Shown here: positions 1 through 64,000 of the stretch, piece by piece
Layout of the letters: every line of letters begins with the position of its first letter
How positions within the stretch are numbered: the first letter of the stretch is position 1
DNA from: Promethearchaeota archaeon
Lineage (GTDB): Archaea > Asgardarchaeota > Lokiarchaeia > Sigyniarchaeales > SOKP01
Direction of reading: 5' to 3'
Length of the DNA: 64,000 nucleotides
Assembly: GCA_048938895.1 (NCBI GenBank)
Contig: JBHLLU010000001.1
Span: 1 to 64,000, forward strand
Position numbers and translations under genes: made by a program
Notes under the pieces: generated by a model
Databases searched by the model: none
The model's input: the letters and a program-made list of their open reading frames with translations, nothing else
What the model was told of the DNA's origin: nothing

Positions 1-90
1 TATTTAATTAATAATGAAAAAGTAATGAGATAAAAAAAAATATTAGTTATGAAATGATAGGTGGAAAAAATAATAGCGATATACCAATAA

Positions 91-351
91 ATATTAAATG
101 AAGGTTATGAATTAACAGACGAAGTAAAAACAAAAATTCACCAAACTCTACGTGAAAAAACTAGCCCAAGACATGTGCATAAACTCATCTTCCAAGCACC
201 TGTAGATGGAATTCCAAATACCTTTAGCAATAAGAAAGTTGAGATTGCAGTCACCAAAATTATTCATGGGATGTCAGTAGCAAATCGAGGTACCCTTAGA
301 AATCCAGAATCTATTGATTTATATATAGAATTGAAGGATAAGCTTCAATAA
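91..351 (+). pseudogene. C-terminal remnant of acetoacetate-CoA ligase-like acyl-CoA synthetase
   Basis: Frame 1 reads ILNEGYELTDEVKTKIHQTLREKTSPRHVH...IPNTFSNKKVEIAV...NRGTLRNPESID, which matches the AMP-binding enzyme C-terminus. An in-frame TAA at 88-90 precedes it and there is no start codon or homologous upstream sequence. Confidence 0.7.
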
Positions 352-378
352 TATATTGTTATTTCTATTAAATATTAC

Positions 379-918
379 CTATTCATCTGAATGGGCTAAA
401 AATATCAGTTTATCCATTATATAGCCCCAAGGATCTGAATGTCCGTTAATTTTATCGGCAGGTGGATTTTCCAAACTGAATCGGATATAGGCTATTTGCC
501 CGAAATGATGAATAGCATGCATTGAGGTCCTGTATATCTTCCATGCAAGAGTCCCTCTTCTTTTCAACTTTTGGTAATTTTCCCCTTCCCACTCTGGGGT
601 TCTCAGTCTTAGATCTTCATCTTCTGCATTTTCAATTAGTTCGAGGATCATAGGCTCATGTTTTTTAAATTTTTTAACTAAATCATCAAAAACTATATCT
701 TTCGAAACATAATCAAATGATTCGTCTTTTATCATTTTATACCAATAAGCCTCCGAATTTAGTAGATGTCTCAAATAACTCTCAATTGATCTTCCCTTGG
801 TGTTTTCAGGGACCCAAATTACTTCATTTTCTTTTAATCCTTCCAACATGCGATTTCCATAAAGCCTGATAGTTTTCACGACTTCTGTTAATTCGTTTTT
901 TGTAATTTTTCTAACCAT
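379..918 (-). CDS. DinB/YfiT-like family protein
   Basis: RSIESYLRHL...EAYW and HAIHHFGQI His motifs typical of DinB four-helix bundles. Confidence 0.75.
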   Translation of the reverse strand: MVRKITKNELTEVVKTIRLYGNRMLEGLKENEVIWVPENTKGRSIESYLRHLLNSEAYWYKMIKDESFDYVSKDIVFDDLVKKFKKHEPMILELIENAEDEDLRLRTPEWEGENYQKLKRRGTLAWKIYRTSMHAIHHFGQIAYIRFSLENPPADKINGHSDPWGYIMDKLIFLAHSDE

Positions 919-1033
919 TTTTAAGCACTAATAAATGTATTAGAATGCAGTTTTTTCATTTTAATAAAGATTATTATAGATTCAAAATTTTGAAGTGTTT
1001 TCTCTTTCATTGAGGTTATGGTTACTTTTAAAT

Positions 1034-1687
1034 TTATGAAAAAAACAATAACCATCCTCCCAAGATTAGTTCATAAAGAAGAATTAGCCCACCTCCAATG
1101 TTCCATAGGACTTTGAAGTCAAGCTTTATAAGAGACATTCCGTCACCGACGCCATAGAGAATGCTTGCAATAATTCCAAACCAACCAATAAATAGTGGTA
1201 CCACATCGTAAATAACAAAAAGGATTGTATATCCAAACGTGCCAATAGAGAAAAAGAGCTGTGCAATTGCAAATCTAAACTTTTTTGTCTCAAAAATGTT
1301 ATTACTTGAATCAATTGACGAATTTTTTTCTGCCTCACTAGTATCTGAGTATTTTGTTGCTAATTTGAGGAGCCCCCAGTAATTTTTTTTGTCGTAAATT
1401 TGGATCAAGGCTTCTATTATACGAGATATACACCAAATAATCCCTAATATTATGTTATATGGACTAAAAGCAAAAAACAAGGTTAACGCAAGAGAGATTA
1501 TTCCAAGATGCTCTATGAGAATTATGACGACTCCAATTTTAAATTTTGTTGGATTTTTGTTAATAAACTGTAGTTGAGCTTCTGCGTCCACATCACCTAA
1601 TGTTTTATACCCAAAAATACCACTAATGATGTTTGTAACAATAATAAATAAAAAGAAAAAACCCGATAATTGTGTTGCTATATTCAA
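1034..1687 (-). CDS. DUF4386-like integral membrane protein
   Basis: Multiple TM segments; VPLFIGWFG and C-terminal ELILGGWLL pattern; paralog of 1716-2396. Confidence 0.7.
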   Translation of the reverse strand: MNIATQLSGFFFLFIIVTNIISGIFGYKTLGDVDAEAQLQFINKNPTKFKIGVVIILIEHLGIISLALTLFFAFSPYNIILGIIWCISRIIEALIQIYDKKNYWGLLKLATKYSDTSEAEKNSSIDSSNNIFETKKFRFAIAQLFFSIGTFGYTILFVIYDVVPLFIGWFGIIASILYGVGDGMSLIKLDFKVLWNIGGGLILLYELILGGWLLFFS

Positions 1688-1715
1688 GGGGAATCATCCA
1701 ATTTAAGGCTCTTAG

Positions 1716-2396
1716 TTAACCATTGATACCAAAAAATAATAACCAACTTCCAATGAGTAATTCAAATAGAATCGCCAATAAACCACTAATAGAGGATAAT
1801 GCTTCATAAGCTTTAACATCAGGTTTTACAAGATTCATTCCATTAGCAAAACCAATTAAAATACCGGCAACAATTCCCATCCATCCAATAAAGAGCGGAA
1901 CTAATCCAAAGGTAACTAATACGATTGAAAAAGCGAGTGTGCCAACAGACCAACCGATCATAGCAAATGTGAATCTGTTGCTTTTAGTTTTAAGAATGCC
2001 GCGATAGGAATCCATTAGAGATTCCTTTTCCATACCACTAGTAATTGAGTATTCATTTGCTATATTAAGAAGTTTCCAGTAGTCTTTTTCAATATAAACC
2101 TGGATTGCACCTTCTGCTACTCGAAAAACCAATAATATGGTTCCAAACAATATATTATATAGGCTAATAACAAAAAACAACATTATAGCAAGTGTAATGA
2201 CGCAAAAATGTTCTATGAGTGCTAATCCAAAACCAATTTTAAATTTTCTCGGATTTTTGTTAAATTTTTGCAGTTTATCGTCTGATTCATAATGCTTTGG
2301 GGTTGGTTCTAATATATATCCAAATATGGCCATCGCAATTTGCAAAACCAAGATAAGCAGAAAAAGAAAACCAGATAACCAAATTTTAATATTCAA
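1716..2396 (-). CDS. DUF4386-like integral membrane protein (tandem paralog)
   Basis: Shares LSGF..L, NKNP.KFKIG, IEH, K.YW.LL, VPLFIGW.G and EL..G.WLLF with the adjacent gene. Confidence 0.7.
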   Translation of the reverse strand: MNIKIWLSGFLFLLILVLQIAMAIFGYILEPTPKHYESDDKLQKFNKNPRKFKIGFGLALIEHFCVITLAIMLFFVISLYNILFGTILLVFRVAEGAIQVYIEKDYWKLLNIANEYSITSGMEKESLMDSYRGILKTKSNRFTFAMIGWSVGTLAFSIVLVTFGLVPLFIGWMGIVAGILIGFANGMNLVKPDVKAYEALSSISGLLAILFELLIGSWLLFFGING

Positions 2397-2479
2397 CGGG
2401 GATCCTCCAATTTATTCTTCATTTGTTCACTTTACAAGTATTGATTTTTTAATTTATATTAAATATTTTCAAATACAAA

Positions 2480-3430
2480 TTATTTTTTACTATGTTCCAC
2501 GGTTATTACAACATTTCCTCTCTTATGCCCCTTCTCAACATACCTATGAGCTTCCACTATTTGTTCCAAGGTGTAACACTTATCTATGGCTGATCTTAGT
2601 CTCCCTTCCTCAATAAGCTCTTTGACAAAGACAAGATCTTCAGCCCTAATTTTAGGGGGGGAATCCCTTATAACGTTAAGATAGATTCCTCTCTCCTTTA
2701 GAGCCTTTTTACCATGTGATGATGCAATTCTAGCCACAGCGTCAAAAATAACATCATAATTTTCACCGACTTCGGTAAAGTCTTCTTTTGTGTAATCGAT
2801 GACTTTATCTGCTCCTAAAGATTTAACCATTTCTAAATTCGTAGTACTACATACCCCGGTAACTTCCGCTCCAAAATACTTAGCAAGTTGTACCGCAAAT
2901 GTACCTACACTTCCTGAAGCTCCATAGATTAAAACTTTTTGCCCCCTCTGGATACTTGCCTTTTTAAGAACTGTTAATGCTGTAATTCCGCCAGAAGCAA
3001 AACCCGCAGCGGCTTCATCAAAGCTTATATTTTGAGGTTTTAATGCCAACACACCATCTTCTGATAGACATTTATACTCAGCATAACCACCGAACTTAAA
3101 CTCAGTAGATGCAAAAATTTGATCACCTCTCTTAAATAAGGAGACATTCTTACCCACTTCTTCAATTTCACCAGCAAGCTCCATACCTAGTATTGCTTTT
3201 TTAGGTTTTCTAAGACCTAACATTAAATGTAGCATAATGGTTTGAAATTTGGATGTTGGGTGTTTACCCCTTCGAACTATTGTGTCTCCAATCGTTACAG
3301 ATGTTGCGTGTATTTTAACTAGTATTTCGTTATCCTCTGGAGTTGGTTTTTCAACTTCTCTCATTTCCAAGACATCAGGAGGACCGTATCTCTCAAATAC
3401 AATTGCTTTCATTTTTTCTTTATTTTCCAT
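2480..3430 (-). CDS. NAD(P)-dependent medium-chain dehydrogenase/reductase (quinone oxidoreductase-like)
   Basis: [20 protein letters not shown] nucleotide-binding motif, GNVVI C-terminus. Confidence 0.9.
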
Positions 3431-3461
3431 TTATATTATTCATCTCAGGTTTTTTCTATAT

Positions 3462-4274
3462 TTACAATGTGTGTTTTTGATTCATTAACTCCTTCACTTT
3501 TATATATGGATGATTATATCTCTCCCTATCCTTAGTATATTCACCCCATTGAATAGCTTTTTGAGGACAATAATGGAGACACCCTGTGCACATTTGACAT
3601 TTATGTTGCCACTCAGGTTTTTCATTTATGAGTTTTATATTATCGACAGGACAGATTTTTTGACAAATTCCACACCCATTACACTTTTCATCGACATCAT
3701 ATTTCTCATCCATAGTATTTACATCTTTTATAAAGGAAGAATATGATTTTTCCATTGGATAAAAAGATACTTTCCTTGCCGTATCTTTTTGATTATTACG
3801 GATTATTTCAGCAATATTTTCTAGTTTTGATACAGCTTTCTGTATTCTCTTTTCTCTTTTTTCTTTTGAGGGAAGTGGATTAATTCGTTTTGATCCCCAT
3901 ATATTATTTGAAAAAACTCTTAAACTATATGCGAAATCGAGGTCTTTGTTTTTTGGTTCTAATAATTTGTTTATTAGTGGTGCTACATACTGCCTGGAAA
4001 AACCACCCATAGAAGTAACAGCAAATATATATTCTGTATTACTCAAATCAATCTTTTCAATAAAATCATAGACAATTTTAGGTAGTGCCCAAGTGTATAC
4101 AGGAAAAACAAAGCCAATTTTTTCCGATATGGCAGTTATAGAATCTTGGTTAATAAGTCCCGCAATTGGTAGAAGTTCACAATTACTTAGTTTTTCTTTA
4201 AGAGCTTTAGCTATATGTAATGAGTTCCCTGTACCTGAAAAATAATATAGTGTTGTGTTGTAATTTTGCATCAT
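3462..4274 (-). CDS. EFR1-family flavodoxin/ferredoxin protein
   Basis: YFSGTGNS flavodoxin-like N-terminus plus two CxxCxxCxxxCP 4Fe-4S motifs. Confidence 0.9.
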   Translation of the reverse strand: MMQNYNTTLYYFSGTGNSLHIAKALKEKLSNCELLPIAGLINQDSITAISEKIGFVFPVYTWALPKIVYDFIEKIDLSNTEYIFAVTSMGGFSRQYVAPLINKLLEPKNKDLDFAYSLRVFSNNIWGSKRINPLPSKEKREKRIQKAVSKLENIAEIIRNNQKDTARKVSFYPMEKSYSSFIKDVNTMDEKYDVDEKCNGCGICQKICPVDNIKLINEKPEWQHKCQMCTGCLHYCPQKAIQWGEYTKDRERYNHPYIKVKELMNQKHTL

Positions 4275-4337
4275 TTTTATCTATATTATTTTTATTGTAT
4301 TTACTATAAATTAAAAATTCTTAATAATAATATTCTT

Positions 4338-5342
4338 TCAGTCTGAAGTGGAATTTTGCACGACATTTATAACTACATTTCCGGTTTTCTGCCCAGTTTC
4401 AACATATTTATGAGCTTCAACCATCTGATCCAACGGATAGCGTCTGTCTATTACCGATATCACCTTTCCAGCTTCAATCAGTTCTTTAAGAAATTCTAAC
4501 TGCTCAGTTCTTTCCTTCGTATTGTCCATATTCCTACTTATTAATGTTATGCCCTTTTTTTTTGCTTCTCTTTTTTGGTGATTAAGTAGTGTCATCTTTG
4601 GATTAGCTAGAAGATAAATCCCATTTTTTTTTAACGATTGTAAACCACTAGAAAACGAAATCTTCCCGATAATATCAAAAATAATATCATAAGTTTCACT
4701 GTTTTGTGTAAAGTCTTCCTTAGTGTAATCAATCACCTTATCTGCTCCTAGAGATTTCATCATTTCCAAACTCTTAGGATTACCAATCGCAGTCACATGA
4801 GCTCCGTAATATTTAGCTAACTGTATCCCAATCGTACCAATACTTCCAGATGCACCAATTAAAAGCATGGTATTACCTTCTTGAATATTAGCTTCTCTCA
4901 GATAATGGACTGCTTCAAGCCCTCCCACAGGAATTGTAGTTGCTTCTTCATAAGTCATGTTGTTAGGTTTAATTAACAAAATCTCACTCTCACGCAGACA
5001 TAGATATTCAGCATAAGATCCAAAATGAAAACTCGTCGTTCCAAAAACGGGGTCACCTTTCTTAAACAATTTTACTTCGCTACCTACTGACTCGATTTCT
5101 CCAGCTAACTCTTGTCCCAATATAGAGAAGCTTTTTCTTGGTCCTCTGAACCCAATTCCTAATCGCATGAGGAACTTTAACCAACCAGAAAATTTTAGAC
5201 TTCGCATCTCACAATCTCCTGTTGTCACAGTTGTTGCATATATTTTTATCAACACTTCATTGTTCTTAGGTATAGGTTTCTCTACTTCTTTGAGCTGGAG
5301 AACCTCAGGAGGTCCGTATTTTATGCATACAATTGCTTTCAT
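4338..5342 (-). CDS. NAD(P)-dependent medium-chain dehydrogenase/reductase
   Basis: MKAIVCIKYGPPEVL start (ATG 5342 preferred over the longer ORF), GSYAEY, GASGSIG, GNVVI; paralog of 2480-3430. Confidence 0.88.
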   Translation of the reverse strand: MKAIVCIKYGPPEVLQLKEVEKPIPKNNEVLIKIYATTVTTGDCEMRSLKFSGWLKFLMRLGIGFRGPRKSFSILGQELAGEIESVGSEVKLFKKGDPVFGTTSFHFGSYAEYLCLRESEILLIKPNNMTYEEATTIPVGGLEAVHYLREANIQEGNTMLLIGASGSIGTIGIQLAKYYGAHVTAIGNPKSLEMMKSLGADKVIDYTKEDFTQNSETYDIIFDIIGKISFSSGLQSLKKNGIYLLANPKMTLLNHQKREAKKKGITLISRNMDNTKERTEQLEFLKELIEAGKVISVIDRRYPLDQMVEAHKYVETGQKTGNVVINVVQNSTSD

Positions 5343-5362
5343 AATCAAATCATAAAAAAATT

Positions 5363-5725
5363 TTATAATTGAGTCCACGCACACAAAACAATAAGCGTAT
5401 TGAATACAAAACTTACAATTAGTAAAAAAACATCATATGCTTTATAGCTCTTTATCCCAACGAGGTTAAAAACGAAAAAGACAATTGCTACTATTATGTT
5501 TACCCAACTATTAACAGGAAATTCTAGTATAAGAGATAAAATGACCATAATAATAGGAACAACCATTATAATTGCTATCCCAAATGTCATACTCTGAGTC
5601 ATTGGTTTACCATCTATTTCCCCTGGTTTGAAATCTCCAGCAAATATTCGCAGCACATCACCTAGTAAATAACATAACATTGTAGCTATCCATATGAATG
5701 AAAGTATTATTTTCACATCGTTCAT
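5363..5725 (-). CDS. Small membrane protein (DUF6326-like)
   Basis: LSFIWIATMLCYLLGDVL N-terminus, four hydrophobic segments, GGAGTG SD-like site upstream. Confidence 0.65.
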   Translation of the reverse strand: MNDVKIILSFIWIATMLCYLLGDVLRIFAGDFKPGEIDGKPMTQSMTFGIAIIMVVPIIMVILSLILEFPVNSWVNIIVAIVFFVFNLVGIKSYKAYDVFLLIVSFVFNTLIVLCAWTQL

Positions 5726-5732
5726 ATTTCAA

Positions 5733-5955
5733 TCACTCCACAACATTTATTACAACATTTCCCTTTTTATGGCTTGGAATCAGGGTGCCTACCACTTCGA
5801 GCTAATTGCGTTGCTGCATTTACAGTTGTTGCATATACTTTTACCAGTATTTCATTATCCTTAGGAGCAGGCTTTTCAACCTCTTTTAATTCAAAAACAT
5901 CTGGTCCTCCATATCTAGTGTATATCATTGCTTTCATTTTTTCTTTATTTTCCAT
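5733..5955 (-). pseudogene. Internally deleted MDR oxidoreductase pseudogene
   Basis: The N-terminal ~60 codons ([20 protein letters not shown]...GRHPDSK) join out of frame directly to the extreme C-terminus [12 protein letters not shown], compared with paralog 2480-3430. Confidence 0.85.
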
Positions 5956-6390
5956 TTCATTCCTCTGTTTTGGCTATAAAAATAGATTAGTAATACATTC
6001 TAATTCATTGAGAGTTATTAAACCTTTTTAATTTGGTTCGATATTTAAAAAAAAGGAAATAAACGCATCAGAATAATCTTTAATTATTTCAAGAGCCCCG
6101 TTTTGTATTTCTAATTCTCCCTTATTCAATTCTAAACATAGCATAGGTGGATAAACATTTTCAGAGTTCACATGGTCTTGGACAAATTCCCTTCAAATTG
6201 TTCAACCAAAATATCAGAAAATGCAACAAAATAACCAGAAATCGTTTTAACAATGAAGTTGCTATATTTTGTCATTTCCCCATATTTAGCTAACCAAGTT
6301 GATATTTCTGTACTTGGAATCACAGTACTTACAACATCCCCAATAATCAAAAAATTAATAATAATAAAAAAAAGAGTAAATTTGATTAAT

Positions 6391-6645
6391 TTATTCCTTA
6401 CCTTGAATTAATTTTACAACAAAAATTATAAGAAAAATCGCTCCAATTGTTACACATATAATTGGAATCACCTGAGTAATTATCCCAACAACAAAACCTT
6501 CTACTGTACTAATAGAATCCACAAAATCCTGCCAGCTTGTTATATCAGGATAATGCCAATCTAGTAACGGAGGTAATACAAACATGGTGATTATAAAGAT
6601 CACAACTAGAATTATACCAATAATAAATGCCGTCCATTTTTTCAT
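6391..6645 (-). CDS. Small hypothetical membrane protein (2 TM)
   Basis: ATG start, two hydrophobic helices. Confidence 0.6.
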   Translation of the reverse strand: MKKWTAFIIGIILVVIFIITMFVLPPLLDWHYPDITSWQDFVDSISTVEGFVVGIITQVIPIICVTIGAIFLIIFVVKLIQGKE

Positions 6646-7127
6646 TAAGTTCTACACCAATTTTTTAAAATTGAATGATAATAATAATTTAGATGGGATT
6701 TTTAATAAAATTATATCACCTATTATGGAATAGTAACTTTTGTGTTGAGAGCAATATACTTATTTTGCCCTAAGTAATTGGTTTTATGTTTTTAGTATAA
6801 TAATATACGCATTTTTCTTTTTAAATGAAAATATAATGGAAGTTTAGGTACCAAAATATTTTCTCTTTAGTTGAAATTTGGGAATAAAAAAAAAATGTGT
6901 CTTAATCAAAAACCATAAATTACATATGTAATATCAAACTATCTTTAATGATTGTAAATAGCATAATTGATAGTATTTTATTCTTGAAATATTAATTCGC
7001 TTACCGCGAAGTTCTATACAATATTTATTGCCAATTTTCGAGAAGAAATCAATTGGTTTATATTTGAATTTTGGTATTATAAGGAAATTGGGTTTACAAT
7101 TTAAATTTAAAAAGGTGGATATTATCT

Positions 7128-7517
7128 ATGCCTAAAATGAAAAAAAAACAAGTAAAAAAAGGAAGAAGAACCTACGGTCCAAATCCCCAACCAGAAATAA
7201 CGCGAGTAAAAATGCCTTATAGGAAAAATGGAGAAATGTTTGCTCGAGTTACAGATATCTATGGTCAAGAGCGGATGGGAGTTTATTGCGAAGATGGAAA
7301 ACATCGTATAGGACGTATACGAGGCAAAATAAAAAAGCGAGTTTGGATAAGAAAAGGTGATTTAGTAGTAATTAATCCCTGGGAATTTGAAACCTTAGTA
7401 AAAAATCAAAAAGAAAAATGTGAAATATCCTGGAGATATTTGAAACATGAAATTTCTTGGTTAGAACGTAGGAAATTAGTGCCTGAAAATCTAGATCTAA
7501 ATAATATTACGTTTTAA
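7128..7517 (+). CDS. eif1a: Archaeal translation initiation factor aIF-1A
   Basis: CEDGKHRIGRIRGKIKKRVWIRKGDLVVINPWE signature; AGGTGG SD upstream. Confidence 0.93.
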   Translation: MPKMKKKQVKKGRRTYGPNPQPEITRVKMPYRKNGEMFARVTDIYGQERMGVYCEDGKHRIGRIRGKIKKRVWIRKGDLVVINPWEFETLVKNQKEKCEISWRYLKHEISWLERRKLVPENLDLNNITF

Positions 7518-7606
7518 TCTAATTTTTATTATTTATTATTTAAGTGTTTAATTTCTCTATAGTATATAGAGAGTTATTTTAAAAGTCAGTGTTTTAAATC
7601 ATTATT

Positions 7607-8224
7607 ATGGATTCATATGATAAATTACCAGATGCTGAAATAACACCTAAAGGGGAAATATCAAAGAAATTTCTGGGACTTGGAGTGAAATCATTCAAGG
7701 AAGCATGTGAATATGTACACAATATGGAGTATGGTTATAATACAACTTATGAAGAGAAGATGATTCTTTTTATTGAAGAATTGGGTACTTGTACTACTAA
7801 ACATGCGATAATTGCTGGTCTTGCTGAAGAATTAGGTATACCTCTTTATAAACATGTGGGCATTTATAAGTTTACAGAGGAGATTTCAACGGGAGCAAAT
7901 GATATAATGACAAAATATAACATTCCTTACATACCCATGACTCATTGCTTCTTAGTGTATAATGAAAACCGCTTTGATCTGACAGAGGGTAATTGCAATG
8001 GAAAAAATACCGCTATCAAGAACTTTATATATGAACAAGAAGTTGAACCGTTTATCAGCAGAAAAGATGAATATTTATTGTATAAAAGTGTATTAAAAGA
8101 AACAGTTCTCCCTTCAGAAGAAATGGAAGGAATTAAAGAAAGGTCTCTCCTAAAAGCACGTGAAGAAGCAATAATTCTATTGAAAGAAAACGTGAAAAAA
8201 CAGAAACAACTTTTAACTACATAA
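7607..8224 (+). CDS. Hypothetical protein, possible transglutaminase-like fold
   Basis: GTCTTKH, THCFL and FDLT give a Cys-His-Asp spacing. Confidence 0.55.
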   Translation: MDSYDKLPDAEITPKGEISKKFLGLGVKSFKEACEYVHNMEYGYNTTYEEKMILFIEELGTCTTKHAIIAGLAEELGIPLYKHVGIYKFTEEISTGANDIMTKYNIPYIPMTHCFLVYNENRFDLTEGNCNGKNTAIKNFIYEQEVEPFISRKDEYLLYKSVLKETVLPSEEMEGIKERSLLKAREEAIILLKENVKKQKQLLTT

Positions 8225-8247
8225 ATATTTTCTATTTTTATAATATA

Positions 8248-8871
8248 TTATTTCTTTTCCATGAACACATAATTTGCTATATGAGGTTTAGGTTTTCCTC
8301 TAATTTCAATTGTTTTTAATTCAATTATCTTGAAGAATGGTTCAAATAGTTCCTTCATTTCTAGTTTTGATGAGAAATGTAATAGAGTACCTAATGGTGT
8401 TTCTCTATACTTCCCTATGCCACCAAAACTAGGATCTTTTTCGCTAAAACTAACCGAGAGGTATTTTCCACCAGGATTTAATAATTTATATACATTTTCT
8501 ACAAATTTTTTCCTTTCTTCTGGAAAAATATGGTGTAATAACTCCCAATCAAAAGCAAATTCAAATTTTTCGTTAAAATCTTCTAATTCACCTAAAAGAT
8601 CTTTAACTAAAAACCTACACTCCACTTTTTGTTCCCTTGCTTTCCTCCTCGCAATCGATATTGCTAAATCAGAAATATCAATTCCAGTCATACTAAAACC
8701 TTCATTGGCTAAATATATAGAATAATTACCAATACCACATCCTAAGTCAATAGCAGTGCAAGGTTTAACTTTCTGGTTTTTAACTAGCTCGACTAATGAT
8801 TCGGGAGGAGTATCATAATTCCAAGGGATCTTATCTTCCGGTGTATCTCTGTATATATTATCTATATCCAT
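8248..8871 (-). CDS. Class I SAM-dependent methyltransferase
   Basis: IDLGCGIG motif I, GIDIS, LLNPGG. Confidence 0.9.
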   Translation of the reverse strand: MDIDNIYRDTPEDKIPWNYDTPPESLVELVKNQKVKPCTAIDLGCGIGNYSIYLANEGFSMTGIDISDLAISIARRKAREQKVECRFLVKDLLGELEDFNEKFEFAFDWELLHHIFPEERKKFVENVYKLLNPGGKYLSVSFSEKDPSFGGIGKYRETPLGTLLHFSSKLEMKELFEPFFKIIELKTIEIRGKPKPHIANYVFMEKK

Positions 8872-9062
8872 TTATATCATTCATAATTGCTTTAATTACT
8901 TAAATTTAAAAAAGAACCTCAATATTAGGATTTTGCATTTTTTTTAAAAAATAAAAAAAAGAGAAGATTCGATAATAACCGCAAATACAGATTTTTTACT
9001 AATTATTATTAACTTCTTATATTATATTTTATTTACTTGTTGATTTACTTAAATTCATTCGA

Positions 9063-9335
9063 TTAAAAGCGAAAATCTCTTCTACCGCCTCTATTATAAG
9101 GGTTGGGCGGAGCTTTTTCGGTAACAACGACATTGCTCGCTTGAGGTCCTTTTTGGCCCTCAGTAACTTCAAATTCAACCTTGTCATTTTCATTTAAGGT
9201 CTTATATTCATCATCTCTACCGCTTAATGCGGTATAATGAACAAATACATCGTTACCATCTTCAGAACTTATAAATCCATAGCCTTTTCGGCTATTAAAC
9301 CATTTTACTGTTCCTTTAACCAATTTTAAAACCAA
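9063..9335 (-). CDS. cspA: Cold-shock domain protein
   Basis: [15 protein letters not shown] (RNP1), DVFVHY (RNP2), [10 protein letters not shown]. Confidence 0.95.
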
Positions 9336-9490
9336 TTTTAAATTTTCTTTTCAAATACTTTAATTACTAAAGTATCAATTAGAAAAAAGTACCTTAAAGT
9401 AATAAACTTTGACTTTTTTAAGAATAATCTAATGATCTTTTTAAAAAATCGAAAAAATTTGGAATTTTTTTCAACTATCATCAATTTAAA

Positions 9491-11860
9491 TTAATTTTGA
9501 ATTATTGGCAGTGAGAAATAAAACGTAGAACCCATTTTTCTCCCCTTTGATTCCAACCACATTTCTCCACCGTGTAATTCTATAATTTTTTTAGAAATAA
9601 ACAAGCCAAATCCTGAACCCTCGGCAATTATATCAAGACCTTGACCATATCTCTCTATCTTGCCGAACTGTTTAAATATTCTTGATTTTTCTTCTTCTGT
9701 GAAACCAATCCCATTGTCTTTTATTGAAAGAACTATGAAATCATCAATTATTTCTGATTTGATTTCTATAACACCACCAGGAGGAGTATATTTGACTGCA
9801 TTAGTTAAAACATTACTAATTACCTGATGAATTTGCTCCTTTTCAAACTGAGTTATTAAATTCTTTTGCACATTCAAATTTATTGTGTGATTCCTCAATG
9901 TTGAAAAACCTTTAATTTCGTTTACACAAACATTTACTAGAAATGATAGATCTTCTTCGTTTTTATTCAATCGAATTGCTCCTGACTCTAATTCTGCTGT
10001 TTTTAGAATATCAGAAATAAGAGTTTCAAGCCGTAGGCATCCTTGCTTGATTTCGTTTAAAGTAGATATCACCATCGCATCTAGTTTATCTCTATGCACA
10101 TTCAATAAGAGATCAGTAAATCCTTTAATAGAGACTAATGGTGTTTTCAATTCATGAGACGTTCTTCTGAGTAATTCCGATTTCAATTGATTTAATTTAA
10201 TTAACTCTTGTTGTGCATTTTTTCGTTCAGTAATTTCGATAAATGCTACAAAATCAGCGAGTTTCCCTTCAAACATCATAGTTTTAGTAAAATTCTCAAT
10301 CCAGATAATCTCCCCGGACTTTCTTACACCTCGAAACTGATAATTCTCTAGATAATCTTCAAAACCAGATTGTTTCTTTTTTACCTGGTCAAGAACAAAC
10401 TCCTTATCTTCGGGGTGAACAGTTATCATGAATTCCTCAGGTGACCAGCTTAACATTTCTTCTACTTTATATCCAAAAATATCAGCAAACTTCTTATTAA
10501 CGTATTTTACTAGATTGTCTTGAATAATTCCAATTCCAATTAAGGATTGTTCGGAAATATTTCTGAATTTCTCTTCAGATTCTCTTAATTTTTCCTCCAC
10601 CTTCTTTTGCTCCGTAATATCCTGCATAATGACTTGGATAAACACGTCCTTATTAATTTCGATTATAGAACTGTTCCAATATAACCAGATACGTTGTCCT
10701 TGTTTAGTATTAAAATATAATTCGACAGCTCCAGGATTTTCTCCTTTACTTACTATCTCAAATCTTTCTGTAAATAATTTAAAAAGTTGTCCAGTGTTTT
10801 GGAAGTACGGAATTATTTCAAGAAAATTTTTCCCTGTAAATTCGATATTAGCATATTCTGAGAGTCTTTTTAAGATTACGTTATTACTTTCAATCAAATT
10901 CCCCTTTGAATCAAATATAGAAATACCAATAGGAAGATTATAGAATAGATGACGATATTTATATTCTGATTCTTTTAATTTATGCTCAGATTGAATTCTG
11001 CTAGAAATGTCTATTAATGTCACCATACTTGCAAATTTGCCTTGAAATTTGATTCTTTTATTATATTCTTCAACCCATTTGATATCTCCACTTTTAGTAA
11101 CTAATCGAAACACTGAACTTGACTGTTCATCAAGATCGCCAATTTCACTTCTTTTCAAACGATTCATGATACTCTCTAAATCTTCGCTAAAAATTGTTTT
11201 TACTAAATCGAATCCTGTCCACTGTAACATTTCATCAACCGAATAACCTATGATATCTGAAACACCCTGGTTAATATACTTAAAGATACCATCTTGAATT
11301 ATAAAAATGCCAAATAAAGATTGCTCTGTGAGCATCCTGTATTTCTCTTCTGATTCTATTAATTTTTGTTCTACTATTTTTTTTTCAGTAATATCTATTA
11401 TTATTTCAAGTACTTTATCAAAAGTTCCGTCAAAATTAGGATAAGGAGCAGATATTATTTCATATATTCTATTATCAACTGCTTTTAATTCATTCCTATT
11501 AACTTCCTTTGTTTCTAATGTTTCTTCCATTTGACAGAAACTACATTTACTTTCTTCACCCATATATTTTTCATAGCAAATTTTACCTTCGCAATCTCCA
11601 AAAGTATCTCTCAATACCTCATTTTGATATAAGATTTTAAAATCTTTTGAAATTATATCAATACCAAATCCTATATTAGTTAGAACGGTTATAAGAGAGT
11701 GATATTTTTCCTCCGAACCTTTAATGATTAATGTTCTTTTTTCAACCTTCTTTTCTAATAATGAAATAATTGTTTGAAAATCATCTTCTGGATTTTTTAA
11801 CAGATTCTTTAGTTCTTCACATTCAGATAAAGAAAAAACACTTGATTCTAAATCGATCAT
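9491..11860 (-). CDS. Multi-PAS sensor histidine kinase
   Basis: PAS/PAC repeats ending DITE, H-box SHELKTPL, NAVKY, DNGIG, GFGLFI. Confidence 0.93.
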   Translation of the reverse strand: MIDLESSVFSLSECEELKNLLKNPEDDFQTIISLLEKKVEKRTLIIKGSEEKYHSLITVLTNIGFGIDIISKDFKILYQNEVLRDTFGDCEGKICYEKYMGEESKCSFCQMEETLETKEVNRNELKAVDNRIYEIISAPYPNFDGTFDKVLEIIIDITEKKIVEQKLIESEEKYRMLTEQSLFGIFIIQDGIFKYINQGVSDIIGYSVDEMLQWTGFDLVKTIFSEDLESIMNRLKRSEIGDLDEQSSSVFRLVTKSGDIKWVEEYNKRIKFQGKFASMVTLIDISSRIQSEHKLKESEYKYRHLFYNLPIGISIFDSKGNLIESNNVILKRLSEYANIEFTGKNFLEIIPYFQNTGQLFKLFTERFEIVSKGENPGAVELYFNTKQGQRIWLYWNSSIIEINKDVFIQVIMQDITEQKKVEEKLRESEEKFRNISEQSLIGIGIIQDNLVKYVNKKFADIFGYKVEEMLSWSPEEFMITVHPEDKEFVLDQVKKKQSGFEDYLENYQFRGVRKSGEIIWIENFTKTMMFEGKLADFVAFIEITERKNAQQELIKLNQLKSELLRRTSHELKTPLVSIKGFTDLLLNVHRDKLDAMVISTLNEIKQGCLRLETLISDILKTAELESGAIRLNKNEEDLSFLVNVCVNEIKGFSTLRNHTINLNVQKNLITQFEKEQIHQVISNVLTNAVKYTPPGGVIEIKSEIIDDFIVLSIKDNGIGFTEEEKSRIFKQFGKIERYGQGLDIIAEGSGFGLFISKKIIELHGGEMWLESKGRKMGSTFYFSLPIIQN

Positions 11861-12069
11861 AGTTCATCATTTACATAAAGAGTAAGTAAATAATTTCTAC
11901 CAAAATTGTACAATGATAATATTAGAAATTATTTTTATAATTTAGTAAAAAAATATATAAAGTTTTTTTTAAAATCATTTATAATATGGAACTTTTCAAA
12001 TTAATTAGAGAAGTATTTTTACAATAAGTCATTAATTTTATCCAATCCTCGGAATATCTTAGTTTTCAA

Positions 12070-13014
12070 ATGAGAAAATCTGGATTTTATGATATTGTTC
12101 GAACTGAATATTTACATATTTCATTACCAGAAACAGGTCATTTCAGTATAGGAACATCACCTTATTATGCACATCAGCATGGACTTGCTATAGACATTTA
12201 TCAGAATCTATCTTTAGAAAACTATGAAGTGTTAAGTCCTGTTGCAGGTAAAGTATTGAAAATTAAACCTTTGATCGCTCCAAAACCTAAGTTTATTGGT
12301 GGAATTGCTAAAGATTTCTTGATTTTAATTAATAATCCATCTAATCCAAAATTAATTTGGAAATTAATGCATGTAAAACCATCCATTCGAGTTGGGGACG
12401 AGATAAATATTGCAGATCCATTAGGAAAAACAATTCGAAATGGCTATTTTGCTTACTGGTCAAGTCCACACCTACACCTAGAAGTAAGGCCATCTGATGA
12501 TGCTATCCGAGCTCGAGGTGGGAAAAATTTCACTTTAATATCTGAAACAGAAGAAAACCAAGGAGATGTAAAAAAAAAGTTAGACTATAGGGATGTTCCA
12601 GTAGAAATTGTAGAAGTTCATCCTGAGTTTTTACTCGTTAGATTTCCAGAATCGTTCTACTATAAGATAACCCCTATTCATGGAATTAGGGTAGTTGTTA
12701 ATCAAGATTATTGTTTATTAGATGGAGGAATCCCTCATTACAAAGTCGGGACTGTTATTTCGGATCAATATCATCTTTTTAAAGTAAATAATTCAGTATA
12801 TCTAGGTACTAAAAAAATAGGAACATTACATGAAACTAAGGAGCAATTTGGGTTTCTCAAATTTAATTCTATAAAGTTTTTCATTAATGATAAAGAAATT
12901 AGGGGAATTTCACTTTATCTAGCTAAATTCTTACCATTAGTTAAGATAATTCCCTACGAGAAGAAACAATTCTCTTTTAAACCAAATTCTATTCAATGTT
13001 TAAGTATCTCTTGA
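12070..13014 (+). CDS. M23 peptidase-like (LytM fold) protein
   Basis: HGLAID (HxxxD), SPVAGKV and PHLHLEV (HxH) motifs. Confidence 0.65.
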   Translation: MRKSGFYDIVRTEYLHISLPETGHFSIGTSPYYAHQHGLAIDIYQNLSLENYEVLSPVAGKVLKIKPLIAPKPKFIGGIAKDFLILINNPSNPKLIWKLMHVKPSIRVGDEINIADPLGKTIRNGYFAYWSSPHLHLEVRPSDDAIRARGGKNFTLISETEENQGDVKKKLDYRDVPVEIVEVHPEFLLVRFPESFYYKITPIHGIRVVVNQDYCLLDGGIPHYKVGTVISDQYHLFKVNNSVYLGTKKIGTLHETKEQFGFLKFNSIKFFINDKEIRGISLYLAKFLPLVKIIPYEKKQFSFKPNSIQCLSIS

Positions 13015-13024
13015 GATTATTCAT

Positions 13025-13897
13025 TTAGATGTGTTCTTTAGGAGGTCCGTATCGTATTCTTTCAATCATTTTTTCGGTAGAATTCTTAAACCTAAGAAGA
13101 TTTATGTTTTCACACCACCATGTAACTCCTACTTCCTTATATGGCTTTATAGCATTATATGCTTCAGAAGGATTATTTGGTGTATTTCCTGCGATAATAA
13201 TATCATATTGGCTAGAATTCATTCGATTTTGATTTATAAAGTTAATGATCTGTTTTACTTCTGCTGGAGTTAATTCTTGAGGCCAGTTTGCATGAATGGG
13301 AAATACTCCATCAAACTTGGATGCCCTGAGAAAGGGTTTTTTATTTGGCCACATTCCAGCAACCCAAATCGGAACTTTATTATTAACTGGTGTAGGTATA
13401 AATTTTACATTTTTAATTTGATAATAATCTCCTTCATAACTAAAATCTTTACCTGATAGGAGTCCAAGTAATACATCCAAACCTTCATCCAATTTTTTCG
13501 CTCGTAATGTATTATCAAATTCTTCACCAAAAGTTACAAAATCATAATCTGGGGCACCCAATCCAACACCGAATATTAATCGTCCGTTAGAGAGCTGGTC
13601 TAATGAAACAACTTCACGAGCTAGTTTCCAAGGGCGTCTTCTCGAGATTGGAGTGATTAATGGACCTATCTTGATTTTTTTTGTTTTCATTGTTATAGCA
13701 GAAAGTAAAATCCAAGGATCGAGGACATTTACATTTAAACCTTCCATAAACACCATATGATCCCACAGAAAAAACCCATCCCACCCATATTTTTCTGCTT
13801 CCTTAGCCATTTCAGCAAAATAAAGTGGATTGTTATAATTGCCAAAATTAGGAGTATATACTGCAAATTTCACGAGCTCACCCTTTCCATAATTCAA
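13025..13897 (-). CDS. LLM-class flavin/F420-dependent oxidoreductase
   Basis: AEKYGWDGFFLWDH, DPW, RRRPWKLARE, LDQLSNGRLIFGVGLG. Confidence 0.9.
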   Translation of the reverse strand: MNYGKGELVKFAVYTPNFGNYNNPLYFAEMAKEAEKYGWDGFFLWDHMVFMEGLNVNVLDPWILLSAITMKTKKIKIGPLITPISRRRPWKLAREVVSLDQLSNGRLIFGVGLGAPDYDFVTFGEEFDNTLRAKKLDEGLDVLLGLLSGKDFSYEGDYYQIKNVKFIPTPVNNKVPIWVAGMWPNKKPFLRASKFDGVFPIHANWPQELTPAEVKQIINFINQNRMNSSQYDIIIAGNTPNNPSEAYNAIKPYKEVGVTWWCENINLLRFKNSTEKMIERIRYGPPKEHI

Positions 13898-15090
13898 TAA
13901 TGTTCATGGATATATCGAATTAAATCACCCATGATTTTTGGATCACATCCTTTTAAGAAAGATTTCAATTTACCAACCGCTTTATTGGGATTAACATCTA
14001 ATAATGTAATTTCACATCCTGTACCGGGAATGTAACTAATTTCTTTTTCAAGTGGCCAATGAGATAATTGCATCAGAATAGTATTTTGGAAAAGAATTCC
14101 GCTCTTTTCTAAAAACATATTTTTATTATTATAGTTACCAATTATTATGGGTAATTTCATCAAACGCTTTGATAAGACTTTCGCAAAATATTCAAGTGAA
14201 ACATCTTCATCAAGGTTAAATGCATCTAAACCTTCTAATCTTGCGAATGGTTTAAATAATTTTGTTGTGTCACCGCAAGCATGGAAAATAACACTTTTAT
14301 TTTGATCTTTAATATTTTTTATCAGTTGATTCATAGGTTTTACTAGAAATTTAGAAAAATGTATACTTTCAATATTCATAGCATGTGGTTCAAGAATACA
14401 GATGATTTCGTAGCCCTCTTCAATCAAGTAGTCTATAAATACATTAATTGCTTTAATAGCATAATCAATCCATTTACTTAAGAGATTCTGCATAGATTTA
14501 TTTACTTCTGACTTACTAGTTTTAGCAAATAACATAATAGCTGCAGGACCAATTAGCTGATTTATTAAAGTGAGAGGTCCTGGAACATATCCCATAAGAA
14601 TTTTTTTTTTGAGGATTGAAGAATTCTTTTTCAATCTACTAAATTTCCCATTTCTTGATAAAATAAAATCCCTCTGAGGATCTGGAAATTCTAAAGAATT
14701 TTTATCTATATCTTCTTGAATTAAAAATGGTTTAATATCCATGGCTCCTGTAGAAGAAAATTGAGTCACATTTCCAAATTGATTTACATTTGCAATTGCT
14801 TGTGCTAGTTCTGTTAAGTCCATAAAAGGAGATAAAATCTGAATATCAGCAACATCGCTAATTTTATTATGAATCCACTCATTAACCTCGATTTGCTTTT
14901 CTGGGTTCGATCTCACATCCAAATAAGAATAATATTGATCTTTCCTCTCGTTAAATAGAGAAATATTAAATGGTTCTAATAAGGCATCAATAGCTAATAT
15001 CGGGAAACATACATTTTTACCACGTCTTCGTTGATTAACTAATTCCCTTATTGACGTCTTGTTCGAATGGAATTTTTGTTTAGAATCCAT
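13894..15090 (-). CDS. Uroporphyrinogen decarboxylase/MtaA-CmuA superfamily protein
   Basis: GYVPGPLT, FHACGDT (HxC), GTGCEI; start probably MDSKQK at 15090 (ORF open to 15147). Confidence 0.75.
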   Translation of the reverse strand: MDSKQKFHSNKTSIRELVNQRRRGKNVCFPILAIDALLEPFNISLFNERKDQYYSYLDVRSNPEKQIEVNEWIHNKISDVADIQILSPFMDLTELAQAIANVNQFGNVTQFSSTGAMDIKPFLIQEDIDKNSLEFPDPQRDFILSRNGKFSRLKKNSSILKKKILMGYVPGPLTLINQLIGPAAIMLFAKTSKSEVNKSMQNLLSKWIDYAIKAINVFIDYLIEEGYEIICILEPHAMNIESIHFSKFLVKPMNQLIKNIKDQNKSVIFHACGDTTKLFKPFARLEGLDAFNLDEDVSLEYFAKVLSKRLMKLPIIIGNYNNKNMFLEKSGILFQNTILMQLSHWPLEKEISYIPGTGCEITLLDVNPNKAVGKLKSFLKGCDPKIMGDLIRYIHEHY

Positions 15091-15139
15091 AATAAATAAA
15101 AATATATCAAGAAATTTATAGAAATTGAAAATATTAAAT

Positions 15140-17407
15140 TTACTCAATAATATTTGAGATTACTGGAAGAGAAAAATAAAAAGTTGAACCTTTACCTCTT
15201 CCTCGTGATTCCAACCATAAATTCCCTCCATGTAATTCAATTATCTTTTTTGAAATAAATAATCCAAGCCCAGATCCTTCAGAGATGATATCAAGGCCTT
15301 GACCATACCTTTCAATCTTTCCAAATTGAGTAAATAATCTTTTCTTTTCTTCATTTGTAACTCCTATCCCACTGTCCTTTATTGATACTACAATAAAATC
15401 ACCCTTAACTTCCGAATCAATTTCGATAGTACCATTTGGAGGAGTATACTTTATAGCATTATTTATAAGATTACTTATAACTCGATGGATTTGCTCTGGT
15501 TCAAAATAAGTTATCATTTTATCTTTAATTTTTAAATTAATCTTATGATTTCTTAAACTAGCCAACCCTCGTAACTCCCTTACACTCAATTTTATAAAAA
15601 AAGATAAATCCTCCTCAACTTTTTTAAGTTGAATTGTTCCCGATTCTAATTCAGCTGTATTTAGGATATCCTGGATAAGGCTTTCAAGACGTTCACATCC
15701 TTGCTTAATTTCAACAATTGAAGCAATAACATAATCATCTAGACTGTCTCTATGTACACTTAATAATAAATCCGCATATCCCTTAATAGACACCAAAGGT
15801 GTTTTCAATTCATGAGAAGTTCTTCGCATCAATTCTGATTTTAAACTATTCAACTTAACCAGTTCCTGTTCTGCTTCTTTTTTTTCTGTAATATCCATAA
15901 TTGTCACTAATTCAGCGGATTTTCCTTTATACATTATTTCTTTTGAGAATTGATCAATCCATTTCTTTTTCTCAGATTTGGTGAAGACTTGATAAGAATA
16001 ATAGGGTTTTGTATTAGGGTCGCCCTGACGTAGTTTATTTCGATAATTCCTTAAGTATTCAAGATCATTTGGCTCAATTAGCTTTATTAAATTATCTTTT
16101 GTCCAGTTTTTGATATCATCTTCTGAAAATTCAAACATATCAAGTAAAGCTTTATTTACATATTCCACTTTATCATCCTGAATTATTAATACACCCATGA
16201 ATGATTGTTCAGCTATTATTCTGAACTTTTCTTCTGATTCTCTTATTTTTTGCTCAGCTTCTATTTTGTCAGTAATGTCAAGCGTCATCACTAAATCAGC
16301 GGGAGAGCCTTCATAAATGATTGTCTTTGAAAAAATATCAAGCCACCTAATTACTCCATCCTTTCGAATTATCCTAAATTCATATTGATTTTCAACATCA
16401 GGATCACCTGCTTGTTTTTTTGTAGCTTGTTCTAAAACAAAATCTTTATCGTTTGGATGTATGATTTTGGCAAACTCATTAGGAGTCCAACTTCTTATTT
16501 CATCCATAGAATAACCGTTGACTTCAGAAATTCTTTTATTAAAATATTTATATAATCCATCTTGAATTACTGCTATTCCCATAAATGACTGATCAGCAAT
16601 ATTTCTGAACTTTTCTTCAGATTCTTTTAATAGTTTCTCCGTTCTCTTTCTTTCAGTTATATCTGAAACAAATGCGATGGTACCTTCATAAATATCATTT
16701 TTCCCAAAGATTGGGGAAGATCGTAACCGTAAATAAACTTTTTTGCCATCTTTATGAATCATTTCAATATCTCGGTCTTCAGAAATACCTTTTTTCCTTC
16801 TTTCAATCGCTATTTCAGTTTTTTTCTTCTCGTTATCCTCCATAAAGGAAAATACACTTTTACCAAGCATTTCATCGACGGAATATCCTAAAATTCTTGC
16901 TATACTTGGATTAACTAAAATTGTATTTGCATTTGGATCTATTGCCCATAATCCTTCCATAGCATTTTCGATAAGGTGATTATATCGCTTTTCTGCTTCT
17001 TTTAACTGTTTTTCTGATCTTTTTTGTTCTGAGATATCTCTAACTATAGCAAAAATTCTGGGTTTCCCATCCATTTCTACTATTCTTCCACTAGCTGCTA
17101 CAGCTATATAATGTCCTTCTTTATGGATTGTCCGATATTCTATATAGATTTTTTTTCTGTGTTTTATTGCTTCTGCTAATACTGCAACTGCTTTTTGTAT
17201 GTCATCAGGATGCATAAAAGTAAAACCACTTTTGCCTATGAGTTCATCTTGCTTAAATCCAGAGATATCATAACTTTGAGGGCTCACATATAAGAAATTT
17301 CCTTTTAAATCTAACACAATAATTATATCCATGAGGTTAGCAATTATATTCTTATACATACCTTCAGAAACGTCTAAAAATTTGTAGTTGTCGTAATTTT
17401 CCTTCAA
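15140..17407 (-). CDS. Multi-PAS sensor histidine kinase
   Basis: Four PAS/PAC units, SHELKTPL, NAIKY, DSGIG, GLGLFI. Confidence 0.93.
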   Translation of the reverse strand: MKENYDNYKFLDVSEGMYKNIIANLMDIIIVLDLKGNFLYVSPQSYDISGFKQDELIGKSGFTFMHPDDIQKAVAVLAEAIKHRKKIYIEYRTIHKEGHYIAVAASGRIVEMDGKPRIFAIVRDISEQKRSEKQLKEAEKRYNHLIENAMEGLWAIDPNANTILVNPSIARILGYSVDEMLGKSVFSFMEDNEKKKTEIAIERRKKGISEDRDIEMIHKDGKKVYLRLRSSPIFGKNDIYEGTIAFVSDITERKRTEKLLKESEEKFRNIADQSFMGIAVIQDGLYKYFNKRISEVNGYSMDEIRSWTPNEFAKIIHPNDKDFVLEQATKKQAGDPDVENQYEFRIIRKDGVIRWLDIFSKTIIYEGSPADLVMTLDITDKIEAEQKIRESEEKFRIIAEQSFMGVLIIQDDKVEYVNKALLDMFEFSEDDIKNWTKDNLIKLIEPNDLEYLRNYRNKLRQGDPNTKPYYSYQVFTKSEKKKWIDQFSKEIMYKGKSAELVTIMDITEKKEAEQELVKLNSLKSELMRRTSHELKTPLVSIKGYADLLLSVHRDSLDDYVIASIVEIKQGCERLESLIQDILNTAELESGTIQLKKVEEDLSFFIKLSVRELRGLASLRNHKINLKIKDKMITYFEPEQIHRVISNLINNAIKYTPPNGTIEIDSEVKGDFIVVSIKDSGIGVTNEEKKRLFTQFGKIERYGQGLDIISEGSGLGLFISKKIIELHGGNLWLESRGRGKGSTFYFSLPVISNIIE

Positions 17408-17649
17408 AATATTCTCAACCGAGTTAGGTTTATTTTATAAAAATTAAATTTACTATGCAAACCTTAGAAAAAAAAAGAAATATTTAACCATTTACATTAT
17501 ATTATTTTTACAGGGATGAGGTATCTAGAAATATTTTAATAAAAAAAAGAATATAAATTCAATAATAATGATGTTAAATAAAACTGTTTTCAGGTATTAT
17601 TTAAAAGAAAAATTACTTTTAGATGAATTACTCACAGTTTTATTACTAT

Positions 17650-17740
17650 AAGCGACACAAATCTCTATGTCCTTATCCTTTTAAAAATACCACAGATTTG
17701 TTCGCTTTGTTGGCATTTTTATAATTACTAGGTCATAGAG
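17650..17740. ncRNA. Candidate structured RNA (pseudoknot-like) upstream of leuS
   Basis: AAGCGA-C-ACAAATCT (17650-17664) pairs with AGATTTGT-TCGCTT (17694-17707); CTCTATGTCCT (17663-17673) pairs 10/11 with AGGTCATAGAG (17730-17740). Confidence 0.35.
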
Positions 17741-17796
17741 TTATAATCTATAAAAAAAAATCAAAAAAGAAAATTAAATTTAACATGTGAAGAAAA

Positions 17797-20697
17797 GTGT
17801 ATCAGCCTCAAAAGATAGAGAAAAAGTGGCAGGATAGATGGGAAAAAGAAAAAATTTTTGAAGGAACCCCAAATCCCAAATTGAGAAAAAAATTTATCAC
17901 ATCTCCATATCCTTATGCCTCTGGACCTTCTCACATTGGGCATGGAAGGAGTTTTGTCAATGGGGATGTATTTGCAAGGTATTATCGAGCTAAAGGTTAT
18001 AATGTTTTATATCCAATGGCGTTCCATATTACAGGAACTCCTGTCTTAGCAATATCATCTTCAATAGAGAGAAAAGATCAAGAAACAATAGATCGAATGA
18101 AAGAATATGTCTACTTACACACAAATGACTCGAAGAAAGTGGAAGAAATTGTAAAATCGTTTAAAGATCCTTGGAATATCGTAAAATATTTTTCTAACAC
18201 AATAAAAATTGATTTTAAATCTATTGGGATGAGTTTGGATTGGAGAAGAGAATTTACTACTGGGGATAAAACATATAATAAATTTATTGAATGGCAATAC
18301 CACCATTTAAATGAGAAGGGGTATATAGAAAAAGGAGAATATCCGATTTTATATTGTCCTCGAGATAAAAACGCAGTTGGGGAAGATGATATATCAAGTG
18401 GAGACGAATTAGATTTAAACATTAATGAGTATATCTGTATTAAATTTCCCTTTAATGATGGATTTTTGGTTGCATCAACGCTAAGACCTGAAACGATATA
18501 TGGGGTCACTAACATTTGGATAAACCCTACAGGTAATTACGTTAAAGCTTCTGTAGATGATGAAATTTGGTTTGTATCTCAAGAAGCTGTTTTTCTATTT
18601 GAAAGCCAGAATAAAAAAATAGAAATTCTAGAACAATTTAGGGGAAATCAAATAATTGGAGAGAATGCAATGGATGTATTTGGCCTAAAAACCATACCAA
18701 TTCTCCCTGGAGATTTTGTTGATACTTCCATAGCGTCAGGGGTAGTATATTCGGTTCCCGCTCACGCACCATACGATTACATAGCCCTTATAGATTTACA
18801 AAAAAATAAGGATTTAATTAAAAAATTTAATTTGAATCAGAGAGAAATTGAGTTAATATACCCAATCGAGATAATTGATTTAAAAGGAATTAAAGATTTC
18901 CCTGCTAAAGTGTATTGTGAAAGGTATAATGTTACCTCCCAAAAGGATGTAGAAAAGTTAGATTTAGCTACTAGTGAGAACTATAAAGACGAATTTTACA
19001 ATGGGGTGTTAAATGAAAAATGTGGAAAATACCAAGGATTGGCAGTAAGCGATGCTGCTAGACAGGTTTCTGAAGATTTAATAAATGAGACTAAAGCAGA
19101 CAAATTATATATTCCGATTACTAAGAACCTGAAATGTAAATGCGGGGAACAAGTGATCGTTTCTATTCTTAAAGACCAATGGTTCTTGAATTTTTTAGCA
19201 TTAGATTGGAAAGAAAAGGCTTTTAAATGCTTAAATAGTATGCAAATTGTACCTAGAAAGTATAGGTTAAATTTCGAACATATATTCAATTGGCTTGAAA
19301 AGCGACCATGTGCTCGCAAGAGAGGATTAGGTACAAAACTACCTTTTGATAAAGAATGGATTATAGAATCTTTAAGTGATTCGACAATCTACATGGCTTT
19401 CTATACCATTATACACAAATTGAAAGAATACAAAATCAACTTAGAACAATTAACTCCAGAATTATTCGACTATATCTTTTTAGAAAAGGGAGAACTAGAA
19501 TTGTTAAGTACCACACTGAAAATAGATAAAAACATACTTCAAGAATTACAAAAAGAGTTCCTTTATTGGTATCCTGTTGATCATCGTCATACAGCAATAA
19601 TGCATATCTCTAACCACCTAAGTTTCTTTATTTTTCATCATGTAGCAATATTTCCAGAGAAACATTGGCCAAAGATGATATCCTTAATTGAGCCATTGAT
19701 AATAGAAGGACAGAAAATGGGTAAATCTAAAGGGAATGTAATTTCTCTCGCAGAAATTCAGAAGAAATATGGTGCTGACTTATTCAGGTTTTATATATCT
19801 CATAGTGCTGACTTTAGTGCTTATATGGATTTTCGAAAGAAGGAAATAGAATCAGTTAGAAATCATATACAAAAATTTTATAACTTTATGTTGAAATATA
19901 TAAAGCTAACCAAGAATCTTGAAGGCAAATTTAAAGATATCAAAACTAAGTATGCCAAAGTATTATTGTCCAAAATTATTACAAAACTTGTTCAAACAGA
20001 TAAAGTCTTGGAAGAATATAATATAAGAAAGTATCTTCAAATCTCATTTTATGAAGTTTTTAATTTACTACAAGAATTTACGAGAGATACTGATGATGCT
20101 GATGATTTTCTTATTGTTTTCAAAATAATATATCCAGATTGGTTGAAAATTCTTTCATTAACAGTTCCTCATATCTGCGAAGAATTATGGGAATTAGCGG
20201 GAAATAAAACTTTTATATCAATGGAAATTTGGGGCGACTTTAATAAAAAATATATTAACATTGACTTTGAAATTGAATTTGAGTACATTACTAATGTAGT
20301 TGAGGATATTTTCAACATAAAAAAGATAATAAAGACTAAGAACATGGAGAATATTTATATCTATACTGCACCTACTTGGCAATATAAAGTATTTAAGGAT
20401 ATTCAATTGATGAATGGTGATTTCAAGTCAATCATTTCCAAAATTAAAGAAGATGCTGAATTAATGAGAAATAAACAACTGATACCTTATATAAAAAGCC
20501 AAATAAATGATCGGACATGGGAGAAAAAATTACCAGAACAGCCAGAAGCAACTTTATTAGAACAATATAGATCTTATATAGAAAAACGGGTAAGTGCTAT
20601 TATTATTATAAACTCTGAATTTGATCCTAAGAAAAGATCAAAAAAAGCAAGGCCATTTAAACCAGGATTGTTCATTGATGCAAAAGATTTAAAATAA
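17797..20697 (+). CDS. leuS: Leucine--tRNA ligase, archaeal/eukaryotic type
   Basis: PYPYASGPSHIGH (HIGH), KMGKS (KMSKS), TLRPET, SVPAHAPYD, IESLSDSTIY. Confidence 0.97.
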   Translation: MYQPQKIEKKWQDRWEKEKIFEGTPNPKLRKKFITSPYPYASGPSHIGHGRSFVNGDVFARYYRAKGYNVLYPMAFHITGTPVLAISSSIERKDQETIDRMKEYVYLHTNDSKKVEEIVKSFKDPWNIVKYFSNTIKIDFKSIGMSLDWRREFTTGDKTYNKFIEWQYHHLNEKGYIEKGEYPILYCPRDKNAVGEDDISSGDELDLNINEYICIKFPFNDGFLVASTLRPETIYGVTNIWINPTGNYVKASVDDEIWFVSQEAVFLFESQNKKIEILEQFRGNQIIGENAMDVFGLKTIPILPGDFVDTSIASGVVYSVPAHAPYDYIALIDLQKNKDLIKKFNLNQREIELIYPIEIIDLKGIKDFPAKVYCERYNVTSQKDVEKLDLATSENYKDEFYNGVLNEKCGKYQGLAVSDAARQVSEDLINETKADKLYIPITKNLKCKCGEQVIVSILKDQWFLNFLALDWKEKAFKCLNSMQIVPRKYRLNFEHIFNWLEKRPCARKRGLGTKLPFDKEWIIESLSDSTIYMAFYTIIHKLKEYKINLEQLTPELFDYIFLEKGELELLSTTLKIDKNILQELQKEFLYWYPVDHRHTAIMHISNHLSFFIFHHVAIFPEKHWPKMISLIEPLIIEGQKMGKSKGNVISLAEIQKKYGADLFRFYISHSADFSAYMDFRKKEIESVRNHIQKFYNFMLKYIKLTKNLEGKFKDIKTKYAKVLLSKIITKLVQTDKVLEEYNIRKYLQISFYEVFNLLQEFTRDTDDADDFLIVFKIIYPDWLKILSLTVPHICEELWELAGNKTFISMEIWGDFNKKYINIDFEIEFEYITNVVEDIFNIKKIIKTKNMENIYIYTAPTWQYKVFKDIQLMNGDFKSIISKIKEDAELMRNKQLIPYIKSQINDRTWEKKLPEQPEATLLEQYRSYIEKRVSAIIIINSEFDPKKRSKKARPFKPGLFIDAKDLK

Positions 20698-20701
20698 TAA
20701 C

Positions 20702-21895
20702 CTATATCTGGTTTTTTTGTATAGCATTAAGGAGATCTAAATATTTTATAATCTCGTTAGTGTCACTTTTTCCAATACAATAATCCAATTGTTTAGAAAA
20801 GTATTGATTCAAAGTTTTTAATTGACGGCTTGAAATAATAAATTTTGTACCTTCCTCAATTTGTTTATCCAGAATAGTATCTTTAACTTCTTCTACCTTC
20901 ATATTAATTATCTGAAGCGCAACCCACTCGAATACATCATCAATATTTTCATTAGTTTTTGCTGAGGTTTCCATGTAATAAACTCCTAAACTCTTTGCTA
21001 ATTCCATCCCTTCTTCCGTAGAAATTTCCCTTGTTTCTGTTAAATCAACTTTGTTTCCTACTAAAATTAAAACAATGTTCTCAAAAGCTACTTCAGTTAT
21101 TATATTAAACCACTTTTTCACATTCTCAAATGATTCTCTGTTGGTAATGTCATATACAATGATCCCTGCTCGTGAATCTGTTAAATAATCTGGCCAAAGA
21201 CGTTGAAATTGACTTTGTCCTGCTAAATCCCAAATCATGAATCTTACAGATGTATTTAATTCATCGAACTCACATTCCTTTTTGGAAATAAAAGTTCCAA
21301 TAGTAGCTTTATAATCTGCTTTAAATATTCCATGCACATATCTTTGTACCATACTAGTCTTTCCTACTCCTCCGTCTCCAATTAAGCTTAATTTATATAC
21401 ATAGCTAGGTGAAAGAGGAACTTTTTGATAATACTCCATTTTATGTCTTAATTTGTCTACTTCTGTCTGTCTTTTGATCTTTGGAATAACAGGACTAACT
21501 GGTAATTCTCCATCGATTATTCGAGCAACTTTATCAGCAGCTAAATACGTATATGGAAAAACATCATCAACATAAGCACTTGGGTGAAGAATGGACACTA
21601 ATACATGATCAGTTCCCGATTCACAAAATATAAACCTAAATTTATCGGTATCAAAAGTACCAGCACCAAAAGTACCAATATCAAAATCCTGAGTGATTTT
21701 TTTAAGTATAACTTCGACTAATGAACTAAAAGCGCCTACAAATTTCTTTTCTTCTATATTTTCCAAGTCTCGTGTTAAGATCTCTACAACTAATCCATCA
21801 TGGCTCACTAACAACACAGATATTAAGGATTCGCCTACTTCTTGCATATACCACTTGAATAGAGTATTTAATTTTTTCTTATCTATATATACCAT
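20702..21895 (-). CDS. Roadblock/longin-like domain fused to Rab-like small GTPase
   Basis: N-terminal VLLVSHDGLVV roadblock-like fold; GDGGVGKT, WDLAGQ, NKVD, ETSAK. Confidence 0.88.
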   Translation of the reverse strand: MVYIDKKKLNTLFKWYMQEVGESLISVLLVSHDGLVVEILTRDLENIEEKKFVGAFSSLVEVILKKITQDFDIGTFGAGTFDTDKFRFIFCESGTDHVLVSILHPSAYVDDVFPYTYLAADKVARIIDGELPVSPVIPKIKRQTEVDKLRHKMEYYQKVPLSPSYVYKLSLIGDGGVGKTSMVQRYVHGIFKADYKATIGTFISKKECEFDELNTSVRFMIWDLAGQSQFQRLWPDYLTDSRAGIIVYDITNRESFENVKKWFNIITEVAFENIVLILVGNKVDLTETREISTEEGMELAKSLGVYYMETSAKTNENIDDVFEWVALQIINMKVEEVKDTILDKQIEEGTKFIISSRQLKTLNQYFSKQLDYCIGKSDTNEIIKYLDLLNAIQKNQI

Positions 21896-22013
21896 TTTAG
21901 ATTAACCTCATTTTATACATTGACAAATCAAGAAATAAAACATTATTATAATACAATAATAGGGTTTGATTATTTGAATCCTTTTGAAAACAAAAAATAT
22001 TAGGAAATTTCCT

Positions 22014-25000
22014 TTAACTCTTCATGATTGGTAATGAGAAATAGAAAGTCGAACCTTTTTTTCTTCCTTCAGATTCTACCCACATATTGCCTCCATGAAG
22101 TTCTATAATTTTTTTTGAAATGTAAAGACCTAAACCTGAACCTTCAGAAATAACGTCTAATCCTTGCCCATACCGCTCGATTTTTCCAAACTTTTTGAAA
22201 ATCTTCCCCTTTTCTTCTTCTGTTAAACCAATACCTGTATCTTGAACAGATATTATATAATTTTTGCCTTGGGTTTTTGACCTAATCAAAATCTTTCCAT
22301 TTTTGGGCGTATATTTTATTGCATTGCTTATTAAATTAATAATTACTTCATAAATCCTTTCTTTTTCAAAATAAGTAATCATATTATTTTCTATATCTAA
22401 AATTAATTCATGGTTTCGAATTTCTACCAGTCCCTTTAAATCTCTAACACAAAATCTAATTAAAAATGCTAAATCCTCTTCAGTTTTAATTAATTCAATT
22501 TCTCCCGATTCAAGTTTTGAAGTTTCTAACAAATCTTTTATTAAGGACTCAAGGCGAGAACAACCTTGCTTGATTTCATGCAATATTGAGATTGTGTAGA
22601 AATCAAGTTCTTCATAATGTTGAGTTAATAACAAATCAGCATATCCTTTGATTGAAACTAGAGGTGTTTTTAGTTCATGGGATGTTCTGCTTAACAATTC
22701 AGTTTTCAATCTGCTTATTTCTTTTAACTCATCTTCTAAATTTTTCTTAGCTGTAATATCTACGAGAGAAGCAAAAATCGCTCTTTTTTTCATGAAAATT
22801 ATTGGTTTAGCAATTATTTCCACCCATTTTAATTTTCTTGTTTTTGTAATAAATCTGCATTCAAATTGCTCAGAAAATTGATCTCCCTTCTGTTCTAGAT
22901 TTTCTAGTTTATTAATGAGGATTGGTAAATCTTCTTCATGAATTATCCTCTTTATATCTTTAAATGACCAATTTTTAATTTTTTCTAATGAATATTCAGT
23001 GATATCTGCTACTGCTGCATTAGCAAATTTGATTAATTTCTCTTGTTGAATTAATAAACCTAGAGAAGATTGTTCGGCGATATTTCTAAATTTCTCTTCT
23101 GATTCCTTTAACCTTTTTTCAGTAACTTTTCTATCTGAAATATCATGATTGATTGCTACGACTCCAATAGGTTTCCCAGTAATATCTTTAACCAAGGAGA
23201 CTGATGCTAATATATTTATCAAAGTACCATCTTTCCGTGGCTGAATTACCTCTCCTTTCCAGGATCCTTGCTCTAGAACTTGTTTTACAACATCTTTTGG
23301 CTCATCATATGGATATTTAATAGTAATAGTTTTCATGACTTTTTTACCTAATATTTCCTCAGCTTTCCAACCATATATGAGTTCAGCAGCTTTGTTCCAG
23401 GACATTATTCTAAAACTTAGGTCTGTAGAAACGATTGCATCAGATACATTTTTTACTAATTGAGCTTGATATTGTAACCTTTCTTCTGATTTCTTGCTCC
23501 AAGTAATATCTGACCATGAACCAACCATCTCAAGAGGATTTCCTTTTTTATCAAAAATTAATTTTGATTCATTGCGTATCCAATGGTATATTCCATCCTT
23601 GAACTTGAACCGATATTCATATCCTAATGATTTTTTCTTCTTTAATTTTGAAAGTTTTGAAAATATGATATTTCTATCATCGGGATAAATATTATTAATC
23701 CAAAATTCAGTATTATTGGTAAATTCTTCTGAGGTATAACCTGTTAAATCTTTCACATTATCACTTATGAAGGTAACCCCATAGTCACCAAATGGTTTAG
23801 CCGTGTATATAACTGCAGGACCAGAAGTTGCTAGATATTTTAGACGTTCAGAAACTTTATCCAATTCTGCTTCAGCAATTACTCTATCTGTAATATCAAT
23901 ATTTACTCCAATAATATTTTTGATTTGATTATCAAAGTAAATTGGTGTAATTATATTATATTGGTATCTTAATTCTCCATTTACTTCGAAACTTACTTCA
24001 CCAGCAACTATTTCCCCAGAAAAGGCTCTTGAATTGTTATTTTCCCAGATTTCCAAAGTATTTTTATTGCTTGCTACATCTTCTGGCCTCATTCCAACTA
24101 TATCACCCCAATTTTTTCTACAAGCATTATTTTGCATTACATAATACCCATCCTCATTAATAATGAACACATCGAAAGGTAAACTTTCAATAGCAGCTCT
24201 TAACCTTGCTTCACTTTCCTGTAGAGCTGTTTCAGCTAATTTATGTTCTGTAACATTAATAAAACTAACCAAGGCAAGATCCTCCCCCTCAATTTTTATT
24301 GGGATGCTAGAAAAAAGAAAATGAATTTCATCAAACTCATTTCTAGGTGTACGATAAAGATTAGCTTCTATATTTATATGAGGAGTTTTAGTTTTAAGCG
24401 TGTCAAGAACAGTATTGCGTATCACACATTCATGACAGTCTTGACTGTAGCCACAACCTAAAGGATGTTTAATTGAATTTAAACATCGGAGTGCTTCACC
24501 ACCGTACATACCTTTAACTTCTTCCTCTTTACGACCAGTTAGATTTAATGCGAATTCATTGATTTTTCTTATTCTTCGTTCATTATCTACAATGATAATT
24601 GCTAAAGGAATATAATCATATATTGCTGCTAGTTCAGATTGACTTTGTTGAATTTTAATTTCAGCTTTTTTACGCTCTGTAATATCTTGAAATGAATTAA
24701 TAAAAGTTTGCTGGTCCCCAAATTTTTGTTCAACAGAACTAAGTAAACACCAAAAAATCGATCCATCAGCACGTTTAAATTGCACTTCAAAATCTTTTAC
24801 AATCCCTTTTTCATGTTGTTCTAAGAAAATATCTCTATCTTTCGGATTACAATAATAATCTATAACCGGTGTTTTCATTAATTCTTCTTTTGTGTTATAC
24901 CCAAACATTTTAATTACTTCTGAATTACACTCGATAATTTTTCCTTCTGGAGTTGTAATGGATATTCCTAAAGGAACTGCTTCTGTAATGACCTTAAATT

Positions 25001-25412
25001 TCTCTTCAGGATTGTTAAAGATATTATCTTCGGATTTTTCAGGTATATCCTTTAATATTAGTAATATATTTTCTTGTTCAGTATATCCTTTAATTAGGCT
25101 AAATTTAGCTTGAAATTGTCTGGGGTTACCATTTTTATGTACTAGTCTCAATTTTTGAGTACTTATTTTACCTCCATTACACACCTCCAGTGATTTAATT
25201 GTAAACAGGAGATCTTCATCGTATACATAATTTAGCCAAGAATTTCCTATTAATTTATCACTATTATAACCCAAAAACTTCATTACAGGAATCTTATTAA
25301 TGTATTCTATTTGATATCTTTTATTTATAACGAAAATTAACTCACTTATATTTTCTGTGATTAATTCATAATTATCTTGAAAAATTTTGGAAGTTACATC
25401 TGATTCAATCAT
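22014..25412 (-). CDS. Large multi-PAS sensor histidine kinase
   Basis: About seven PAS units, SHELKTPL, NAIKY, DTGIG, GLGLYI. Confidence 0.93.
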   Translation of the reverse strand: MIESDVTSKIFQDNYELITENISELIFVINKRYQIEYINKIPVMKFLGYNSDKLIGNSWLNYVYDEDLLFTIKSLEVCNGGKISTQKLRLVHKNGNPRQFQAKFSLIKGYTEQENILLILKDIPEKSEDNIFNNPEEKFKVITEAVPLGISITTPEGKIIECNSEVIKMFGYNTKEELMKTPVIDYYCNPKDRDIFLEQHEKGIVKDFEVQFKRADGSIFWCLLSSVEQKFGDQQTFINSFQDITERKKAEIKIQQSQSELAAIYDYIPLAIIIVDNERRIRKINEFALNLTGRKEEEVKGMYGGEALRCLNSIKHPLGCGYSQDCHECVIRNTVLDTLKTKTPHINIEANLYRTPRNEFDEIHFLFSSIPIKIEGEDLALVSFINVTEHKLAETALQESEARLRAAIESLPFDVFIINEDGYYVMQNNACRKNWGDIVGMRPEDVASNKNTLEIWENNNSRAFSGEIVAGEVSFEVNGELRYQYNIITPIYFDNQIKNIIGVNIDITDRVIAEAELDKVSERLKYLATSGPAVIYTAKPFGDYGVTFISDNVKDLTGYTSEEFTNNTEFWINNIYPDDRNIIFSKLSKLKKKKSLGYEYRFKFKDGIYHWIRNESKLIFDKKGNPLEMVGSWSDITWSKKSEERLQYQAQLVKNVSDAIVSTDLSFRIMSWNKAAELIYGWKAEEILGKKVMKTITIKYPYDEPKDVVKQVLEQGSWKGEVIQPRKDGTLINILASVSLVKDITGKPIGVVAINHDISDRKVTEKRLKESEEKFRNIAEQSSLGLLIQQEKLIKFANAAVADITEYSLEKIKNWSFKDIKRIIHEEDLPILINKLENLEQKGDQFSEQFECRFITKTRKLKWVEIIAKPIIFMKKRAIFASLVDITAKKNLEDELKEISRLKTELLSRTSHELKTPLVSIKGYADLLLTQHYEELDFYTISILHEIKQGCSRLESLIKDLLETSKLESGEIELIKTEEDLAFLIRFCVRDLKGLVEIRNHELILDIENNMITYFEKERIYEVIINLISNAIKYTPKNGKILIRSKTQGKNYIISVQDTGIGLTEEEKGKIFKKFGKIERYGQGLDVISEGSGLGLYISKKIIELHGGNMWVESEGRKKGSTFYFSLPIMKS

Positions 25413-25543
25413 ATATTATCACCATATCATGATTTGAGGAAAAATAGGTAACCAAATCTCTACCAATAAAACACATTAGATTATGTATTTAACATTTTAG
25501 TGTAACACTCCAAAAATGTAAAAAAAAAATTTAGTTCTTTATT

Positions 25544-26440
25544 CTAACCTACTCCATATACTTGTTTTGGAGTAAGATATTCTGGAAATTTATCTAGTAA
25601 ATTTAATCTTGTTAAATAGCAGAGATGGCAGGCATCAACATATTGATCTTTATGCTCAACATCAAATTCACGAATTAGTTGAACAGGGCCCCCCATATCT
25701 AATGCTTTACATATGGGATGTGAATCTGGACTGTAATTTTTAATTAATTTTGATAAAGGTGTTTTCCAAAAGTTACCTATACTTAATCCTTGGCAAATAT
25801 GGGCATTTCCAAATGGATCAACGTGGATCCTTCCAAGACCTTTAAAATCTTCATACGGACATTCTATAAACTTTTCCCATGATCTTGTTGGTAAACTCTG
25901 TATTAATTTCTCAACAGCCCTCCCCTTAAACATTGCTCCACCTCCAATTACAGGCTCTCCCTTCTCTTGAGTTTTATCAATTTCAACGGTTGGTTCTTCA
26001 ATACATATCGTCCCTACCGGTAATTTTAAATTTTTAGATGCCTTCTCAGCAATTTTGGATAAACTTTCATCAATATTTTCATAATGGAATTTATCATTAC
26101 TTACACTTAAATCATCAATCTCTAATTCTACGAGGCTTTTTAACCAAATTTCAGCATCCTCGATACTAGTTGCCCAATAAGAATTTGTAACTATACCTAC
26201 CTTGAATCCCTCTTTCTTTGCGATTCTGATCCCTTCTACCATTATAGGATAATAAAGAAAAGGTTCACCACCTTCAAAATAAATCCACTCTACAGACTCA
26301 ATTTTCTTAGCTTCACTCAATACTTCCCTAATTTGCTTTATGGTAAAGGTTCCTTGAGAATGTGGACCACAATATAAAAAGCAATGGTCACATGTATAAT
26401 TACAGGTGTATGTCAATAAAAAATGGATACCCTTTAACAA
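25544..26440 (-). CDS. Radical SAM protein
   Basis: CNYTCDHC (CxxxCxxC), EGGEPF, C-terminal Cys cluster (ACHLC). Confidence 0.9.
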   Translation of the reverse strand: MLKGIHFLLTYTCNYTCDHCFLYCGPHSQGTFTIKQIREVLSEAKKIESVEWIYFEGGEPFLYYPIMVEGIRIAKKEGFKVGIVTNSYWATSIEDAEIWLKSLVELEIDDLSVSNDKFHYENIDESLSKIAEKASKNLKLPVGTICIEEPTVEIDKTQEKGEPVIGGGAMFKGRAVEKLIQSLPTRSWEKFIECPYEDFKGLGRIHVDPFGNAHICQGLSIGNFWKTPLSKLIKNYSPDSHPICKALDMGGPVQLIREFDVEHKDQYVDACHLCYLTRLNLLDKFPEYLTPKQVYGVG

Positions 26441-26534
26441 AATTTTTCACCATGATGATTAATCTTTTTCAATAATTCAAATTTACTATTTTTCAATGTT
26501 AAACTATTTATAACTATTTATAATCATTGGAGAT

Positions 26535-27020
26535 GTGTTTAAAATTCTAAAAAAAAATCAGTTAATCTTAATATTAACAATTATACTCAGTTTTACTATT
26601 GTTGGGATTTCTATTGGTTTTTATATATCAGAAACCAGGAATGGGAATAGATCTAATTGTGATGGGAGTATATGTGTTTATTTTTCAGTTAATTCTTGTG
26701 ATATAGATGCACCATTGGATACAAAAATTAATATAATTAACAGAACTGTTTTTTTCCATCAGAATCTATCTAGTTACTGTCTTCCACACTTAGATTCCAA
26801 TCATTTTAGAATGGAATTGTTGTTAATTCAAAATACTATAACTATAAAGGAAATTTTTAAGGCGGGATCCGATCCTGTAACCATGTGTGTGCGCCCACAT
26901 GGTATTAATGGAACAATCATTGGTTTAGACCCAGGATACAACAATTTAACCTTCTTATTTGATAATAGGTATGGAGAATCTGTATATGTTTTAAAGACAT
27001 TTAACCTAGTTATTTTATAA
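26535..27020 (+). CDS. Hypothetical N-terminally membrane-anchored protein
   Basis: Basic N-terminus plus hydrophobic helix, then a Cys-containing beta-rich domain. Confidence 0.6.
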   Translation: MFKILKKNQLILILTIILSFTIVGISIGFYISETRNGNRSNCDGSICVYFSVNSCDIDAPLDTKINIINRTVFFHQNLSSYCLPHLDSNHFRMELLLIQNTITIKEIFKAGSDPVTMCVRPHGINGTIIGLDPGYNNLTFLFDNRYGESVYVLKTFNLVIL

Positions 27021-27110
27021 GTTTTTTTTTTTAACATCCTCGTATTTATAAATAAAATTAATTAATTTGATTTCATTTAACTCTAGAAAAATCATAAAAA
27101 TTGAGAAATT

Positions 27111-28457
27111 ATGACAAATCCAATAAGTCTGTATGAAAAATACTTCAAGGATCCTAGTCGAGAGCCGGTTCTTGTAGATTATGTGAGAACACCTATGGGA
27201 AAAAGAAGAGGTACGATTGTATGGCATCGAGGAGATGATTTAGTTGTTCATTGCTACCAAACAATTTTAAACCGTACTAAATTTGATCCAAACTTAATTG
27301 GTGATTCCATTGTTGCTTGTAATAGTCAAATTGGGGATTGTGCCTTGGATATTGGGAGAACAGCTGCTTTAGCTTCCCATTTACCTGTAAGTGTACCGGG
27401 AATGTCTATTAACCGACAATGTGCTAGTGGTGCTCAAGCAGTTATGTCTGCGTGGCAAGCTATTGCCTCCGGAATTCATGATTCTGTTATCTGTGGAGGT
27501 GTAGAGGTCCAAAATAAATATCCTATCATGTCAGATACCTATATTTTTGATAGAGAGCAAAATAAAGCGGTTATGATACCCCTTAATAAAAAAATCCAAT
27601 CGAATCCCGAAGTGGTTGAGAAAGCAAAGGAATATAAAGCCCAAATGGCAGATCAGATCACTGCTGCTCATTATCTTGGTTTAGTCTGGATGGAAAAGTC
27701 TGGAAAATCATTGGAAGATTTTAGAAATGAATTAGATGGATTATCCTTGCATTCTCACAGAAAGTCATGCTCAACCTGGGATGAAAGAGGAACTGAAATT
27801 GAACCAATCTGGTGTCCAAAACTAGATGAGAATGGTAATCCCATGCTAGATGATAAGAACGAAATTGCTCAAGATCCTAGCCTATCAGTACTAACAGAAA
27901 AGGATGAAACTCCCCGTCCTAGTACATCAATGGAAAAACTAGCGAGCTTGAGAACAATCGCGGGAAGAAAGAGCAAGGCATTCCTTACGGCAGGTAATAG
28001 TTGTCCCACAACTGATGGTGCTGCAGCACAATTATGGATGACTAGAGCTTTAGCTGAAGAATATGGTTTTAAAATAAGAGCTAGTATAGTCAATTTTGCA
28101 GTAGTTGGAACAGATCCCGTTTTAATGCTAACTGGGCCAATAAAAGCGATCCCTGAAGTTTTGAAACGTGCAAATATGACATTAGATGATATGTCTTTTA
28201 TAGAAATTAATGAAGCTTTTAGTCCAGTAGTGTATGCAAGTTGTTATGAATTAGGGTTTGAATGGAATGATGAGCGACTTAATCCATGGGGAGGAGCTAT
28301 TGCGCTAGGACATCCCACTGGGATGACTGGATGCCGCTTAATTGGCTCAAATGTTCATCAATTGGAGAAATCCGGTGAGGAATATGCTATATCGTCAATG
28401 TGTGTAGGGCTAGGAATGGGTGGTGCAACCATTGTAAGGAATGAACACCCAAAATAA
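27111..28457 (+). CDS. Acetyl-CoA C-acyltransferase (thiolase)
   Basis: NRQCASG, NEAF, GAIALGHP, CVGLGMG catalytic motifs. Confidence 0.95.
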   Translation: MTNPISLYEKYFKDPSREPVLVDYVRTPMGKRRGTIVWHRGDDLVVHCYQTILNRTKFDPNLIGDSIVACNSQIGDCALDIGRTAALASHLPVSVPGMSINRQCASGAQAVMSAWQAIASGIHDSVICGGVEVQNKYPIMSDTYIFDREQNKAVMIPLNKKIQSNPEVVEKAKEYKAQMADQITAAHYLGLVWMEKSGKSLEDFRNELDGLSLHSHRKSCSTWDERGTEIEPIWCPKLDENGNPMLDDKNEIAQDPSLSVLTEKDETPRPSTSMEKLASLRTIAGRKSKAFLTAGNSCPTTDGAAAQLWMTRALAEEYGFKIRASIVNFAVVGTDPVLMLTGPIKAIPEVLKRANMTLDDMSFIEINEAFSPVVYASCYELGFEWNDERLNPWGGAIALGHPTGMTGCRLIGSNVHQLEKSGEEYAISSMCVGLGMGGATIVRNEHPK

Positions 28458-28576
28458 GAAAAATCAATTCTTTTTATTTTTTCTTTTAGTTTTCAAAATT
28501 AAGTAAGTTTAAAGTTTTAGATTGAATTTTATTCATATTAAACTAGAAAAATAATCAAATTTTAGGTTTAAATCAT

Positions 28577-29767
28577 ATGATAGAATTTACTGAAGAGCAG
28601 GAATTAATCCGAGAAAGTGTAAAAGAATTCGCTCAGAAAAAAATCGCACCAATCGCTCTCGATATGGAGAAAAACAAGGAGATCCCAAAGGATGTTATTA
28701 AAGGGATGGCAGAGTTGGGATTACTTACATGTACAGCTGATCCTGAGTATGGAGGATCTGGGTTGAATGCTGTTACTGCAGGAGTCATAGCTGAAGAATT
28801 AGCTAAAGGAGATTGTACGGGCTCTACTTGCGTGTTTTATCTTGTACAAGCAGCCTGGGGATTCTTATTAAATAAGTATGGAACTGAAGAAGCGAAAAAA
28901 GAGATATTTCCAAAAACATGTGCAGGAGATTGGTTTTTAGGAATTGCTACTACTGAAAGTAGTGGTGGAACTGATGTAATTGGAGGTAAAACCTCAATCA
29001 AGAAAGATGGAGATTCATTTATTGTTAATGGAGAAAAAATGTATATAAGTGGTGTTCGGGAAGCTGCAAATAATGGCGGAGGTCATATTACTATTGCTCA
29101 TCAGTCTACTGATTTAGGTTCGAGGGGGATGACAGTATTTTACTTACCTTTAACAGCAGAGGGGATTACACCTACTTATATTGATGACTTAGGCAGAGAG
29201 GGAATTTCTTGTGGAGGATTTTCGATTGACAATGTAAAAATTCCAAAACATTATATACTTGGGGAGGAAAATAGAGGATTCTATATTATTCATGAAGGCT
29301 ATGAATATGCTAGAGCTTTAATTGCTGTTATTTGTGCAGCCGCAGGTTTAAAATCGCTCGAAAATGGTATGAATTATGTTAAAGAAAGAAAAGTATTTGG
29401 AACACCCTTAGGAAAGTTCCAAGAGATTAATTTCAGGTTAGCTGAACATTATACAAAACTGGAAATGCTAAAACGATTAGGTTATGAAGCACTGAGAGCA
29501 ATAGATTTAGAACAAGAAGGAAAAGGAAACCGATTCGAAACAAGTAAAATTGTAGCTATGTCCAAAATGTTTGCTTCTGATTGGGCTTGTGATGCTATTA
29601 ATGATGTAATTCAATGGCAAGGGGCTTTTGGATATTCTCGAGAATGCCCAGATCAAGCGGCATGGAGAGCAGTAAGATCCTTTTCATTAGCAGAAGGCAC
29701 TCGCGAAGTTATGAAAATGATAGTAGCAAGAGAGCTTCTTGGGAAGGAGTTAACGTCTTATAAGTAA
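28577..29767 (+). CDS. Acyl-CoA dehydrogenase
   Basis: TESSGGTD, NGEKMYI, FGTPLGKFQ, GAFGY, EGTREV. Confidence 0.95.
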   Translation: MIEFTEEQELIRESVKEFAQKKIAPIALDMEKNKEIPKDVIKGMAELGLLTCTADPEYGGSGLNAVTAGVIAEELAKGDCTGSTCVFYLVQAAWGFLLNKYGTEEAKKEIFPKTCAGDWFLGIATTESSGGTDVIGGKTSIKKDGDSFIVNGEKMYISGVREAANNGGGHITIAHQSTDLGSRGMTVFYLPLTAEGITPTYIDDLGREGISCGGFSIDNVKIPKHYILGEENRGFYIIHEGYEYARALIAVICAAAGLKSLENGMNYVKERKVFGTPLGKFQEINFRLAEHYTKLEMLKRLGYEALRAIDLEQEGKGNRFETSKIVAMSKMFASDWACDAINDVIQWQGAFGYSRECPDQAAWRAVRSFSLAEGTREVMKMIVARELLGKELTSYK

Positions 29768-29860
29768 TATCCAATAACTTTTTTTTATATTTTTAATATC
29801 TTTTATATTAATTCGTTTTAGTTTTAATTAGAAACTTAATTTTAACGGTTGTTCACAATC

Positions 29861-30649
29861 ATGAACAAAATTATTGTATGTGTTAAGCAGGTTCCTGATA
29901 CTAATGATCTCAAAATTGATCTAACTACAAATAGAGTTTTGAAGGAGGGGGTTTCAACAATAATAAATCCCTTTGATCAATTCGCTTTAGAGGAAGCTAT
30001 TAAAATAAGAAAGAAGGGTGAAGAGATCATTGCTCTTTCTATAGGAAAACCTGAAACAAAAAGCACACTAATGAGATGCTTAGCTTTGGGTGCGGATAAA
30101 GGAATATTATTGAACGATGAGGAATTTGATGATTCTGATGTCTATGCTACCTCTAACATCCTTGCTGCTGCTATAAAAAAGATCAATGCTTATAAAATGA
30201 TTTTTTGTGGGAATTCCTCTTTTGACACGAGTCTAGGGCAAGTTGGACCCGAATTAGCTGCTCTATTAGATATTCCTCAAGTAACATATGTTGAAAATGT
30301 TGAAAAAATAGAGAATGAGAAACTTATTGTAAAAGCTCAAACAGATGATGGTTATAATATAATTGAATCCACATTCCCTTTAGTAGTTACTTGCATCCCT
30401 CCTTCCTCGTTCCAACCTTCCATACCACCCTTACCAAAAATTTTAGCTGCCAATAAAAAACCTTTTGAAATTTGGAATGCAGAAATTATAGGCGGTGACG
30501 TAAATAAATTCGGATCTAACGGATCCCTTATTAAAATTGTAAAACTCTATGAGCCCCCAAAAAGAGAACAAGGAATTATTATAACTGAAGAACCAGAAGT
30601 AGCCGTTGAAAAATTAATGGGTTTGTTATCAAAAGATAAGGTGATTTAA
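29861..30649 (+). CDS. etfB: Electron transfer flavoprotein subunit beta
   Basis: IIVCVKQVPD, INPFD, ALGAD, GQVGP; ATG at 29861. Confidence 0.95.
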   Translation: MNKIIVCVKQVPDTNDLKIDLTTNRVLKEGVSTIINPFDQFALEEAIKIRKKGEEIIALSIGKPETKSTLMRCLALGADKGILLNDEEFDDSDVYATSNILAAAIKKINAYKMIFCGNSSFDTSLGQVGPELAALLDIPQVTYVENVEKIENEKLIVKAQTDDGYNIIESTFPLVVTCIPPSSFQPSIPPLPKILAANKKPFEIWNAEIIGGDVNKFGSNGSLIKIVKLYEPPKREQGIIITEEPEVAVEKLMGLLSKDKVI

Positions 30650-30651
30650 TC

Positions 30652-31653
30652 ATGGCAGAGAATAAAGATATTTGGGTTTTTATTGAGCTTAAGAAGGATG
30701 TTATTAGAGGCGTTTCTTTTGAATTACTAGGAAAAGCAAAGGAACTCGCAACAAAATCAAAGGAAAATGTATGTGCAGTTTTACTCGGAAATAATTTATC
30801 AAAAATCAAAGCAGATTTATGTTCCTATGGTATAGATAAGATATACTTAAGCGATAATGAGATTTTGGGAGAATATCTAACTGAAACATATTCCTTAATT
30901 CTTTTAGATCTGATTGAGCAATATCATCCTAACATCATTTTATTTCCTGCGACTAAAATTGGGAAGGATTTAGCTCCACGACTCGCGGCAAAATTAGAAA
31001 CTGGTTTATCAGCAGATTGTATAGATTTAGACATTCAGCAAGGAAATTTAATTCAAACACGCTCAGTATATGGCGGAAATTACCTAGTTGATTTAATTTG
31101 TCCTGAAACAAGACCTCAACTAGTAACAGTAAGGCCAAATGTTATGGATAAGGCTGAAATACAGGAGAAAAATCAACCTGAGATCATTAAGTTATCCGTT
31201 AATATAGATCCAAATCAACTTAAGACAAAAATAATCGAGAAAGTTGAGACAATGGTTACTGACGTAAAACCTATCGATGAAGCTGATATAATTGTCTCTG
31301 GTGGCAGAGGCATTGGAAGTGAAGAGAATTTTCAAATCATTCATGAATTAGCTAAAGTGTTGAATGCTGCAGTAGGTGCTAGTAGGGCTGCTGTTGATGC
31401 CGGTTGGATTTCGCATTCCTGTCAAGTTGGGCAGAGTGGAACTGTAGTATGCCCGGATATATATATTGCCTGTGGTATATCAGGAACAACTCAACACTTA
31501 GTTGGGATGAAAAGTAGTAAAAAGATTATTGCCATTAATAAAGATCCTAATGCTCCTATATTTGATGTATGCGATTATGGTATAGTAGGTGATTTTAAGA
31601 TAATAGTACCGTTATTGAAACAAGCATTAGAAAAAAAATTATCTCAAATTTAA
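30652..31653 (+). CDS. etfA: Electron transfer flavoprotein subunit alpha
   Basis: SGGRG, GASRAAVDAGW, QVGQSG, GISG..QH, AINKD. Confidence 0.95.
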   Translation: MAENKDIWVFIELKKDVIRGVSFELLGKAKELATKSKENVCAVLLGNNLSKIKADLCSYGIDKIYLSDNEILGEYLTETYSLILLDLIEQYHPNIILFPATKIGKDLAPRLAAKLETGLSADCIDLDIQQGNLIQTRSVYGGNYLVDLICPETRPQLVTVRPNVMDKAEIQEKNQPEIIKLSVNIDPNQLKTKIIEKVETMVTDVKPIDEADIIVSGGRGIGSEENFQIIHELAKVLNAAVGASRAAVDAGWISHSCQVGQSGTVVCPDIYIACGISGTTQHLVGMKSSKKIIAINKDPNAPIFDVCDYGIVGDFKIIVPLLKQALEKKLSQI

Positions 31654-31780
31654 TTTTAACCTCTTAAGTATATCTTAAATTCAGATTTCATAAATATTGA
31701 AGATAGAATTATATTAATTTATCAGAATAATTGAAGCTTAAAGGCCTCTAAGAATGTTTATTAAATACCTATAATTCTTT

Positions 31781-33010
31781 ATGACTATGAATAAAGTGGC
31801 AATTATTGGAGTAGGGCATACTAAATTCGGTAGATTAGAAAATACTGGACTTATGGACCTTTTATGTGAAGCTTCTTTAAAGGCAATTGAAGATGCTAAC
31901 TCCAGCAATAGAGACTTTGATTCGGTTTATGTGGGTGTAATGAGTCCAGAGATTCTCAATAATATATCTGGAGTTGCAAGTGCTCTGGTAGACAAGATAA
32001 GTTTAATTCCTGCTACGGCAGATGATATTAAAAATGGACCTGCGAGTGGAGGTTCAGCTATAAAAGCTGGTTTTCAAGCAATTGCATCTGGGTTGAGTGA
32101 AATTGTCTTAGTAGTTGGCGGTGAAAAAATGACTCATATCACTACTCCTGGTTATATTACTTCTAACATTGCTACTTTAACTCATCCAGAAGCAGAAAGA
32201 CCCCATGGTGTTTCACTTCCTTCTTTTGCAGGATTATTAACGCGAGCCTATCTTGAAAAATATAATGCAAAGATAGATTGGATTTCTGATATTGCTATTA
32301 AAAATCATAAAAATGGAGCATTAAATCCAAACGCTCACTTTCAACGAACAATCGAAGAAATCATGAAAAGCGCTATTCAAAAAGGTAGAGGAAATTGGAA
32401 CAGCATTTATGATTTTCTTGAAGATGATAAAGTGAATCCAATTATTGCAGACCCTTTAAGACTTTTTCACATATGTCCAATTTCAGATGGCGCTGCAGCC
32501 TTGGTTCTTTGTAATGCTGAAAAAGCACGAGAGTTTTGTGATACTCCAATTCAAATTTCGGGTATTGGACAGGCAACAGATACTCATATAGTTTTTGAAC
32601 GTGAAGACCTCACAACACTAAAAGCATTAAGAATATGCTCTGATCAAGCATATAAAATGGCAAAAAAAACTCCTGATAATATAGATGTAGCAGAATTACA
32701 TGATGCTTTCGAAATTCTTGAGGCAGTTCAATCAGAAGATATTGGCTTTTTTAAAAAAGGAGAAGGAGCTAAAGCAGCTCATGAAGGGCAAACTGAAATC
32801 GGAGGAAAAATACCTATAAATCCCTCTGGGGGATTGAAGGCAAGAGGACATCCTCTTGGAGCTACAGGGGTTGCACAGGTGGTTGAGCTGGTTTGGCAAT
32901 TACGAGGGGAAGCAGGAAAAAGGCAAGTTAATGGAGCTAATACAGGAATTACCTGTAATTTTGGAGGATTTGGCAATAATATTATTTCAATTTTAGTGGA
33001 ACAAATGTAG
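31781..33010 (+). CDS. SCP-x/archaeal-type thiolase-family protein lacking the N-terminal catalytic Cys
   Basis: GGEKM, ELHDAF, NPSGGLKARGHPLGATG; NGPASG replaces the usual NACASG. Confidence 0.88.
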   Translation: MTMNKVAIIGVGHTKFGRLENTGLMDLLCEASLKAIEDANSSNRDFDSVYVGVMSPEILNNISGVASALVDKISLIPATADDIKNGPASGGSAIKAGFQAIASGLSEIVLVVGGEKMTHITTPGYITSNIATLTHPEAERPHGVSLPSFAGLLTRAYLEKYNAKIDWISDIAIKNHKNGALNPNAHFQRTIEEIMKSAIQKGRGNWNSIYDFLEDDKVNPIIADPLRLFHICPISDGAAALVLCNAEKAREFCDTPIQISGIGQATDTHIVFEREDLTTLKALRICSDQAYKMAKKTPDNIDVAELHDAFEILEAVQSEDIGFFKKGEGAKAAHEGQTEIGGKIPINPSGGLKARGHPLGATGVAQVVELVWQLRGEAGKRQVNGANTGITCNFGGFGNNIISILVEQM

Positions 33011-33137
33011 TGGAAGATATCAATTTAATTATCAAATTAAAGCTATATTCTAGAATAGAAATCACTTTTTCTAATATTTCATATTTCTAAATCAATTCAC
33101 GAAAAATTCAAATAAAGTTAGCCTTTTTATCTGTATT

Positions 33138-34928
33138 ATGGATGAAGATCTCATTAAGTGGGATTTAAGCGATTTATATAAAGATATTAATGATCCTCAA
33201 ATTGATAGAGATAGTGAAGCTATAAATAATGCTACTGAAGAATTTAATAGAAACGTAAAAGGTAAGTTAAAAAATCCCTCACTTACTTCAAAGCAATTAT
33301 TAAGCTGGTACAAAGAATATGAAAATATCTCTGAGCAGCTATTTAATTTAAATCTATATTCACGTCTAATATATTCAATAAATACATTGGATGATAATAT
33401 TAAATCATTTCGGGCAAAGATCGAGGATTTTGAGGTCAAAATTCGAGAAAAATTATTATTTTTCAATTTAGAATTAAATTTCATTTCAGATGAAAAATTT
33501 AGTGAATTAATGGATGATAAGGAATTAATTAATTATCAGCATGCCCTAAAATTTAATCGACTGAAAAAGCAGCATCAACTTTCAGAAAAAGAAGAGCAAA
33601 TAATATTAATGAAAGATATTACAGGTGCTAGTGGATTTGTTAAGCTTTATAATGAATTGAAAAGCAGTTTCATTTTCGATTTTGAAGTAGACGGGAAGAT
33701 AGAAAAGTTAACAGAAGCAGAATTATTCTCTTTCATGTTTCAGAAGAATAAGGACCTTCGATATAAAGCTTTAAGTCAAATTGTATCTGAATATGAGAAA
33801 AATGAACTAGTTTTTACTCATGTCTTCAATAACACCTTGAAAAGTTGGGATTTAGAATGTAAAAAAAGGAATTATAAATCTCCAGTATCAAGAAGAAACC
33901 TTGAAAATGAAGTAAGTGATAAAAGTGTAGAAATTTTAGGAGAAGTCACCACTAAAAGTTACCATATTGTTGAGAAATACTATAATTTGAAGAAAAGAAT
34001 ACTAAATCTTCCCAAACTGCATATGTCAGACATTTATGTCCCTATAGGTGAAATAACAAAAGAATACTCATATAATGATGCAATTGAACTTATAAAGACA
34101 GCTGATCAGAAATTCTATCCCGAATTTAAGAAAATTATAGAGAAAATGGTTTCGTCTGACCATATAGATGCTACACCCCGAAGAGGTAAAAATAGGGGTG
34201 CGTTTTGTGCTAATGGGAAATTGAAGCACTACCCCTTTGTTTTTGTAAATTTTACTGGTAATGTCGATTCACTAAGGGCATTATCCCATGAACTCGGGCA
34301 CGCATTTCATGCTTATTATAACTTAAAATCGCAGAATTTCATAAACATAGGAATTTCATTGGTTGTGGCTGAAATTGCTTCTGTATTTAATGAAATATTA
34401 GTATTTGACTATTTGATGAGTATGGATCTAACTAAAGAGGAGAAAATTTCCTTATTGTGTAATTTTATCGAATCAAAATTTAGTACTTCCCATAGACAAA
34501 ATGCTTTTTATAGATTTGAGAGAGAAATTCATAGCCTAATAGAGAACAAATTACCCTCAACTGAAGAAATTAGGATCGCATTCGCAAAAGAAATGGAGCT
34601 AATGTTTGGCAATTCAATTAGTAACATTAGAGAAGAATACGCAAGTTATTGTTTTGTTGTTCCCCATTTTCTAGAAGTACCTTTTTATGTTTACGCCTAC
34701 AACATGTCTAATCTTTTAGTGATCTCAATTTATCAGCTATACATTGAGCAAAAAGAGGAATTTATCCCAAAATTTATCAAACTACTTTCTATTGGAGGAT
34801 CAATGACTCCGGAAGAAATGTTAACCGAGATTGGAATTGATCTAAGGGATTCTTCATTTTGGCAAAAAGGAATCAATTTCCTATCTGGTAAAATAGATGA
34901 GTTAGAGCAATTAGTAAAGGAAAATTAA
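33138..34928 (+). CDS. pepF: M3B oligoendopeptidase F
   Basis: WDLSDLY, GKNRGAFC, HELGHAFH, AEIASVFNE, PFYVYAY. Confidence 0.93.
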   Translation: MDEDLIKWDLSDLYKDINDPQIDRDSEAINNATEEFNRNVKGKLKNPSLTSKQLLSWYKEYENISEQLFNLNLYSRLIYSINTLDDNIKSFRAKIEDFEVKIREKLLFFNLELNFISDEKFSELMDDKELINYQHALKFNRLKKQHQLSEKEEQIILMKDITGASGFVKLYNELKSSFIFDFEVDGKIEKLTEAELFSFMFQKNKDLRYKALSQIVSEYEKNELVFTHVFNNTLKSWDLECKKRNYKSPVSRRNLENEVSDKSVEILGEVTTKSYHIVEKYYNLKKRILNLPKLHMSDIYVPIGEITKEYSYNDAIELIKTADQKFYPEFKKIIEKMVSSDHIDATPRRGKNRGAFCANGKLKHYPFVFVNFTGNVDSLRALSHELGHAFHAYYNLKSQNFINIGISLVVAEIASVFNEILVFDYLMSMDLTKEEKISLLCNFIESKFSTSHRQNAFYRFEREIHSLIENKLPSTEEIRIAFAKEMELMFGNSISNIREEYASYCFVVPHFLEVPFYVYAYNMSNLLVISIYQLYIEQKEEFIPKFIKLLSIGGSMTPEEMLTEIGIDLRDSSFWQKGINFLSGKIDELEQLVKEN

Positions 34929-34935
34929 GTCAATA

Positions 34936-35601
34936 TTAATTGATCACTTTAAATTGAAGTTCTGTGCCATCTTTATCAAAACATTTAATATTATTTAACC
35001 TATATGGAAATCCTATGATAAAGTGAAATCTTAATCCTTTAAATATACTATTTAAATCTTGTAGTGAAGGGTGTAAAGTCCCAGAAGGATGTGAATGAAT
35101 AGTTCCTTGATAGTAGCGATTTGTAGGAAGTCTATTTATATAAAATACTCCTGAACTTCTTGATGTAACTGCACCTGGAGGCAATATAAATTCCGTGAAT
35201 ATATTTCTATCCATTTTTAGGATTCCTAAAAATTCTTTTGGATGATGTGCTCGGCATAAAGCTAAAATCCCTTCTAATAAGTCTCTTTTTATATAAACTA
35301 TGTTTGATTGTAGACTCTCTAAAATAAAAATAATTTCGTCAATAACTTTTATGATAGAATAAGTTTTTTCCAGTTTCCAATTGTTTAAAGATGAAACATC
35401 ATTCTTTAACTTTTTATAAACTTTTCCAGATTGATTAATTATCTTTAATTTTGGTCTTTTAGGATAATTAGAATAATCAATTTCTAAAATAATTCCCGTA
35501 ATTAATTCGATTTTAATATGAGTAATTTGGTTATTTACAATTACTGTATTTGGAAAATGTTCTACAATATTTTGATATTGTTTCTCAATTTCTTCACTCA
35601 T
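34936..35601 (-). CDS. UBC/RWD-like domain fused to JAB1/MPN+ (JAMM) metalloprotease
   Basis: IDYSNYPKRPKL (YPxxP of E2/RWD folds); HPKEFLG and HSHPSGTLHPSLQD (E...HxH-x10-D). Confidence 0.8.
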   Translation of the reverse strand: MSEEIEKQYQNIVEHFPNTVIVNNQITHIKIELITGIILEIDYSNYPKRPKLKIINQSGKVYKKLKNDVSSLNNWKLEKTYSIIKVIDEIIFILESLQSNIVYIKRDLLEGILALCRAHHPKEFLGILKMDRNIFTEFILPPGAVTSRSSGVFYINRLPTNRYYQGTIHSHPSGTLHPSLQDLNSIFKGLRFHFIIGFPYRLNNIKCFDKDGTELQFKVIN

Positions 35602-35678
35602 TATAAAGAAAAAAATTCGACTTTAAATGAATTTTTTCTTTTTAGAATACTTTTACGTTAAAAAAATATAAAAATAAA

Positions 35679-36440
35679 TTAAGTTCTTCTATGAATTATC
35701 GTTCTTATTCTTGTTACATCATCTATTGTTAAATTGCGTTTCATATTTTTTTGCTCAAATCGCATATACCCTTTATGATTAATTCCTTGGCATAGATATT
35801 TTTTTGAGTCATCAAGGATAACTTCTTTTCCAAAAATTTGAGAGTGTTCATTGTATTCTTGAATTAAGGTCTTTATCACCATTAAATTATTTTCTGTAAT
35901 TGGAGAATAATATTTATTTGCATAAAAGCATATTTTTTTAGCAAATTTATCAATAGAAACTGGCTTCTTTAGTACATCTTTTATAGATACTGACTTGGAA
36001 CTTAAGCCTTCTGGCATTTTTTTACTTGAATTATTTAAATTTACACCTATACCGATCAAAATATAATTTACTTGAGAGCTTACTATATAATCAATTAATA
36101 TTCCTGCGAGTTTTTTATTTTCATATAAGATATCATTTGGCCACTTAATTTGTGTTTTTAAATTATACTCATTTTCAATAACAAACCTTATTAATGTTGC
36201 AGTAAAAAAATGAAACAATGCTAATTGCGACTTACTCAAAGATGACGTTGATGCTCCAAGAGTAGCCCAAAAACCCCCTTCTGGAGAATACCAATCGTTC
36301 TGCTTTCTTCCACGACCCTTTGATTGTGTTTTTGCAATTAAAAGAAGAGATGAATAATAATCATATTTAAGGTAATCCATTATACTATCTTGGGTAGAAG
36401 TGGTTTGATTAATGTGGATGATCTTTATTTTTTGAAACAT
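35679..36440 (-). CDS. birA: Biotin--[acetyl-CoA carboxylase] ligase (no HTH)
   Basis: STQ, QSKGRGR...W.SP, IKWPND, KLAGIL, GIGVN. Confidence 0.95.
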   Translation of the reverse strand: MFQKIKIIHINQTTSTQDSIMDYLKYDYYSSLLLIAKTQSKGRGRKQNDWYSPEGGFWATLGASTSSLSKSQLALFHFFTATLIRFVIENEYNLKTQIKWPNDILYENKKLAGILIDYIVSSQVNYILIGIGVNLNNSSKKMPEGLSSKSVSIKDVLKKPVSIDKFAKKICFYANKYYSPITENNLMVIKTLIQEYNEHSQIFGKEVILDDSKKYLCQGINHKGYMRFEQKNMKRNLTIDDVTRIRTIIHRRT

Positions 36441-36836
36441 GGGTCAATGTTAAATCCTGCTTAAAAGAGAAATTAATGCAATAAATATGGCGATTAATAT
36501 AAATTGTTTCTATATTAAATTATCTGATTTTTTATCATACAAATTCCCATCTCAATATGAATGCACAGTATGAATATATATAAAATCTATCAACTTTCAA
36601 AATGAAACTTTTAGTGAAAGCTTGTTGAAATTTGAAAATAACGAAAAGATTTAATGATACCTTAATTATCTTCCCATAAAATATTTGATTATTGAATTAT
36701 TAAAAAATTGAAGAATTTTTAACAAAATATGGTTAAATCTGTAATACTATTAATAGTGTGTATTCAAGTATAAATTTTATAAATATACTTTTGATAAAAA
36801 TAATAACTTGTTTATTTAAATAAATATCAGATTATT

Positions 36837-38408
36837 ATGACATTGAAAGATGAGAAATCTAATGATAACTTTGAAATAGCAGAAAAGTTGCAAGAGCTTA
36901 GAAATGAGTCTAAGTTAGGGGGTGGAAAAGATAGAATTGATCTTCAACATAAAAAGGGCAAATTAACTGCCCGAGAAAGAATTGAATTGTTAATAGATTA
37001 CGGTTCGTTTAATGAAATTGACTCATTTGTTAAACATCAATCTAATAATTTTGATTTAGTAGATAAGAAATTTCTCGGGGATGGAGTAATTACCGGTTAT
37101 GGTACAATAGAAGGAAGAAAAGTTTTTATTTATAGTCAAGATTTTACTGTGTTAGGGGGAACCATAGGGAAAGCTCATGCTCAAAAAATATGTAAAGTTA
37201 TGAAATTTGCTCTAAAAATGGGTTGCCCAATTATCGGTTTAATAGATTCGGGAGGAGCACGTATACAAGAAGGAGTAAATGCTTTAGATGGATTAGCAGA
37301 AATTTTTTATCAAAATGTTAGAGCATCTGGGGTCATTCCTCAGATTTCTGTTATATTAGGCATTTCTGCTGGGGGAGCTGCTTATAGCCCCGCATTAACA
37401 GATTTTATAATTATGGGTGGAAAGAATACTTCTATGTTTATTACAGGACCCGAAGTGATAAACTCGGTAACTGGTGAAAATGTCACTTTTTCAGAATTAG
37501 GAGGTTCTAAAATTCATTCGTCTGTCTCTGGTGTGTGTCATAAGGCTCTAGACACTGAAGAGGAAGCAATAGAATTCACAAAAAAATTATTATCATATTT
37601 ACCCTCAAATAATTTAGATGATGTCCCTCATTGTTTAGAAGAAATTCAAGTAGATGATGCCTATTTATTGGATCGATTGGTGCCAGAGGATGAAAATGAA
37701 CCTTATGATATGAAAAAGGTAATAGATGTAATAGTAGATCAAAATTCTTTTTTAGAACTATATCCTGAGTGGGCAAAGAATATTGTAATTGGGTTTGGGA
37801 GAATAGAGAATCAAACTGTGGGTCTAATAGCAAATCAGCCTATGTTCCTTAGTGGTGCTCTAGACTACAATGCCTCAGATAAGGCTACAAGATTTATTAG
37901 GTTTTGTGATGCATTTAACATACCTCTCCTTACATTAGTAGATGTTCCGGGTTTTTTGCCAGGAGTGAAACAAGAATATTCTGGAATTATTAGGCATGGA
38001 GCTAAAATGCTTTTTGCATATTCGGAAGCAACGGTATTAAAAATCACTGTCATTATACGAAAGGCATATGGTGGAGCTTATATTGTGATGAGTTCAAAAC
38101 AATTAGGATCTGATGTTAATATAGCCTGGAAATCAGCTCAAATTGCTGTAATGGGTGCTGAGGGTGCGTGTAAGATTTTATTTCGTAATCATTTGAATGA
38201 AGTTGAAGATCCCGATATTCTATTAAAAGATTTTAGTGAGAAATATAAGAGAGAATTTTCAAATCCTTTCCGAGTCGCAGAAAGAGGACAAGTGGATAAG
38301 GTTATCTTTCCACATGAAACTCGAAATGAAATTATTAAAAGTCTGAAATTTTTTGAATCAAAACGGAAACTGCCTCCTCGAAGAAAACATGGGATTTCTC
38401 CAGTTTAA
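36837..38408 (+). CDS. Acyl-CoA carboxylase carboxyltransferase subunit (AccD/PccB-like)
   Basis: KGKLTARERI, QDFTVLGG, DSGGARIQEG, DVPGFLPG, RKAYGGAY. Confidence 0.95.
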   Translation: MTLKDEKSNDNFEIAEKLQELRNESKLGGGKDRIDLQHKKGKLTARERIELLIDYGSFNEIDSFVKHQSNNFDLVDKKFLGDGVITGYGTIEGRKVFIYSQDFTVLGGTIGKAHAQKICKVMKFALKMGCPIIGLIDSGGARIQEGVNALDGLAEIFYQNVRASGVIPQISVILGISAGGAAYSPALTDFIIMGGKNTSMFITGPEVINSVTGENVTFSELGGSKIHSSVSGVCHKALDTEEEAIEFTKKLLSYLPSNNLDDVPHCLEEIQVDDAYLLDRLVPEDENEPYDMKKVIDVIVDQNSFLELYPEWAKNIVIGFGRIENQTVGLIANQPMFLSGALDYNASDKATRFIRFCDAFNIPLLTLVDVPGFLPGVKQEYSGIIRHGAKMLFAYSEATVLKITVIIRKAYGGAYIVMSSKQLGSDVNIAWKSAQIAVMGAEGACKILFRNHLNEVEDPDILLKDFSEKYKREFSNPFRVAERGQVDKVIFPHETRNEIIKSLKFFESKRKLPPRRKHGISPV

Positions 38409-38428
38409 ATTACAAACAGTCGATACAT

Positions 38429-41400
38429 ATGAAAAAGAAAGAAAACATCCAAAAAATTTTCAAAAACAAAATTCCTGTTTGGGGCTATTCACCTAAAGGA
38501 GTAACTGATCCCTCACTTTCAATTCAATTATGTCAAGCCGGGGGAATTGGATTAATTGATTTGGAAGGTCTTAATCAAGATCAATGTCAAAATCAAATTG
38601 ATAAACTTTTTTCATCTTTGACTTCCGATCATTTATGGGGTATTCGAATTTCTAATCACAACCTTTTAAATACCCTCAACTTTCGAGATGTTATCCCGAT
38701 TATCGTTTGTGCTTTCTCCCCAAATAAAGATGATATTCAAAGTATGCAAAAAAATTCAAAATTACTTCTTTCTGAAGTCTCATACTTAGAAGAAGCTTAT
38801 GAAACTGCAGAATGGTCAGATTTGTTTCTTGTAAAGGGTCACGAGGCGGGAGGGATTGTTGGCACTAAGAATAGTTTTATACTTATTCAAGAATTTCAGA
38901 AAGCTGGCCTTTCCTTCATTATTCAAGGTGGTTTTGGAGTTTATAATGTATGTTCAGCTTTTATTGGGGGTGCTATAGGTGTTGTATTAGAAAGCCAGTT
39001 ATATTTACTCCCTGAATGCCCGTTGAGTCCAGATTTTAAGAATTACATTAAAACTATTGATGAAAATGATTTCTATATTGTGCAAGAAACGTCTCGATAT
39101 AATTACCGTTTAATTGGTAAATTAGCTAATAAATCAATCCGTACAATAAAGAGTTTTGAACAAAAAAACTATTCAAACGTAAATAATGATTTCGATACTA
39201 ATTACTTAACTCGTAAAGATGATTTTCATCAAGTAATTAAGAAGTTTATAGATAAATTTCCTCTTTATTCTGATTCAGATCCAAAGCATTCATTCTTACC
39301 AAGCGATCATGGTATATGTTTTGCTAATTTCATTTTGACTAAATTTCAGAATTTAGAGAATTTCCTTACGAATATAATTAATATTATTACTAATCAAATT
39401 AAAAATTGTATAAACAATTGGCCATTTACCAAGAATTCTGAGTTTGCGACAAAGTTAGGCATAAAATATCCAATTATTCAGGGACCAATGGCAAATATTT
39501 CTGATAATTTGTCTTTTGCGAGAAAAATATCAAATAATGGAGCCCTCCCTATTTTAGCGCTAGGAGGACTATTACCGGACGAAACATCTGAGCTGTTATC
39601 AAACTGTAATGCTGAAAAATTATCAGAGAATCCATATGGTTGTGGTATCATAGGTTTAGATGCCGTGAAACCTCGTAGAGATGAACATCTTAGATGTATT
39701 TCAAAATTTGGTCCTGAAATTATCTTAATTGCTGCGGGTACAATTGATCTTGGCGTTCAGGTTAAAAATTCAGGTAATATAGTTTTAATCCATACACCTG
39801 CATTATCTATGTTTAAAGAGGCATTAAAAAGAAATCTTAATTACATGATATTAGAAGGTAATGAGTGTGGGGGGCATGTTGGAACACTTTCCTCTTTCAC
39901 TCTCTGGGAACATGTTTTAGAATATATGGATATAGAACGAAAGAATTTTATACAGAAAGTAAATATAATTTTTGCAGGGGGGATAATTAATGGGGTAAGT
40001 TCAGCAATGCTAGCAGGAATGATATCTAATCATTTAGATATAATCACTCCAGGTATCCAGATGGGAACTGCTTATCTTTTAAGTGAAGAAATTGTTACAA
40101 CTAAGGCATTATCCCCTGTTTATCAAGAATTACTTTTAAATAATACATTTACAAATGTTATTGGTGTTACTGTAAATACTCGAGCTAGAGTAATCCCTTC
40201 GGAATTTTCGCTTTATACTATTAAAAATGAGTATTTACGTAAATCAAATGGAATTTCTTTATCCCAAAGAAAGAAATTGTATGAAGAAGACAATTTAGGT
40301 GCTCTTAGAATTGCTTCTAGAGCTGAGATTTGGAACGAGAATCATGAAAAAGTGAGTGGGACGTCTCAATTTATACCGATCTCAACTGAAGAACAATTAA
40401 CCAAAGGTGTTTTTATGACAGGTGATTCAATTTCCCTGCAAAAAACAATTAGAAGTATCCCTCAAATTCATTCTGATATAATTGAAGAAGGTTTGAAATT
40501 TATCAGAAAAAACTCAAATTATATTTTAAAAGAGACGTTAGGTCGTGTGCCTATGAATAAAGAAAAATACTTAAAAAAAATACAATCTATCGGAAATAAA
40601 ATAGCTATTGTAGGAATGGGTGGTTTGTTTCCAGATGCCGAAAACATTCCACAATTTTGGGACAACATCATTAGCAAAAAATATTCAATTACGACAGTCC
40701 CAAAAGATAGATGGGATTCTGATATATTTTATGATAGTGATCATTCCATTCCTGATAAAACATATACAAAGATCGGTGGATTTGTGAAAAAATTTGAATT
40801 TAAATCTATTAAGTATAGAATTCCTCCTAAAATGGCGGATAGGATGGATTTAGTTCAGAAGTGGGCAATAATTACTGCAGAAGAAGCTTTAATTGATGCT
40901 GGTTATCCTATTGATGGGAAAAAACGATTATCTATAGCTACTATTGTTGGTAACTCTTCAGGAGGAGATACGCAGCGTATTAGCAACAAACGGATATTAT
41001 TTAACGAAATTAAATATAGATTAAATGAAGCAAGTTCCCAAATGATTTTAAAACCTGAAGAAAAAGAAAATCTTCTTAAATTCCTCGAAAGTAAAATTAT
41101 TAATCATATTCCTGTGATTAATGAGGATACGATGCCTGGTGAATTGGCAAACATAATTGCAGGAAGAGTAGCAAACGTGTTTAATTTAACTGGTAAGAGC
41201 ATGACTACTGATGCTGCATGTGCTTCAAGTTTAGCTGCGATTGACACAGCAGTAAACGGATTATTAGTCAAGGATTATGATACAGTTCTTGTAGGAGGGG
41301 TTGATAGTTCGATGGACCCTCAAACATATATTAAATTCTGTAAGATAGGTGCCTTGTCTGAAGATGGTACTTATCCTTTTGATTCTCGTGCAAATGGATT

Positions 41401-44400
41401 TGTCATGGGCGAGGGTGCAGGATTTATAGTTTTAAAGCGACTTGAAGATGCTTTACATGATAAGAATAAAATCTATGCGATTATTAGTGGATTTGGAGGG
41501 TCTTCAGATGGAAAAGGAAAAGGTATAACTGCACCTAATCCTGAGGGACAAAGATTAGCTATTGAGAGAACCCTGGAAAATACTAATTTAAGCCCTTCAG
41601 ACATTCAATACCTTGAGTGCCATGGAACATCAACTATTGTTGGTGATGCCACCGAATTAAGTGTATTAAGCCAAATTTTTTCTGATCGAAATGTAAATCA
41701 AAAACTTGCATTAGGCTCAATAAAAAGTCAAATAGGGCATCTTAAAAGTGCAGCAGGTATAGCTAGTATTATTAAAACGGTATTAGCGTTATATAATAAA
41801 ATCATACCTCCATCCATTAACGTTTCAAATTTAAATCCCACAATAAATTGGGAAAATGCTCCTTATTATGTGAATACGGAACCAACTAAATGGTCAACAC
41901 CTGAAAATGGAATAAGAAGAGCAGGAGTTTCCTCATTTGGATTTGGAGGTACAAATTATCATGTAATCTTAGAAGAATTTTTACCACATCTATACACAAA
42001 TGTCTTAACTGAAAGAGCTGAGGATTTTCCGTTATGTGAAGAATTAATGTATAAACAATTTGAATCTCATCAAGACAATTCTATTATTCCTTCTTCCACT
42101 GATCTATGTTTTTTATTTAGTGGTCAAGGAAGCCAATATGTTGGGATGACTCGAGAGTTATATGAAAAATATCAAGTGGTTAAAAATACACTTAATAAAG
42201 CAAATGATATATGTAAAGAGTTTGGTAGTTTTAATTTATTAAAAATCATTTTTGGGGATAATAATTTATCTCAAGAAGAAAACTCAGATAAGTTAAAACA
42301 GACAGAATTTACTCAACCAGCTATCTATTCAGTTGAGATGGCTTTAGTTAATCTATTTAAATCAAAAGGGATTACCCCAGGGATTGTTGGAGGGCATAGT
42401 TTAGGAGAATTCGCAGCTTTAGTCACAGCAGGAGTATTAAGTTTTGAGGATGGATTGAAAACAGTAATTAGAAGAGGAATTTCAATGTCTGAATTACCTC
42501 CTGGTGTTCAATGCACCATGGCAGCGATATTTACATCACCAGATATAGTTGAGAAAACCCTTAATGAGTTATCTAATGAAGATGTCTCCATTTCAAATTA
42601 TAACTCTACTTCTCAGACGGTTATATCTGGTGAAATTTCTGCAGTCGAATCTATTATGGATGCATTTTCAAAGAAAGAAATTCGAGCAATAAGATTAAAT
42701 GTTTCGAATGCATTTCATTCTAAGTATGTAGCCCACGCTGAGGAAAAATTAAAAGACTTTTTAAAAACAATTGAATTTAAATCCCCTCAAATTCCAGTCT
42801 TTAGTAACGTGACGGGAAAGGTATATCCTAATGATCCTGATAAGATAAAATCAATCTTACTTAAACAGATAACCTCTCCCGTTAGATGGGTTGACGAAGT
42901 ATTAAATATGTATCAAAAAGGAGGAAGAAAATTCTTAGAATTAGGACCAAAAAAAGCTCTTTTCTTTTTTACCAAAGATATCTTGAAAAAGTATAAAGAT
43001 ATTGAGGTTAATTTTACTCTTTCACCAAAATCTTCAGAGAAAGATCATATTCAAAAAGTTTTTGATAGGTTCTCAGCTTTAGAATCAATCAGTCAAAAAG
43101 AAAGAGTTGAAATTGAGTATCCTTCCATTAAAGATAAGAAAATAAAAATATCGAGACAAGCAGAATCATCCATTATAAAGAGAGATACTTTAAGATCGAA
43201 TGAATATTTATCTAAAATTGTGCAACTTCCATCATTTAAGGATTTTCTAGAAGAACAAAAGGTTTCTCTATCTTCTGCTTTGATGGAAGGATTTTATAAA
43301 TATCTTGAGAAGAATAGTACTTCTATTGATAATCAATTTAATAAGGGTGATATAGATTCTACTCCCATTGTAATCACGGGTGTAGGTATTGGGCTTCCTG
43401 GCAAAAATCGTAAAGTTTTTGATGATAAAAATGTAGATGATATTTTAGATGGAATAAACTTAATCGATTTGGTAAGTACAGAATCTCAAAATCAATTGCT
43501 CCAAAAAAAAATCATACGTTTGGAAAAATCTCCGAATGGTAATGCAAAATTTGTTTCTGTAGATGACATTTCTAATGTAATTCACCTAGCAGGACAACTT
43601 GGAGAATTCAATCCCAATGAAGATTACCATCTAAATCCTAAGTTGTTGAATGCCTTAGATATCACATTTCAAATGGCAATCTGTGCAGGATACGATGCAC
43701 TTAAGGATTCAGGTATTCCATTAGTCCGCAGTACCATTAAAACTTCAACAGGAAAGACTTTGAGTGGAGATTGGATATTACCAGAATCATTACAGGATGA
43801 CACTGGCATAATTTTTGCATCCGCTTTCCCAGGATACGATAATTTTGTTGAAGAATTCCGGAAATATTCTAATTTTGATTGTGATCAGAAAAAGTCTATT
43901 GAAGAAAATGATAAAAATTTTAATCGTTCATTTTTGTTCAGAGTGTTATCTATGGGGCATTCTCAGTTTGCTCAATTAATAAAAGCAAAAGGTCCAAATA
44001 CCTCTACGAATGCTGCATGTGCCTCTACTCCTCAAGCTATAGGTATTGCTGAAGATTGGATACGCAATGGAAGATGTAAACGAGTCATTGTGATTACAGC
44101 AGACAATGTAACAAGTCGTAACCTTTTTCAATGGATAGGTGCAGGTTTTATTGCTAGCGGAGCCGCTACAACTAAAAATCGATGGGAAGATGCTGTACTT
44201 CCATTTGGAGAAGGAAGGAATGGAATTATTTTAGGTGCTGGTGCTAGTGCATTCGTAATCGAACAGCAGATGGAAGCTGAAGCTCGAGGTGTTAAACCAA
44301 TTGTTGAAATATTAGGTTCATATTTCGCAAATAGTGCCTTTCATGGTACCCGATTAGATAAAGATCATATTTCTCAAAAACTCGAAGAATTTATACAAAA

Positions 44401-47400
44401 GATTGAGAGAACATATGATATTACTAGAGAAGAATTGGCAAAGGAAGGAATGTTTGTGAGTCATGAAACTTACTCTCCAGCCCGAGGAGGAAGTGCTGAA
44501 TCGGAATTGATTGCTTTAAGAAACACGTTTGGAAATTATGCTCAAGATATGGTTATTATCAACACGAAAGGATATACTGGTCATGCAATGGGGGCTGGAA
44601 TTGAAGAAGCTGTCGCTATCAAGTCACTTGAAAAAGGGAAAATCCCACCAATAGCAAATTTGAATAGAATTGACCCAAATTATTCAAATTTCAACTTTTC
44701 AGCTGGAATAAATGAAAGGAAGAAATATGCTTTACGTTTTGCTGCAGGATTTGGATCTCAATTAGCAATTGTTCTATTTCGTCTAAAGTCATTCAATAAC
44801 CGTTTTGCAAATCCAAATTACCAAAAATGGCTTCAAAGCATAGGTGGAGACGAAAAATTAATATTTATCGATGGAAGACTTCTAAAAATGAAAACTGAAC
44901 GTGTTCCCCTCAAAAAAGCTACTATCTTTTCTACAGAAACAACTGAAAGTTCCCAGAAAGTAATTCCTTCTGGAACAAGTGAAATTCTGAATGAGATCAA
45001 ATACATAATTAGTTTAAAAACTGGGTATGATCCAGCTGATATTGATGATACATTCGATTTAGAGGAAGATCTAGGAATTGATACTGTAAAACAGGCAGAA
45101 ATATTTGGTGAAATTAAAAAAAAATGGGATATTGAAGTGGATGATTCATTTAATTTAGCAGATTATCGCACAATTAATGAAATTGTCCAAATGTTGAATG
45201 ATTTCTTAAGGGTAGATCTTATAACTGAAAATGATTTTTCTTGTCTCAATGAATTTTCGCTTGAAAAAGAATTAATAAATATAATTTCTGAAAAGACAGG
45301 ATATGATATTGAAGACATCGACATTGAATTTGATTTAGAGGAGGATCTTGGGATTGATACAGTAAAACAAGCTGAGATATTTGGGGCGCTTCGGAGTAAT
45401 TTGAACATCCCAGAGGACACTGAAATCAATCTATTAGGATTAGGAAGTATTAAAAATATAATTCAAAAAATACAAGTATTAATGAGTGACAAGATTATTG
45501 ATGGAAAATTAACTCAAAATATCTATACTCCTATTGAAGTACCTGATGACATAAAACAAATAAATAATTTAGTAAAAAAAATTATTGCAGAAAAAACAGG
45601 GTATGACCTTAATGACATTGATGACTTATATGACTTAGAGGAAGACTTGGGAATTGATACAGTGAAACAGGCCGAAATCTTCGGAGAATTACGTAATCAT
45701 TACAAACTAGAAGATTCCATTGAGATTAACATATCTGAAATTCGCACTCCAAATGATATTACTCAATTTATAATGCAATATTTCAATGAGAAATCCAAAA
45801 TCGTTGAAAAAGACTTAGGAACGACTGGAAGCGTAGATAAAGTTCAAGAAGAGATAAAAGAGGAAAAACAAGATAGTATTTATGTTTCACAAGTTGTCCC
45901 CTCTCAAATTTTTAAATTAGAAACCCCAGAAATAGATTTGAAATATAAAAGTACGGATACTTTACTCCTTAATATTAATTTAGGGTTATCAAATTACGGA
46001 AAATTGATAAAAAGTTTTGAAAACTATGGCTTAAAAATTCAAGTATTAAATGTTAATAGTGATGAAAATTTTTCTAGTGATCTTAACAATAAAAAACATG
46101 ATTCTCTATTCAATACTGATTTTAAAATACTTCTATTGGTCACTCCAGATAATAATCAATACACTATAGATGATAGTTTAAGCATCTTTGATAATCTATT
46201 CCTTATTTTTCAATCATTAAATTTATCAATAATCGAAAGAATATTAGTGCTTTCTCCAGAAACTACTTTTGGTTGGGAAGAAGGAGCCAATCCTCTTTCT
46301 GCTAGTATAAGTGCCTTTATAAAAACAATAAATCGCGAATTTAAAATTCCGATTAAACTAATTTCTTCAAAGAATCTAAGTAAAATTTCTCAGGAGTTTC
46401 TTACTTGGGATACTGTTGAAGAAGTTTCCTATGTAGATAATTTTCGTTATACATTATTAAGACAGAAAATTGAGGTACTCCCAGAACAGAATCCTTTATC
46501 AATAACGGAAGAAGATGTATTATTGGTCACTGGAGGTGCACAAGGAATCACTTTTGCATGCATCGATGAATTAACAAACTATACTAAACCACAGTTAATT
46601 CTTATGGGACTAGCTTCTTACGAAAATTCATTGAACGAATATTTAAATTATACTCCAGAAATGTTGAATGAGAAAAAGCTAGAATTGGTTAACAAGTTGA
46701 AATCTGAACATAAAAGAGTAACTCCTGTCATGATAAATAAAGAATGGAAAAATTTTCTCGACAAACTAGATACTCTAAGAAATATTGAAAAATTGAGAAG
46801 TAAAGGTCTTAAAGTGCAATATTTTGCGGGGGATATTACCGATGATGAATTTGTAAGCACTACACTCCAAAAAAGTTATAAACAAAATAAAAATCCAATA
46901 ACAATTGTTATCCATGGAGCTGGAATTGAAGAATCAAAAAATTTCTTAAATAAAAAATTAAATGTGGCTCATAAAGTTGTTGATGTCAAAGTTGGAGGAT
47001 TTTCAAATATTCTGAAGCATATAAAGCTTCAAGATGTTAAATATTTCATAGCCTTCTGTTCAGTTGCAGGTCGTTATGGAAATCAAGGACAAATAGATTA
47101 TGCTTTTGCAAATTCTTATTTATCTCGGTTAGCTTGGAAATTCAATCAAGATAAAATTCCTTTTCTTATTTTTGATTGGACTGCTTGGGCTGACATTGGA
47201 ATGGCAACTCAGGGTTCGACTCTTCAAATTCTTACTCAAGCAGGTGTTAGGCCTGTCCCATCCAAAACTGGTGTTAAAATATTTACAAAGTTAGTACTAA
47301 ATAATTTTACTGGTGAATACGTCATTGCTGGAGAATTAGGAATATTTGAGGAGAAGCTTCGTATAGAGGAGGTTATTAGCAAGTTAGAATATCCTATGTT

Positions 47401-48973
47401 AGAGAGAATTAATTATCAGTCAGCTCGTATTATTGGATACAACACAATTGATTCTAAATTCGATGTATATCTTCTAGATCACCAAATTCAACGGAAACCA
47501 GTATTTCCAGGAGTAATGGTTTTAGAAACATTTGCAGAATTTTATCATCGAATGTTTGATAAACCATTAACCTCAATCTCTAATGTAAATTTTCTTACGC
47601 CCTTGAAAATCCCAATAGATAAAACTATTAATATAGAACTAATTTTTAATAAATCTAATAACGAAATTTCTTTCCAATCAAAGACTTTTCCCACTATCTT
47701 GAAAGGAAAACCTCTTGTTAAAGAACGTTTCAATGCTAAGTTCAATGAACCTACAAATGAGCTGAAGTGGAAAAAAGAATCTATTTCGGAGCCGTTAATA
47801 TCACTACTCGAGAAAACCGAAATTTATGAGCTTTTCTTTCATGGACCAAAATTTCAGGTTTTAAAAGAAGTTATTCAATTAGAAAAAGAAAAAATTGTTA
47901 CGATGGTTGACTTACCTACAGCCCCTCTTATTAATAATAAGGAGGATCAATTTCAAATTAAACCTTTGATACTTGAAAGTGTTTTTCAAACCGCTGCACT
48001 TTTTGATTTTATAATTAATGGTTATCTTTCACTTCCCTCTAAAATTTCAATCTTGAAAATATTATCAAATCAAAAGCCTAAATATATAGTCGCTAAATTT
48101 TTAAAGAGGGATGATGAGAAATCTTATTACAATTCAGTAGTGCTAAGTGAAGATCAAGAAATAATAGTAATAATGGAAAATTTAGAAATTATCCATGCAC
48201 CAATGGCAAAAAATATCTCTCCTAATCTATCTAATTATTTAGGTACATTAAAGGAGTATTATCACCTTAAAAATAACATAAATAAGCATGAGATTCATGT
48301 CCTTCCTATCACAAAGATACATAATTTATATCAAACCAATCCTAAATTTTTGGATTATTACCTTACTGAACAAGAAATAGATAACTCCAAGCGTTTTAGA
48401 AATTTAAAAAGAAAAATCGAATATTTTTCTGGAATCATCGCAGCAAAAGAATTGTATTTTAGAAATTCGTACAAGCGTGAGTCTTATCACGATATTGAAA
48501 TTCAAAAAGATGATAAAGGTAAACCATTTTATTTTTCAAATAAATTGAATCAAATTATTCCGCTTAATCTTTCAATTAGTCATTCAAACGAATTTTCAGT
48601 TGCAATTAATGGTAAAAATTTGGTTGGTATTGATCTAGAGATAATTGAATTCCGATCATCTTCATTTTACAAAGAGGTATTTACTGAATTAGAGAGAAAT
48701 GCTATTTCAGAAGATAATCAATTAGGAACAATTTACTGGACAGCTAAAGAAGCCTTCTCAAAAGCAATAGGGGAGGGTTTTAATATTAATTTTAAAGATT
48801 TTGAATTGAAATACGAGGAAAAGCACAAAAAATTCACAATATCATTCAAAAATGAAAAATCTGAATTCAATGATAATCTTAGATCTTTACAATTGGGAGT
48901 TGATTATACCAAGAAGTATGTTTTATCATATTGCGAGTTGAAACCATTTAAAGAAATTCCAACAATCCAGTGA
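38429..48973 (+). CDS. Type I FAS/PKS megasynthase: 2x FMN enoyl-reductase-like, KS, AT, second KS, 3x ACP, KR, DH, PPTase
   Basis: KGHEAGG and QGPM/EGNECGGH/GIQMGT (FabK/NMO barrels); DAACASS/HGTST/KSQIGHL (KS); GQGSQ/GHSLG/AFHS (AT); NAACAST/SHET/TGHAMG (KS2); 3x DLGIDTVKQ; TGGAQGI/DYAFAN (KR); DHQ...FPG (DH); SISHS/GIDLE/WTAKEA (PPTase). Confidence 0.95.
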   Translation: MKKKENIQKIFKNKIPVWGYSPKGVTDPSLSIQLCQAGGIGLIDLEGLNQDQCQNQIDKLFSSLTSDHLWGIRISNHNLLNTLNFRDVIPIIVCAFSPNKDDIQSMQKNSKLLLSEVSYLEEAYETAEWSDLFLVKGHEAGGIVGTKNSFILIQEFQKAGLSFIIQGGFGVYNVCSAFIGGAIGVVLESQLYLLPECPLSPDFKNYIKTIDENDFYIVQETSRYNYRLIGKLANKSIRTIKSFEQKNYSNVNNDFDTNYLTRKDDFHQVIKKFIDKFPLYSDSDPKHSFLPSDHGICFANFILTKFQNLENFLTNIINIITNQIKNCINNWPFTKNSEFATKLGIKYPIIQGPMANISDNLSFARKISNNGALPILALGGLLPDETSELLSNCNAEKLSENPYGCGIIGLDAVKPRRDEHLRCISKFGPEIILIAAGTIDLGVQVKNSGNIVLIHTPALSMFKEALKRNLNYMILEGNECGGHVGTLSSFTLWEHVLEYMDIERKNFIQKVNIIFAGGIINGVSSAMLAGMISNHLDIITPGIQMGTAYLLSEEIVTTKALSPVYQELLLNNTFTNVIGVTVNTRARVIPSEFSLYTIKNEYLRKSNGISLSQRKKLYEEDNLGALRIASRAEIWNENHEKVSGTSQFIPISTEEQLTKGVFMTGDSISLQKTIRSIPQIHSDIIEEGLKFIRKNSNYILKETLGRVPMNKEKYLKKIQSIGNKIAIVGMGGLFPDAENIPQFWDNIISKKYSITTVPKDRWDSDIFYDSDHSIPDKTYTKIGGFVKKFEFKSIKYRIPPKMADRMDLVQKWAIITAEEALIDAGYPIDGKKRLSIATIVGNSSGGDTQRISNKRILFNEIKYRLNEASSQMILKPEEKENLLKFLESKIINHIPVINEDTMPGELANIIAGRVANVFNLTGKSMTTDAACASSLAAIDTAVNGLLVKDYDTVLVGGVDSSMDPQTYIKFCKIGALSEDGTYPFDSRANGFVMGEGAGFIVLKRLEDALHDKNKIYAIISGFGGSSDGKGKGITAPNPEGQRLAIERTLENTNLSPSDIQYLECHGTSTIVGDATELSVLSQIFSDRNVNQKLALGSIKSQIGHLKSAAGIASIIKTVLALYNKIIPPSINVSNLNPTINWENAPYYVNTEPTKWSTPENGIRRAGVSSFGFGGTNYHVILEEFLPHLYTNVLTERAEDFPLCEELMYKQFESHQDNSIIPSSTDLCFLFSGQGSQYVGMTRELYEKYQVVKNTLNKANDICKEFGSFNLLKIIFGDNNLSQEENSDKLKQTEFTQPAIYSVEMALVNLFKSKGITPGIVGGHSLGEFAALVTAGVLSFEDGLKTVIRRGISMSELPPGVQCTMAAIFTSPDIVEKTLNELSNEDVSISNYNSTSQTVISGEISAVESIMDAFSKKEIRAIRLNVSNAFHSKYVAHAEEKLKDFLKTIEFKSPQIPVFSNVTGKVYPNDPDKIKSILLKQITSPVRWVDEVLNMYQKGGRKFLELGPKKALFFFTKDILKKYKDIEVNFTLSPKSSEKDHIQKVFDRFSALESISQKERVEIEYPSIKDKKIKISRQAESSIIKRDTLRSNEYLSKIVQLPSFKDFLEEQKVSLSSALMEGFYKYLEKNSTSIDNQFNKGDIDSTPIVITGVGIGLPGKNRKVFDDKNVDDILDGINLIDLVSTESQNQLLQKKIIRLEKSPNGNAKFVSVDDISNVIHLAGQLGEFNPNEDYHLNPKLLNALDITFQMAICAGYDALKDSGIPLVRSTIKTSTGKTLSGDWILPESLQDDTGIIFASAFPGYDNFVEEFRKYSNFDCDQKKSIEENDKNFNRSFLFRVLSMGHSQFAQLIKAKGPNTSTNAACASTPQAIGIAEDWIRNGRCKRVIVITADNVTSRNLFQWIGAGFIASGAATTKNRWEDAVLPFGEGRNGIILGAGASAFVIEQQMEAEARGVKPIVEILGSYFANSAFHGTRLDKDHISQKLEEFIQKIERTYDITREELAKEGMFVSHETYSPARGGSAESELIALRNTFGNYAQDMVIINTKGYTGHAMGAGIEEAVAIKSLEKGKIPPIANLNRIDPNYSNFNFSAGINERKKYALRFAAGFGSQLAIVLFRLKSFNNRFANPNYQKWLQSIGGDEKLIFIDGRLLKMKTERVPLKKATIFSTETTESSQKVIPSGTSEILNEIKYIISLKTGYDPADIDDTFDLEEDLGIDTVKQAEIFGEIKKKWDIEVDDSFNLADYRTINEIVQMLNDFLRVDLITENDFSCLNEFSLEKELINIISEKTGYDIEDIDIEFDLEEDLGIDTVKQAEIFGALRSNLNIPEDTEINLLGLGSIKNIIQKIQVLMSDKIIDGKLTQNIYTPIEVPDDIKQINNLVKKIIAEKTGYDLNDIDDLYDLEEDLGIDTVKQAEIFGELRNHYKLEDSIEINISEIRTPNDITQFIMQYFNEKSKIVEKDLGTTGSVDKVQEEIKEEKQDSIYVSQVVPSQIFKLETPEIDLKYKSTDTLLLNINLGLSNYGKLIKSFENYGLKIQVLNVNSDENFSSDLNNKKHDSLFNTDFKILLLVTPDNNQYTIDDSLSIFDNLFLIFQSLNLSIIERILVLSPETTFGWEEGANPLSASISAFIKTINREFKIPIKLISSKNLSKISQEFLTWDTVEEVSYVDNFRYTLLRQKIEVLPEQNPLSITEEDVLLVTGGAQGITFACIDELTNYTKPQLILMGLASYENSLNEYLNYTPEMLNEKKLELVNKLKSEHKRVTPVMINKEWKNFLDKLDTLRNIEKLRSKGLKVQYFAGDITDDEFVSTTLQKSYKQNKNPITIVIHGAGIEESKNFLNKKLNVAHKVVDVKVGGFSNILKHIKLQDVKYFIAFCSVAGRYGNQGQIDYAFANSYLSRLAWKFNQDKIPFLIFDWTAWADIGMATQGSTLQILTQAGVRPVPSKTGVKIFTKLVLNNFTGEYVIAGELGIFEEKLRIEEVISKLEYPMLERINYQSARIIGYNTIDSKFDVYLLDHQIQRKPVFPGVMVLETFAEFYHRMFDKPLTSISNVNFLTPLKIPIDKTINIELIFNKSNNEISFQSKTFPTILKGKPLVKERFNAKFNEPTNELKWKKESISEPLISLLEKTEIYELFFHGPKFQVLKEVIQLEKEKIVTMVDLPTAPLINNKEDQFQIKPLILESVFQTAALFDFIINGYLSLPSKISILKILSNQKPKYIVAKFLKRDDEKSYYNSVVLSEDQEIIVIMENLEIIHAPMAKNISPNLSNYLGTLKEYYHLKNNINKHEIHVLPITKIHNLYQTNPKFLDYYLTEQEIDNSKRFRNLKRKIEYFSGIIAAKELYFRNSYKRESYHDIEIQKDDKGKPFYFSNKLNQIIPLNLSISHSNEFSVAINGKNLVGIDLEIIEFRSSSFYKEVFTELERNAISEDNQLGTIYWTAKEAFSKAIGEGFNINFKDFELKYEEKHKKFTISFKNEKSEFNDNLRSLQLGVDYTKKYVLSYCELKPFKEIPTIQ
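44980..45785 (+). repeat. Three tandem ACP-domain repeats within the megasynthase
   Basis: KTGYD...DLEEDLGIDTVKQAEIFG repeated three times; Thr codons at 45083, 45359 and 45659. Confidence 0.9.
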
Positions 48974-49761
48974 TAGTAATGAGAAAAGAAGTGATTGAAG
49001 TAGAAGTTCGATCTGAAATTCTGCAAGGAGTACTCTATTTACCTGATGAAAAAGATCCAAAAATTAGTGAATGTAATCCATTTCCAATCGTGATTCGTGT
49101 TAATGGAATGCCTGGTAAATCTCCCGAAGAAGATGAAACGAGATTTGCCCATCTTTTTGTTAACAATGAATTTGCTTATTTCACTTATGATCACCAAGGT
49201 GTGAGGAAAAGTACCGGTATTTTTACTTATTATGACGCTCAAGCAAATATCGAAAATGTAATAAATCAGTTAGTGCATCATCCTGAGATGAATCCTATTA
49301 AAATTGGCCTGTTAGGAGAAAGTTTTGGGGGTGCAATGGCTTTTTGCCATACTGTAAGAGATAAACGTGTTAAATGTCTTGCTATACGTTCTCCTGTTTT
49401 TGATACAGAAATTATTCCAAAGAATCCTCTTTTTAAATTTTTCATCAAAGCATTAACACGTAATAAAAAAATGCGATTTCCCGAAGGAGATCTCAAAAAA
49501 AAGTATGCTGAACAAACAAGACAATATAATCCCAATAGATTAGCGGATAAATTAGCAAAACCTTTCTATCTGATTGCAGGAAATAAGGATGTTTTATTTC
49601 CAGAATCTGGTTTTCATCAACTCTTTAATAAAGTCAAGTCTGAAAATAAAAAAATTGAAATAATTGATGGAGCTGATCATAACTTTACAGATAAAAATCA
49701 TTTTCACCTAATGCGTAAAAATATTATTGATTTCTTTAGATTTCATCTTATAGTAAATTAA
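48970..49761 (+). CDS. Alpha/beta hydrolase, putative standalone thioesterase
   Basis: GESFG nucleophile elbow, GNKD, GADHNF triad; start overlaps the synthase stop (GTGA). Confidence 0.8.
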   Translation: MIVMRKEVIEVEVRSEILQGVLYLPDEKDPKISECNPFPIVIRVNGMPGKSPEEDETRFAHLFVNNEFAYFTYDHQGVRKSTGIFTYYDAQANIENVINQLVHHPEMNPIKIGLLGESFGGAMAFCHTVRDKRVKCLAIRSPVFDTEIIPKNPLFKFFIKALTRNKKMRFPEGDLKKKYAEQTRQYNPNRLADKLAKPFYLIAGNKDVLFPESGFHQLFNKVKSENKKIEIIDGADHNFTDKNHFHLMRKNIIDFFRFHLIVN

Positions 49762-49773
49762 ATTGAAATTAGG

Positions 49774-50271
49774 ATGCCGAAAAAAGTTAAATTTCGAGGA
49801 AGGAATTATATAGTTACTCCATTAGATAATGGGAAAATAAAAGTAGATGACCATATTTATGCCCCGGTAGTCATTCAAGAAACAGAGAATTTATTTCGAG
49901 TAACATTTGAAGATTGTCAGTTTAATTTGGAATTTATAAACGGGGTTTTATATTTAGAGGGTGAAGAAATCGATATTGAAATTAAACCATATTTAAAATC
50001 AGTAGATAATAACTATGAAAGCCCACAAATCACGGACGTAATTATAAAAGCTCCTATTCCAGGGAAAATATTAGAAATCCACGTCGAAGAGGAGGAATAT
50101 ATCGAAAAGGAACAGTTATTATTAATTTTAGAAGCAATGAAAATGAAAAATCGAATATTGTCTCCAAGAAAAGGGAAGATAATCCAAATATTAGTGAATG
50201 AAGGGGATATCGTTGGACAAGATCAAAAGTTAATTAAAATTGAAAGTAGAAATAATGTAAAGGGTATATAA
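49774..50271 (+). CDS. accB: Biotin carboxyl carrier protein
   Basis: APIPGKI, LEAMKM biotinylation motif, GDIV. Confidence 0.93.
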   Translation: MPKKVKFRGRNYIVTPLDNGKIKVDDHIYAPVVIQETENLFRVTFEDCQFNLEFINGVLYLEGEEIDIEIKPYLKSVDNNYESPQITDVIIKAPIPGKILEIHVEEEEYIEKEQLLLILEAMKMKNRILSPRKGKIIQILVNEGDIVGQDQKLIKIESRNNVKGI

Positions 50272-50292
50272 TCATTGATTTATTATTTTTTT

Positions 50293-51783
50293 TTAACGTA
50301 TTTGCTCTATTTTAGCGACATCTCGCCATTTATTTGATTTTTTCTTTTGTGTTTCTTCAGGTTGAGTTGATAATTTAAATTGCTTAAATAATTGAAAAAC
50401 TGCTGCCAATTTTTTTCTTTCTAAATCTTTTAAATTATTAGCAATGTTTGTTTTATTTAAGAAATCAGTTGATAAATCTCCCTTTCTAAATTCACGAGAA
50501 TCTACTATTACTTTATGTAAATCTAAATTCGTTTTTATTCCTGAAATAACTAATTCTTTTAGGGTATGTTTAGAGAGATTGATTGCCCTTTTTCGATTTC
50601 TACCCCACACCACCAATTTCCCTATCAATGAGTCAAAATCATGAGGAACTACATAATTAGGGTACAAATAACTATCAAAACGCACTTTTGGTCCCCCTGG
50701 TATGATTAAATTTGTAATTTTTCCATGTTGGGGAAAGAATGAATTATATGGATCTTCAGCATTTATCCTATATTCTATAGCATGTCCATGTAATGAGATT
50801 TCCTCTTGAATATAATTTAATGGTTTATTTGAGGCAATGCTTATTTGTTCCTCAACCAAATCTATTCCTGTTACCATTTCTGTAACAACATGTTCTACTT
50901 GGATTCTTGGATTTACTTCATTAAAATAGATATTACCCTCCTTCCATAGAAATTCTGCTGTTCCCACATTTGAATAATTTAATTCACGAGCTAACTGACA
51001 AGTTTTATCTCCTAATTTAGAGATTTCATCCCTTGTTAAAAATGAGGGTGCTTCCTCAATAAGTTTTTGATGAGATCGTTGGATAGTACATTCCCGATCT
51101 CCTAAATATATAATATTACCAAAATTATCTCCAATAAATTGAATTTCTACATGACGAGGTGCCATAATAGACTTTTCAATAAAAACTTCATTGCGACCAA
51201 AAAACTTTGATCCCATTTCTTGACAACCTTGGAGTGCAATGCCCATTTCTTCTTCAGATTCAACAATTTCCATTCCTCGACCACCACCTCCAAAGGCTGC
51301 TTTTATTATTACAGGATATCCGATCTTATCTGCTATTAATTTAGCTTCCTCTAAACTACGAATAAATCCATCTGAACCAGGTAAAACGGGTAAACCGACA
51401 CTTTTTGCTAGGATTTTTGCTTTAATTTTATTACCTAAAAATTCAATGGTATTTGGGCTTGGACCGATAAAAATCTTACCAAGATTAATAATTTGTTTTG
51501 CAAATTCTGCATTTTCGCTCAAAAAACCATATCCTGGATGGATTGCATCTGCATCACACCGTTTAATTATTTCAACTAGTTTTGAGATGTTAAGATATGT
51601 ACCCTGAATTGATTCATCTCCTAAATTATATGCCTCATCTGCCATTTTTACGTGAAGAGAGTTTTTGTCTGACTCAGAAAAAATTGCTATTGATTTAATC
51701 TCTTTTGATCGACATGCTCTGATAACTCTAACTGCAATCTCTCCACGATTAGCAATTAAGACAGATTTGATCATACAACACAA
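50293..51783 (-). CDS. accC: Biotin carboxylase
   Basis: LIANRGEIAVR, HPGYGFLSEN, GGGGRGM, RECTIQR, EVNPRIQVEH, RINAEDP. Confidence 0.96.
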   Translation of the reverse strand: MCCMIKSVLIANRGEIAVRVIRACRSKEIKSIAIFSESDKNSLHVKMADEAYNLGDESIQGTYLNISKLVEIIKRCDADAIHPGYGFLSENAEFAKQIINLGKIFIGPSPNTIEFLGNKIKAKILAKSVGLPVLPGSDGFIRSLEEAKLIADKIGYPVIIKAAFGGGGRGMEIVESEEEMGIALQGCQEMGSKFFGRNEVFIEKSIMAPRHVEIQFIGDNFGNIIYLGDRECTIQRSHQKLIEEAPSFLTRDEISKLGDKTCQLARELNYSNVGTAEFLWKEGNIYFNEVNPRIQVEHVVTEMVTGIDLVEEQISIASNKPLNYIQEEISLHGHAIEYRINAEDPYNSFFPQHGKITNLIIPGGPKVRFDSYLYPNYVVPHDFDSLIGKLVVWGRNRKRAINLSKHTLKELVISGIKTNLDLHKVIVDSREFRKGDLSTDFLNKTNIANNLKDLERKKLAAVFQLFKQFKLSTQPEETQKKKSNKWRDVAKIEQIR

Positions 51784-51895
51784 TAATGAAAGCTAATTAT
51801 TATAGCTATGCTATTAATTAAATAAACAAGTATTTTATTAAAAAATATCATTTTTTTTAATATTTGAGGAAACGATTTTAACGATTTTAAATTTT

Positions 51896-52027
51896 AAGTT
51901 ATTTTCTATGGGAGGATCTTTAACATCAGAAGAAATATTATCTGAAATCAGAATCCTTAAAGGTCCCTCATTCTGGTAAAAAGGAATTAATTACTCATCT
52001 GATTAAATATATAATTTAGAACAGTTT
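51896..52027 (+). pseudogene. Decayed copy of the pepF 3' end
   Basis: Translates KLFSMGGSLTSEEILSEIRI-LKGPSFW*KGINYSSD*IYNLEQF versus PepF C-terminus KLLSIGGSMTPEEMLTEIGIDLRDSSFWQKGINFLSGKIDELEQL (from 34779). Confidence 0.85.
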
Positions 52028-53223
52028 TATATTGATTTTCTTATTTGAAGTAATAATAAACCTACTATTAATACTAATGCTCCTGAGCTTATCATGGTGG
52101 AAAATCCCCCATACATATCTATTGACAGACCGAATAACCATATTATTACAGCACCCCCAAATAACCCATTGTGCAGAAAGCTTATAGCAGAAAGAACACT
52201 TGCTCTTTCTAATGAAGAGATGAGTTTGTTAGAGTAACTTTCCTCTAGTAATAATGCAAACTCAGTATTGATTGAAAAGAGAATTAGAAAAATCACTAAT
52301 AGATACCAAATATTCATAAAAGCGATGATAAAGAAAAGACCACCTTGAAATAAAATAATCAAATATAAACTACCAGTAGTTCCTAGTTTTTGTTCAATTT
52401 TACTCACAAAATATGAAGCAAACGCACTGATACCAACTATTATGGTAAATATTATCCCAATAATTGATGGAATTATATCAACTAATTTTAAATGAGCCTG
52501 ACTGAATACATCCCAGTAAGATTCAGCGAAGACATTTGCGATTAAAAAGAAAAATGCTAACCAGAGGAGTTGCTTATTTCTGAATATGTATTGTAAACTT
52601 TTTTTCATATTGCGAGTTAGTATCCTAAAATTGTATTTTTGACTAGATTTAAAAGGCTCTCTAATCATTGCTATAATTAAGAGAGAAAGACTGATTGTTA
52701 TAAACCAAACCCAATAAGGTAATTGAGGTCTAATAACAAATAGAAAACTTCCAAGTGGCATACCTAAAAGATTTGATATTAAAGAAAATGCATTAATACG
52801 TCCACTTATTTTCAAAAATTCATCTTCCCTCTCAAGTTCTTTCATTGTGTCAAATAATAAAGCTGATTTTGCTCCTGATTTAAATGAAAATTCAAGACCA
52901 CTTAAAATTCCTGCTATAACAATAGTTATGATTCCTCCCGAACTCAAATTTAAAAGTAAAATCATTAATAAAGTAAATGAATTTGCAATAAAAACTGTCC
53001 ATTTTCTACCAATCATATCGGCTAAACTACCACTTGGTAAATCTGTTAAAACAATTGCAATTGAGGTACAAGCTTCAAATATTCCAATAGCCGTAAAATT
53101 GAAGCCCAAATACTGAAAAAATAGAATATAAATTGCACTAATTACTCCAAAATTATAGAATACACTAGAAAGTCCAATTTACCAGATATTTGATTTTAAA
53201 TAGATAGAAGAGTCTGAAGACAT
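52027..53223 (-). pseudogene. MFS transporter with an early in-frame stop
   Basis: PSGSLADMIGRK (MFS motif A), SGAKSALLFD. The natural ATG at 53223 (MSSDSSIYLKSNIW*IGLSS...) is interrupted by TAA at 53179-53181. Confidence 0.75.
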
Positions 53224-53244
53224 ATGGCAAGGGATCTTTTTATT

Positions 53245-55140
53245 TTACTCTTCTAATTGTTCAATTTCTAAGATGAAAAGATTCGCAATGGTAATCCATT
53301 TCTGTTTTGTTTCCGTATCTAGAGAACTTTTTTCTATTAACTTCATCCCTTCTGTAAGGTACTCGACTGTTCGTTCTAGATCTTTAAGTTCTTTATAACA
53401 AATTCCAAGTTTAATATAGGTTTGAGGAATATACCATTCCTCACTTGCTAATTCTATTGCTGTTAAAAATTCTTCTATAGCATTTTCATACTCTTCAAAA
53501 TACATCAGGATTTCTCCATAAGTATCATGATACATCCCGTTATTGGGAAAGGTCTCTACAAGTTTCGAAATTATGGCAAGGGATTCATCCTTTCTATCCA
53601 AATATTGGAGCCAATAAGCTTTATAACTGATAAGGTCATTCTTTTTTGGATATTTTTCTATTAATTCATCAATAATTTCTAATCCTGCATTTATCTCCTG
53701 CATTCTTCTCAAAACAGATGCCTTTTTCATCCCAATATCAAGTTCTTCTTCTGGGAAAATTTCTAACATTTCATCTAATAGGCTTAAGACCTCATCGAAT
53801 TGATTATAATAGATCAAAATTCTAATTTTTGAATGATATAAGTCAAGATTCTCAGGATCGGATTTAATTTGTTTATCGATTTTCCTAATCTCTTCTATGT
53901 AGTCTTCCTGTAAATCTTCAATAGTTTTAGTTTGAAAAATATCTATCATATCCTGCCAAATAATTCCTTCTAATTTATCATAAGTCTCTTTTAATTCTAC
54001 TTTTGCTTCAATCTTATACGCTAAATAGTTAATGTACTGAGGTAAGAATTTGCGTAATGACTCCTTTAAGTCCTCATGGAACAATAAGCTACAAATATCT
54101 TCTAATATTTCATTTATAGTATTTCTTATATTAAGTGGTCTCGAAAACAATTTATTCAAATAGGTAAATTTAGTGATATAATCTTCTGTTATAGCTCTTA
54201 ACATTATTTCCAGTCTTTCACCCTCCTGAAAATAATAAATCAAATCTCCTGATGAAATTTTGAAAAATTTAATTGGAAAAATTTGATTTTCAATGATCTC
54301 GTCTATATAATAATTTAATTTCGATTCTTTAATTTTAAAAGTTCTTGAAAAGTCTTCTGGAGAGATATAATCAGGATACTGACTTGGATGGTTAATTGAG
54401 ACAAAGAGTAAAATCTTATCGAAATCCTCTTCATTCGTTAGCATTGATTCAACTCTAGTATAATCTAATTTTAACATATTATTTAAAAAGCGAAATTGTA
54501 CATCCTCATCTGAAATATCATATCGTTCGAAAAATTTGATAGTTTTTATAGTTATCTCTTCAATTCTCTTGCTTTCTTCTTCCAATATCGATTGCTTATC
54601 CAAGTCATAATTTTCTAACATCCTAGAATATTCTAATTTACCCGAACGGGTAATTCTGTATTTCTTTTCCTCTTTCTCTATAATTCCTTTATCAAGTAAC
54701 AAATTTATATTCTTAGATAAAGAGGATTGATTTATAGAAAGTGGTTCTGCCAAGAAATCAGCCCATTTGCAATAATTATTATTATAAACCATCCAAAGAA
54801 TCCAATGATCATAATTTCTTCTTCTTTTAATTATTGTAGGAGGATAGCTTAAGGATCTTTTTTTCCCTTTCGATTGAGAAAGTTCAAGATACCTCTTTCT
54901 GCCCTCTGAAGTAATTTTATAATGACCTCTAGAAATATTTTCTACATGACCCCTTCCCTTTAAAAGAGAGAGATATTTTGATAATGTTGATAATCTAAGC
55001 TCAAGTGGTTCTTGAGTGAAATCGGCCCACTCGCATTCATCATTGTTATACACCATCCATAGAATGATATGCTCAAAATTTTTTTTCTCTATTACTGGAG
55101 GTTTATAAATCTCCTTAGGAGGATAATTTACTTTGCTCAT
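53245..55140 (-). CDS. Tandem winged-HTH plus C-terminal TPR protein (putative regulator)
   Basis: Two repeats of ILWMVYNN..C.WADF..EPL....S.LSK...L...G......Y.IT..G; TPR-like C-terminus (YHDTYGEIL, KLGICYKEL). Confidence 0.8.
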   Translation of the reverse strand: MSKVNYPPKEIYKPPVIEKKNFEHIILWMVYNNDECEWADFTQEPLELRLSTLSKYLSLLKGRGHVENISRGHYKITSEGRKRYLELSQSKGKKRSLSYPPTIIKRRRNYDHWILWMVYNNNYCKWADFLAEPLSINQSSLSKNINLLLDKGIIEKEEKKYRITRSGKLEYSRMLENYDLDKQSILEEESKRIEEITIKTIKFFERYDISDEDVQFRFLNNMLKLDYTRVESMLTNEEDFDKILLFVSINHPSQYPDYISPEDFSRTFKIKESKLNYYIDEIIENQIFPIKFFKISSGDLIYYFQEGERLEIMLRAITEDYITKFTYLNKLFSRPLNIRNTINEILEDICSLLFHEDLKESLRKFLPQYINYLAYKIEAKVELKETYDKLEGIIWQDMIDIFQTKTIEDLQEDYIEEIRKIDKQIKSDPENLDLYHSKIRILIYYNQFDEVLSLLDEMLEIFPEEELDIGMKKASVLRRMQEINAGLEIIDELIEKYPKKNDLISYKAYWLQYLDRKDESLAIISKLVETFPNNGMYHDTYGEILMYFEEYENAIEEFLTAIELASEEWYIPQTYIKLGICYKELKDLERTVEYLTEGMKLIEKSSLDTETKQKWITIANLFILEIEQLEE

Positions 55141-55195
55141 ATATAGTATTAAAACATTTGACTATTTAAATTTCGCGAGCTTTTTTTAAAATTCG

Positions 55196-55234
55196 AACTT
55201 CATTCGAAGTTTTTTTTCTAAAACTAAATATAGA
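55196..55234 (+). promoter_or_regulatory. Palindromic operator plus TATA-like box (copy 1)
   Basis: AACTTC-ATTC-GAAGTT (55196-55211) followed by AAAACTAAATATAG. Confidence 0.65.
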
Positions 55235-55284
55235 ATTTTTGATATGTTATAATTATAAAAAAACCAAAAAAAAGGTATGAAAAA

Positions 55285-55365
55285 ATGACAAATAAGAAAG
55301 AAGAAACATTGGCTGATTATATTTTACATCCAAAGAAATATGCTTATGGATTAAAAGATCTTTAA
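55285..55365 (+). CDS. Microprotein MTNKKEETLADYILHPKKYAYGLKDL (26 aa)
   Basis: AAGGT SD-like site, T-tract after stop, homologous to 60784-60879. Confidence 0.75.
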   Translation: MTNKKEETLADYILHPKKYAYGLKDL

Positions 55366-55418
55366 ATATTTTTTTTTAATTATTATTTTTTAATAAACTC
55401 ATAAAGAGGTAAGAGAAA

Positions 55419-55496
55419 ATGAATAAAAAAGGAAAAAAGACAAATAAAATAATTATTAAATGCAATACACCTCATCAGAGATTTATAATTTTTTAA
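55419..55496 (+). CDS. Putative microprotein MNKKGKKTNKIIIKCNTPHQRFIIF (25 aa)
   Basis: GAGGT SD 8 nt upstream of ATG; in micro-ORF array. Confidence 0.5.
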   Translation: MNKKGKKTNKIIIKCNTPHQRFIIF

Positions 55497-55547
55497 TTTC
55501 ATATTTTTATCAGGCTTACTACCAGATTTTTCATTTCCATATTAAAG

Positions 55548-55575
55548 CCTCCTAGTAGCCTACATTACTAGGAGG
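55548..55575. terminator. GC-rich hairpin (possible terminator/processing signal)
   Basis: CCTCCTAGTA-N8-TACTAGGAGG perfect 10-bp stem. Confidence 0.5.
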
Positions 55576-55616
55576 TAAAATTTTATCAAAAACTTCTATA
55601 CTTCCCCATTGATTCG

Positions 55617-55654
55617 AACTTAGATTGAAGTTAATAGAATAAAACTAAATATAG
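55617..55654 (+). promoter_or_regulatory. Palindromic operator plus TATA-like box (copy 2)
   Basis: AACTTA-GATT-GAAGTT (55617-55632) then AAAACTAAATATAG, identical to the box in copy 1. Confidence 0.65.
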
Positions 55655-55705
55655 GTAACTAACAATACTAATATTAACAAAAAAAAGAAACAAGGTTAGA
55701 AAAAA

Positions 55706-55786
55706 ATGAAAAAAACCGCACAGAAAGGATTAATAAAAATAAATAGTTATGGTCAGAATCATCTTCTGCGAGATTTGCTTAAATAA
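55706..55786 (+). CDS. Putative microprotein MKKTAQKGLIKINSYGQNHLLRDLLK (26 aa)
   Basis: AAGGT SD-like site, follows operator copy 2, T-tract after stop. Confidence 0.55.
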   Translation: MKKTAQKGLIKINSYGQNHLLRDLLK

Positions 55787-55966
55787 TTTTTTTTCAATTC
55801 TAATTTTTATATCTAATTTGTATAATACATGCTCTAAATCCTTATTACATAAATTTGTATAATATTCTTTTTGATAGTATTAAGCTAAAATTTTATATTA
55901 CAGTAAATCTAATCTACTATTAATTAGATAGTGATAATGTATAATATTTTTCTCTAAATAGAAATA

Positions 55967-56521
55967 ATGACCGATGCTCAAAAATTTCGATTTAAAATTT
56001 CAGTAATAGGCGATGGGCAAGTTGGTAAGACATCCTTAATTAAGAAATTTACACAAGGAACGTTTGAAAAAGATTATGTAAAAACAATTGGAGCCCAATT
56101 CTCTAAATTTGATAAAGAAATCGAAGGAGATGAAATACGGTTGATCTTTTGGGATATTGCGGGTCAGGATGATTTTCTTTTCCTAAGACCCTCATTTTAC
56201 AAGGATAGTGGTGCTGCAATTATTGTTTTTAGCCTTGAAGATAATGATCTTGGTAATCGAAGCTTCGAACATGTACTTAATTGGCATGAGAATTTGAAAA
56301 AATTTTGTGGGGATATACCTATCATCTTATTTGCTAATAAAGTGGATCTCATTGATGAGGAAAATTTTAATGACTCTGAAATTCAAGAAATGGTCAAAGA
56401 AAATAATTTTCTCGGATATTATTTAACTTCTGCAAAAACCGGAGAAAATGTTCATGATGCGTTCAATACCCTTATAGAAAAACTATATTATAAATCTAAA
56501 GCATTAACTAAGGACTTATAA
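55967..56521 (+). CDS. Rab-like small GTPase
   Basis: GDGQVGKT, T(G2), WDIAGQ, NKVD, TSAK; no C-terminal prenylation Cys. Confidence 0.93.
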   Translation: MTDAQKFRFKISVIGDGQVGKTSLIKKFTQGTFEKDYVKTIGAQFSKFDKEIEGDEIRLIFWDIAGQDDFLFLRPSFYKDSGAAIIVFSLEDNDLGNRSFEHVLNWHENLKKFCGDIPIILFANKVDLIDEENFNDSEIQEMVKENNFLGYYLTSAKTGENVHDAFNTLIEKLYYKSKALTKDL

Positions 56522-56533
56522 ATCATTTATATG

Positions 56534-59068
56534 TTAAAAATCAACATCTAGTTGAGCAATATCAGCCATGTAAAGATTCACTATAGCTAGCCACCTCTTT
56601 TTTGTGTCTAAATCACAAAAGCATTTATTAGTGTATTCTTGTCCTTTACTGAGATTTTCAAGTGCTAAGTCAAATTTTTCAAGTTCCTTATAACATATTC
56701 CTAACTTAATAAAAGTCTGATTAATATACCATTCATCACCTGCTAATTCTATTGTCTTTAAAAATTCATTAGCCGCTTTTTCATACTCTTCAAAATTCAT
56801 TAATATTTCTCCATATGTGTCATGATATATCCCCATATCAGGATTGTTCTTTATGAGCTCTTCTATTGTATCTAGGACCAATTCCTTCTCATCCAGATAC
56901 TGTAACCAATAAACTTTATTAAGCATAAGATTGTTATCATTCGGATATTTTTCAAGTAAACTATTTATAATTTCTAAACCGGCTTCAATATTTTTCATTT
57001 CTTTAAGTATGTATGCTTTTTTGATTTTAAGGTTTCTTTCTCCCTCAGGAAACTCAGTAATCAATTTATCTAAGATTATAATGATATCATCGAATTGGTC
57101 AAAATATAATAGGATTCGAATTTTAGAATTATGGAAATCTAGATTGCTAGGATTTAATTTTAGTGCCTGTTCAATTGATTCTAACGCTTCATCATATCGA
57201 TCGAGCTCTAGTAGGACTGTAGTTTTTAGGTGATATAAGTGTGCTTTAATAATATTATTTGACTCTAATTCAATCGCTTTCTCAATATAACTTATCCCAT
57301 CTTCTTTTTCTGCTATTTCTTTATTAAAATCATAAATTTTATTATAACCAAGTACAAACCCTTTTAATCCATAAGAGAGAGCACTTTTAAGGAACGTCTC
57401 CGTTGCTTTATCAGCCATTCTCAACGCATTTTCTATATCCCCCAAAACAATATATGAAAATCCTAAAACAAAAAGACCAGAAATATAGATTTCATCTTCT
57501 TCGGAAACAGAGGATAAATCAATCTTACCTTCCAATAATTCTGTTGTTTCATTATTACGATTCAAGTGGCATAGAATTAGACTTTTAATAATATTAAGAT
57601 CTAAGTCTTTTATTTTCGATTTAGAAGTACCAAAAACCTTTTCTAAATCTACTAACCTCAATGATTTATTATATTCTTCAGATTGGATATACTGTTGGAT
57701 CTTGAAATTTAGTTTTTCTAGTTTGAAAAATGGTTTAAAATACGGTTGTAAAACCTCTAATATTGACTTATCTAAATAATAATTCATTTCACTCTCACTT
57801 ATAAATTGGTATTGACTTTTAGAGATATCAGCTTGTAAAATTTCGGGTATATTTTGCCATATAATACCTTCTAATTTGTCAGCAACACCCATTAATTTCT
57901 TTTCCTTTTCAATTTTATATGCCAAATAATTTATATATTCTGGTAGAAATTTTCTTAAAGAGCTTTTTAATCCTTCATTGAATATATTTTGGCATGCTTC
58001 TTCTAGAATCGCATTTACAGTGGAACTCATATTTAATGGAAGTATTAATTCTGACGAACTTTCAAAAAGTTTGTTTAGATATGTAAATTTTGTGATATGT
58101 TCTTCTGTAATAACTTGAAGCATCTTTTCTAATTTTTCATCAGATTGAAAATAATAAAATTTATCAGGAGGAACAGTTAATTTAAAAAATTTTATAGGAT
58201 AGATCTGATTTTCTACTATTTCATCAATATAATAATCAAGTGTTGTTTGCTTAATCCTATATTTTTCTGAGAATTCCTTAGATGAGATATATGCCGGAAA
58301 CTCATTTGGGTGATTAATAGCAAGAAAAAGTAATATTTTCCTAAAGTTGTCTTCATCTTTTAATACAGACTTAATTTTTTCATATTCTAATCTTAAGACA
58401 CTGTTAAGAAATCGGAATTGAATATTCCTCTCTCTGATCTGAAAGCTATCAATAAATTTTGTAGTTTTTTGGGTAATATCAGCAATCCTTTTAATTTCTT
58501 CTTCAAGTATCGATTGTCTATCTAAGTTATAAAAAGTCAACATTTTTGAATACTGTGTTTTACCAGGTCGCGTAATCCTATATTCTTTATTTTCTTTTGT
58601 TACAAATCCTTTATCCATTAACAAGTTCATATTCTTTGATAATGAAGATTGATTTATCGAAAGTGGTTCTTCAAGAAAATCTGCCCATTTACAATAATTA
58701 TTATTATAAACCATCCATAAGATTGTATGATCATAATTTCTTCTTTCAAGAATAACTTTAGGAGGATAACTTAATTTTCTTTTCCCTTTTTTTGTTTGGC
58801 TTAATTCATAATATCTTTCTCTTCCTTTAGATGTAATCTTATATTCATTGAACTGGCTTTTTAAAATATAACCTTCGCGCTTCAGTTTACCCAAATAAAT
58901 TGATAATGTTGATTTATTTATTTTTTCTTTTAAATCTCCCCAGGAACATGCATCATTGTTACTTAATATCCAAAGTACGATGTATTCATAATTGGGCTTA
59001 CCGATAATAGGATTTAAAATCTCCTCCGGGGGATAATTACAAGAAGTACCCAAATCGTTTACCATCAA
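56534..59068 (-). CDS. Tandem winged-HTH plus extended TPR protein (paralog of 53245-55140)
   Basis: Same NY[DE]H.ILWMVYNNNYCKWADFL.EPLSINQSSLSKN repeat and TPR C-terminus, with ~200 extra residues of TPR. Confidence 0.8.
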   Translation of the reverse strand: MMVNDLGTSCNYPPEEILNPIIGKPNYEYIVLWILSNNDACSWGDLKEKINKSTLSIYLGKLKREGYILKSQFNEYKITSKGRERYYELSQTKKGKRKLSYPPKVILERRNYDHTILWMVYNNNYCKWADFLEEPLSINQSSLSKNMNLLMDKGFVTKENKEYRITRPGKTQYSKMLTFYNLDRQSILEEEIKRIADITQKTTKFIDSFQIRERNIQFRFLNSVLRLEYEKIKSVLKDEDNFRKILLFLAINHPNEFPAYISSKEFSEKYRIKQTTLDYYIDEIVENQIYPIKFFKLTVPPDKFYYFQSDEKLEKMLQVITEEHITKFTYLNKLFESSSELILPLNMSSTVNAILEEACQNIFNEGLKSSLRKFLPEYINYLAYKIEKEKKLMGVADKLEGIIWQNIPEILQADISKSQYQFISESEMNYYLDKSILEVLQPYFKPFFKLEKLNFKIQQYIQSEEYNKSLRLVDLEKVFGTSKSKIKDLDLNIIKSLILCHLNRNNETTELLEGKIDLSSVSEEDEIYISGLFVLGFSYIVLGDIENALRMADKATETFLKSALSYGLKGFVLGYNKIYDFNKEIAEKEDGISYIEKAIELESNNIIKAHLYHLKTTVLLELDRYDEALESIEQALKLNPSNLDFHNSKIRILLYFDQFDDIIIILDKLITEFPEGERNLKIKKAYILKEMKNIEAGLEIINSLLEKYPNDNNLMLNKVYWLQYLDEKELVLDTIEELIKNNPDMGIYHDTYGEILMNFEEYEKAANEFLKTIELAGDEWYINQTFIKLGICYKELEKFDLALENLSKGQEYTNKCFCDLDTKKRWLAIVNLYMADIAQLDVDF

Positions 59069-59216
59069 AAAATCTTTTCTTATAATTAGTATATACGACA
59101 GGTTTATTTATATATTTTGATCAAAACTCTAATTAGAGTTAAATAAATGCTACTATTAATGGATTATATAAAAGGGGAATAGAATTAAAATGTGGGTATT
59201 ATCTAAAAAAATCTAG

Positions 59217-59250
59217 AACTTCATTTGGAGTTCCTTTAAATGAACTAAAA
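59217..59250 (+). promoter_or_regulatory. Palindromic operator (copy 3)
   Basis: AACTTC-ATTT-GGAGTT (59217-59232) with AACTAAAA starting 11 nt later, as in copy 2. Confidence 0.55.
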
Positions 59251-59374
59251 AGTAACCGCTAAATTCTTAAAAAAAGCTTAAATTTTAATGTATTTTCAAT
59301 TTTAAGCTGGCCCATATAAAAATCTTCTGTTTTTGAAATCCTTAAAAATAAATTTCACTATAATTTAATTGATA

Positions 59375-59695
59375 ATGGCAAGCTTTACTTCTAGAGCTCA
59401 TTTAAGCGATTTTAAATATGCAGTTAAAATAATATCTGATTGTAGAGATAATTGGCTTCAGGATCAATTTCCAAATATTGACCAATTATTGTATGATTAT
59501 GGTTTAATAGATATTACTGGCAAAATTCAAGATTTTAAATCATATTACCAATTCAGAGATGCTCTTGATCATTTAACAGATTATAATTTCATTCGGATTT
59601 TCATCGATTCTAGATCAATTCCTCGAATTTACCAAGGAGGAAGAGAGATTCCAAATAACTTTACTTTTGATGATTACTGGTCAAGAAATGATTAA
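59375..59695 (+). CDS. Hypothetical protein
   Basis: ATG 59375, 106 aa, protein-like composition; no motif recognised. Confidence 0.6.
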   Translation: MASFTSRAHLSDFKYAVKIISDCRDNWLQDQFPNIDQLLYDYGLIDITGKIQDFKSYYQFRDALDHLTDYNFIRIFIDSRSIPRIYQGGREIPNNFTFDDYWSRND

Positions 59696-59834
59696 TTCTT
59701 AGTTTAACAATTTTTCAAAAATATTGAAATTTTACCTTTTTGTATATAATCCAATTCTACTTCTAAGATCCAAACTCATATTAAACATCAATATCTTAGG
59801 TAATTGGATGTTTAAACATCTAAAACTAATCTTG

Positions 59835-59870
59835 GACTCCTTTTGAACTTCGTGAGCTTAAACTATAAAT
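59835..59870 (+). promoter_or_regulatory. Degenerate operator plus TATA-like box (copy 4)
   Basis: GACTCC-TTTT-GAACTT (59835-59850) with AACTATAAAT starting 11 nt later, ahead of ORF 59924. Confidence 0.45.
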
Positions 59871-59923
59871 GAAACCTTGGGTTAAGTAATCTTAGCAATA
59901 AAAAAAGAGAGTGATAATGAGAA

Positions 59924-60181
59924 ATGACACAAATAATTGCAAAGGAAGATACTCCTGTTGAACTTGAAGATTTACATATAATTCTGGCGAAACGCAAATT
60001 GAAACTTAAAACCAAGATCACTGAAGAAACTAAAAAACAACAATGCGAACTGTATGAATTATTTAAAGAATTTAATCCAAACTACTTTGAAGAAGCAATT
60101 CCAGTCAAAAATGCACTTGATAAGCTTTATACTTCAGATATCAAATTCAGATCTACATTCGATTTTTCTAGGATGTACTAA
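59924..60181 (+). CDS. Hypothetical protein (85 aa)
   Basis: ATG with GAGTGA SD-like site. Confidence 0.65.
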   Translation: MTQIIAKEDTPVELEDLHIILAKRKLKLKTKITEETKKQQCELYELFKEFNPNYFEEAIPVKNALDKLYTSDIKFRSTFDFSRMY

Positions 60182-60215
60182 TATATTTGAATTAAAATTG
60201 AGAGGTGGTTGAAAT

Positions 60216-60479
60216 ATGGTTCAAGTATATATTAAGAAAAATGAATTGGAAAAACCGTATAAAATTGAAGAAATAATAATATATGAAGAACTCCCTGCTG
60301 AAAAGGAAGAGTATAGGGTAACAAGAGTCAAAGCAGAGGAGAAACCAGTTAAAAAAGCTTTGCGTAGGCTCATAGAGAAAGCAAAGTATAATCCGAAATA
60401 TATAGAAGAAACTTTTCTTATGGAAAAATTGAGAAGAGATATTCATAAGAATTATTATCGAAACTACGGAATCTACTAA
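60216..60479 (+). CDS. Hypothetical highly charged protein (87 aa)
   Basis: GAGGTG SD, operon-like spacing from the previous ORF. Confidence 0.7.
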   Translation: MVQVYIKKNELEKPYKIEEIIIYEELPAEKEEYRVTRVKAEEKPVKKALRRLIEKAKYNPKYIEETFLMEKLRRDIHKNYYRNYGIY

Positions 60480-60553
60480 AAATCGTTTTATTCTCATCAC
60501 GCTGATTCAATTCATCCGACAAGCCGAAGTAGTAAAGTCAGGGAGAAATCAGG

Positions 60554-60580
60554 GGAGGGGGATCTTTAAAATCCCCCTCC
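60554..60580. terminator. GC-rich hairpin
   Basis: GGAGGGGGAT-N7-ATCCCCCTCC perfect 10-bp stem. Confidence 0.5.
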
Positions 60581-60625
60581 ATTACAAAAAATTTGATATA
60601 TATTAAAATAAAAAAAGGAGGGCGA

Positions 60626-60724
60626 ATGAAAATGAAAAAGAAAAAATTGGAGAGAATTGAAAGGATTAAGATAAGGAACGATCTTGAAGAGCATAAGCTC
60701 CTAATTAATCGTATAATTAAATGA
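60626..60724 (+). CDS. Putative microprotein MKMKKKKLERIERIKIRNDLEEHKLLINRIIK (32 aa)
   Basis: Strong GGAGG SD; T-tract after stop. Confidence 0.6.
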   Translation: MKMKKKKLERIERIKIRNDLEEHKLLINRIIK

Positions 60725-60783
60725 TTAATTTTTTCACATTTTTGAAAAATTATATATATACATTTAAATTAGAGGTAAAAAAA

Positions 60784-60879
60784 ATGCCAAAAAAGAAAGA
60801 AAAAGCATTGGATGCTACATTAACAGATTTGCTTTTAAATCCAAAGAAATATAAATTTGGATTAAAAGACCTACACTAA
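60784..60879 (+). CDS. Microprotein MPKKKEKALDATLTDLLLNPKKYKFGLKDLH (31 aa)
   Basis: GAGGT SD; homologous to 55285-55365 (TL.D..L.PKKY..GLKDL); long T-tract downstream. Confidence 0.75.
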   Translation: MPKKKEKALDATLTDLLLNPKKYKFGLKDLH

Positions 60880-61149
60880 AAAAATTTTTTTTTTATATTT
60901 ACTTTTAATGAATTAAGGATTAAGTATTTATGACAATCTTGTCAACGTTTAAATATTAGTATAAGGAGGCATAAGCCTAATAAATATTCGGGGAAATTTA
61001 TAGAAATAGAACTTCTTTAACTATTTCTTACAGTTTCCAGTAATAATTCGTTATAAACCAAAATTTTATATTAAAAAATATCTGATCTTAGTTTAATTAC
61101 TTATTTTTTATAAAGAATATATTCCAAGTAATTTTCCCCTAAAAGATCT

Positions 61150-61713
61150 ATGAGTGAAGACGGGCGTAGGTTTAGGTTTAAAATAACGGTAATCGGAGAT
61201 GGTAGAGTAGGAAAGACTACTCTTATTAGGAGGTACACTCAAGGATCATTTAAAAAGGATTATGTTAAGACAATTGGGGCACAATTTTCAGTATATGATA
61301 ATGAAATTGGAGGAGATAAAGTCCGACTAATATTTTGGGATATTGCGGGACAAGATACGTTTCACTTCTTAAGACCTTCATTTTTTAGCAATAGTAAAGG
61401 AGCAATTATTGTATATAGTCTTGAAGACAATAAACACGGACATGATAGTTTTGACCACATCTCAATTTGGGATGAAGATATAAAAAAACACTGTGGTGAG
61501 ATTCCTGTTGTTTTATTTGCAAACAAAGTAGATTTAGTGGATGAATCTAATATAGATCAATCCGTCCTAAAAGAAATTGTCGAGGAGAATGGTTATCTTG
61601 GATATTATATAACTTCAGCAAAAACAGGAAAGGGAGTGTTTACAGCTTTCAATATTTTAATAGAAAATTTGTATAAATCGTCCAAAGCATTATCTCTTGA
61701 ATTACAAGATTAG
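61150..61713 (+). CDS. Rab-like small GTPase
   Basis: GDGRVGKT, WDIAGQ, NKVD, TSAK. Confidence 0.93.
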   Translation: MSEDGRRFRFKITVIGDGRVGKTTLIRRYTQGSFKKDYVKTIGAQFSVYDNEIGGDKVRLIFWDIAGQDTFHFLRPSFFSNSKGAIIVYSLEDNKHGHDSFDHISIWDEDIKKHCGEIPVVLFANKVDLVDESNIDQSVLKEIVEENGYLGYYITSAKTGKGVFTAFNILIENLYKSSKALSLELQD

Positions 61714-61866
61714 AATAGAACCAAAACTATTTCTTTCTTATTTCAAATTGTATATATTAGACTTACTAGACTTTTTATTCAAAAGCTTTATAATGTTTTA
61801 TACCTAGATTATGTTCATAAAATATTTTTTTAAAAACTTCATATTCCGAATTTCCAAGAAAAATTT

Positions 61867-62418
61867 ATGAAGGATATAAGTTTTGTTTTTAAAATTGTTG
61901 TTATAGGGGATGGAAGAGTAGGGAAAACTACACTAATTCAAAAATTTACAAAAAGCACCTTTAAGGAAGAATATATAAAAACAATTGGTGCCGATCTCTC
62001 AAATTACGATTATGTAATTGACAACGACAAAATTAGACTTCAATTCTGGGATATTGCAGGGCAAGATAAGTTTCATTTCTTACGTCCTTCATTTTTTAAC
62101 AAAAGTAGAGCAGGAATTATTGTTTATAGCCTTGAGGACAATAAACTTGGTCAAGAGAGTTTTAAGAATATCCCAAATTGGTATGCTGAAATCAAGAAAT
62201 ATTGTGGGGATATCCCAATTATTATTTTTGCTAATAAGGCAGATTTAGTAGAGTTTTCTCAAGTAGATGAAACCCCTATCCAAGAATTTGTTAAGGAAAA
62301 TAAATTGCTTGGTTATAAAATTACATCAGCTAAAACAGGAGAGGGAGTCATTGATGCTTTTAATACAATTATCAAAAATTTGTATGATAAATTTAAATCT
62401 CTTTCCGAAAATAGTTAA
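61867..62418 (+). CDS. Rab-like small GTPase (tandem paralog)
   Basis: GDGRVGKT, WDIAGQ, NKAD, TSAK. Confidence 0.93.
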   Translation: MKDISFVFKIVVIGDGRVGKTTLIQKFTKSTFKEEYIKTIGADLSNYDYVIDNDKIRLQFWDIAGQDKFHFLRPSFFNKSRAGIIVYSLEDNKLGQESFKNIPNWYAEIKKYCGDIPIIIFANKADLVEFSQVDETPIQEFVKENKLLGYKITSAKTGEGVIDAFNTIIKNLYDKFKSLSENS

Positions 62419-62553
62419 TTTTTTCTTAAATCTTTATCATTTTCATGCATTTTTCCAAAAAATACTATCATCGAATGCAATCCTTTATATATATAAAAAA
62501 ATAATATCAATTAATTTCAAATTAATTTTGTGCGAAATCAAAGAGGTGCTATT

Positions 62554-62784
62554 ATGGTAAATATTGAAATTGACGTCGTTAATAAACCTACAAATAGATT
62601 CAGAATTGAGCAGTATTTTGGGACACCAGTTGCTAATGAAATATTTCAATGTCTTCAACAACATATTGGTTTGTCTGCATCACAAGCAGAAGCACAACTA
62701 AGAGCTTCAATCCAAAGAACAGCAAATGCTATAGCAAAGGAAGATGAAATTATCACAATTATGGGATTTATAACTGTAGGTTAA
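62554..62784 (+). CDS. Small protein, candidate RiPP precursor 1 (ends MGFITVG)
   Basis: GAGGTG SD before ATG 62554; paralog of 62853-63086. Confidence 0.75.
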   Translation: MVNIEIDVVNKPTNRFRIEQYFGTPVANEIFQCLQQHIGLSASQAEAQLRASIQRTANAIAKEDEIITIMGFITVG

Positions 62785-62852
62785 AAATCCTTTATAAAAG
62801 GTTGAAAATATTAATCTAATTAAAATTAAGTACACTTCAATGAGGTGTTGAA

Positions 62853-63086
62853 ATGTCAATCAACGCAGATAAAGTAAAGAAAAAATCAAATAGAAAAAGA
62901 CTTGATAGATTCTTCGGCAGAGATAAAGCACAAACGATTATAGATTGCTTACAAGATTGTGTAAATCAAGGGAAATCAAGTGCTGATATGGGGGATTGTG
63001 TAAAAAATTGTCTTATCCAAAAAGGATTCAGCGCGTCTAAAGCCGATGAAGCAGTCAGTCTCATGGGTTTCATAACAGTAGGTTAA
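62853..63086 (+). CDS. Small protein, candidate RiPP precursor 2 (ends MGFITVG)
   Basis: GAGGTG SD; shares NR.R....FG...A..I..CLQ and DE....MGFITVG with the upstream gene. Confidence 0.75.
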   Translation: MSINADKVKKKSNRKRLDRFFGRDKAQTIIDCLQDCVNQGKSSADMGDCVKNCLIQKGFSASKADEAVSLMGFITVG

Positions 63087-63140
63087 AGGAAGAAGTTATT
63101 ATCTAATTTTTTTCATATAATTTTTCTAAAGTGGCTTATC

Positions 63141-64000
63141 TTGATCCCTGAATCTATAGATTTATTAATGATTTTTCCTTCAGGAGGGGATATTTATCAA
63201 ACAAATTTCAATCACCACCTAGGAACAGCATATATAATAGGTTATGTAAGGAAACATGGATTTAAAGCTAAACAGTTTTTATCAAACACCCAATATAATG
63301 TTAGAGAATGTGTTAAATCAATTTTCCAATACAATCCAAAAGTAATAGGGTTTACTGTTTATGAAAGCAATTATATGCAATCAGTTTTACTGTCGACTTT
63401 CATAAAAAAAGAAAAGCCTAATATTATTATAATTTTTGGGGGTCCTACTCCGACTATTCACTCTGAATACTTATTAAAACAAGTCAACAGTATTGATCTC
63501 TGTGTAAGACAAGAAGGTGAAGAAACTGTACTTGAAATTTTAAAAGAATTACAGAGTGTCAATTATACTATATCAAGAGCCAATTTTACTGAAATTAAAG
63601 GTATAATCTATAGAATTAAAGATCAAATCTTCAAAAATCCTGATAGTGACTACCTTTATTCAAAAAGACATATTAGGAATTACATTGATAAATATCCCTC
63701 TCCATACCTTTCTGAAATTATCCCTAAAAGTAAAGCTTTTCCCATAGGGATACTTACGGGAAGAGGATGTAATCAGTCTTGTACGTATTGTAACTGTGCT
63801 GTTTTAAGTAAAAAGAACATATATTTTCATTCAATAGGGAGAGTAATTGAAGAACTAGAATTTATTAGTCAACAAGAGAAATTTTCACATCCCATTCCTA
63901 TATATGATGATGCTTTTACAATAATTCCTTCACGAGCGAAAAAAATTTGCGAAACTATCATTGAAAAGGACATAAAAATTCCGTTATTATGTATTACTCG
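63141..64000 (+). CDS. Cobalamin-binding radical SAM protein (partial, runs off window)
   Basis: Not in the ORF track. HLGTAYI, VIGFTVY, FGGPTPT and EGEET (B12-binding domain); TGRGCNQSCTYC (CxxxCxxC at 63768-63791); DDAFT. Start is TTG 63141 or ATG 63168. Confidence 0.9.
   Translation, partial: MIPESIDLLMIFPSGGDIYQTNFNHHLGTAYIIGYVRKHGFKAKQFLSNTQYNVRECVKSIFQYNPKVIGFTVYESNYMQSVLLSTFIKKEKPNIIIIFGGPTPTIHSEYLLKQVNSIDLCVRQEGEETVLEILKELQSVNYTISRANFTEIKGIIYRIKDQIFKNPDSDYLYSKRHIRNYIDKYPSPYLSEIIPKSKAFPIGILTGRGCNQSCTYCNCAVLSKKNIYFHSIGRVIEELEFISQQEKFSHPIPIYDDAFTIIPSRAKKICETIIEKDIKIPLLCIT

What the first reader, a model, noticed from the sequence alone, without database searches (positions are those of the whole stretch)
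35679..51783. Self-contained type I fatty-acid/polyketide synthesis system in an Asgard-type archaeon
Seen: biotin ligase, carboxyltransferase, a 3514-aa megasynthase, a translationally coupled alpha/beta hydrolase, BCCP and biotin carboxylase. Together these cover extender supply, carrier activation, elongation, full reduction and release. Established: archaea build isoprenoid ether lipids and generally lack ACP-dependent FAS; type I FAS/PKS are bacterial and eukaryotic. The flanks are clearly archaeal/Asgard (leuS, aIF-1A, Rab-like GTPases) and similarly AT-rich. Inference: this organism can make long acyl chains de novo, which bears on the lipid divide in eukaryogenesis. I cannot verify from here whether it has been described.
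Basis: partly seen in the sequence, partly recalled or inferred. Interest (0 to 1): 0.95.

Follow-up and report, generated by a model that had tools for sequence, protein, structure and literature searches.

The report
Fatty-acid megasynthase module in Asgard archaea
An Asgard (Loki-type) archaeon carries a conserved six-gene unit, one giant bacterial-style fatty-acid/polyketide synthase plus its own malonyl-CoA supply, which suggests that relatives of the eukaryotic ancestor can build acyl chains in a way archaea were thought to lack.

Summary
Window 35679-51783 holds BirA, a carboxyltransferase, a 3514-aa synthase, an alpha/beta hydrolase, BCCP and biotin carboxylase. The synthase reads NMO-like/FabK-type ER, KS, AT, a second KS, three ACPs, KR, DH and a fused PPTase, with every catalytic motif conserved.

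It is not a chimera. The same six genes lie together in all 8 Asgard loci compared, one of them from a closed genome. The synthase was found in 70 of 400 genomes of the phylum. It is near-universal in three families whose sequences cluster with Heimdall/Kari-labelled proteins, and patchy in the window's own Loki-type family (12 of 134).

It belongs to a bacterial-plus-archaeal branch of PfaA-like "secondary lipid" synthases and is not a PUFA synthase. Its nearest sister clade is of Desulfomonilaceae type.

Unexpectedly, every ACP carries Thr where the phosphopantetheine Ser should be. This holds family-wide, and the genome's only PPTase is the fused one.

Synthesis of reduced acyl chains is inferred, not shown. 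A membrane role is unsupported, because PlsY and PlsC do not track the module. Public databases and gene-cluster surveys already list the gene as a "PKS". My searches found no functional or evolutionary analysis of it.

The parts
35679..36440 (-). Biotin-protein ligase (BirA type, 253 aa)
   Evidence: PF03099 E 2e-18. TIGR00121 at 132 bits, above the cut-off of 83. Conserved beside the module in 7 of 8 loci.
36837..38408 (+). Acyl-CoA carboxylase carboxyltransferase subunit (PccB/MmdA type, 523 aa)
   Evidence: PF01039 E 4e-179. Best NCBIfam hit is mmdA at 712 bits, below the cut-off of 999. Present in exactly the 8 of 41 relatives that hold the synthase.
38429..48973 (+). 3514-aa iterative type I synthase (P0001)
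   Evidence: Domain scans. Full-length orthologues at 66-74% identity in the genus and 51-53% in a second family.
38429..39418 (+). NMO/FabK-like barrel 1 (aa 1-330), lacks the GGH histidine
   Evidence: PF03060 E 6e-9 on the piece. Motif GHEAGGIVG, less conserved than barrel 2. Modelled with barrel 2 at pLDDT 81 and pTM 0.87.
39434..40528 (+). FabK-type enoyl reductase (aa 336-700)
   Evidence: PF03060 E 5e-15. TIGR03151 FabK E 1e-26, below cut-off. E476-G-x-E-C-G-G-H483 is invariant in 14 of 14 aligned sequences. Foldseek top hits are FabK enzymes, TM 0.82-0.84 on the target.
40574..41998 (+). Ketosynthase 1 (aa 716-1190), C931/H1065/H1104
   Evidence: PF00109 and PF02801. The triad is invariant or at least 95% conserved in 59 archaeal-clade and 44 bacterial homologues.
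42104..43018 (+). Acyltransferase (aa 1226-1530), GHS1324LGE, R1349, AFH1430S
   Evidence: PF00698 E 2e-44. FabD model at 246 bits against a cut-off of 261. Motifs conserved.
43346..44758 (+). Ketosynthase 2 ('CLF position', aa 1640-2110), keeps C1864/H2012/H2052
   Evidence: Weak PF00109, PF02801 and PF08545 hits. Cys-His-His conserved. Predicted to pair with KS1: ipSAE 0.85 against a best control of 0.00.
44981..45778 (+). Three tandem ACP domains with LGIDT(V)KQAEIFG; T2219, T2311, T2411
   Evidence: PF00550, 3 stretches. The Thr aligns with the phosphopantetheine Ser of PigH, AcpM and other ACPs. The Thr motif is in 119 of 120 listed homologues.
46520..47194 (+). Ketoreductase (aa 2698-2922)
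   Evidence: PF08659 E 8e-29. GGxxGIT and the S2878/Y2891/N2895 block are conserved.
47438..48190 (+). PKS-type double-hotdog dehydratase (aa 3004-3254), H3018...P3027, E3183xxxQ3187
   Evidence: PF21089 and PF14765. Motif conservation.
48473..48934 (+). Fused Sfp-type phosphopantetheinyl transferase (aa 3349-3502)
   Evidence: PF01648 E 2e-16 and PF22624. GID3402LE and W3437xxKE are conserved. It is the only PF01648 hit in the whole genome.
48970..49761 (+). Alpha/beta hydrolase (about 260 aa; probable start 48979), candidate chain-release enzyme
   Evidence: PF12146 E 2e-15. GES115FG, D204 and H234 are invariant in 13 of 13 sequences. AF2 model pLDDT 89.6. Nearest folds are lipases, monoacylglycerol lipases, feruloyl esterases and the PKS thioesterases DcsB and GrgF.
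49774..50271 (+). Biotin carboxyl carrier protein (165 aa), EAMK123M
   Evidence: PF00364. Motif found. Present in 8 of 8 loci.
50293..51783 (-). Biotin carboxylase (AccC type, about 493 aa)
   Evidence: PF00289, PF02786 and PF02785. accC models at 563-601 bits, just below their cut-offs. Present in 8 of 8 loci.

Best explanation
This is a six-gene, self-sufficient acyl-chain factory that belongs to the archaeon.

Proposed mechanism, all steps inferred from domains:
1. BirA biotinylates BCCP.
2. Biotin carboxylase, BCCP and the carboxyltransferase turn acetyl-CoA into malonyl-CoA.
3. The synthase's own PPTase domain loads phosphopantetheine onto its three ACPs, most likely on the conserved Thr.
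4. The AT transfers malonyl to the ACPs.
5. KS1, probably paired with KS2 within the same polypeptide, performs decarboxylative condensation.
6. KR, DH and the FabK-type FMN enoyl reductase fully reduce each unit.
7. The cycle repeats.
8. The adjacent Ser-Asp-His hydrolase releases or transfers the finished chain.

The expected product is a saturated or largely reduced long acyl chain. The enzyme has no FabA-type isomerase, so it is not a PUFA synthase.

What is shown:
- Gene content, conservation of catalytic motifs, and conserved synteny.
- Phyletic distribution.
- Absence of any other KS, ACP, PPTase or FabA/FabZ in the genome.

What is inferred:
- Every chemical step, the extender unit, the Thr attachment site, the product and its cellular use.

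Evolution: the module sits in a cohesive archaeal clade. That clade is sister to a Desulfomonilaceae-type bacterial clade with the same fused architecture. It is near-universal in families whose sequences cluster with Heimdall- and Kari-labelled proteins, and patchy in the Loki-type order, where it nests beside the Heimdallarchaeaceae-labelled clade.
For: Domains and motifs:
- Domains were called.
- All catalytic motifs are conserved across 59 archaeal-clade and 44 bacterial full-length homologues.
- The ER model's best structural matches are FabK enoyl-ACP reductases.
- BCCP carries EAMKM.

Synteny and co-occurrence:
- The synteny BirA-CT-synthase-hydrolase-BCCP-BC recurs across genus, family and distant families.
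- Of all ORFs in 36-40 kb around 8 loci, only these six gene families recur in at least 4 loci. Four are in 8 of 8 and two in 7 of 8.
- CT is present in exactly the 8 of 41 relatives that hold the synthase and in 0 of the other 33.
- Phylum-wide, 67 of 70 synthase-positive genomes have a CT hit.

Closed system in this genome (98.7% complete):
- The only KS hits are in the synthase, apart from one weak thiolase match.
- The only 3 carrier domains and the only PPTase are in the synthase.
- There is no FabA/FabZ hit.

Thr as the attachment site:
- It aligns with the Ser of solved ACPs.
- 119 of 120 listed homologues carry it.
- In an index-free search, 108 of the 150 best tandem-ACP proteins carry only the Thr motif, 35 only the Ser motif and 7 both.
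- Ser and Thr copies alternate in otherwise identical repeats of P0104, P0028 and P0071.

Not a chimera:
- The contig is 185.9 kb with ordinary composition.
- One orthologous locus lies in a closed single-contig genome.
- Contigs of three further samples cover 30 of 30 bins and bridge the gene junctions. They come from the same study as the possible source, so this is not independent support.

KS pairing:
- KS1-KS2 ipSAE 0.85, best control 0.00.
- That mark was reached by 58 of 80 solved complexes and 2 of 110 mismatched pairs.
- The three runs agree in at least 86% of contacts and the partner's pLDDT is at least 82.
- KS dimers and KS-CLF pairs have been solved, so the pass may only reflect likeness.
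Against: - No activity, product or expression data exist here.
- A Thr at the carrier site is unprecedented to my knowledge. From recall, the E. coli ACP S36T mutant is not modified by AcpS, so the carriers could in principle be inactive.
- The best NCBIfam hits all fall below their curated cut-offs: PfaA 882 against 1010, FabD 246 against 261, FabK 94 against 453, accC 601 against 739.
- The CT's best model is methylmalonyl-CoA decarboxylase alpha. CT homologues also occur in 124 Asgard genomes without the synthase, so that gene family has other roles. Imachi et al. 2020 read these gene families as markers of propionate fermentation (passages).
- The hydrolase's fold neighbours are generic esterases and lipases. 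Release by hydrolysis is therefore only one option.
- The module is patchy in the window's own family, 12 of 134. It does not track PlsY or PlsC. This argues against a core membrane role.
- Versions in family f15 lack the N-terminal ER.
Confidence: 0.6

Rival explanations
1. The same machinery makes a specialised 'secondary lipid' or polyketide rather than ordinary fatty acids. Examples would be a partly reduced, hydroxylated or very long chain, a hydrocarbon precursor or a glycolipid tail. It would serve an accessory role such as envelope, storage, signalling or stress protection.
For: - The family is PfaA-like. Its domain order equals the uncharacterised Type R secondary lipid synthases, KS-MAT-CLF-ACP(3-6)-KR plus PPTase.
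- Two conserved active KS domains and tandem ACPs are typical of PUFA-type and heterocyst-glycolipid-type synthases (from my own knowledge).
- Distribution is patchy in the Loki-type family, 12 of 134.
- The module does not co-vary with PlsY or PlsC.
- Some versions lack the ER.
Against: - KR, DH and a FabK-type ER are all intact and conserved, so full reduction is the default reading.
- There are no FabA-like isomerase domains.
- No tailoring genes are conserved next to the module.
- Near-universality in three families (27 of 31, 11 of 12, 12 of 12) looks more like housekeeping there.
Confidence: 0.3
2. The biotin genes are not an extender-supply system for the synthase. Instead they are a propionyl-CoA carboxylase or methylmalonyl-CoA (de)carboxylase of propionate metabolism that merely lies nearby. 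Alternatively they make methylmalonyl-CoA, giving methyl-branched chains.
For: - The CT's best NCBIfam model is mmdA.
- CT homologues occur in 191 of 400 Asgard genomes, 124 of them without the synthase.
- Imachi et al. 2020 scored these gene families as propionate markers (passages only; the supplementary trees were not seen).
Against: - In the window's order, CT occurs only where the synthase does: 8 of 8 positives against 0 of 33 negatives. Family f1 has 11 of 134, all synthase-positive.
- The six genes stay together over large evolutionary distances.
- An ATP-dependent biotin carboxylase is present, which a decarboxylase does not need.
- I saw no membrane MmdB-type subunit among the conserved neighbours.
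- The AT carries the AFHS-type motif. From recall, that motif goes with malonyl rather than methylmalonyl specificity.
Confidence: 0.07
3. The synthase is a carrier-dead relic. Thr cannot be phosphopantetheinylated, so the protein is inactive or does something unrelated to chain building.
For: - The canonical site is Ser in every solved ACP that aligned.
- My literature searches found no report of Thr-linked phosphopantetheine.
Against: - A 3500-aa protein keeps every catalytic motif, and the Thr itself, across archaea and bacteria.
- The only PPTase in the genome is fused to it.
- Ser and Thr interchange within single tandem arrays.
Confidence: 0.03
4. Assembly or binning artefact: a bacterial gene cluster joined to, or binned with, an archaeal contig.
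For: - The estimated contamination of the genome is 7.49%.
- The enzyme family is mainly bacterial.
Against: - The same module with the same neighbours occurs in 8 of 41 relatives, one of them a single-contig 4.36-Mb genome.
- It occurs in 70 of 400 genomes of the phylum.
- Ras-family GTPase genes lie on both sides, within the same 185.9-kb contig.
- Composition is typical of the genome.
- The gene tree follows the genome families.
Confidence: 0.005

Closest known systems
PfaA and the PUFA synthases (Shewanella/Moritella pfaABCDE; thraustochytrid orfA-C)
   Same: - Iterative type I KS-AT-tandem ACP-KR-PKS-type DH core.
- An FMN, NMO-family enoyl reductase (PfaD type).
- A dedicated Sfp-type PPTase.
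- The best NCBIfam model is TIGR02813 PfaA.
- The ACP motif is the PfaA-like LGIDxxK.
   Different: - The score is below PfaA's cut-off, 882 against 1010.
- There are no FabA-like dehydratase/isomerase domains in the protein or the genome, so no route to cis double bonds.
- ER and PPTase are fused into the same polypeptide.
- The second KS keeps its Cys.
- The ACP site is Thr, not Ser.
- A dedicated acyl-CoA carboxylase is linked to it.
Uncharacterised 'secondary lipid synthase' Types R and S of Shulse & Allen 2011 (PMC3098273, passages read)
   Same: - Type R is one pfaA homologue with KS-MAT-CLF-ACP(3-6)-KR plus a PPTase gene. In one genome an ACC gene lies in between.
- Type S, in Desulfobacterium autotrophicum, was proposed as a possible core FAS.
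- The domain order here matches. Bacterial relatives here include Desulfobacterium- and Desulfobacter-labelled proteins.
   Different: - That paper lists no archaea: 0 occurrences of the word in its main text.
- Here the ER didomain, DH and PPTase are fused in, and a whole ACC plus BirA plus hydrolase set is linked.
- I could not compare sequences with the named Type R and S members.
FabK (enoyl-ACP reductase II) and trans-acting ERs (PfaD, DfnA, MlnA)
   Same: - FMN TIM-barrel fold.
- Foldseek top hits are FabK, with target TM 0.82-0.84. DfnA, MlnA and PfaD rank lower.
- The ExGGH motif is conserved.
   Different: - Here it is a tandem of two barrels fused to the synthase.
- The first barrel lacks the His.
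- The FabK model scores far below its cut-off.
Fungal and CMN-bacterial type I FAS
   Same: An analogy only. They also combine an FMN-dependent TIM-barrel ER with an in-cis PPTase (fungal alpha chain; from my own knowledge). The M. tuberculosis FAS ER appears as a weak structural hit.
   Different: - Domain order and the KS, AT and DH types differ.
- KS1's best PDB matches are bacterial modular PKSs at 464-300 bits. Animal FAS scores 196 bits.
- There is no sign of specific kinship with eukaryotic FAS.
ACP-independent archaeal fatty acid synthase complex (thiolase/DUF35/SDR; bioRxiv 10.1101/2024.07.05.601840, passages read)
   Same: It is also proposed to give archaea, Asgard included, de novo fatty acids.
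   Different: - It uses entirely different chemistry and proteins: CoA-bound intermediates, no ACP and no malonyl-CoA.
[quoted passage not shown] The module described here is an exception.

Membership tests
PUFA synthase (Pfa) | PfaA-type core (KS-MAT-tandem ACP-KR-DH) recognised by TIGR02813 above its cut-off | tested here: not met
   The domain order is present. However, TIGR02813 scores 882.5 bits against a cut-off of 1010.1.
PUFA synthase (Pfa) | FabA-like dehydratase/isomerase domains (PfaC) that install cis double bonds | tested here: not met
   There is no PF07977 hit in the synthase or anywhere in the genome. The same search rings in 9 of 14 control genomes.
PUFA synthase (Pfa) | NMO-family FMN enoyl reductase (PfaD) | tested here: met
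   PF03060 hits. The structural neighbours are FabK, DfnA, MlnA and PfaD. Here the ER is fused and duplicated.
PUFA synthase (Pfa) | Tandem ACPs with a Ser attachment site (LGIDSIK) | tested here: not met
   The tandem ACPs are present, but the site is Thr in all three. Ser-type arrays form a separate set, 35 of 150.
Type R/S secondary lipid synthases (Shulse & Allen 2011) | Single pfaA homologue KS-MAT-CLF-ACP(3-6)-KR with an associated PPTase | tested here: met
   The domain order is KS-AT-KS2-ACP3-KR with a fused PPTase, compared with the paper's description. The match is by architecture only.
Type R/S secondary lipid synthases (Shulse & Allen 2011) | KS falls in the Type R or Type S clade of their KS tree | not tested
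Three-subunit biotin-dependent acyl-CoA carboxylase | Biotin carboxylase, BCCP with a (A/V)MKM lysine, and a PccB-type carboxyltransferase, encoded together | tested here: met
   Pfam hits. EAMKM motif found. Synteny in 8 of 8 loci. Substrate (acetyl- or propionyl-CoA) was not testable here.
Phosphopantetheine-dependent carrier protein (PF00550) | Conserved Ser in the DSL motif as the attachment site | tested here: not met
   PF00550 is matched, but the aligned residue is Thr. Whether the Thr is modified cannot be tested with these tools.
Animal or fungal type I FAS | Characteristic domain order and KS/MAT kinship | tested here: not met
   The domain order differs. Animal FAS ranks far below bacterial PKS KS-AT structures in the PDB sequence search.

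The most novel reading that the evidence does not exclude
Asgard archaea run a true ACP-dependent, malonyl-CoA-fed fatty acid synthase whose carrier is a phosphopantetheinyl-threonine, a post-translational linkage I found no report of. This applies above all to the Heimdall-type families, where the module is near-universal. The module was already present in the common ancestor of those families. The archaeal lineage leading to eukaryotes could then make fatty acyl chains itself, before or independently of the mitochondrial symbiont. That would supply the missing acyl source for the PlsC and PlsY homologues long noted in Asgard genomes.
Probability: 0.25. Interest if true: 0.92.

Novelty: new variant of a known kind. 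Interest (0 to 1): 0.74.

Why it matters
Textbook and current literature hold that archaea lack ACP, ACP synthase and FAS I/II (passages). They also treat the origin of the fatty-acid membranes of eukaryotes as a central gap in eukaryogenesis models.

This finding offers three things:
1. **An intact, conserved module.** It is self-sufficient and ACP-dependent. It occurs in 70 of 400 Asgard genomes searched and in nearly all sampled genomes of three families.
2. **A testable candidate acyl source.** It comes down to six genes that can be expressed together.
3. **A possible reinterpretation.** The biotin-enzyme genes were used earlier as propionate-fermentation markers in Asgard genomes.

Independently, the family-wide Thr at the carrier site points to a possible new variant of one of the most conserved post-translational modifications in metabolism. 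It is also widespread in bacteria.

The caveats are equally important. The product and its expression are unknown. The family has a bacterial sister clade. The module's patchiness in the Loki-type family fits an accessory lipid as well as a membrane one.

Tried and rejected
Tools that were closed or gave nothing:
- No RNA holder was listed for the synthase gene, so expression could not be examined.
- Read laying gave only short contigs. The four 'joints' it listed have sides of 20-23 letters, and I treated them as spurious. The runs X2-X4 belong to the same study as the possible source sample, so they are not independent.

Literature searches (all 10 used):
- 'Asgard' + 'PUFA synthase': 0 papers.
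- 'Lokiarchaeum' + 'polyketide synthase': 0 papers.
- The motif GIDTVKQ anywhere in text: 0 papers.
- Two searches for Thr in place of the phosphopantetheine Ser: 0 papers, and 3 irrelevant papers.
- Broader searches gave only a passing mention of a Heimdallarchaeota PKS cluster (PMC7472256, passages) and survey-level 'PKS in Asgardarchaeota' statements (PMC11051675, passages).
- PMC11573180, PMC12139934 and PMC13036324 held nothing on this gene in the passages I read.
- Supplementary files were not read. The supplements of Imachi 2020, Chen 2020 and the gene-cluster surveys may list this gene.

Leads that went nowhere:
- I looked for a DUF35 partner of the upstream thiolase (ORF 26535-27020). 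There was no Pfam hit even at E 1.
- The Protein Atlas search gave only leads: clusters in Thermoplasmatota, Actinomycetota, Planctomycetota and Haptophyta.
- The listing of cluster members named only 3 of 10 proteins.

Readings I considered and dropped:
- Kinship with fungal or animal FAS. It is rejected as kinship on the PDB ranking and kept only as an analogy.
- CT as exclusive to the synthase phylum-wide. rejects this (191 of 400 genomes).

Limits of the counts and trees:
- In the FastTree and IQ-TREE 'quick' trees the archaeal clade has support 92 and 89, which is not 'starred'.
- L019 and P0103 are long branches.
- One search used 66 rows. These were 31 genome-handle rows, the window, and 34 chosen out of the 131 rows. 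I chose them for labels and clade coverage.
- The 59/44 'archaeal/bacterial' split was made by rank and clade. It includes unlabelled proteins.

Full report
**What is there.** The window is the first 64 kb of a 185.9-kb contig, the longest of 174 in a 4.65-Mb genome. The genome has 31% GC, 98.7% estimated completeness and 7.5% estimated contamination. ORF listing and family scans confirm the six genes:
- BirA, 35679-36440(-)
- a PccB/MmdA-type carboxyltransferase, 36837-38408(+)
- a 3514-aa synthase, 38429-48973(+)
- an alpha/beta hydrolase, 48970-49761(+)
- BCCP, 49774-50271(+)
- biotin carboxylase, 50293-51783(-)

BCCP has the EAMKM biotinylation motif. The hydrolase probably starts at the ATG at 48979, 5 nt after the synthase stop. 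That Met aligns with the first Met of 5 of the 8 orthologues.

**Anatomy of the synthase.** Scanning it in pieces gave this order:
1. NMO-like barrel 1
2. NMO/FabK-type barrel 2
3. KS1
4. AT
5. a second KS-like domain
6. three ACPs
7. KR
8. a PKS-type double-hotdog DH
9. an Sfp-type PPTase

I aligned 103 full-length homologues, 59 from the archaeal clade and 44 bacterial. The grouping was by rank and clade and includes unlabelled proteins. These residues are conserved:

| Domain | Conserved residues |
|---|---|
| KS1 | C931 / H1065 / H1104 |
| AT | GHS1324LGE, R1349, AFH1430S |
| KS2 | C1864 / H2012 / H2052 |
| KR | GGxxGIT and the S/Y/N block |
| DH | H3018...P3027 and (E/D)xxxQ |
| PPTase | GxD and WxxKE |
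| ER barrel 2 | E-x-G-G-H483 |

Barrel 1 lacks the His. An AlphaFold model of residues 1-705 had pLDDT 81 and pTM 0.87. Its best PDB matches are FabK enoyl-ACP reductases, with TM 0.82-0.84 on the target. NMO enzymes and the trans-acting ERs DfnA, MlnA and PfaD rank lower.

KS1 and KS2 are predicted to pair:
- ipSAE was 0.85 against a best control of 0.00.
- That mark was reached by 58 of 80 solved complexes and 2 of 110 mismatched pairs.
- The three runs agree in at least 86% of contacts, and the partner's pLDDT is at least 82.
- KS dimers and KS-CLF pairs have been solved, so this shows likeness, not proof.

**An unexpected hallmark.** All three ACPs read LGIDTVKQAEIFG. In alignments to solved carrier proteins (PigH, AcpM, other ACPs) the Thr sits exactly on the phosphopantetheine Ser.

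- All Asgard orthologues I read carry the Thr.
- So do 119 of the 120 best full-length homologues, bacterial ones included. The exception is a fragment without ACPs.
- That search picks candidates by shared words, so I repeated it with one ACP in an index-free HMMER search of 1.84 billion representatives.
- Of its best 150 proteins, all with tandem ACPs, 108 have only the Thr motif LG(I/V)DT(V/I)K. Another 35 have only the PfaA-like Ser motif LGIDSIK, and 7 have both. Some of the 7 are regex side-hits.
- In P0104, P0028 and P0071, Ser and Thr copies alternate in otherwise near-identical repeats.

In this genome the three ACPs are the only PF00550 hits, and the fused PPTase is the only PF01648 hit. 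The simplest reading is that Thr is the attachment site and the in-cis PPTase serves it. This is an inference. My searches found no report of such a linkage.

**Is it really archaeal?** Yes, on several lines:
- Full-length orthologues lie in 5 of 25 genomes of the genus, counting the window's own, and in 3 of 3 genomes of a genus in a second family. One of these is a single-contig 4.36-Mb genome.
- The order BirA-CT-synthase-hydrolase-BCCP-BC is kept while the flanks shuffle.
- The same unit is found in five genomes of three distant families.
- I clustered all ORFs in 36-40 kb around 8 loci. Only these six gene families recur in at least 4 loci. Four are in 8 of 8 and two in 7 of 8.
- The window's flanks hold four Ras-family GTPases, PAS histidine kinases and a class I aminoacyl-tRNA synthetase.
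- GC and tetranucleotide make-up of 35679-51783 sit at the 62nd and 64th percentile of same-size windows of the genome.
- Contigs of three further runs cover 30 of 30 bins and bridge the gene junctions. They come from the same study as the possible source.

**Distribution.** I searched with a 1440-aa KS-AT-KS2 query at E <= 1e-30. It found 70 of 400 genomes of the phylum:

| Family | Genomes with a match |
|---|---|
| f1 (the window's family) | 12 of 134 |
| f2 | 3 of 14 |
| f12 | 1 of 1 |
| f13 | 27 of 31 |
| f14 | 2 of 3 |
| f15 | 11 of 12 |
| f16 | 1 of 22 (a 421-aa FabF-like ORF, not a megasynthase) |
| f18 | 12 of 12 |
| all other families | 0 |

Named proteins in the same clades are labelled as follows:
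- Lokiarchaeum GC14_75, 'Lokiarchaeota', 'Promethearchaeota' and 'Hodarchaeota' for the f1/f2 clade.
- Heimdallarchaeaceae for f13.
- Kariarchaeaceae, plus one 'Methanobacteriota' label, for f12 and f15.
- 'Heimdallarchaeota' or 'Asgard group' for f18.

Relatives labelled Thalassarchaeaceae and Thermoplasmatota also exist.

**Trees.** I built KS1 trees with FastTree (131 rows) and with IQ-TREE 'quick' under LG+C20 (66 chosen rows).
- The archaeal sequences form one group, with support 92 and 89 (not starred).
- That group is sister to a Desulfomonilaceae-type bacterial clade with the same fused architecture, PPTase included. The joint branch has support 95-96.
- A Desulfobacter/Desulfoluna/Spirochaete clade lies further out.
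- Genome families are cohesive: f18 at 100, f15 at 96, and f1+f2 at 98.
- The f1+f2 clade is sister to f13+f14 with support 100.

Combined with the patchy presence in f1, this suggests two histories. The module has long residence in the Heimdall- and Kari-labelled families. It probably entered the Loki-type order secondarily, or was lost there many times. The direction of the bacterial-archaeal transfer is not resolved.

**The carboxylase link.**
- Among 41 relatives, the CT is found in exactly the 8 genomes that hold the synthase. It is found in none of the other 33, always as a single adjacent copy.
- In f1, CT is in 11 of 134 genomes, and all 11 are synthase-positive.
- Phylum-wide, 67 of 70 synthase-positive genomes have a CT hit. 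But 124 genomes have a CT homologue without the synthase. The gene family therefore has other jobs elsewhere.
- Imachi et al. 2020 used methylmalonyl-CoA decarboxylase, BCCP and a biotin ligase as propionate-fermentation markers and as ancestral Asgard traits (passages only, supplements unseen). For genomes like this one, those genes are better explained as part of the synthase module.

**What it is not.**
- It is not a PUFA synthase. TIGR02813 scores below its cut-off. No FabA-like domain exists in the protein or the genome. The ACP site also differs.
- It is not close to animal or fungal FAS.
- Its domain order matches the uncharacterised 'Type R' secondary lipid synthases, KS-MAT-CLF-ACP(3-6)-KR plus PPTase, once with an ACC gene in between.
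- Its bacterial relatives recall 'Type S' of Desulfobacterium autotrophicum. Shulse & Allen 2011 suggested Type S might be that organism's core FAS.
- That paper mentions no archaea.

**Does it feed membranes?** This is unknown, and the evidence is mixed.
- PlsY-type hits occur in 22 of 41 relatives and PlsC-type acyltransferases in 38 of 41. This fits the literature on Asgard plsY and plsC.
- They do not track the module. The three f2 genomes with the module have no PlsY hit, and most f1 genomes with PlsY and PlsC lack the module.
- The hydrolase has an invariant Ser-Asp-His triad. Its fold is nearest to lipases, monoacylglycerol lipases, feruloyl esterases and the PKS thioesterases DcsB and GrgF. 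That fits release or transfer but does not decide between them.

**Prior art.**
- The gene has been public since the first Lokiarchaeum genome, under automatic names such as 'Pks15/1', 'SDR family oxidoreductase' and 'malonyl CoA-ACP transacylase'.
- Chen et al. [quoted passage not shown]
- Gene-cluster surveys list PKSs in Asgardarchaeota.
- I found no paper that analyses it as a fatty-acid-type synthase, notes its ACC linkage, maps its distribution, or mentions the Thr carrier. The searches cover only the held library, and supplements were closed.
- Current papers still state that archaea lack FAS I/II and nearly always lack ACP and ACP synthase. Imachi et al. 2020 state that the cultured Loki archaeon lacks genes for ester-type lipids.

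**Verdict.**
The module is an intact, conserved, self-contained acyl-chain synthase with its own extender supply, and it is widespread in Asgard archaea.
- Its product, its expression and its role in membranes are untested. The enzyme family itself is a known, mostly bacterial kind.
- The Thr carrier site and the near-universality in the Heimdall-labelled families are the most novel points.

Noticed in passing
window 27111-33010 (+): Just upstream of the module lies a thiolase, an acyl-CoA dehydrogenase, ETF beta, ETF alpha and a second (SCP-x-type) thiolase. This is a beta-oxidation or reverse beta-oxidation set beside a chain-building set. No DUF35 partner was detected in ORF 26535-27020.
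   Followed up: partly
window 20702-21895(-), 55967-56521(+), 61150-61713(+), 61867-62418(+): Four Ras-family small GTPase genes lie in 64 kb. One of them (397 aa) has a long N-terminal extension. This is a typical Asgard signature.
   Followed up: no
window 53245-55140(-) and 56534-59068(-): Two paralogous winged-helix plus TPR proteins. A homologue of the first lies near the module in the four same-genus genomes examined (loci L040, L042, L045, L047), but was not detected in the other family's loci. It may be a local regulator.
   Followed up: partly
window 9491-11860(-), 15140-17407(-), 22014-25412(-): Three large multi-PAS histidine kinases lie in the left flank.
   Followed up: no
proteins P0104, P0028, P0071, P0175: Tandem ACP arrays that mix Ser-type and Thr-type copies within one polypeptide. 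They are natural 'experiments' for whether the two residues are equivalent.
   Followed up: partly
protein P0167: A 5050-aa protein of the anaerobic amoebozoan Mastigamoeba balamuthi is among the best ACP hits. Its source labels it 'putative 2-nitropropane dioxygenase'. It carries seven Ser-type LGIDSIK ACPs, so it is a eukaryotic PfaA-like megasynthase.
   Followed up: no
G095 locus (L058/L059) and proteins P0061, P0063, P0064, P0066, P0068, P0073-P0075, P0077 and others: The versions labelled Kariarchaeaceae or 'Methanobacteriota' start directly at KS1 and lack the N-terminal ER didomain. In the G095 stretch no hydrolase or BirA was found beside the synthase. I did not look for a separate ER gene.
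   Followed up: no
G073 locus (L060/L061): A second carboxyltransferase and a second biotin carboxylase gene lie directly upstream of the module. This is a local duplication of the carboxylase.
   Followed up: no
loci L022-L039 (Balneolaceae, Ignavibacteriaceae, Chlorobiaceae): The bacterial loci pulled in by peptide patterns carry only distant KS relatives, 26-29% identity over KS1. They have no adjacent carboxylase genes, and I used them as the outgroup.
   Followed up: partly
whole genome G000: Stand-alone NMO/FabK-like ORFs of about 330 aa occur in G000 (C20:123-593) and in many relatives that lack the synthase. They are about 30% identical to the synthase's ER region.
   Followed up: no

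What the first reader, a model, noticed from the sequence alone, without database searches (positions are those of the whole stretch)
38429..48973. Unusual megasynthase architecture: duplicated FMN enoyl-reductase head, two catalytically intact KS domains and a built-in PPTase
Seen: two FabK/nitronate-monooxygenase-like barrels at the N-terminus (38429-~40500); KS1 (DAAC/HGTS/GHL); AT (GHSLG, AFHS, malonyl-type); KS2 that still has Cys-His-His (NAAC/SHET/TGH); KR; double-hotdog DH; and a C-terminal PPTase (~48300-48970). Established: PUFA synthases spread these functions over PfaA-E, while fungal FAS uses an FMN barrel ER and an integrated PPTase. Inference: a one-gene, self-activating Pfa-like synthase with fungal-FAS-like design features; two active KS domains may divide chain-length ranges or perform a final condensation.
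Basis: partly seen in the sequence, partly recalled or inferred. Interest (0 to 1): 0.85.

Follow-up and report, generated by a model that had tools for sequence, protein, structure and literature searches.

The report
Self-contained fatty-acid megasynthase in Asgard archaeon
One 3,514-residue gene of an Asgard archaeon encodes every step of fatty-acid-type chain building plus its own activating enzyme, sits beside genes that supply its building block, and carries its cofactor on threonine where all studied carrier proteins use serine.

Summary
Catalytic residues of every domain are conserved in up to 120 homologues, KS2's Cys-His-His included. The first FabK-like barrel never has the catalytic His.

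The layout is not unique. It is a fused form of the Type R PfaA-like synthases catalogued in 2011 (KS-MAT-'CLF'-ACP3-6-KR plus a PPTase gene, product unknown). At least 597 stretches in species-representative genomes encode relatives. This scan reported the same family earlier on other Asgard DNA.

New points:
- The window is Asgard.
- In this 98.7%-complete genome, the megasynthase holds the only KS, ACP and PPTase matches.
- The cluster holds the only carboxyltransferase and biotin ligase.
- The cluster (ligase, CT, megasynthase, Ser-Asp-His hydrolase, BCCP, BC) is conserved across Asgard families.
- It is accessory: 9 of 54 genomes in the genus, 36 of 201 in the phylum.
- Nearly all ACPs of the family carry Thr at the phosphopantetheine Ser position.

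Most likely it is an iterative, self-activating synthase of reduced fatty acyl chains. Product and fate are unknown.

The parts
38429..48973 (+). Megasynthase ORF, 3,514 aa: psiER-ER-KS1-AT-KS2-ACPx3-psiKR-KR-DH-PPTase
38429..39433 (+). ERa: FabK/NMO-like barrel without the catalytic His and without QGxMA; probably a structural pseudo-reductase
   Evidence: Pfam NMO 36 bits. FabK HMM E 5.7e-8. phmmer against solved FabK E 1.1e-5. The His-equivalent column holds 0 His in 85 homologues.
39434..40543 (+). ERb: FabK-type FMN enoyl reductase with QGPMA and E-x-E-C-G-G-H
   Evidence: H483 conserved in 102/102. AlphaFold model of aa 1-710 has pLDDT 91.8 and pTM 0.94. Best structural matches are FabK, TMt 0.84-0.89.
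40571..41998 (+). KS1, PfaA-type ketosynthase (C931, H1065, K1099, H1104)
   Evidence: each of the four residues conserved in 116/116
42071..43063 (+). AT, FabD-like (GHSLG S1324, R1349, AFHS H1430)
   Evidence: conserved in 119/119
43286..44713 (+). KS2, divergent FabF-like ketosynthase with the full Cys-His-(Lys)-His set (C1864, H2012, K2047, H2052)
   Evidence: C and both H conserved in 120/120. Only 23% identical to KS1.
44966..45784 (+). Three tandem ACP domains, each with G-I-D-T-V-K-Q-A-E. The Thr codons are at 45083-45085, 45359-45361 and 45659-45661.
45926..47248 (+). Structural KR subdomain plus catalytic KR (S2878, Y2891, N2895)
   Evidence: conserved in 112/112
47381..48268 (+). 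PKS-type double-hotdog dehydratase (H3018; E3183-x3-Q3187)
   Evidence: His conserved in 92/92; the acidic position is Glu in 72 and Asp in 20.
48281..48970 (+). Sfp-type PPTase (GIDLE D3402/E3404; WTAKEA K3440/E3441); the only PPTase match in the genome
35679..36440 (-). Biotin-protein ligase (BirA catalytic type); the only match in the genome
   Evidence: conserved neighbour
36837..38408 (+). Acyl-CoA carboxylase carboxyltransferase (PccB/MmdA-like); the only Carboxyl_trans match in the genome; ends 20 nt before the megasynthase start
   Evidence: Lies directly upstream in 18 of 19 Asgard loci.
48970..49761 (+). Alpha/beta hydrolase with a conserved GESFGG-Asp-His triad; candidate chain-release enzyme. 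The GTG start overlaps the megasynthase stop. The conserved Met is the ATG at 48979.
   Evidence: Adjacent in 13 of 19 Asgard loci.
49774..50271 (+). Biotin carboxyl carrier protein
50293..51783 (-). Biotin carboxylase

Best explanation
The ORF is an intact, iterative, PfaA-like (Type R-related) type I fatty-acid/polyketide megasynthase of an Asgard archaeon. It lies in a conserved, self-sufficient cluster.

Proposed mechanism:
1. The cluster's biotin ligase activates BCCP. BC, BCCP and CT then carboxylate acetyl-CoA to malonyl-CoA (inferred).
2. The C-terminal Sfp-type PPTase attaches phosphopantetheine to the three tandem ACPs at the conserved Thr (inferred).
3. The FabD-like AT loads malonyl units.
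4. Two catalytically complete but unrelated ketosynthases condense. They probably share priming and chain-length ranges (inferred).
5. KR, the PKS-type DH and the single active FabK-type FMN reductase fully reduce each round. The reductase is probably buttressed by its His-less twin barrel.
6. The adjacent Ser-Asp-His hydrolase releases or transfers the chain (inferred).

The product is most likely a saturated or largely saturated fatty acyl chain. In this genus the cluster is accessory rather than the main membrane-lipid route.

Shown here: the domain content, the catalytic residues, the conserved cluster, the absence of other KS, ACP, PPTase, carboxyltransferase and biotin-ligase matches in the genome, and the distribution. 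Not shown: any enzymatic activity, the product, or modification of Thr.
For: - Domains and motifs.
- Catalytic residues are conserved in 78-120 homologues per domain and in 17 of 17 diverse full-length members.
- Own genome (98.74% complete):
  - The FabF HMM hits only KS1 and KS2, plus two 22-bit matches elsewhere.
  - PP-binding hits only the three ACPs.
  - ACPS hits only the C-terminus of this ORF.
  - Carboxyl_trans and BirA hit only the cluster genes.
  - No FabA/FabZ and no PlsX match.
- Among 19 Asgard loci from several families, CT lies directly upstream in 18 and the hydrolase is adjacent in 13.
- The hydrolase triad is conserved in 14 of 14 sequences.
- Tandem ACPs with a single reductive loop are the hallmark of iterative Pfa-type lipid synthases (PMC3098273, passages).
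- There is no FabA-type dehydratase/isomerase domain and no Cys-less CLF, which argues against a polyunsaturated product.
- The ER didomain is modelled as one compact body (pTM 0.94) and resembles FabK more than PfaD.
Against: - No biochemical data exist for any family member that I could find. The product of Type R is stated to be unknown.
- All ACPs lack the canonical Ser. If Thr cannot be modified, the enzyme would be inactive.
- The CT's best family hit is methylmalonyl-CoA decarboxylase alpha/PccB-like (712.5 bits, below the 998.8 cut-off). Its substrate could therefore be propionyl-CoA, or the complex could run as a decarboxylase.
- The hydrolase is a generic alpha/beta hydrolase with no thioesterase family assignment. 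It was not found next to the bacterial Type R genes or in 6 of 19 Asgard loci, five of which are cut by contig ends.
- No expression evidence could be obtained.
- The genome bin has 7.49% contamination. Even so, the flanking M3 peptidase has 68-75% identical orthologues in 10 of 12 other genomes of the genus, and Ras-type GTPases lie on the same contig.
Confidence: 0.68

Rival explanations
1. It is the organism's route to membrane fatty acids. The acyl chains are handed to the PlsY- and PlsC-type acyltransferases to make ester-linked glycerolipids, so these Asgard archaea make bacterial/eukaryote-type lipids de novo.
For: - It is the only ACP-dependent synthase machinery in the genome.
- The genome has two PlsY-like and two PlsC-like genes, one of them with two acyltransferase domains.
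- 34 of 36 megasynthase-positive Asgard genomes have PlsY, against 30 of 165 negative ones. The genomes are related, so these counts are not independent.
- A PlsY paralogue lies about 3 kb from the cluster in G074 and G026.
- The literature notes plsY and plsC in Asgard genomes without naming a fatty-acid source (PMC13400652, passage).
Against: - The cluster is accessory: 9 of 54 genomes in the genus, 2 of 41 in the sampled family and 36 of 201 in the phylum.
- PlsY occurs in 21 of 40 family genomes, of which only one has the megasynthase.
- No PlsX was found to make acyl-phosphate.
- GGGPS of the archaeal ether-lipid pathway is present at 196 bits.
- The cultured Lokiarchaeon showed only archaeal lipids, according to a passage in PMC13400652.
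Confidence: 0.15
2. It is a PUFA synthase in one polypeptide, making polyunsaturated fatty acids as PfaA-E do.
For: - The best family hit is PfaA (TIGR02813, 882.5 bits).
- It has tandem ACPs.
- It has an FMN-type ER like PfaD and an Sfp-type PPTase like PfaE.
Against: - The score is below the PfaA cut-off of 1010.1.
- No FabA-type DH/isomerase domains were found in the ORF or in the genome.
- There is no Cys-less CLF. KS2 keeps its Cys in 120 of 120 homologues.
- The ER is structurally nearer to FabK (TMt 0.84-0.89) than to PfaD (0.51-0.56).
Confidence: 0.03
3. The synthase is catalytically dead as a carrier-dependent enzyme, because its ACPs lack the phosphopantetheine Ser. The gene would then serve another role or be a relic.
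For: - Thr replaces Ser in all three ACPs.
- Recalled, not from a call: E. coli ACP S36T is not modified by AcpS.
Against: - Thr is nearly universal in the family: 355 of 362 motif hits in 120 homologues and 234 of 240 in 73 loci. The motif G-I-D-T-V-K-Q-A/V-E is almost invariant from Acidobacteriota to Asgard.
- All other catalytic residues and those of the dedicated PPTase are conserved, which implies selection on activity.
- Two Heimdallarchaeum loci mix 2 Ser and 1 Thr in one protein, as expected if both residues are accepted.
- A PPTase gene or domain accompanies the ACPs in most loci.
Confidence: 0.06
4. The gene is a relative or hybrid of fungal type I FAS, as its FMN barrel reductase and built-in PPTase suggest.
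For: Both systems use a FabK-type TIM-barrel FMN reductase and an integrated PPTase.
Against: - The domain order here (ER-ER-KS-AT-KS-ACPn-KR-DH-PPT) differs from the fungal one (AT-ER-DH-MPT / ACP-KR-KS-PPT, recalled).
- The KS, AT, KR and DH domains match PKS/PfaA-type families.
- All close relatives are prokaryotic PfaA-like proteins.
- No fungal FAS appeared among the best structural or sequence matches listed.
Confidence: 0.02

Closest known systems
Type R secondary-lipid (PfaA-like FAS/PKS) synthase clusters of Shulse & Allen 2011 (PLoS One 6:e20146, PMC3098273; passages read): Koribacter, Solibacter, Elusimicrobium, Roseiflexus
   Same: - The core order is KS-MAT-second KS ('CLF')-ACP(3-6)-KR with a partner PPTase.
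- There is an association with an acetyl-CoA-carboxylase gene.
- The product is unknown.
- Bacterial loci recovered here (Acidobacteriota, Chloroflexota, Actinomycetota and others) show KS1-AT-KS2-ACPn-KR-DH | BC-like | PPT. They align with residues ~725-3460 of the window protein at 29-38% identity.
   Different: - The window protein adds an N-terminal FabK-like didomain.
- Its PPTase is fused.
- It lies with a full CT/BCCP/BC set, a biotin ligase and a hydrolase.
- It sits in an archaeon without any type II FAS.
- The paper calls the second KS a chain-length factor, but it keeps Cys-His-His in 120 of 120 homologues.
- The paper's main text does not contain the words threonine or serine.
PfaA-E polyunsaturated fatty acid synthase (TIGR02813 PfaA; PfaD ER; PfaE PPTase)
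   Same: - It is an iterative type I system.
- It has a PfaA-type KS and AT, tandem ACPs, and KR plus a PKS-type DH.
- It uses an FMN-type ER and an Sfp-type PPTase.
   Different: - It scores below the PfaA cut-off.
- It has no PfaC-type KS-CLF and no FabA-like DH pair.
- Its ER is FabK-like rather than PfaD-like.
- Everything is in one polypeptide.
- Its ACPs carry Thr. By recall, Pfa ACPs have LGIDS.
FabK, the FMN-dependent enoyl-ACP reductase II (solved: 2z6i, 5gvh, 7l00, 9pl0)
   Same: - ERb aligns over nearly the whole FabK length and keeps QGxMA and the GGH motif.
- The best Foldseek matches have TMt 0.84-0.89.
   Different: - It is fused to a megasynthase.
- It is preceded by a second, His-less FabK-like barrel.
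- It scores far below the FabK equivalog cut-off (74.8 bits against 453.1).
ER-fused bacterial relatives (Desulfomonilaceae, Thermodesulfobacteriota and Syntrophaceae MAGs) and the Desulfobacteraceae form with a third KS. The latter may be the Type S cluster of Desulfobacterium autotrophicum in PMC3098273, but that identity was not tested.
   Same: - The layout ER(ER)-KS1-AT-KS2-ACPn-KR-(DH)-PPT is the same, at 31-38% identity.
- The ACPs carry Thr.
   Different: - The host is bacterial.
- The Desulfobacteraceae form has an extra KS after KS1 and no fused PPTase.
- The Asgard cluster partners (BirA, CT, hydrolase) are mostly not adjacent.

Membership tests
Type R-like PfaA-homologue secondary lipid synthase (Shulse & Allen 2011) | Domain order KS-MAT-second KS ('CLF')-tandem ACPs (3-6)-KR in one protein | tested here: met
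   KS1-AT-KS2-ACPx3-KR. The same order occurs in the bacterial loci.
Type R-like PfaA-homologue secondary lipid synthase (Shulse & Allen 2011) | A partner PPTase encoded with the synthase | tested here: met
   The PPTase is fused at the C-terminus. It is a separate downstream ORF in many bacterial loci.
Type R-like PfaA-homologue secondary lipid synthase (Shulse & Allen 2011) | KS phylogeny groups it with Type R reference sequences (Koribacter etc.) | tested here: inconclusive
   In a FastTree of KS1+AT+KS2 (69 rows) the Asgard clade is separate from the large Acidobacteriota/Chloroflexota clade, which includes a Korobacteraceae MAG. The two are joined only by weak deep branches (58). The paper's own reference sequences were not in hand.
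PfaA, PUFA synthase subunit (TIGR02813) | Score at or above NCBIfam's curated cut-off | tested here: not met
   882.5 bits against a cut-off of 1010.1
PUFA synthase system (PfaA-E) | FabA-type dehydratase/isomerase domains and a Cys-less chain-length factor (PfaC) | tested here: not met
   No FabA family match in the ORF or in the genome. KS2 retains its Cys.
FabK enoyl-ACP reductase II | TIM-barrel FMN fold with QGxMA and the catalytic His in E-x-GGH | tested here: met
   ERb meets it: (H483 in 102/102), with the fold supported. ERa does not: 0 His in 85 homologues. FMN binding itself cannot be tested with these tools.
Sfp-type (group II) PPTase | About 230 aa with two ACPS-like halves and the Mg/CoA motifs G-x-D-x-E and W-x-x-K-E-A | tested here: met
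   ACPS matched in two stretches, plus AASDHPPT_N. TIGR00556 matched in two stretches. D3402 in 78/78, E3404 in 77/78, K3440 and E3441 in 78/78.
Canonical acyl carrier protein (PF00550) | Ser in the D-S-L/I motif as the phosphopantetheine attachment site | tested here: not met
   Thr occupies that column in all three ACPs. They were aligned to D-S in solved ACPs (5y08, 6lvt, 1klp) and to the same column of 1f80_D, where the residue is printed as X.
Fungal type I FAS | Domain order AT-ER-DH-MPT / ACP-KR-KS-PPT (recalled) | tested here: not met
   The order here is ER-ER-KS-AT-KS-ACP3-KR-DH-PPT.

The most novel reading that the evidence does not exclude
Some Asgard archaea, the archaeal relatives of eukaryotes, carry a complete ACP-dependent de novo fatty-acid pathway in one transferable cluster: biotin ligase, acetyl-CoA carboxylase, a self-activating type I synthase and a release hydrolase. 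Its carrier domains hold phosphopantetheine on threonine, a linkage I did not find described for any carrier protein, and it is installed by a dedicated PPTase. Its products would feed PlsY/PlsC-type acyltransferases to make ester lipids. This would give a concrete enzymatic candidate for fatty-acid membranes on the archaeal side of the lipid divide, and an orthogonal ACP/PPTase pair.
Probability: 0.2. Interest if true: 0.88.

Novelty: new variant of a known kind. Interest (0 to 1): 0.62.

Why it matters
A 2024 preprint that I read in passages states that archaea seem to encode neither FAS II nor FAS I, and that ACP and ACP synthase are absent from nearly all of them (10.1101/2024.07.05.601840). 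Papers on the lipid divide note plsY and plsC in Asgard genomes but name no source of fatty acids (PMC13400652).

This cluster is a full, apparently functional, ACP-dependent synthase with its own malonyl-CoA supply. It is near-universal in some Asgard families (20 of 21, 7 of 7 and 3 of 3 sampled genomes). It therefore makes 'can Asgard archaea make fatty acids, and what for' directly testable by heterologous expression.

Separately, the family-wide Thr at the phosphopantetheine site, always accompanied by a cognate PPTase, would be a new variant of a universal post-translational modification if confirmed. It would also explain why the PPTase travels with, or is fused to, the synthase.

The family is very large: at least 597 hits in species-representative genomes. 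Its product is still unknown fifteen years after it was catalogued.

Tried and rejected
- **Pattern scan with the single protein.** The search for related loci with P0001 alone found no relative, because its patterns were too specific. It was repeated with alignment A1.
- **Over-long query.** It was repeated with aa 1-2114.
- **Expression.** The look-up of sequencing runs (kind rna) on 38429-48428 listed no RNA holder.
  - Asgard + polyketide synthase + fatty acid.
  - Lokiarchaeota + fatty acid synthase + acyl carrier protein.
  - Asgard + type I PKS.
  - archaea + lipid divide + fatty acid synthase + Asgard.
  - Asgard + ketosynthase.
  - Asgard + acetyl-CoA carboxylase + fatty acid synthesis.
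  - archaea / PUFA synthase / Heimdallarchae.
  - secondary lipid + pfaA + Desulfo.
  - Asgard + fatty acid synthase.
  - phosphopantetheinyl + acyl carrier protein + threonine + 'instead of serine' (0 papers).

  None of these described this Asgard enzyme or a Thr-linked ACP. The last search is a narrow wording test and proves little.
- **Asgard genomics papers.** The main text of PMC8813620 holds 'fatty acid' once and none of polyketide, ketoacyl, acyl carrier or malonyl. The main text of PMC10307638 holds none of the five terms. Supplementary tables were closed and may list the gene.
- **Papers that did not bear on the question.** Passages of PMC12139934, PMC11051675 and PMC13399641 were irrelevant.
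- **PPTase review.** A review recalled as PMC3918677 is not held.
- **G1P dehydrogenase.** The Fe-ADH_2 search gave only 30-36-bit matches and is uninformative.
- **Composition.** The GC profile shows no anomaly over the cluster (0.29-0.33 against 0.26-0.35 in the flanks), so there is no compositional sign of recent transfer.
- **Mis-binned contig.** I considered this and rejected it. The flanking M3 peptidase has 68-75% identical orthologues in 10 of 12 other genomes of the genus. Ras-family GTPases lie on the same contig. A genome of the same genus has the cluster next to the same flanking genes.
- **Complex prediction.** Complex prediction was not used.
Full report
**What is in the sequence.**
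The coordinates of the finding match one intact ORF, 38429..48973 on the + strand. It has an ATG start and encodes 3,514 aa.

Family scans of the whole protein and of pieces give this order:

| Domain | Residues | Support |
|---|---|---|
| ERa, FabK/NMO-like barrel | ~1-335 | Pfam NMO 36.0 bits, cut-off 28; FabK HMM E 5.7e-8 |
| ERb, FabK/NMO-like barrel | ~336-705 | 54.9 bits; FabK HMM E 7e-21 over HMM positions 3-305 of 307 |
| KS1 | 723-1132 | plus KAsynt_C_assoc |
| AT | 1228-1528 | FabD HMM 245.7 bits, cut-off 260.9 |
| KS2 | ~1640-2080 | Pfam 52.8 bits; FabF HMM E 1e-36 |
| Three PP-binding domains | ~2180-2452 | Pfam PP-binding, 3 stretches |
| KR with its structural subdomain | ~2500-2940 | 99.4 bits |
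| Double-hotdog DH | ~3004-3254 | PKS_DH_N plus PS-DH |
| PPTase | 3349-3502 | ACPS 70.6 bits in two stretches, plus AASDHPPT_N |

The best whole-protein family is PfaA (TIGR02813) at 882.5 bits, below its cut-off of 1010.1.

**Active sites.**
KS2 aligned to solved FabF (2gqd, 8z5c) places its Cys, His, Lys and His in the catalytic columns. KS1 and KS2 are only 23% identical, so they are not recent duplicates.

I aligned each domain across the 120 best full-length-range homologues. Conservation was:

| Domain | Residues | Conserved in |
|---|---|---|
| KS1 | C931, H1065, K1099, H1104 | 116/116 |
| KS2 | C1864, H2012, H2052 | 120/120 |
| KS2 | K2047 | 119/120 |
| AT | S1324, R1349, H1430 | 119/119 |
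| ERb | H483 | 102/102 |
| KR | S2878, Y2891, N2895 | 112/112 |
| DH | H3018 | 92/92 |
| DH | E3183 | Glu 72, Asp 20 |
| PPTase | D3402 | 78/78 |
| PPTase | E3404 | 77/78 |
| PPTase | K3440, E3441 | 78/78 |

The same residues are invariant in an alignment of 17 diverse Asgard and bacterial members.

**Amendment 1: the 'duplicated ER head' has one working copy.**
- ERb keeps QGPMA and E-x-E-C-G-G-H, as solved FabK does.
- ERa aligns to FabK (E 1.1e-5) but reads H-E-A-G-G-I-V-G and has no QGxMA.
- The His-equivalent column holds no His in 85 homologues: R 30, K 18, I 9, L 9, M 8, W 6 and others.
- ERa nonetheless has its own invariant residues.
- An AlphaFold model of aa 1-710, built from a 26-sequence alignment, is confident: pLDDT 91.8 and pTM 0.94. 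That implies one compact two-barrel body.
- Its best structural matches are FabK chains (TMt 0.84-0.89). PfaD and trans-AT ERs score lower (0.51-0.61).

I infer, but did not show, that ERa is a structural pseudo-partner of ERb, in place of a second FabK-like subunit.

**Amendment 2: three tandem ACPs, all with Thr at the Ser position.**
- Each ACP reads G-I-D-T-V-K-Q-A-E.
- Against solved ACPs the Thr falls in the column of the phosphopantetheinylated Ser, D-S in 5y08, 6lvt and 1klp. In 1f80_D the residue in that column is printed as X.
- This is a family trait. Thr occupies 355 of 362 motif hits in the 120 homologues. Ser occupies 5, and the other 2 hits lie outside the ACP region.
- In 73 further loci, Thr occupies 234 of 240 motif hits.
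- The two Heimdallarchaeum loci carry 2 Ser and 1 Thr in one protein.
- The PP-binding HMM finds no other carrier domain in the genome.
- The main text of the one paper that catalogued the family does not contain the words threonine or serine. My single wording search for a Thr-linked ACP found no paper, which is weak negative evidence.

I infer that the cognate PPTase modifies Thr. That would explain why a PPTase is fused to, or encoded beside, these synthases in most loci. It is not shown.

**Amendment 3: the host is an Asgard archaeon.**
- The closest homologues (65-76% identity over the full length) are named by their sources as Candidatus Hodarchaeota or Promethearchaeota archaea. Next come Harpocratesius (52%) and Heimdallarchaeota (44-50%). 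Desulfobacterota and other bacteria follow at 30-38%.
- The window also encodes three Ras-family small GTPases.
- The flanking M3 peptidase has full-length orthologues of 68-75% identity in 10 of 12 other genomes of the same genus. The contig is therefore native, not a mis-binned bacterial piece.

**A self-contained cluster.**
Around the ORF lie these genes:
- a BirA-type biotin ligase (35679-36440, minus strand);
- a PccB/MmdA-like carboxyltransferase (36837-38408), which ends 20 nt before the megasynthase start;
- an alpha/beta hydrolase (48970/48979-49761), which starts at or 5 nt after the stop;
- BCCP (49774-50271);
- biotin carboxylase (50293-51783, minus strand).

In the window's own genome (4.65 Mb, 98.74% complete, 7.49% contamination):
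- The FabF HMM hits only KS1 and KS2, plus two 22-bit matches elsewhere.
- PP-binding hits only the three ACPs.
- ACPS hits only this C-terminus.
- Carboxyl_trans hits only the cluster's CT.
- BirA hits only the cluster's ligase.
- FabA/FabZ and PlsX have no match.

The cluster thus brings its own cofactor ligase, substrate supply, carrier activation and probable release enzyme.

The order ligase | CT | megasynthase | hydrolase | BCCP | BC recurs across Asgard families. CT lies directly upstream in 18 of 19 Asgard loci with the ER-fused gene. The nineteenth contig begins inside the gene. The hydrolase is adjacent in 13 of 19 loci, and five of the other six are cut by contig ends. The hydrolase keeps G-E-S-F-G-G, Asp and His in 14 of 14 sequences.

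**How common it is.**
Segment-wise BLAST of the 120 homologues and of 77 loci shows three layouts:
- **Full layout, as here.** It is found in Asgard archaea, one Thermoplasmatota MAG and several Desulfobacterota-type bacteria.
- **Desulfobacteraceae/Spirochaetes form.** It has an extra KS after KS1 and no fused PPTase.
- **ER-less form, KS1-AT-KS2-ACPn-KR-DH.** The PPTase is fused or downstream, often after a BC-like gene. It occurs in Acidobacteriota, Chloroflexota, Actinomycetota, Calditrichota, Myxococcota, Bacteroidota and others, and in some Asgard families.

The ER-less form is the Type R cluster of Shulse & Allen 2011: 'KS-MAT-CLF-ACP(3-6)-KR followed by a downstream ... PPTase', separated by an ACC gene in Koribacter, product uncharacterised (PMC3098273, passages).

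The architecture is therefore real and conserved but not unique, and its core has been in print since 2011.

Notes from this scan on other genomes reached the same family assignment, the same view of KS2 and the same view of the fused PPTase (e1-5718999, e1-3903568, e1-5526107, e1-5607621). None of those I retrieved mentions the Thr.

**Distribution in Asgard archaea.**
With aa 1-2114 as query, 36 of 201 sampled genomes of the phylum have it:

| Family code | Genomes with a match |
|---|---|
| f5 | 20 of 21 |
| f14 | 7 of 7 (ER-less form) |
| f27 | 3 of 3 |
| f2 | 2 of 3 |
| f1 (the window's own), other genomes | 1 of 40 |

In the window's genus, 9 of 54 genomes have KS2.

A FastTree of KS1+AT+KS2 (69 rows, unrooted, with warnings on composition heterogeneity) places the window in a clade with support 100, together with L042, L047, L044, L043 and L045. 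That clade is sister (support 99) to a Heimdallarchaeota clade. A second Heimdall clade and the Thermoplasmatota rows fall elsewhere. The link of the main Asgard clade to Desulfobacteraceae is weak (58).

I conclude only that there has been exchange between bacteria and archaea, followed by spread or loss within Asgard. The direction is not resolved. GC content gives no sign of recent transfer.

**Function.**
One AT, one reductive loop (KR, DH, ER), tandem ACPs and no modular repetition point to an iterative synthase. Full reduction capacity, no FabA-type isomerising DH and no Cys-less CLF argue for a saturated or largely saturated acyl chain rather than a PUFA.

The two intact KS domains of different ancestry most plausibly divide priming from elongation, or divide chain-length ranges. 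This follows the analogy with the KS domains of PfaA and PfaC (recalled knowledge), and it is untested.

**Fate of the product.**
- The genome has two PlsY-like genes (one is 402 aa with an unassigned C-terminal half) and PlsC-like genes (one is 555 aa with two acyltransferase domains).
- 34 of 36 megasynthase-positive genomes have PlsY, against 30 of 165 negative ones. The genomes are related, so this is not an independent statistical test.
- A PlsY paralogue lies about 3 kb from the cluster in G074 and G026.

Against a membrane role:
- The cluster is accessory in this genus.
- PlsY is common in family genomes that lack the cluster (21 of 40).
- PlsX was not found.
- GGGPS of the archaeal lipid pathway is present.
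- A passage in PMC13400652 reports that the cultured Lokiarchaeon showed only archaeal lipids, while cautioning that the method may have missed ester lipids.

I therefore rank 'accessory (secondary) fatty-acyl lipid synthase' first and 'membrane fatty-acid supply' second.

**Literature limits.**
In the searchable library I found no description of this Asgard enzyme.
- One paper notes a possible PKS in a Heimdallarchaeota MAG (PMC7472256, passages).
- A 2024 preprint states that archaea appear to lack FAS I, FAS II, ACP and ACP synthase (10.1101/2024.07.05.601840, passages).
- Two major Asgard genomics papers do not mention polyketide, ketoacyl, acyl carrier or malonyl in their main text.

Subscription journals and all supplementary files were out of reach, so prior tabulation of the gene cannot be excluded.

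**Verdict.**
- The thing is a fused, archaeal variant of a catalogued but uncharacterised family.
- The points worth a bench test are the self-contained ACC-plus-synthase cluster as the only ACP-dependent lipid machinery in these Asgard genomes, and the family-wide Thr at the phosphopantetheine site.

Noticed in passing
window 51878-52027 (+), with 33138-34928: A remnant of the C-terminus of the M3 oligopeptidase lies just past the biotin carboxylase gene. It is 54% identical to residues 541-592 of the intact copy at 33138-34928 and has 2 TAA stops. In a same-genus genome (L027/L042) the intact M3 gene sits at that spot. In the window, M3 and a JAB-domain gene (34936-35601) lie between the thiolase and the biotin ligase. 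This points to a local rearrangement at the cluster's edge.
   Followed up: partly
window 55967-56521, 61150-61713, 61867-62418 (+); 53245-55140 and 56534-59068 (-): There are three Ras-family small GTPase genes (Pfam Ras, 135-142 bits for the two that were scanned), a typical Asgard eukaryote-like signature. They are interleaved with two large winged-helix plus TPR proteins.
   Followed up: partly
window 27111-33010 (+): A beta-oxidation-like set lies upstream of the cluster: thiolase, acyl-CoA dehydrogenase, ETF beta, ETF alpha and an SCP-x-type thiolase (31781-33010). The last thiolase is also the immediate neighbour of the biotin ligase in the four closest relatives (L042, L043, L044, L047).
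   Followed up: partly
L038:829-2037 (G000 contig C104) and L039:481-2148 (G000 contig C53): The PlsY-like protein is 402 aa. Only its N-terminal ~190 aa match the family and the rest is unassigned. Two such genes sit in tandem, and this long form (402-425 aa frames) is typical of the window's family, whereas other Asgard families have ~240-aa forms. A PlsC-like protein of 555 aa holds two acyltransferase domains.
   Followed up: partly
L046 and L053 (Heimdallarchaeum loci): The ACPs of these two megasynthases mix 2 Ser and 1 Thr at the attachment position, unlike the all-Thr rule elsewhere. In L053 the gene is split into two ORFs, and PPT | hydrolase | BCCP appear twice.
   Followed up: no
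G003:C1:136697-138184, G092:C171:9961-11442, G160:C197:4697-6187, G086:C12:45915-47435, G054:C8:519589-520920: Some Asgard genomes have stand-alone ORFs of about 500-560 aa that are 45-54% identical to KS2 alone, in addition to the megasynthase.
   Followed up: no
window 22014-25412 (-): A 1,132-aa histidine kinase with multiple PAS domains.
   Followed up: no
loci L058-L119 (bacterial relatives): No FabK-like ER was found within 10 kb of the ER-less bacterial Type R genes by BLAST with the window's ER segments at E <= 1e-6. In those bacteria, either a reductase acts in trans or the product is less reduced.
   Followed up: no

What the first reader, a model, noticed from the sequence alone, without database searches (positions are those of the whole stretch)
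45060..45690. All three ACP domains have Thr instead of the canonical phosphopantetheine-accepting Ser
Seen: DLGIDTVKQ three times (T2219, T2311, T2411; codons ACT, ACA, ACA), so it is not a single error. Established: carrier proteins are normally modified on the Ser of GxDS. I recall similar DTVKQ motifs in some bacterial synthases but cannot confirm this. Inference: phosphopantetheinylation on threonine, perhaps explaining the dedicated cis PPTase.
Basis: partly seen in the sequence, partly recalled or inferred. Interest (0 to 1): 0.8.

Follow-up and report, generated by a model that had tools for sequence, protein, structure and literature searches.

The report
Threonine-type carrier domains in archaeal synthase
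All three carrier domains of a giant lipid-building enzyme in an Asgard archaeon have threonine where textbook carrier proteins have serine, and this is the rule across a large, little-studied enzyme family of bacteria and archaea.

Summary
Observation confirmed. ORF 38429-48973 (+) encodes a 3514-aa megasynthase: ER, KS, AT, second KS, three ACPs, KR, DH and a fused Sfp-type PPTase. Each ACP reads DLGIDTVKQ, with Thr (ACT, ACA, ACA) on the column of the phosphopantetheine Ser.

It is neither an error nor a private oddity. In three samples chosen by KS domains, not by the ACP motif, Thr holds about 95% of sites: 66 T/6 S, 346 T/17 S and 226 T/2 S, across at least 14 phyla. Ser variants are scattered tips, sometimes beside Thr in one array.

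The genome has no other carrier domain, PPTase or KS. A PPTase of the same clade lies fused or adjacent in 52 of 66 loci.

The architecture matches the uncharacterised 'Type R' pfaA-like cluster of Shulse and Allen 2011, whose main text never mentions serine or threonine. E. coli ACP S36T is reported unmodifiable.

Best reading: Thr is the native attachment site, loaded by the family's own PPTase, which probably takes both Ser and Thr. This is inferred, not shown. Thr does not by itself explain the dedicated PPTase.

The parts
38429..48973 (+). 3514-aa megasynthase (P0001): ER, KS1, AT, KS2, ACP x3, KR, DH, PPTase
   Evidence: ORF list, translation, Pfam, NCBIfam (TIGR02813 PfaA 882.5 bits, below cut-off 1010.1)
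38429..40528 (+). N-terminal enoyl-reductase region (NMO/FabK-like, about residues 1-700)
   Evidence: PF03060 with 3 stretches; TIGR03151 FabK-type match at residues 338-693
40595..41824 (+). KS1 (residues 723-1132)
   Evidence: PF00109/PF02801; C931, H1065, H1104 invariant in alignment A1
42110..43012 (+). Acyltransferase (residues 1228-1528), GHSLGE
   Evidence: PF00698; S1324 invariant
43364..44797 (+). Second KS-like domain (KS2; the 'CLF' of Type R clusters), residues 1646-2123
   Evidence: Second PF00109 stretch; C1864, H2012, H2052 invariant; used as the ACP-independent probe
44981..45208 (+). ACP1
   Evidence: PF00550 30.2 bits; model pLDDT 91.8; Foldseek ACP hits
45083..45085 (+). 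Thr2219 codon ACT at the Ser position of ACP1
45257..45478 (+). ACP2
   Evidence: PF00550 24.6 bits
45359..45361 (+). Thr2311 codon ACA at the Ser position of ACP2
45557..45793 (+). ACP3
   Evidence: PF00550 26.5 bits
45659..45661 (+). Thr2411 codon ACA at the Ser position of ACP3
46520..47194 (+). Ketoreductase (residues 2698-2922)
   Evidence: PF08659; Y2891 invariant
47438..48190 (+). PKS-type dehydratase (residues 3004-3254)
   Evidence: PF21089, PF14765; H3018 invariant
48272..48970 (+). Fused Sfp-type 4'-phosphopantetheinyl transferase domain; the only PPTase found in the genome
   Evidence: PF01648 60.7 bits; only PF01648 hit in G000; GxDxE and WxxKExxxK invariant; model pLDDT 88.3, best PDB match Sfp-CoA-PCP 4mrt_A
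36837..38408 (+). Acyl-CoA carboxylase carboxyltransferase subunit, directly upstream
   Evidence: PF01039 596.6 bits; the same gene lies next to the synthase in L037 and L046
48970..49761 (+). Alpha/beta hydrolase whose start overlaps the synthase stop; candidate chain-releasing thioesterase (inferred)
   Evidence: Pfam; the same gene follows the synthase in L037, and an alpha/beta hydrolase follows the PPTase in L051
49774..50271 (+). Biotin carboxyl carrier protein
   Evidence: PF00364
50293..51783 (-). Biotin carboxylase
   Evidence: PF02786, PF00289, PF02785
35679..36440 (-). Biotin/lipoate protein ligase family gene
   Evidence: PF03099

Best explanation
The three domains are working acyl carrier domains of a self-contained iterative type I fatty-acid/polyketide-like synthase of the 'Type R' pfaA-like family. 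In this family the 4'-phosphopantetheine arm is attached to a threonine hydroxyl instead of the usual serine.

The Sfp-type PPTase that always travels with the synthase transfers phosphopantetheine from CoA to that Thr. It is fused at the C terminus here and is a neighbouring gene in most bacteria. It probably accepts Ser as well.

Shown:
- the position of the Thr;
- its conservation across the family;
- its interchange with Ser;
- the co-occurring PPTase with intact catalytic motifs;
- the absence of any other carrier, PPTase or KS in this genome.

Inferred:
- that the Thr is actually modified;
- that the PPTase does it;
- that the product is a reduced acyl chain released by the adjacent hydrolase.

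Why Thr is preferred is speculation. Candidates are insulation from housekeeping AcpS or ACP phosphodiesterase, or a more stable phosphodiester.
For: 1. Position. The Thr aligns with the Ser of solved ACPs and is the first residue of helix II in a confident model.

2. Selection, from three samples chosen without using the ACP motif.
- 30 Asgard loci found by KS2: 66 T and 6 S. All four Thr codons are used (ACT 30, ACA 21, ACC 9, ACG 6).
- 150 representatives at 50% clustering from an exhaustive HMMER search with KS2: 346 T, 17 S, 9 other or gap. 115 proteins are T-only, 5 S-only, 2 S+T, 8 have a gap or another residue at one or more sites, and 20 have no ACP found.
- 80 GTDB loci found by KS1 patterns: 226 T, 2 S, 6 other or gap, in 11 named phyla.

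3. Interchange. Ser occurs at the same column in the same motif context (DLGIDSVKQAEIL). It also occurs beside Thr in one array: S-T-S in L033, L034 and L037, and S-T-T-S in L029. On KS2 trees the 9 Ser-bearing proteins need 9 changes, and starred branches force at least 7.

4. Closed system. In G000 (98.7% complete) PF00550 hits only these three domains, PF01648 only the fused domain, and PF00109 only the two KS domains plus a weak thiolase hit. The same holds for PF00550 and PF01648 in 5 further Asgard genomes of 5 genera that I picked among carriers.

5. The enzyme looks functional. The catalytic Cys/His of both KS domains, the AT Ser, the KR Tyr, the DH His and the PPTase GxDxE and WxxKE motifs are invariant.

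6. PPTase linkage. Of 66 loci with ACPs, 5 have the PPTase fused, 47 have it as a separate ORF in the locus and 14 have none. Of those 14, 12 are contigs cut at the synthase end.

7. Specificity within genomes. In 5 bacterial genomes the 10 carrier domains outside this synthase all have Ser, while its own 18 ACPs have Thr.
Against: There is no biochemical or mass-spectrometric evidence here or in any paper I could find.

The one precedent read points the other way. E. coli ACP(S36T) 'cannot be post-translationally modified by 4'-PP' (passages of PMC3340395), so a PPTase taking Thr would be unusual.

Ser variants exist (about 5% of sites), so Thr is not obligatory.

Mixed arrays leave open that only the Ser domains work there.

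My ACP profile was built from Thr-type seeds and may miss divergent Ser domains. The Pfam-based genome searches do not have this bias.

G000 has 7.5% contamination and 174 contigs, and six-frame Pfam searches can miss very divergent carriers.

No RNA evidence was obtained.
Confidence: 0.7

Rival explanations
1. The Thr domains are not modified. They are structural or decoy ACP-like spacers, and the synthase works on CoA-bound or otherwise carried intermediates, or is inactive.
For: E. coli ACP(S36T) is reported as unmodifiable. No direct evidence of modification exists.
Against: No other carrier domain was found in six Asgard genomes. A PPTase with intact catalytic motifs is kept fused or adjacent and would have no substrate. 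Tandem arrays of 2-8 copies keep the whole GxD(T)VKQAE helix-II face under purifying selection with synonymous codon turnover. All catalytic residues of the synthase are invariant.
Confidence: 0.1
2. Only Ser can be loaded. In this family Thr marks silenced copies, and function rests on the rare Ser copies or on a Ser carrier elsewhere.
For: Mixed S/T arrays exist (L029, L033, L034, L037, P0112, P0055).
Against: 115 of the 130 KS2-selected representatives in which ACP domains were found have only Thr, and 60 of the 66 GTDB loci with ACP domains have only Thr. This genome has three Thr and no Ser carrier anywhere. Ser-bearing proteins are scattered tips nested among T-only relatives. That is the reverse of what a 'Ser is the working ancestor' model predicts.
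Confidence: 0.07
3. The Thr carries something other than a standard phosphopantetheine arm, for example a different CoA-derived group or a direct O-acyl link.
For: Nothing direct. It is only that the acceptor differs from the canon.
Against: The linked enzyme is an ordinary Sfp-type PPTase by fold and by CoA/Mg-binding motifs. The KS, AT, KR and DH domains are of the thioester-using kinds.
Confidence: 0.05
4. Sequencing or assembly artefact, or a recent inactivating mutation private to this genome.
For: None.
Against: There are three sites with two different codons. The same state is found in hundreds of homologues. Independent contigs agree.
Confidence: 0

Closest known systems
'Type R' secondary lipid synthase cluster (Shulse and Allen 2011, PMC3098273; passages read)
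   Same: One pfaA homologue with KS-MAT-'CLF'-ACP(3-6)-KR plus a PPTase gene, sometimes with an acetyl-CoA carboxylase gene. It was reported in Acidobacteria, Elusimicrobia and Chloroflexi, the same phyla that dominate my loci. The product is unknown.
   Different: Here ER is fused at the N terminus and the PPTase at the C terminus, and the host is an Asgard archaeon. The words 'threonine' and 'serine' occur 0 times in that paper's main text; its supplements were not read. The 'CLF' keeps Cys-His-His here.
PfaA of PUFA synthases (NCBIfam TIGR02813)
   Same: Best-scoring named family. It has tandem ACPs with a near-identical helix-II motif and the order KS-AT-ACPn-KR-DH.
   Different: The canonical motif has Ser: DLGIDSIKRVEIL was seen in a 2052-aa ORF of G305. 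That this is the motif of characterised PfaA proteins is recalled, not tested. P0001 scores 882.5, below the 1010.1 cut-off. It has an extra KS2. No PfaC-like FabA-type dehydratase was looked for or seen in the window.
Sfp-type phosphopantetheinyl transferases (Sfp 4mrt, human AASDHPPT 2cg5)
   Same: Two-lobed fold (TM 0.72-0.75). The GxDxE and W/FxxKE(A/S)xxK motifs are invariant. Pfam ACPS is above cut-off.
   Different: No NCBIfam equivalog is reached. It is fused to its synthase. Its inferred acceptor is a Thr hydroxyl.
E. coli AcpP/AcpS
   Same: Same carrier fold and the same chemistry is expected.
   Different: ACP(S36T) is described as not modifiable and not functional (PMC3340395, passages). 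The housekeeping system therefore appears to reject the very substitution that is the norm here.
Enediyne PKSE (KS-AT-ACP-KR-DH-PPTase) and ApbE-type FMN-phosphoryl-threonine linkage (both recalled, not tested here)
   Same: PKSE is a precedent for a PPTase fused to the C terminus of an iterative synthase. ApbE is a precedent for transfer of a nucleotide-derived phosphoryl group onto a Thr hydroxyl.
   Different: PKSE uses a Ser carrier. ApbE is unrelated in fold and substrate.

Membership tests
Acyl carrier domain (Pfam PF00550 PP-binding) | Profile match above the curated cut-off | tested here: met
   30.2, 24.6 and 26.5 bits against 20.8 for the three domains alone
Acyl carrier domain (Pfam PF00550 PP-binding) | Small helical-bundle fold with the attachment residue at the N terminus of helix II | tested here: met
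   AlphaFold pLDDT 91.8 with helix II starting at the Thr; Foldseek TM 0.83-0.88 to solved ACPs
Acyl carrier domain (Pfam PF00550 PP-binding) | Conserved Ser in the (D/E)xGxDS motif as phosphopantetheine acceptor | tested here: not met
   Thr in all three. Thr holds about 95% of sites in the family
Acyl carrier domain (Pfam PF00550 PP-binding) | Carries 4'-phosphopantetheine in vivo | not testable with these tools
   Needs mass spectrometry. No RNA or protein data were obtained
PfaA, polyketide-type PUFA synthase subunit (TIGR02813) | Whole-protein score above NCBI's cut-off | tested here: not met
   882.5 against 1010.1 for P0001. The bacterial relatives P0026 (1211) and P0004 (1139.1) pass
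PfaA, polyketide-type PUFA synthase subunit (TIGR02813) | Partner PfaC (KS-CLF-FabA-type DH) and PfaD genes in the cluster | not tested
   None of the neighbouring ORFs scanned is of that kind, but no dedicated search was made
'Type R' pfaA-like secondary lipid synthase (Shulse and Allen 2011) | KS-MAT-'CLF'-ACP(3-6)-KR in one protein | tested here: met
   Pfam and NCBIfam domain order, with ER, DH and PPTase in addition
'Type R' pfaA-like secondary lipid synthase (Shulse and Allen 2011) | Associated PPTase of the P1b' (hShxH) kind | tested here: met
   Fused PPTase with LSISH. A PPTase lies in 52 of 66 related loci. Motif definition taken
Sfp-type PPTase | Two-lobed pseudo-dimer fold of about 230 aa | tested here: met
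   Model pLDDT 88.3; best match Sfp 4mrt_A, E 7e-13
Sfp-type PPTase | Mg/CoA-binding acidic residues and the KE motif | tested here: met
   G119, D121, E123, W156, K159, E160 and K164 are invariant in 27 sequences

The most novel reading that the evidence does not exclude
Threonine-O-phosphopantetheine is the native prosthetic linkage of a whole, ancient family of megasynthases (7468 proteins matched the KS2 query at E <= 0.001 in the exhaustive search), served by a PPTase clade that has learnt to use a secondary alcohol. The Thr was fixed because it insulates these carriers from housekeeping AcpS and ACP hydrolases. That would make a natural orthogonal carrier/PPTase pair. In Asgard archaea this pair is the only ACP system and drives a bacterial-type fatty-acyl synthase.
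Probability: 0.5. Interest if true: 0.8.

Novelty: new variant of a known kind. Interest (0 to 1): 0.7.

Why it matters
Serine as the phosphopantetheine acceptor is treated as universal for FAS, PKS and NRPS carriers. Annotation tools and 'active or inactive ACP' calls rely on it.

If Thr is truly loaded, three things follow:
- A textbook rule gets a large natural exception, and many 'inactive' calls would be wrong.
- A PPTase clade with Ser/Thr tolerance becomes available. Together with carriers that E. coli AcpS may ignore, it could give an orthogonal labelling or pathway-insulation pair.
- A self-contained synthase cassette (ACC, synthase, PPTase, hydrolase) is marked as probably functional in Asgard archaea that have no other ACP, PPTase or KS. 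That bears on whether these archaea make fatty acids and on the lipid-divide debate.

The claim is directly testable with one co-expression and one mass spectrum.

Tried and rejected

It was never accepted because the queue was full. No result exists, so nothing is claimed from it.

No RNA holder was listed for window 43000-47000, so expression was not assessed.

- The motif strings DTVKQ, GIDTVKQ, LGIDTV and GIDTVK gave 3 unrelated papers.
- Five combinations returned 0 papers: 'threonine instead of serine' + phosphopantetheine + carrier protein; Asgard/Lokiarchaeota + PUFA synthase/PKS/fatty acid biosynthesis; Asgard archaea + PKS + PPTase; 'conserved serine' + 'by threonine' + ACP + phosphopantetheine.
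- Searches listed no paper containing 'Asgard'.
- One search gave two papers. Their threonine passages are unrelated to carrier sites.
- One search listed PPTase papers. The bioRxiv DSL-motif preprint has no passage on Thr at the acceptor site among the 12 passages shown.

The Beld et al. PPTase review was not held, by PMC id or by DOI.

One search failed on a frame slip and was corrected.

The longest-ORF shortcut picked wrong frames for six short loci. These were redone from the match coordinates.

NCBIfam gives no equivalog name for the PPTase domain.

I considered a Thr-specific PPTase clade and dropped it. The same clade is fused to all-Ser arrays. In three bacterial MAGs it is the only PPTase found beside a Ser-type AcpP. 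MAG incompleteness is a caveat there.
Full report
OBSERVATION. The ORF 38429..48973 (+) translates to a 3514-aa protein, P0001. DLGIDTVKQ occurs three times. The Thr codons are at 45083-45085 (ACT), 45359-45361 (ACA) and 45659-45661 (ACA), that is T2219, T2311 and T2411.

Each of the three domains on its own passes Pfam PP-binding, with 30.2, 24.6 and 26.5 bits against a cut-off of 20.8. HMMER alignments to solved carrier proteins (PigH, T. maritima ACP, AcpM) place the Thr on their GxDS serine. An AlphaFold model of ACP1 (pLDDT 91.8) starts helix II at the Thr. It superposes on E. coli, B. subtilis and mycobacterial ACPs at TM 0.83-0.88.

The three domains are 50-53% identical to each other, and their motif DNA differs at synonymous sites. 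Contigs from other public runs show no other letter at the first two Thr codons where they cover them.

WHAT THE GENE IS. Pfam and NCBIfam give this order: NMO/FabK-like enoyl reductase, KS, AT, a second KS-like domain (KS2), three ACPs, KR, PKS-type DH and an ACPS-family PPTase. The best named family is PfaA (TIGR02813) at 882.5 bits, under its 1010.1 cut-off.

The flanking genes are a carboxyltransferase (36837-38408), an alpha/beta hydrolase whose start overlaps the synthase stop (48970-49761), a biotin carboxyl carrier protein, a biotin carboxylase and a biotin ligase.

The same cassette is seen in distant relatives:
- An Acidobacteriaceae locus (L051) has synthase, a 1895-aa multidomain acetyl-CoA carboxylase, PPTase and hydrolase, preceded by a WS/DGAT gene.
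- An Elusimicrobiales locus (L046) has synthase, PPTase and carboxyltransferase.
- A Heimdallarchaeum locus (L037) has carboxyltransferase, synthase, hydrolase and BCCP.

The cassette thus brings its own malonyl-CoA supply, its own PPTase and a likely release enzyme. That the product is a reduced acyl chain is inferred from the domain set.

ORGANISM AND CLOSED SYSTEM. The nearest homologues (60-66% identity over the ACP region) are named by their sources as Promethearchaeota, Lokiarchaeum, Thorarchaeota and Hodarchaeota. The window also carries four Ras-family GTPase genes and eIF-1A.

In the window's own genome (4.65 Mb, 98.7% complete, 7.5% contamination):
- PF00550 matches only these three domains (19 candidates scored).
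- PF01648 matches only the fused PPTase.
- PF00109 matches only the two KS domains, plus a 22.7-bit hit in a thiolase.

I picked five further Asgard genomes of five genera from those that carry the synthase. They give the same picture for PF00550 and PF01648: every match lies in the one large ORF.

The synthase is patchy in the phylum. KS2 was found in 52 of 301 sampled genomes, in 17 of 70 genera, and in 4 of 22 other genomes of the own genus.

FAMILY-WIDE THREONINE. The first protein search was seeded by words from the ACP region, so it is biased towards the motif. All 120 listed proteins carry DLG[IV]DT[VI]KQ in nearly every ACP. I therefore sampled three times without using the ACP.

(a) KS2 against 301 Asgard genomes gave 30 loci, the own locus included, of which 29 have ACP motifs. 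The tally is 66 Thr and 6 Ser. Thr uses ACT 30, ACA 21, ACC 9 and ACG 6. Ser uses AGT 5 and TCT 1.

(b) An exhaustive HMMER scan of 1.84 billion cluster representatives with KS2 gave 7468 hits at E <= 0.001. In the best 150 the ACP sites read 346 T, 17 S and 9 gap or other. By protein:
- 115 are T-only;
- 5 are S-only;
- 2 have both S and T;
- 8 have a gap or another residue at one or more sites;
- 20 have no ACP found (fragments or stand-alone KS2).

(c) 80 GTDB loci were found through two KS1 peptide patterns. They read 226 T, 2 S and 6 gap or other. 14 short loci have no ACP. The Thr sites are spread over Acidobacteriota (108), Actinomycetota (48), Elusimicrobiota (26), Chloroflexota (16), Myxococcota, Gemmatimonadota, Pseudomonadota, Rhodothermota, Heimdallarchaeota, Promethearchaeota and Methanobacteriota.

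One caveat applies to (b) and (c). My ACP profile was built from Thr-type seeds. It did detect Ser-type domains inside the family, but it could miss divergent ones.

SER AND THR INTERCHANGE. Ser occurs at the same column in the same context, for example DLGIDSVKQAEIL in P0216. It also occurs beside Thr within one array: S-T-S in L033, L034 and L037 (Ca. Heimdallarchaeum aukensis), S-T-T-S in L029, and S-T-T-T-T-T in P0112 and P0055.

On a FastTree of 231 KS2 domains the nine Ser-bearing proteins need nine changes. On an IQ-TREE of a 67-row subset they also need nine, and well-supported branches force at least seven. Each Ser-bearing protein is nested among T-only relatives. I chose the 67-row subset as the nine, their nearest neighbours and 30 random others.

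I read this as Thr being the ancestral, selected state, with occasional tolerated reversions to Ser. Both Ser codon families seen (AGT, TCT) are one step from ACT.

THE PPTASE. The fused domain has the Sfp-type two-lobed fold. Its model has pLDDT 88.3. The best PDB match is the Sfp-CoA-PCP complex 4mrt_A at E 7e-13, followed by human AASDHPPT. The GxDxE and WxxKExxxK motifs are invariant in 27 aligned sequences. No NCBIfam equivalog is reached.

Of the 66 GTDB loci with ACPs, a PPTase matching a profile of these fused domains is fused in 5, is a separate ORF in the locus in 47, and is missing in 14. By the coordinates, 12 of those 14 are contigs cut at the synthase end. The other two have only 2.8 and 5.9 kb downstream.

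The same PPTase clade is fused to all-Ser arrays (P0134 with six Ser, P0216 with four) and to mixed arrays. So there is no sign of a Thr-only PPTase clade.

CONTRAST WITHIN GENOMES. I examined five bacterial genomes that carry the synthase (three Elusimicrobiaceae/Elusimicrobiales, one Ca. Avelusimicrobium, one labelled Eggerthellaceae). The ten carrier domains outside the synthase all have Ser:
- five AcpP-like domains with DLGADSLDTVEL;
- one PCP with GGTS;
- two canonical pfa-type domains with DLGIDSIKRVEIL;
- two others.

The 18 ACPs of the synthase itself all have Thr. In three of these five genomes the only PF01648 match is the PPTase next to the synthase. If those MAGs are complete, that PPTase must also load the Ser-type AcpP. 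Their completeness is unknown.

LITERATURE. Shulse and Allen 2011 (PMC3098273; passages read) describe a 'Type R' cluster. It is one pfaA homologue, KS-MAT-CLF-ACP(3-6)-KR, followed by a PPTase gene, with an ACC gene in between in Koribacter. It was found in Acidobacteria, Elusimicrobia and Chloroflexi, and its product is unknown. This matches the family found here.

The words 'threonine' and 'serine' occur 0 times in that paper's main text. Its supplements were not read and may bear on this.

PMC3340395 (passages) states that E. coli ACP(S36T) cannot be modified by 4'-PP and is not functional.

My ten full-text searches found no paper that mentions the motif, a Thr acceptor, or an Asgard synthase of this kind. 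The library holds open-access papers and bioRxiv only, so a report in a subscription journal cannot be excluded.

MECHANISM AND RIVALS. The best-supported account is that the fused Sfp-type PPTase transfers phosphopantetheine from CoA to the Thr hydroxyl at the start of helix II of each ACP. The tandem holo-ACPs then serve KS1, KS2, AT, KR, DH and ER in an iterative cycle, with the adjacent hydrolase releasing the chain. Only the sequence-level premises are shown; the modification itself is inferred.

- The 'unmodified decoy' rival leaves a conserved, catalytically intact PPTase without any substrate, and a conserved synthase without a carrier.
- The 'only Ser copies work' rival fails for the T-only majority and for this genome.
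- An artefact is excluded.

Within the ACP alignment there is no conserved Ser. Two other near-invariant Thr residues exist (positions 14 and 64 of the fragment), but they are not at the helix-II N terminus.

Why Thr is favoured is open. Insulation from AcpS-type enzymes or from ACP phosphodiesterase, or a more stable phosphodiester, are guesses of mine. A chemical analogue recalled from memory is the FMN-phosphoryl-threonine bond made by ApbE.

VERDICT. The link to the 'dedicated' PPTase is real as co-occurrence but is not explained by the Thr. The family itself was catalogued in 2011. The Thr acceptor appears not to have been noted in what I could search.

Noticed in passing
window 43364-44797: The second KS-like domain, called 'CLF' for Type R clusters in PMC3098273, keeps an invariant Cys-His-His set (C1864, H2012, H2052 in alignment A1). 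It may be a working second ketosynthase rather than a chain-length factor. Stand-alone 500-560-aa paralogues of it exist in some Asgard genomes (for example G148:C190 and G003:C1).
   Followed up: partly
L037 (Ca. Heimdallarchaeum aukensis, CP084166.1) 9989-26517: The synthase is read as two overlapping ORFs (9989-14518 and 14352-22538). Downstream is a tandem duplicate: hydrolase plus BCCP (22573-23838) is repeated at 25270-26517 and preceded by a separate 208-aa PPTase ORF (24611-25234).
   Followed up: no
L115-L118 (G259, G244, G005, G075): Other Asgard families (f9, f24) lack the megasynthase but have a small stand-alone AcpS-like ORF (150-190 aa). About 2 kb away lies a 78-87-aa carrier protein with a Ser motif (WDSM). 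Overall, PF01648 was found in 110 of 301 Asgard genomes against 52 of 301 for KS2.
   Followed up: partly
G301, G302, G304 (genomes of L042, L043, L047): In these three bacterial MAGs the only PPTase found is the one beside the Thr-type synthase, although each also has a Ser-type AcpP-like carrier. Completeness of these MAGs is unknown.
   Followed up: partly
G305 (genome of L064), contig C121 60553-61023: One Elusimicrobia MAG holds two synthases. One is a canonical pfa-type (2052-aa ORF) with DLGIDSIKRVEIL carriers. The other is the Thr-type synthase.
   Followed up: no
window 27111-33010: A block of beta-oxidation-like genes lies upstream of the synthase cassette: thiolase, acyl-CoA dehydrogenase, ETF beta and alpha, and a second thiolase.
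   Followed up: no
window 20702-21895, 55967-56521, 61150-61713, 61867-62418: Four Ras/Roc-family small GTPase genes, one of them with a 160-aa N-terminal extension. This is typical of Asgard genomes (recalled).
   Followed up: no
window 53245-55140 (-) and 56534-59068 (-): Two large paralogous proteins that combine winged-helix DNA-binding domains (HTH_45, HTH_34) with TPR repeats lie next to the cassette.
   Followed up: no
window 9491-11860, 15140-17407, 22014-25412 (all -): Three multi-PAS histidine kinases of 755-1132 aa in 16 kb.
   Followed up: no
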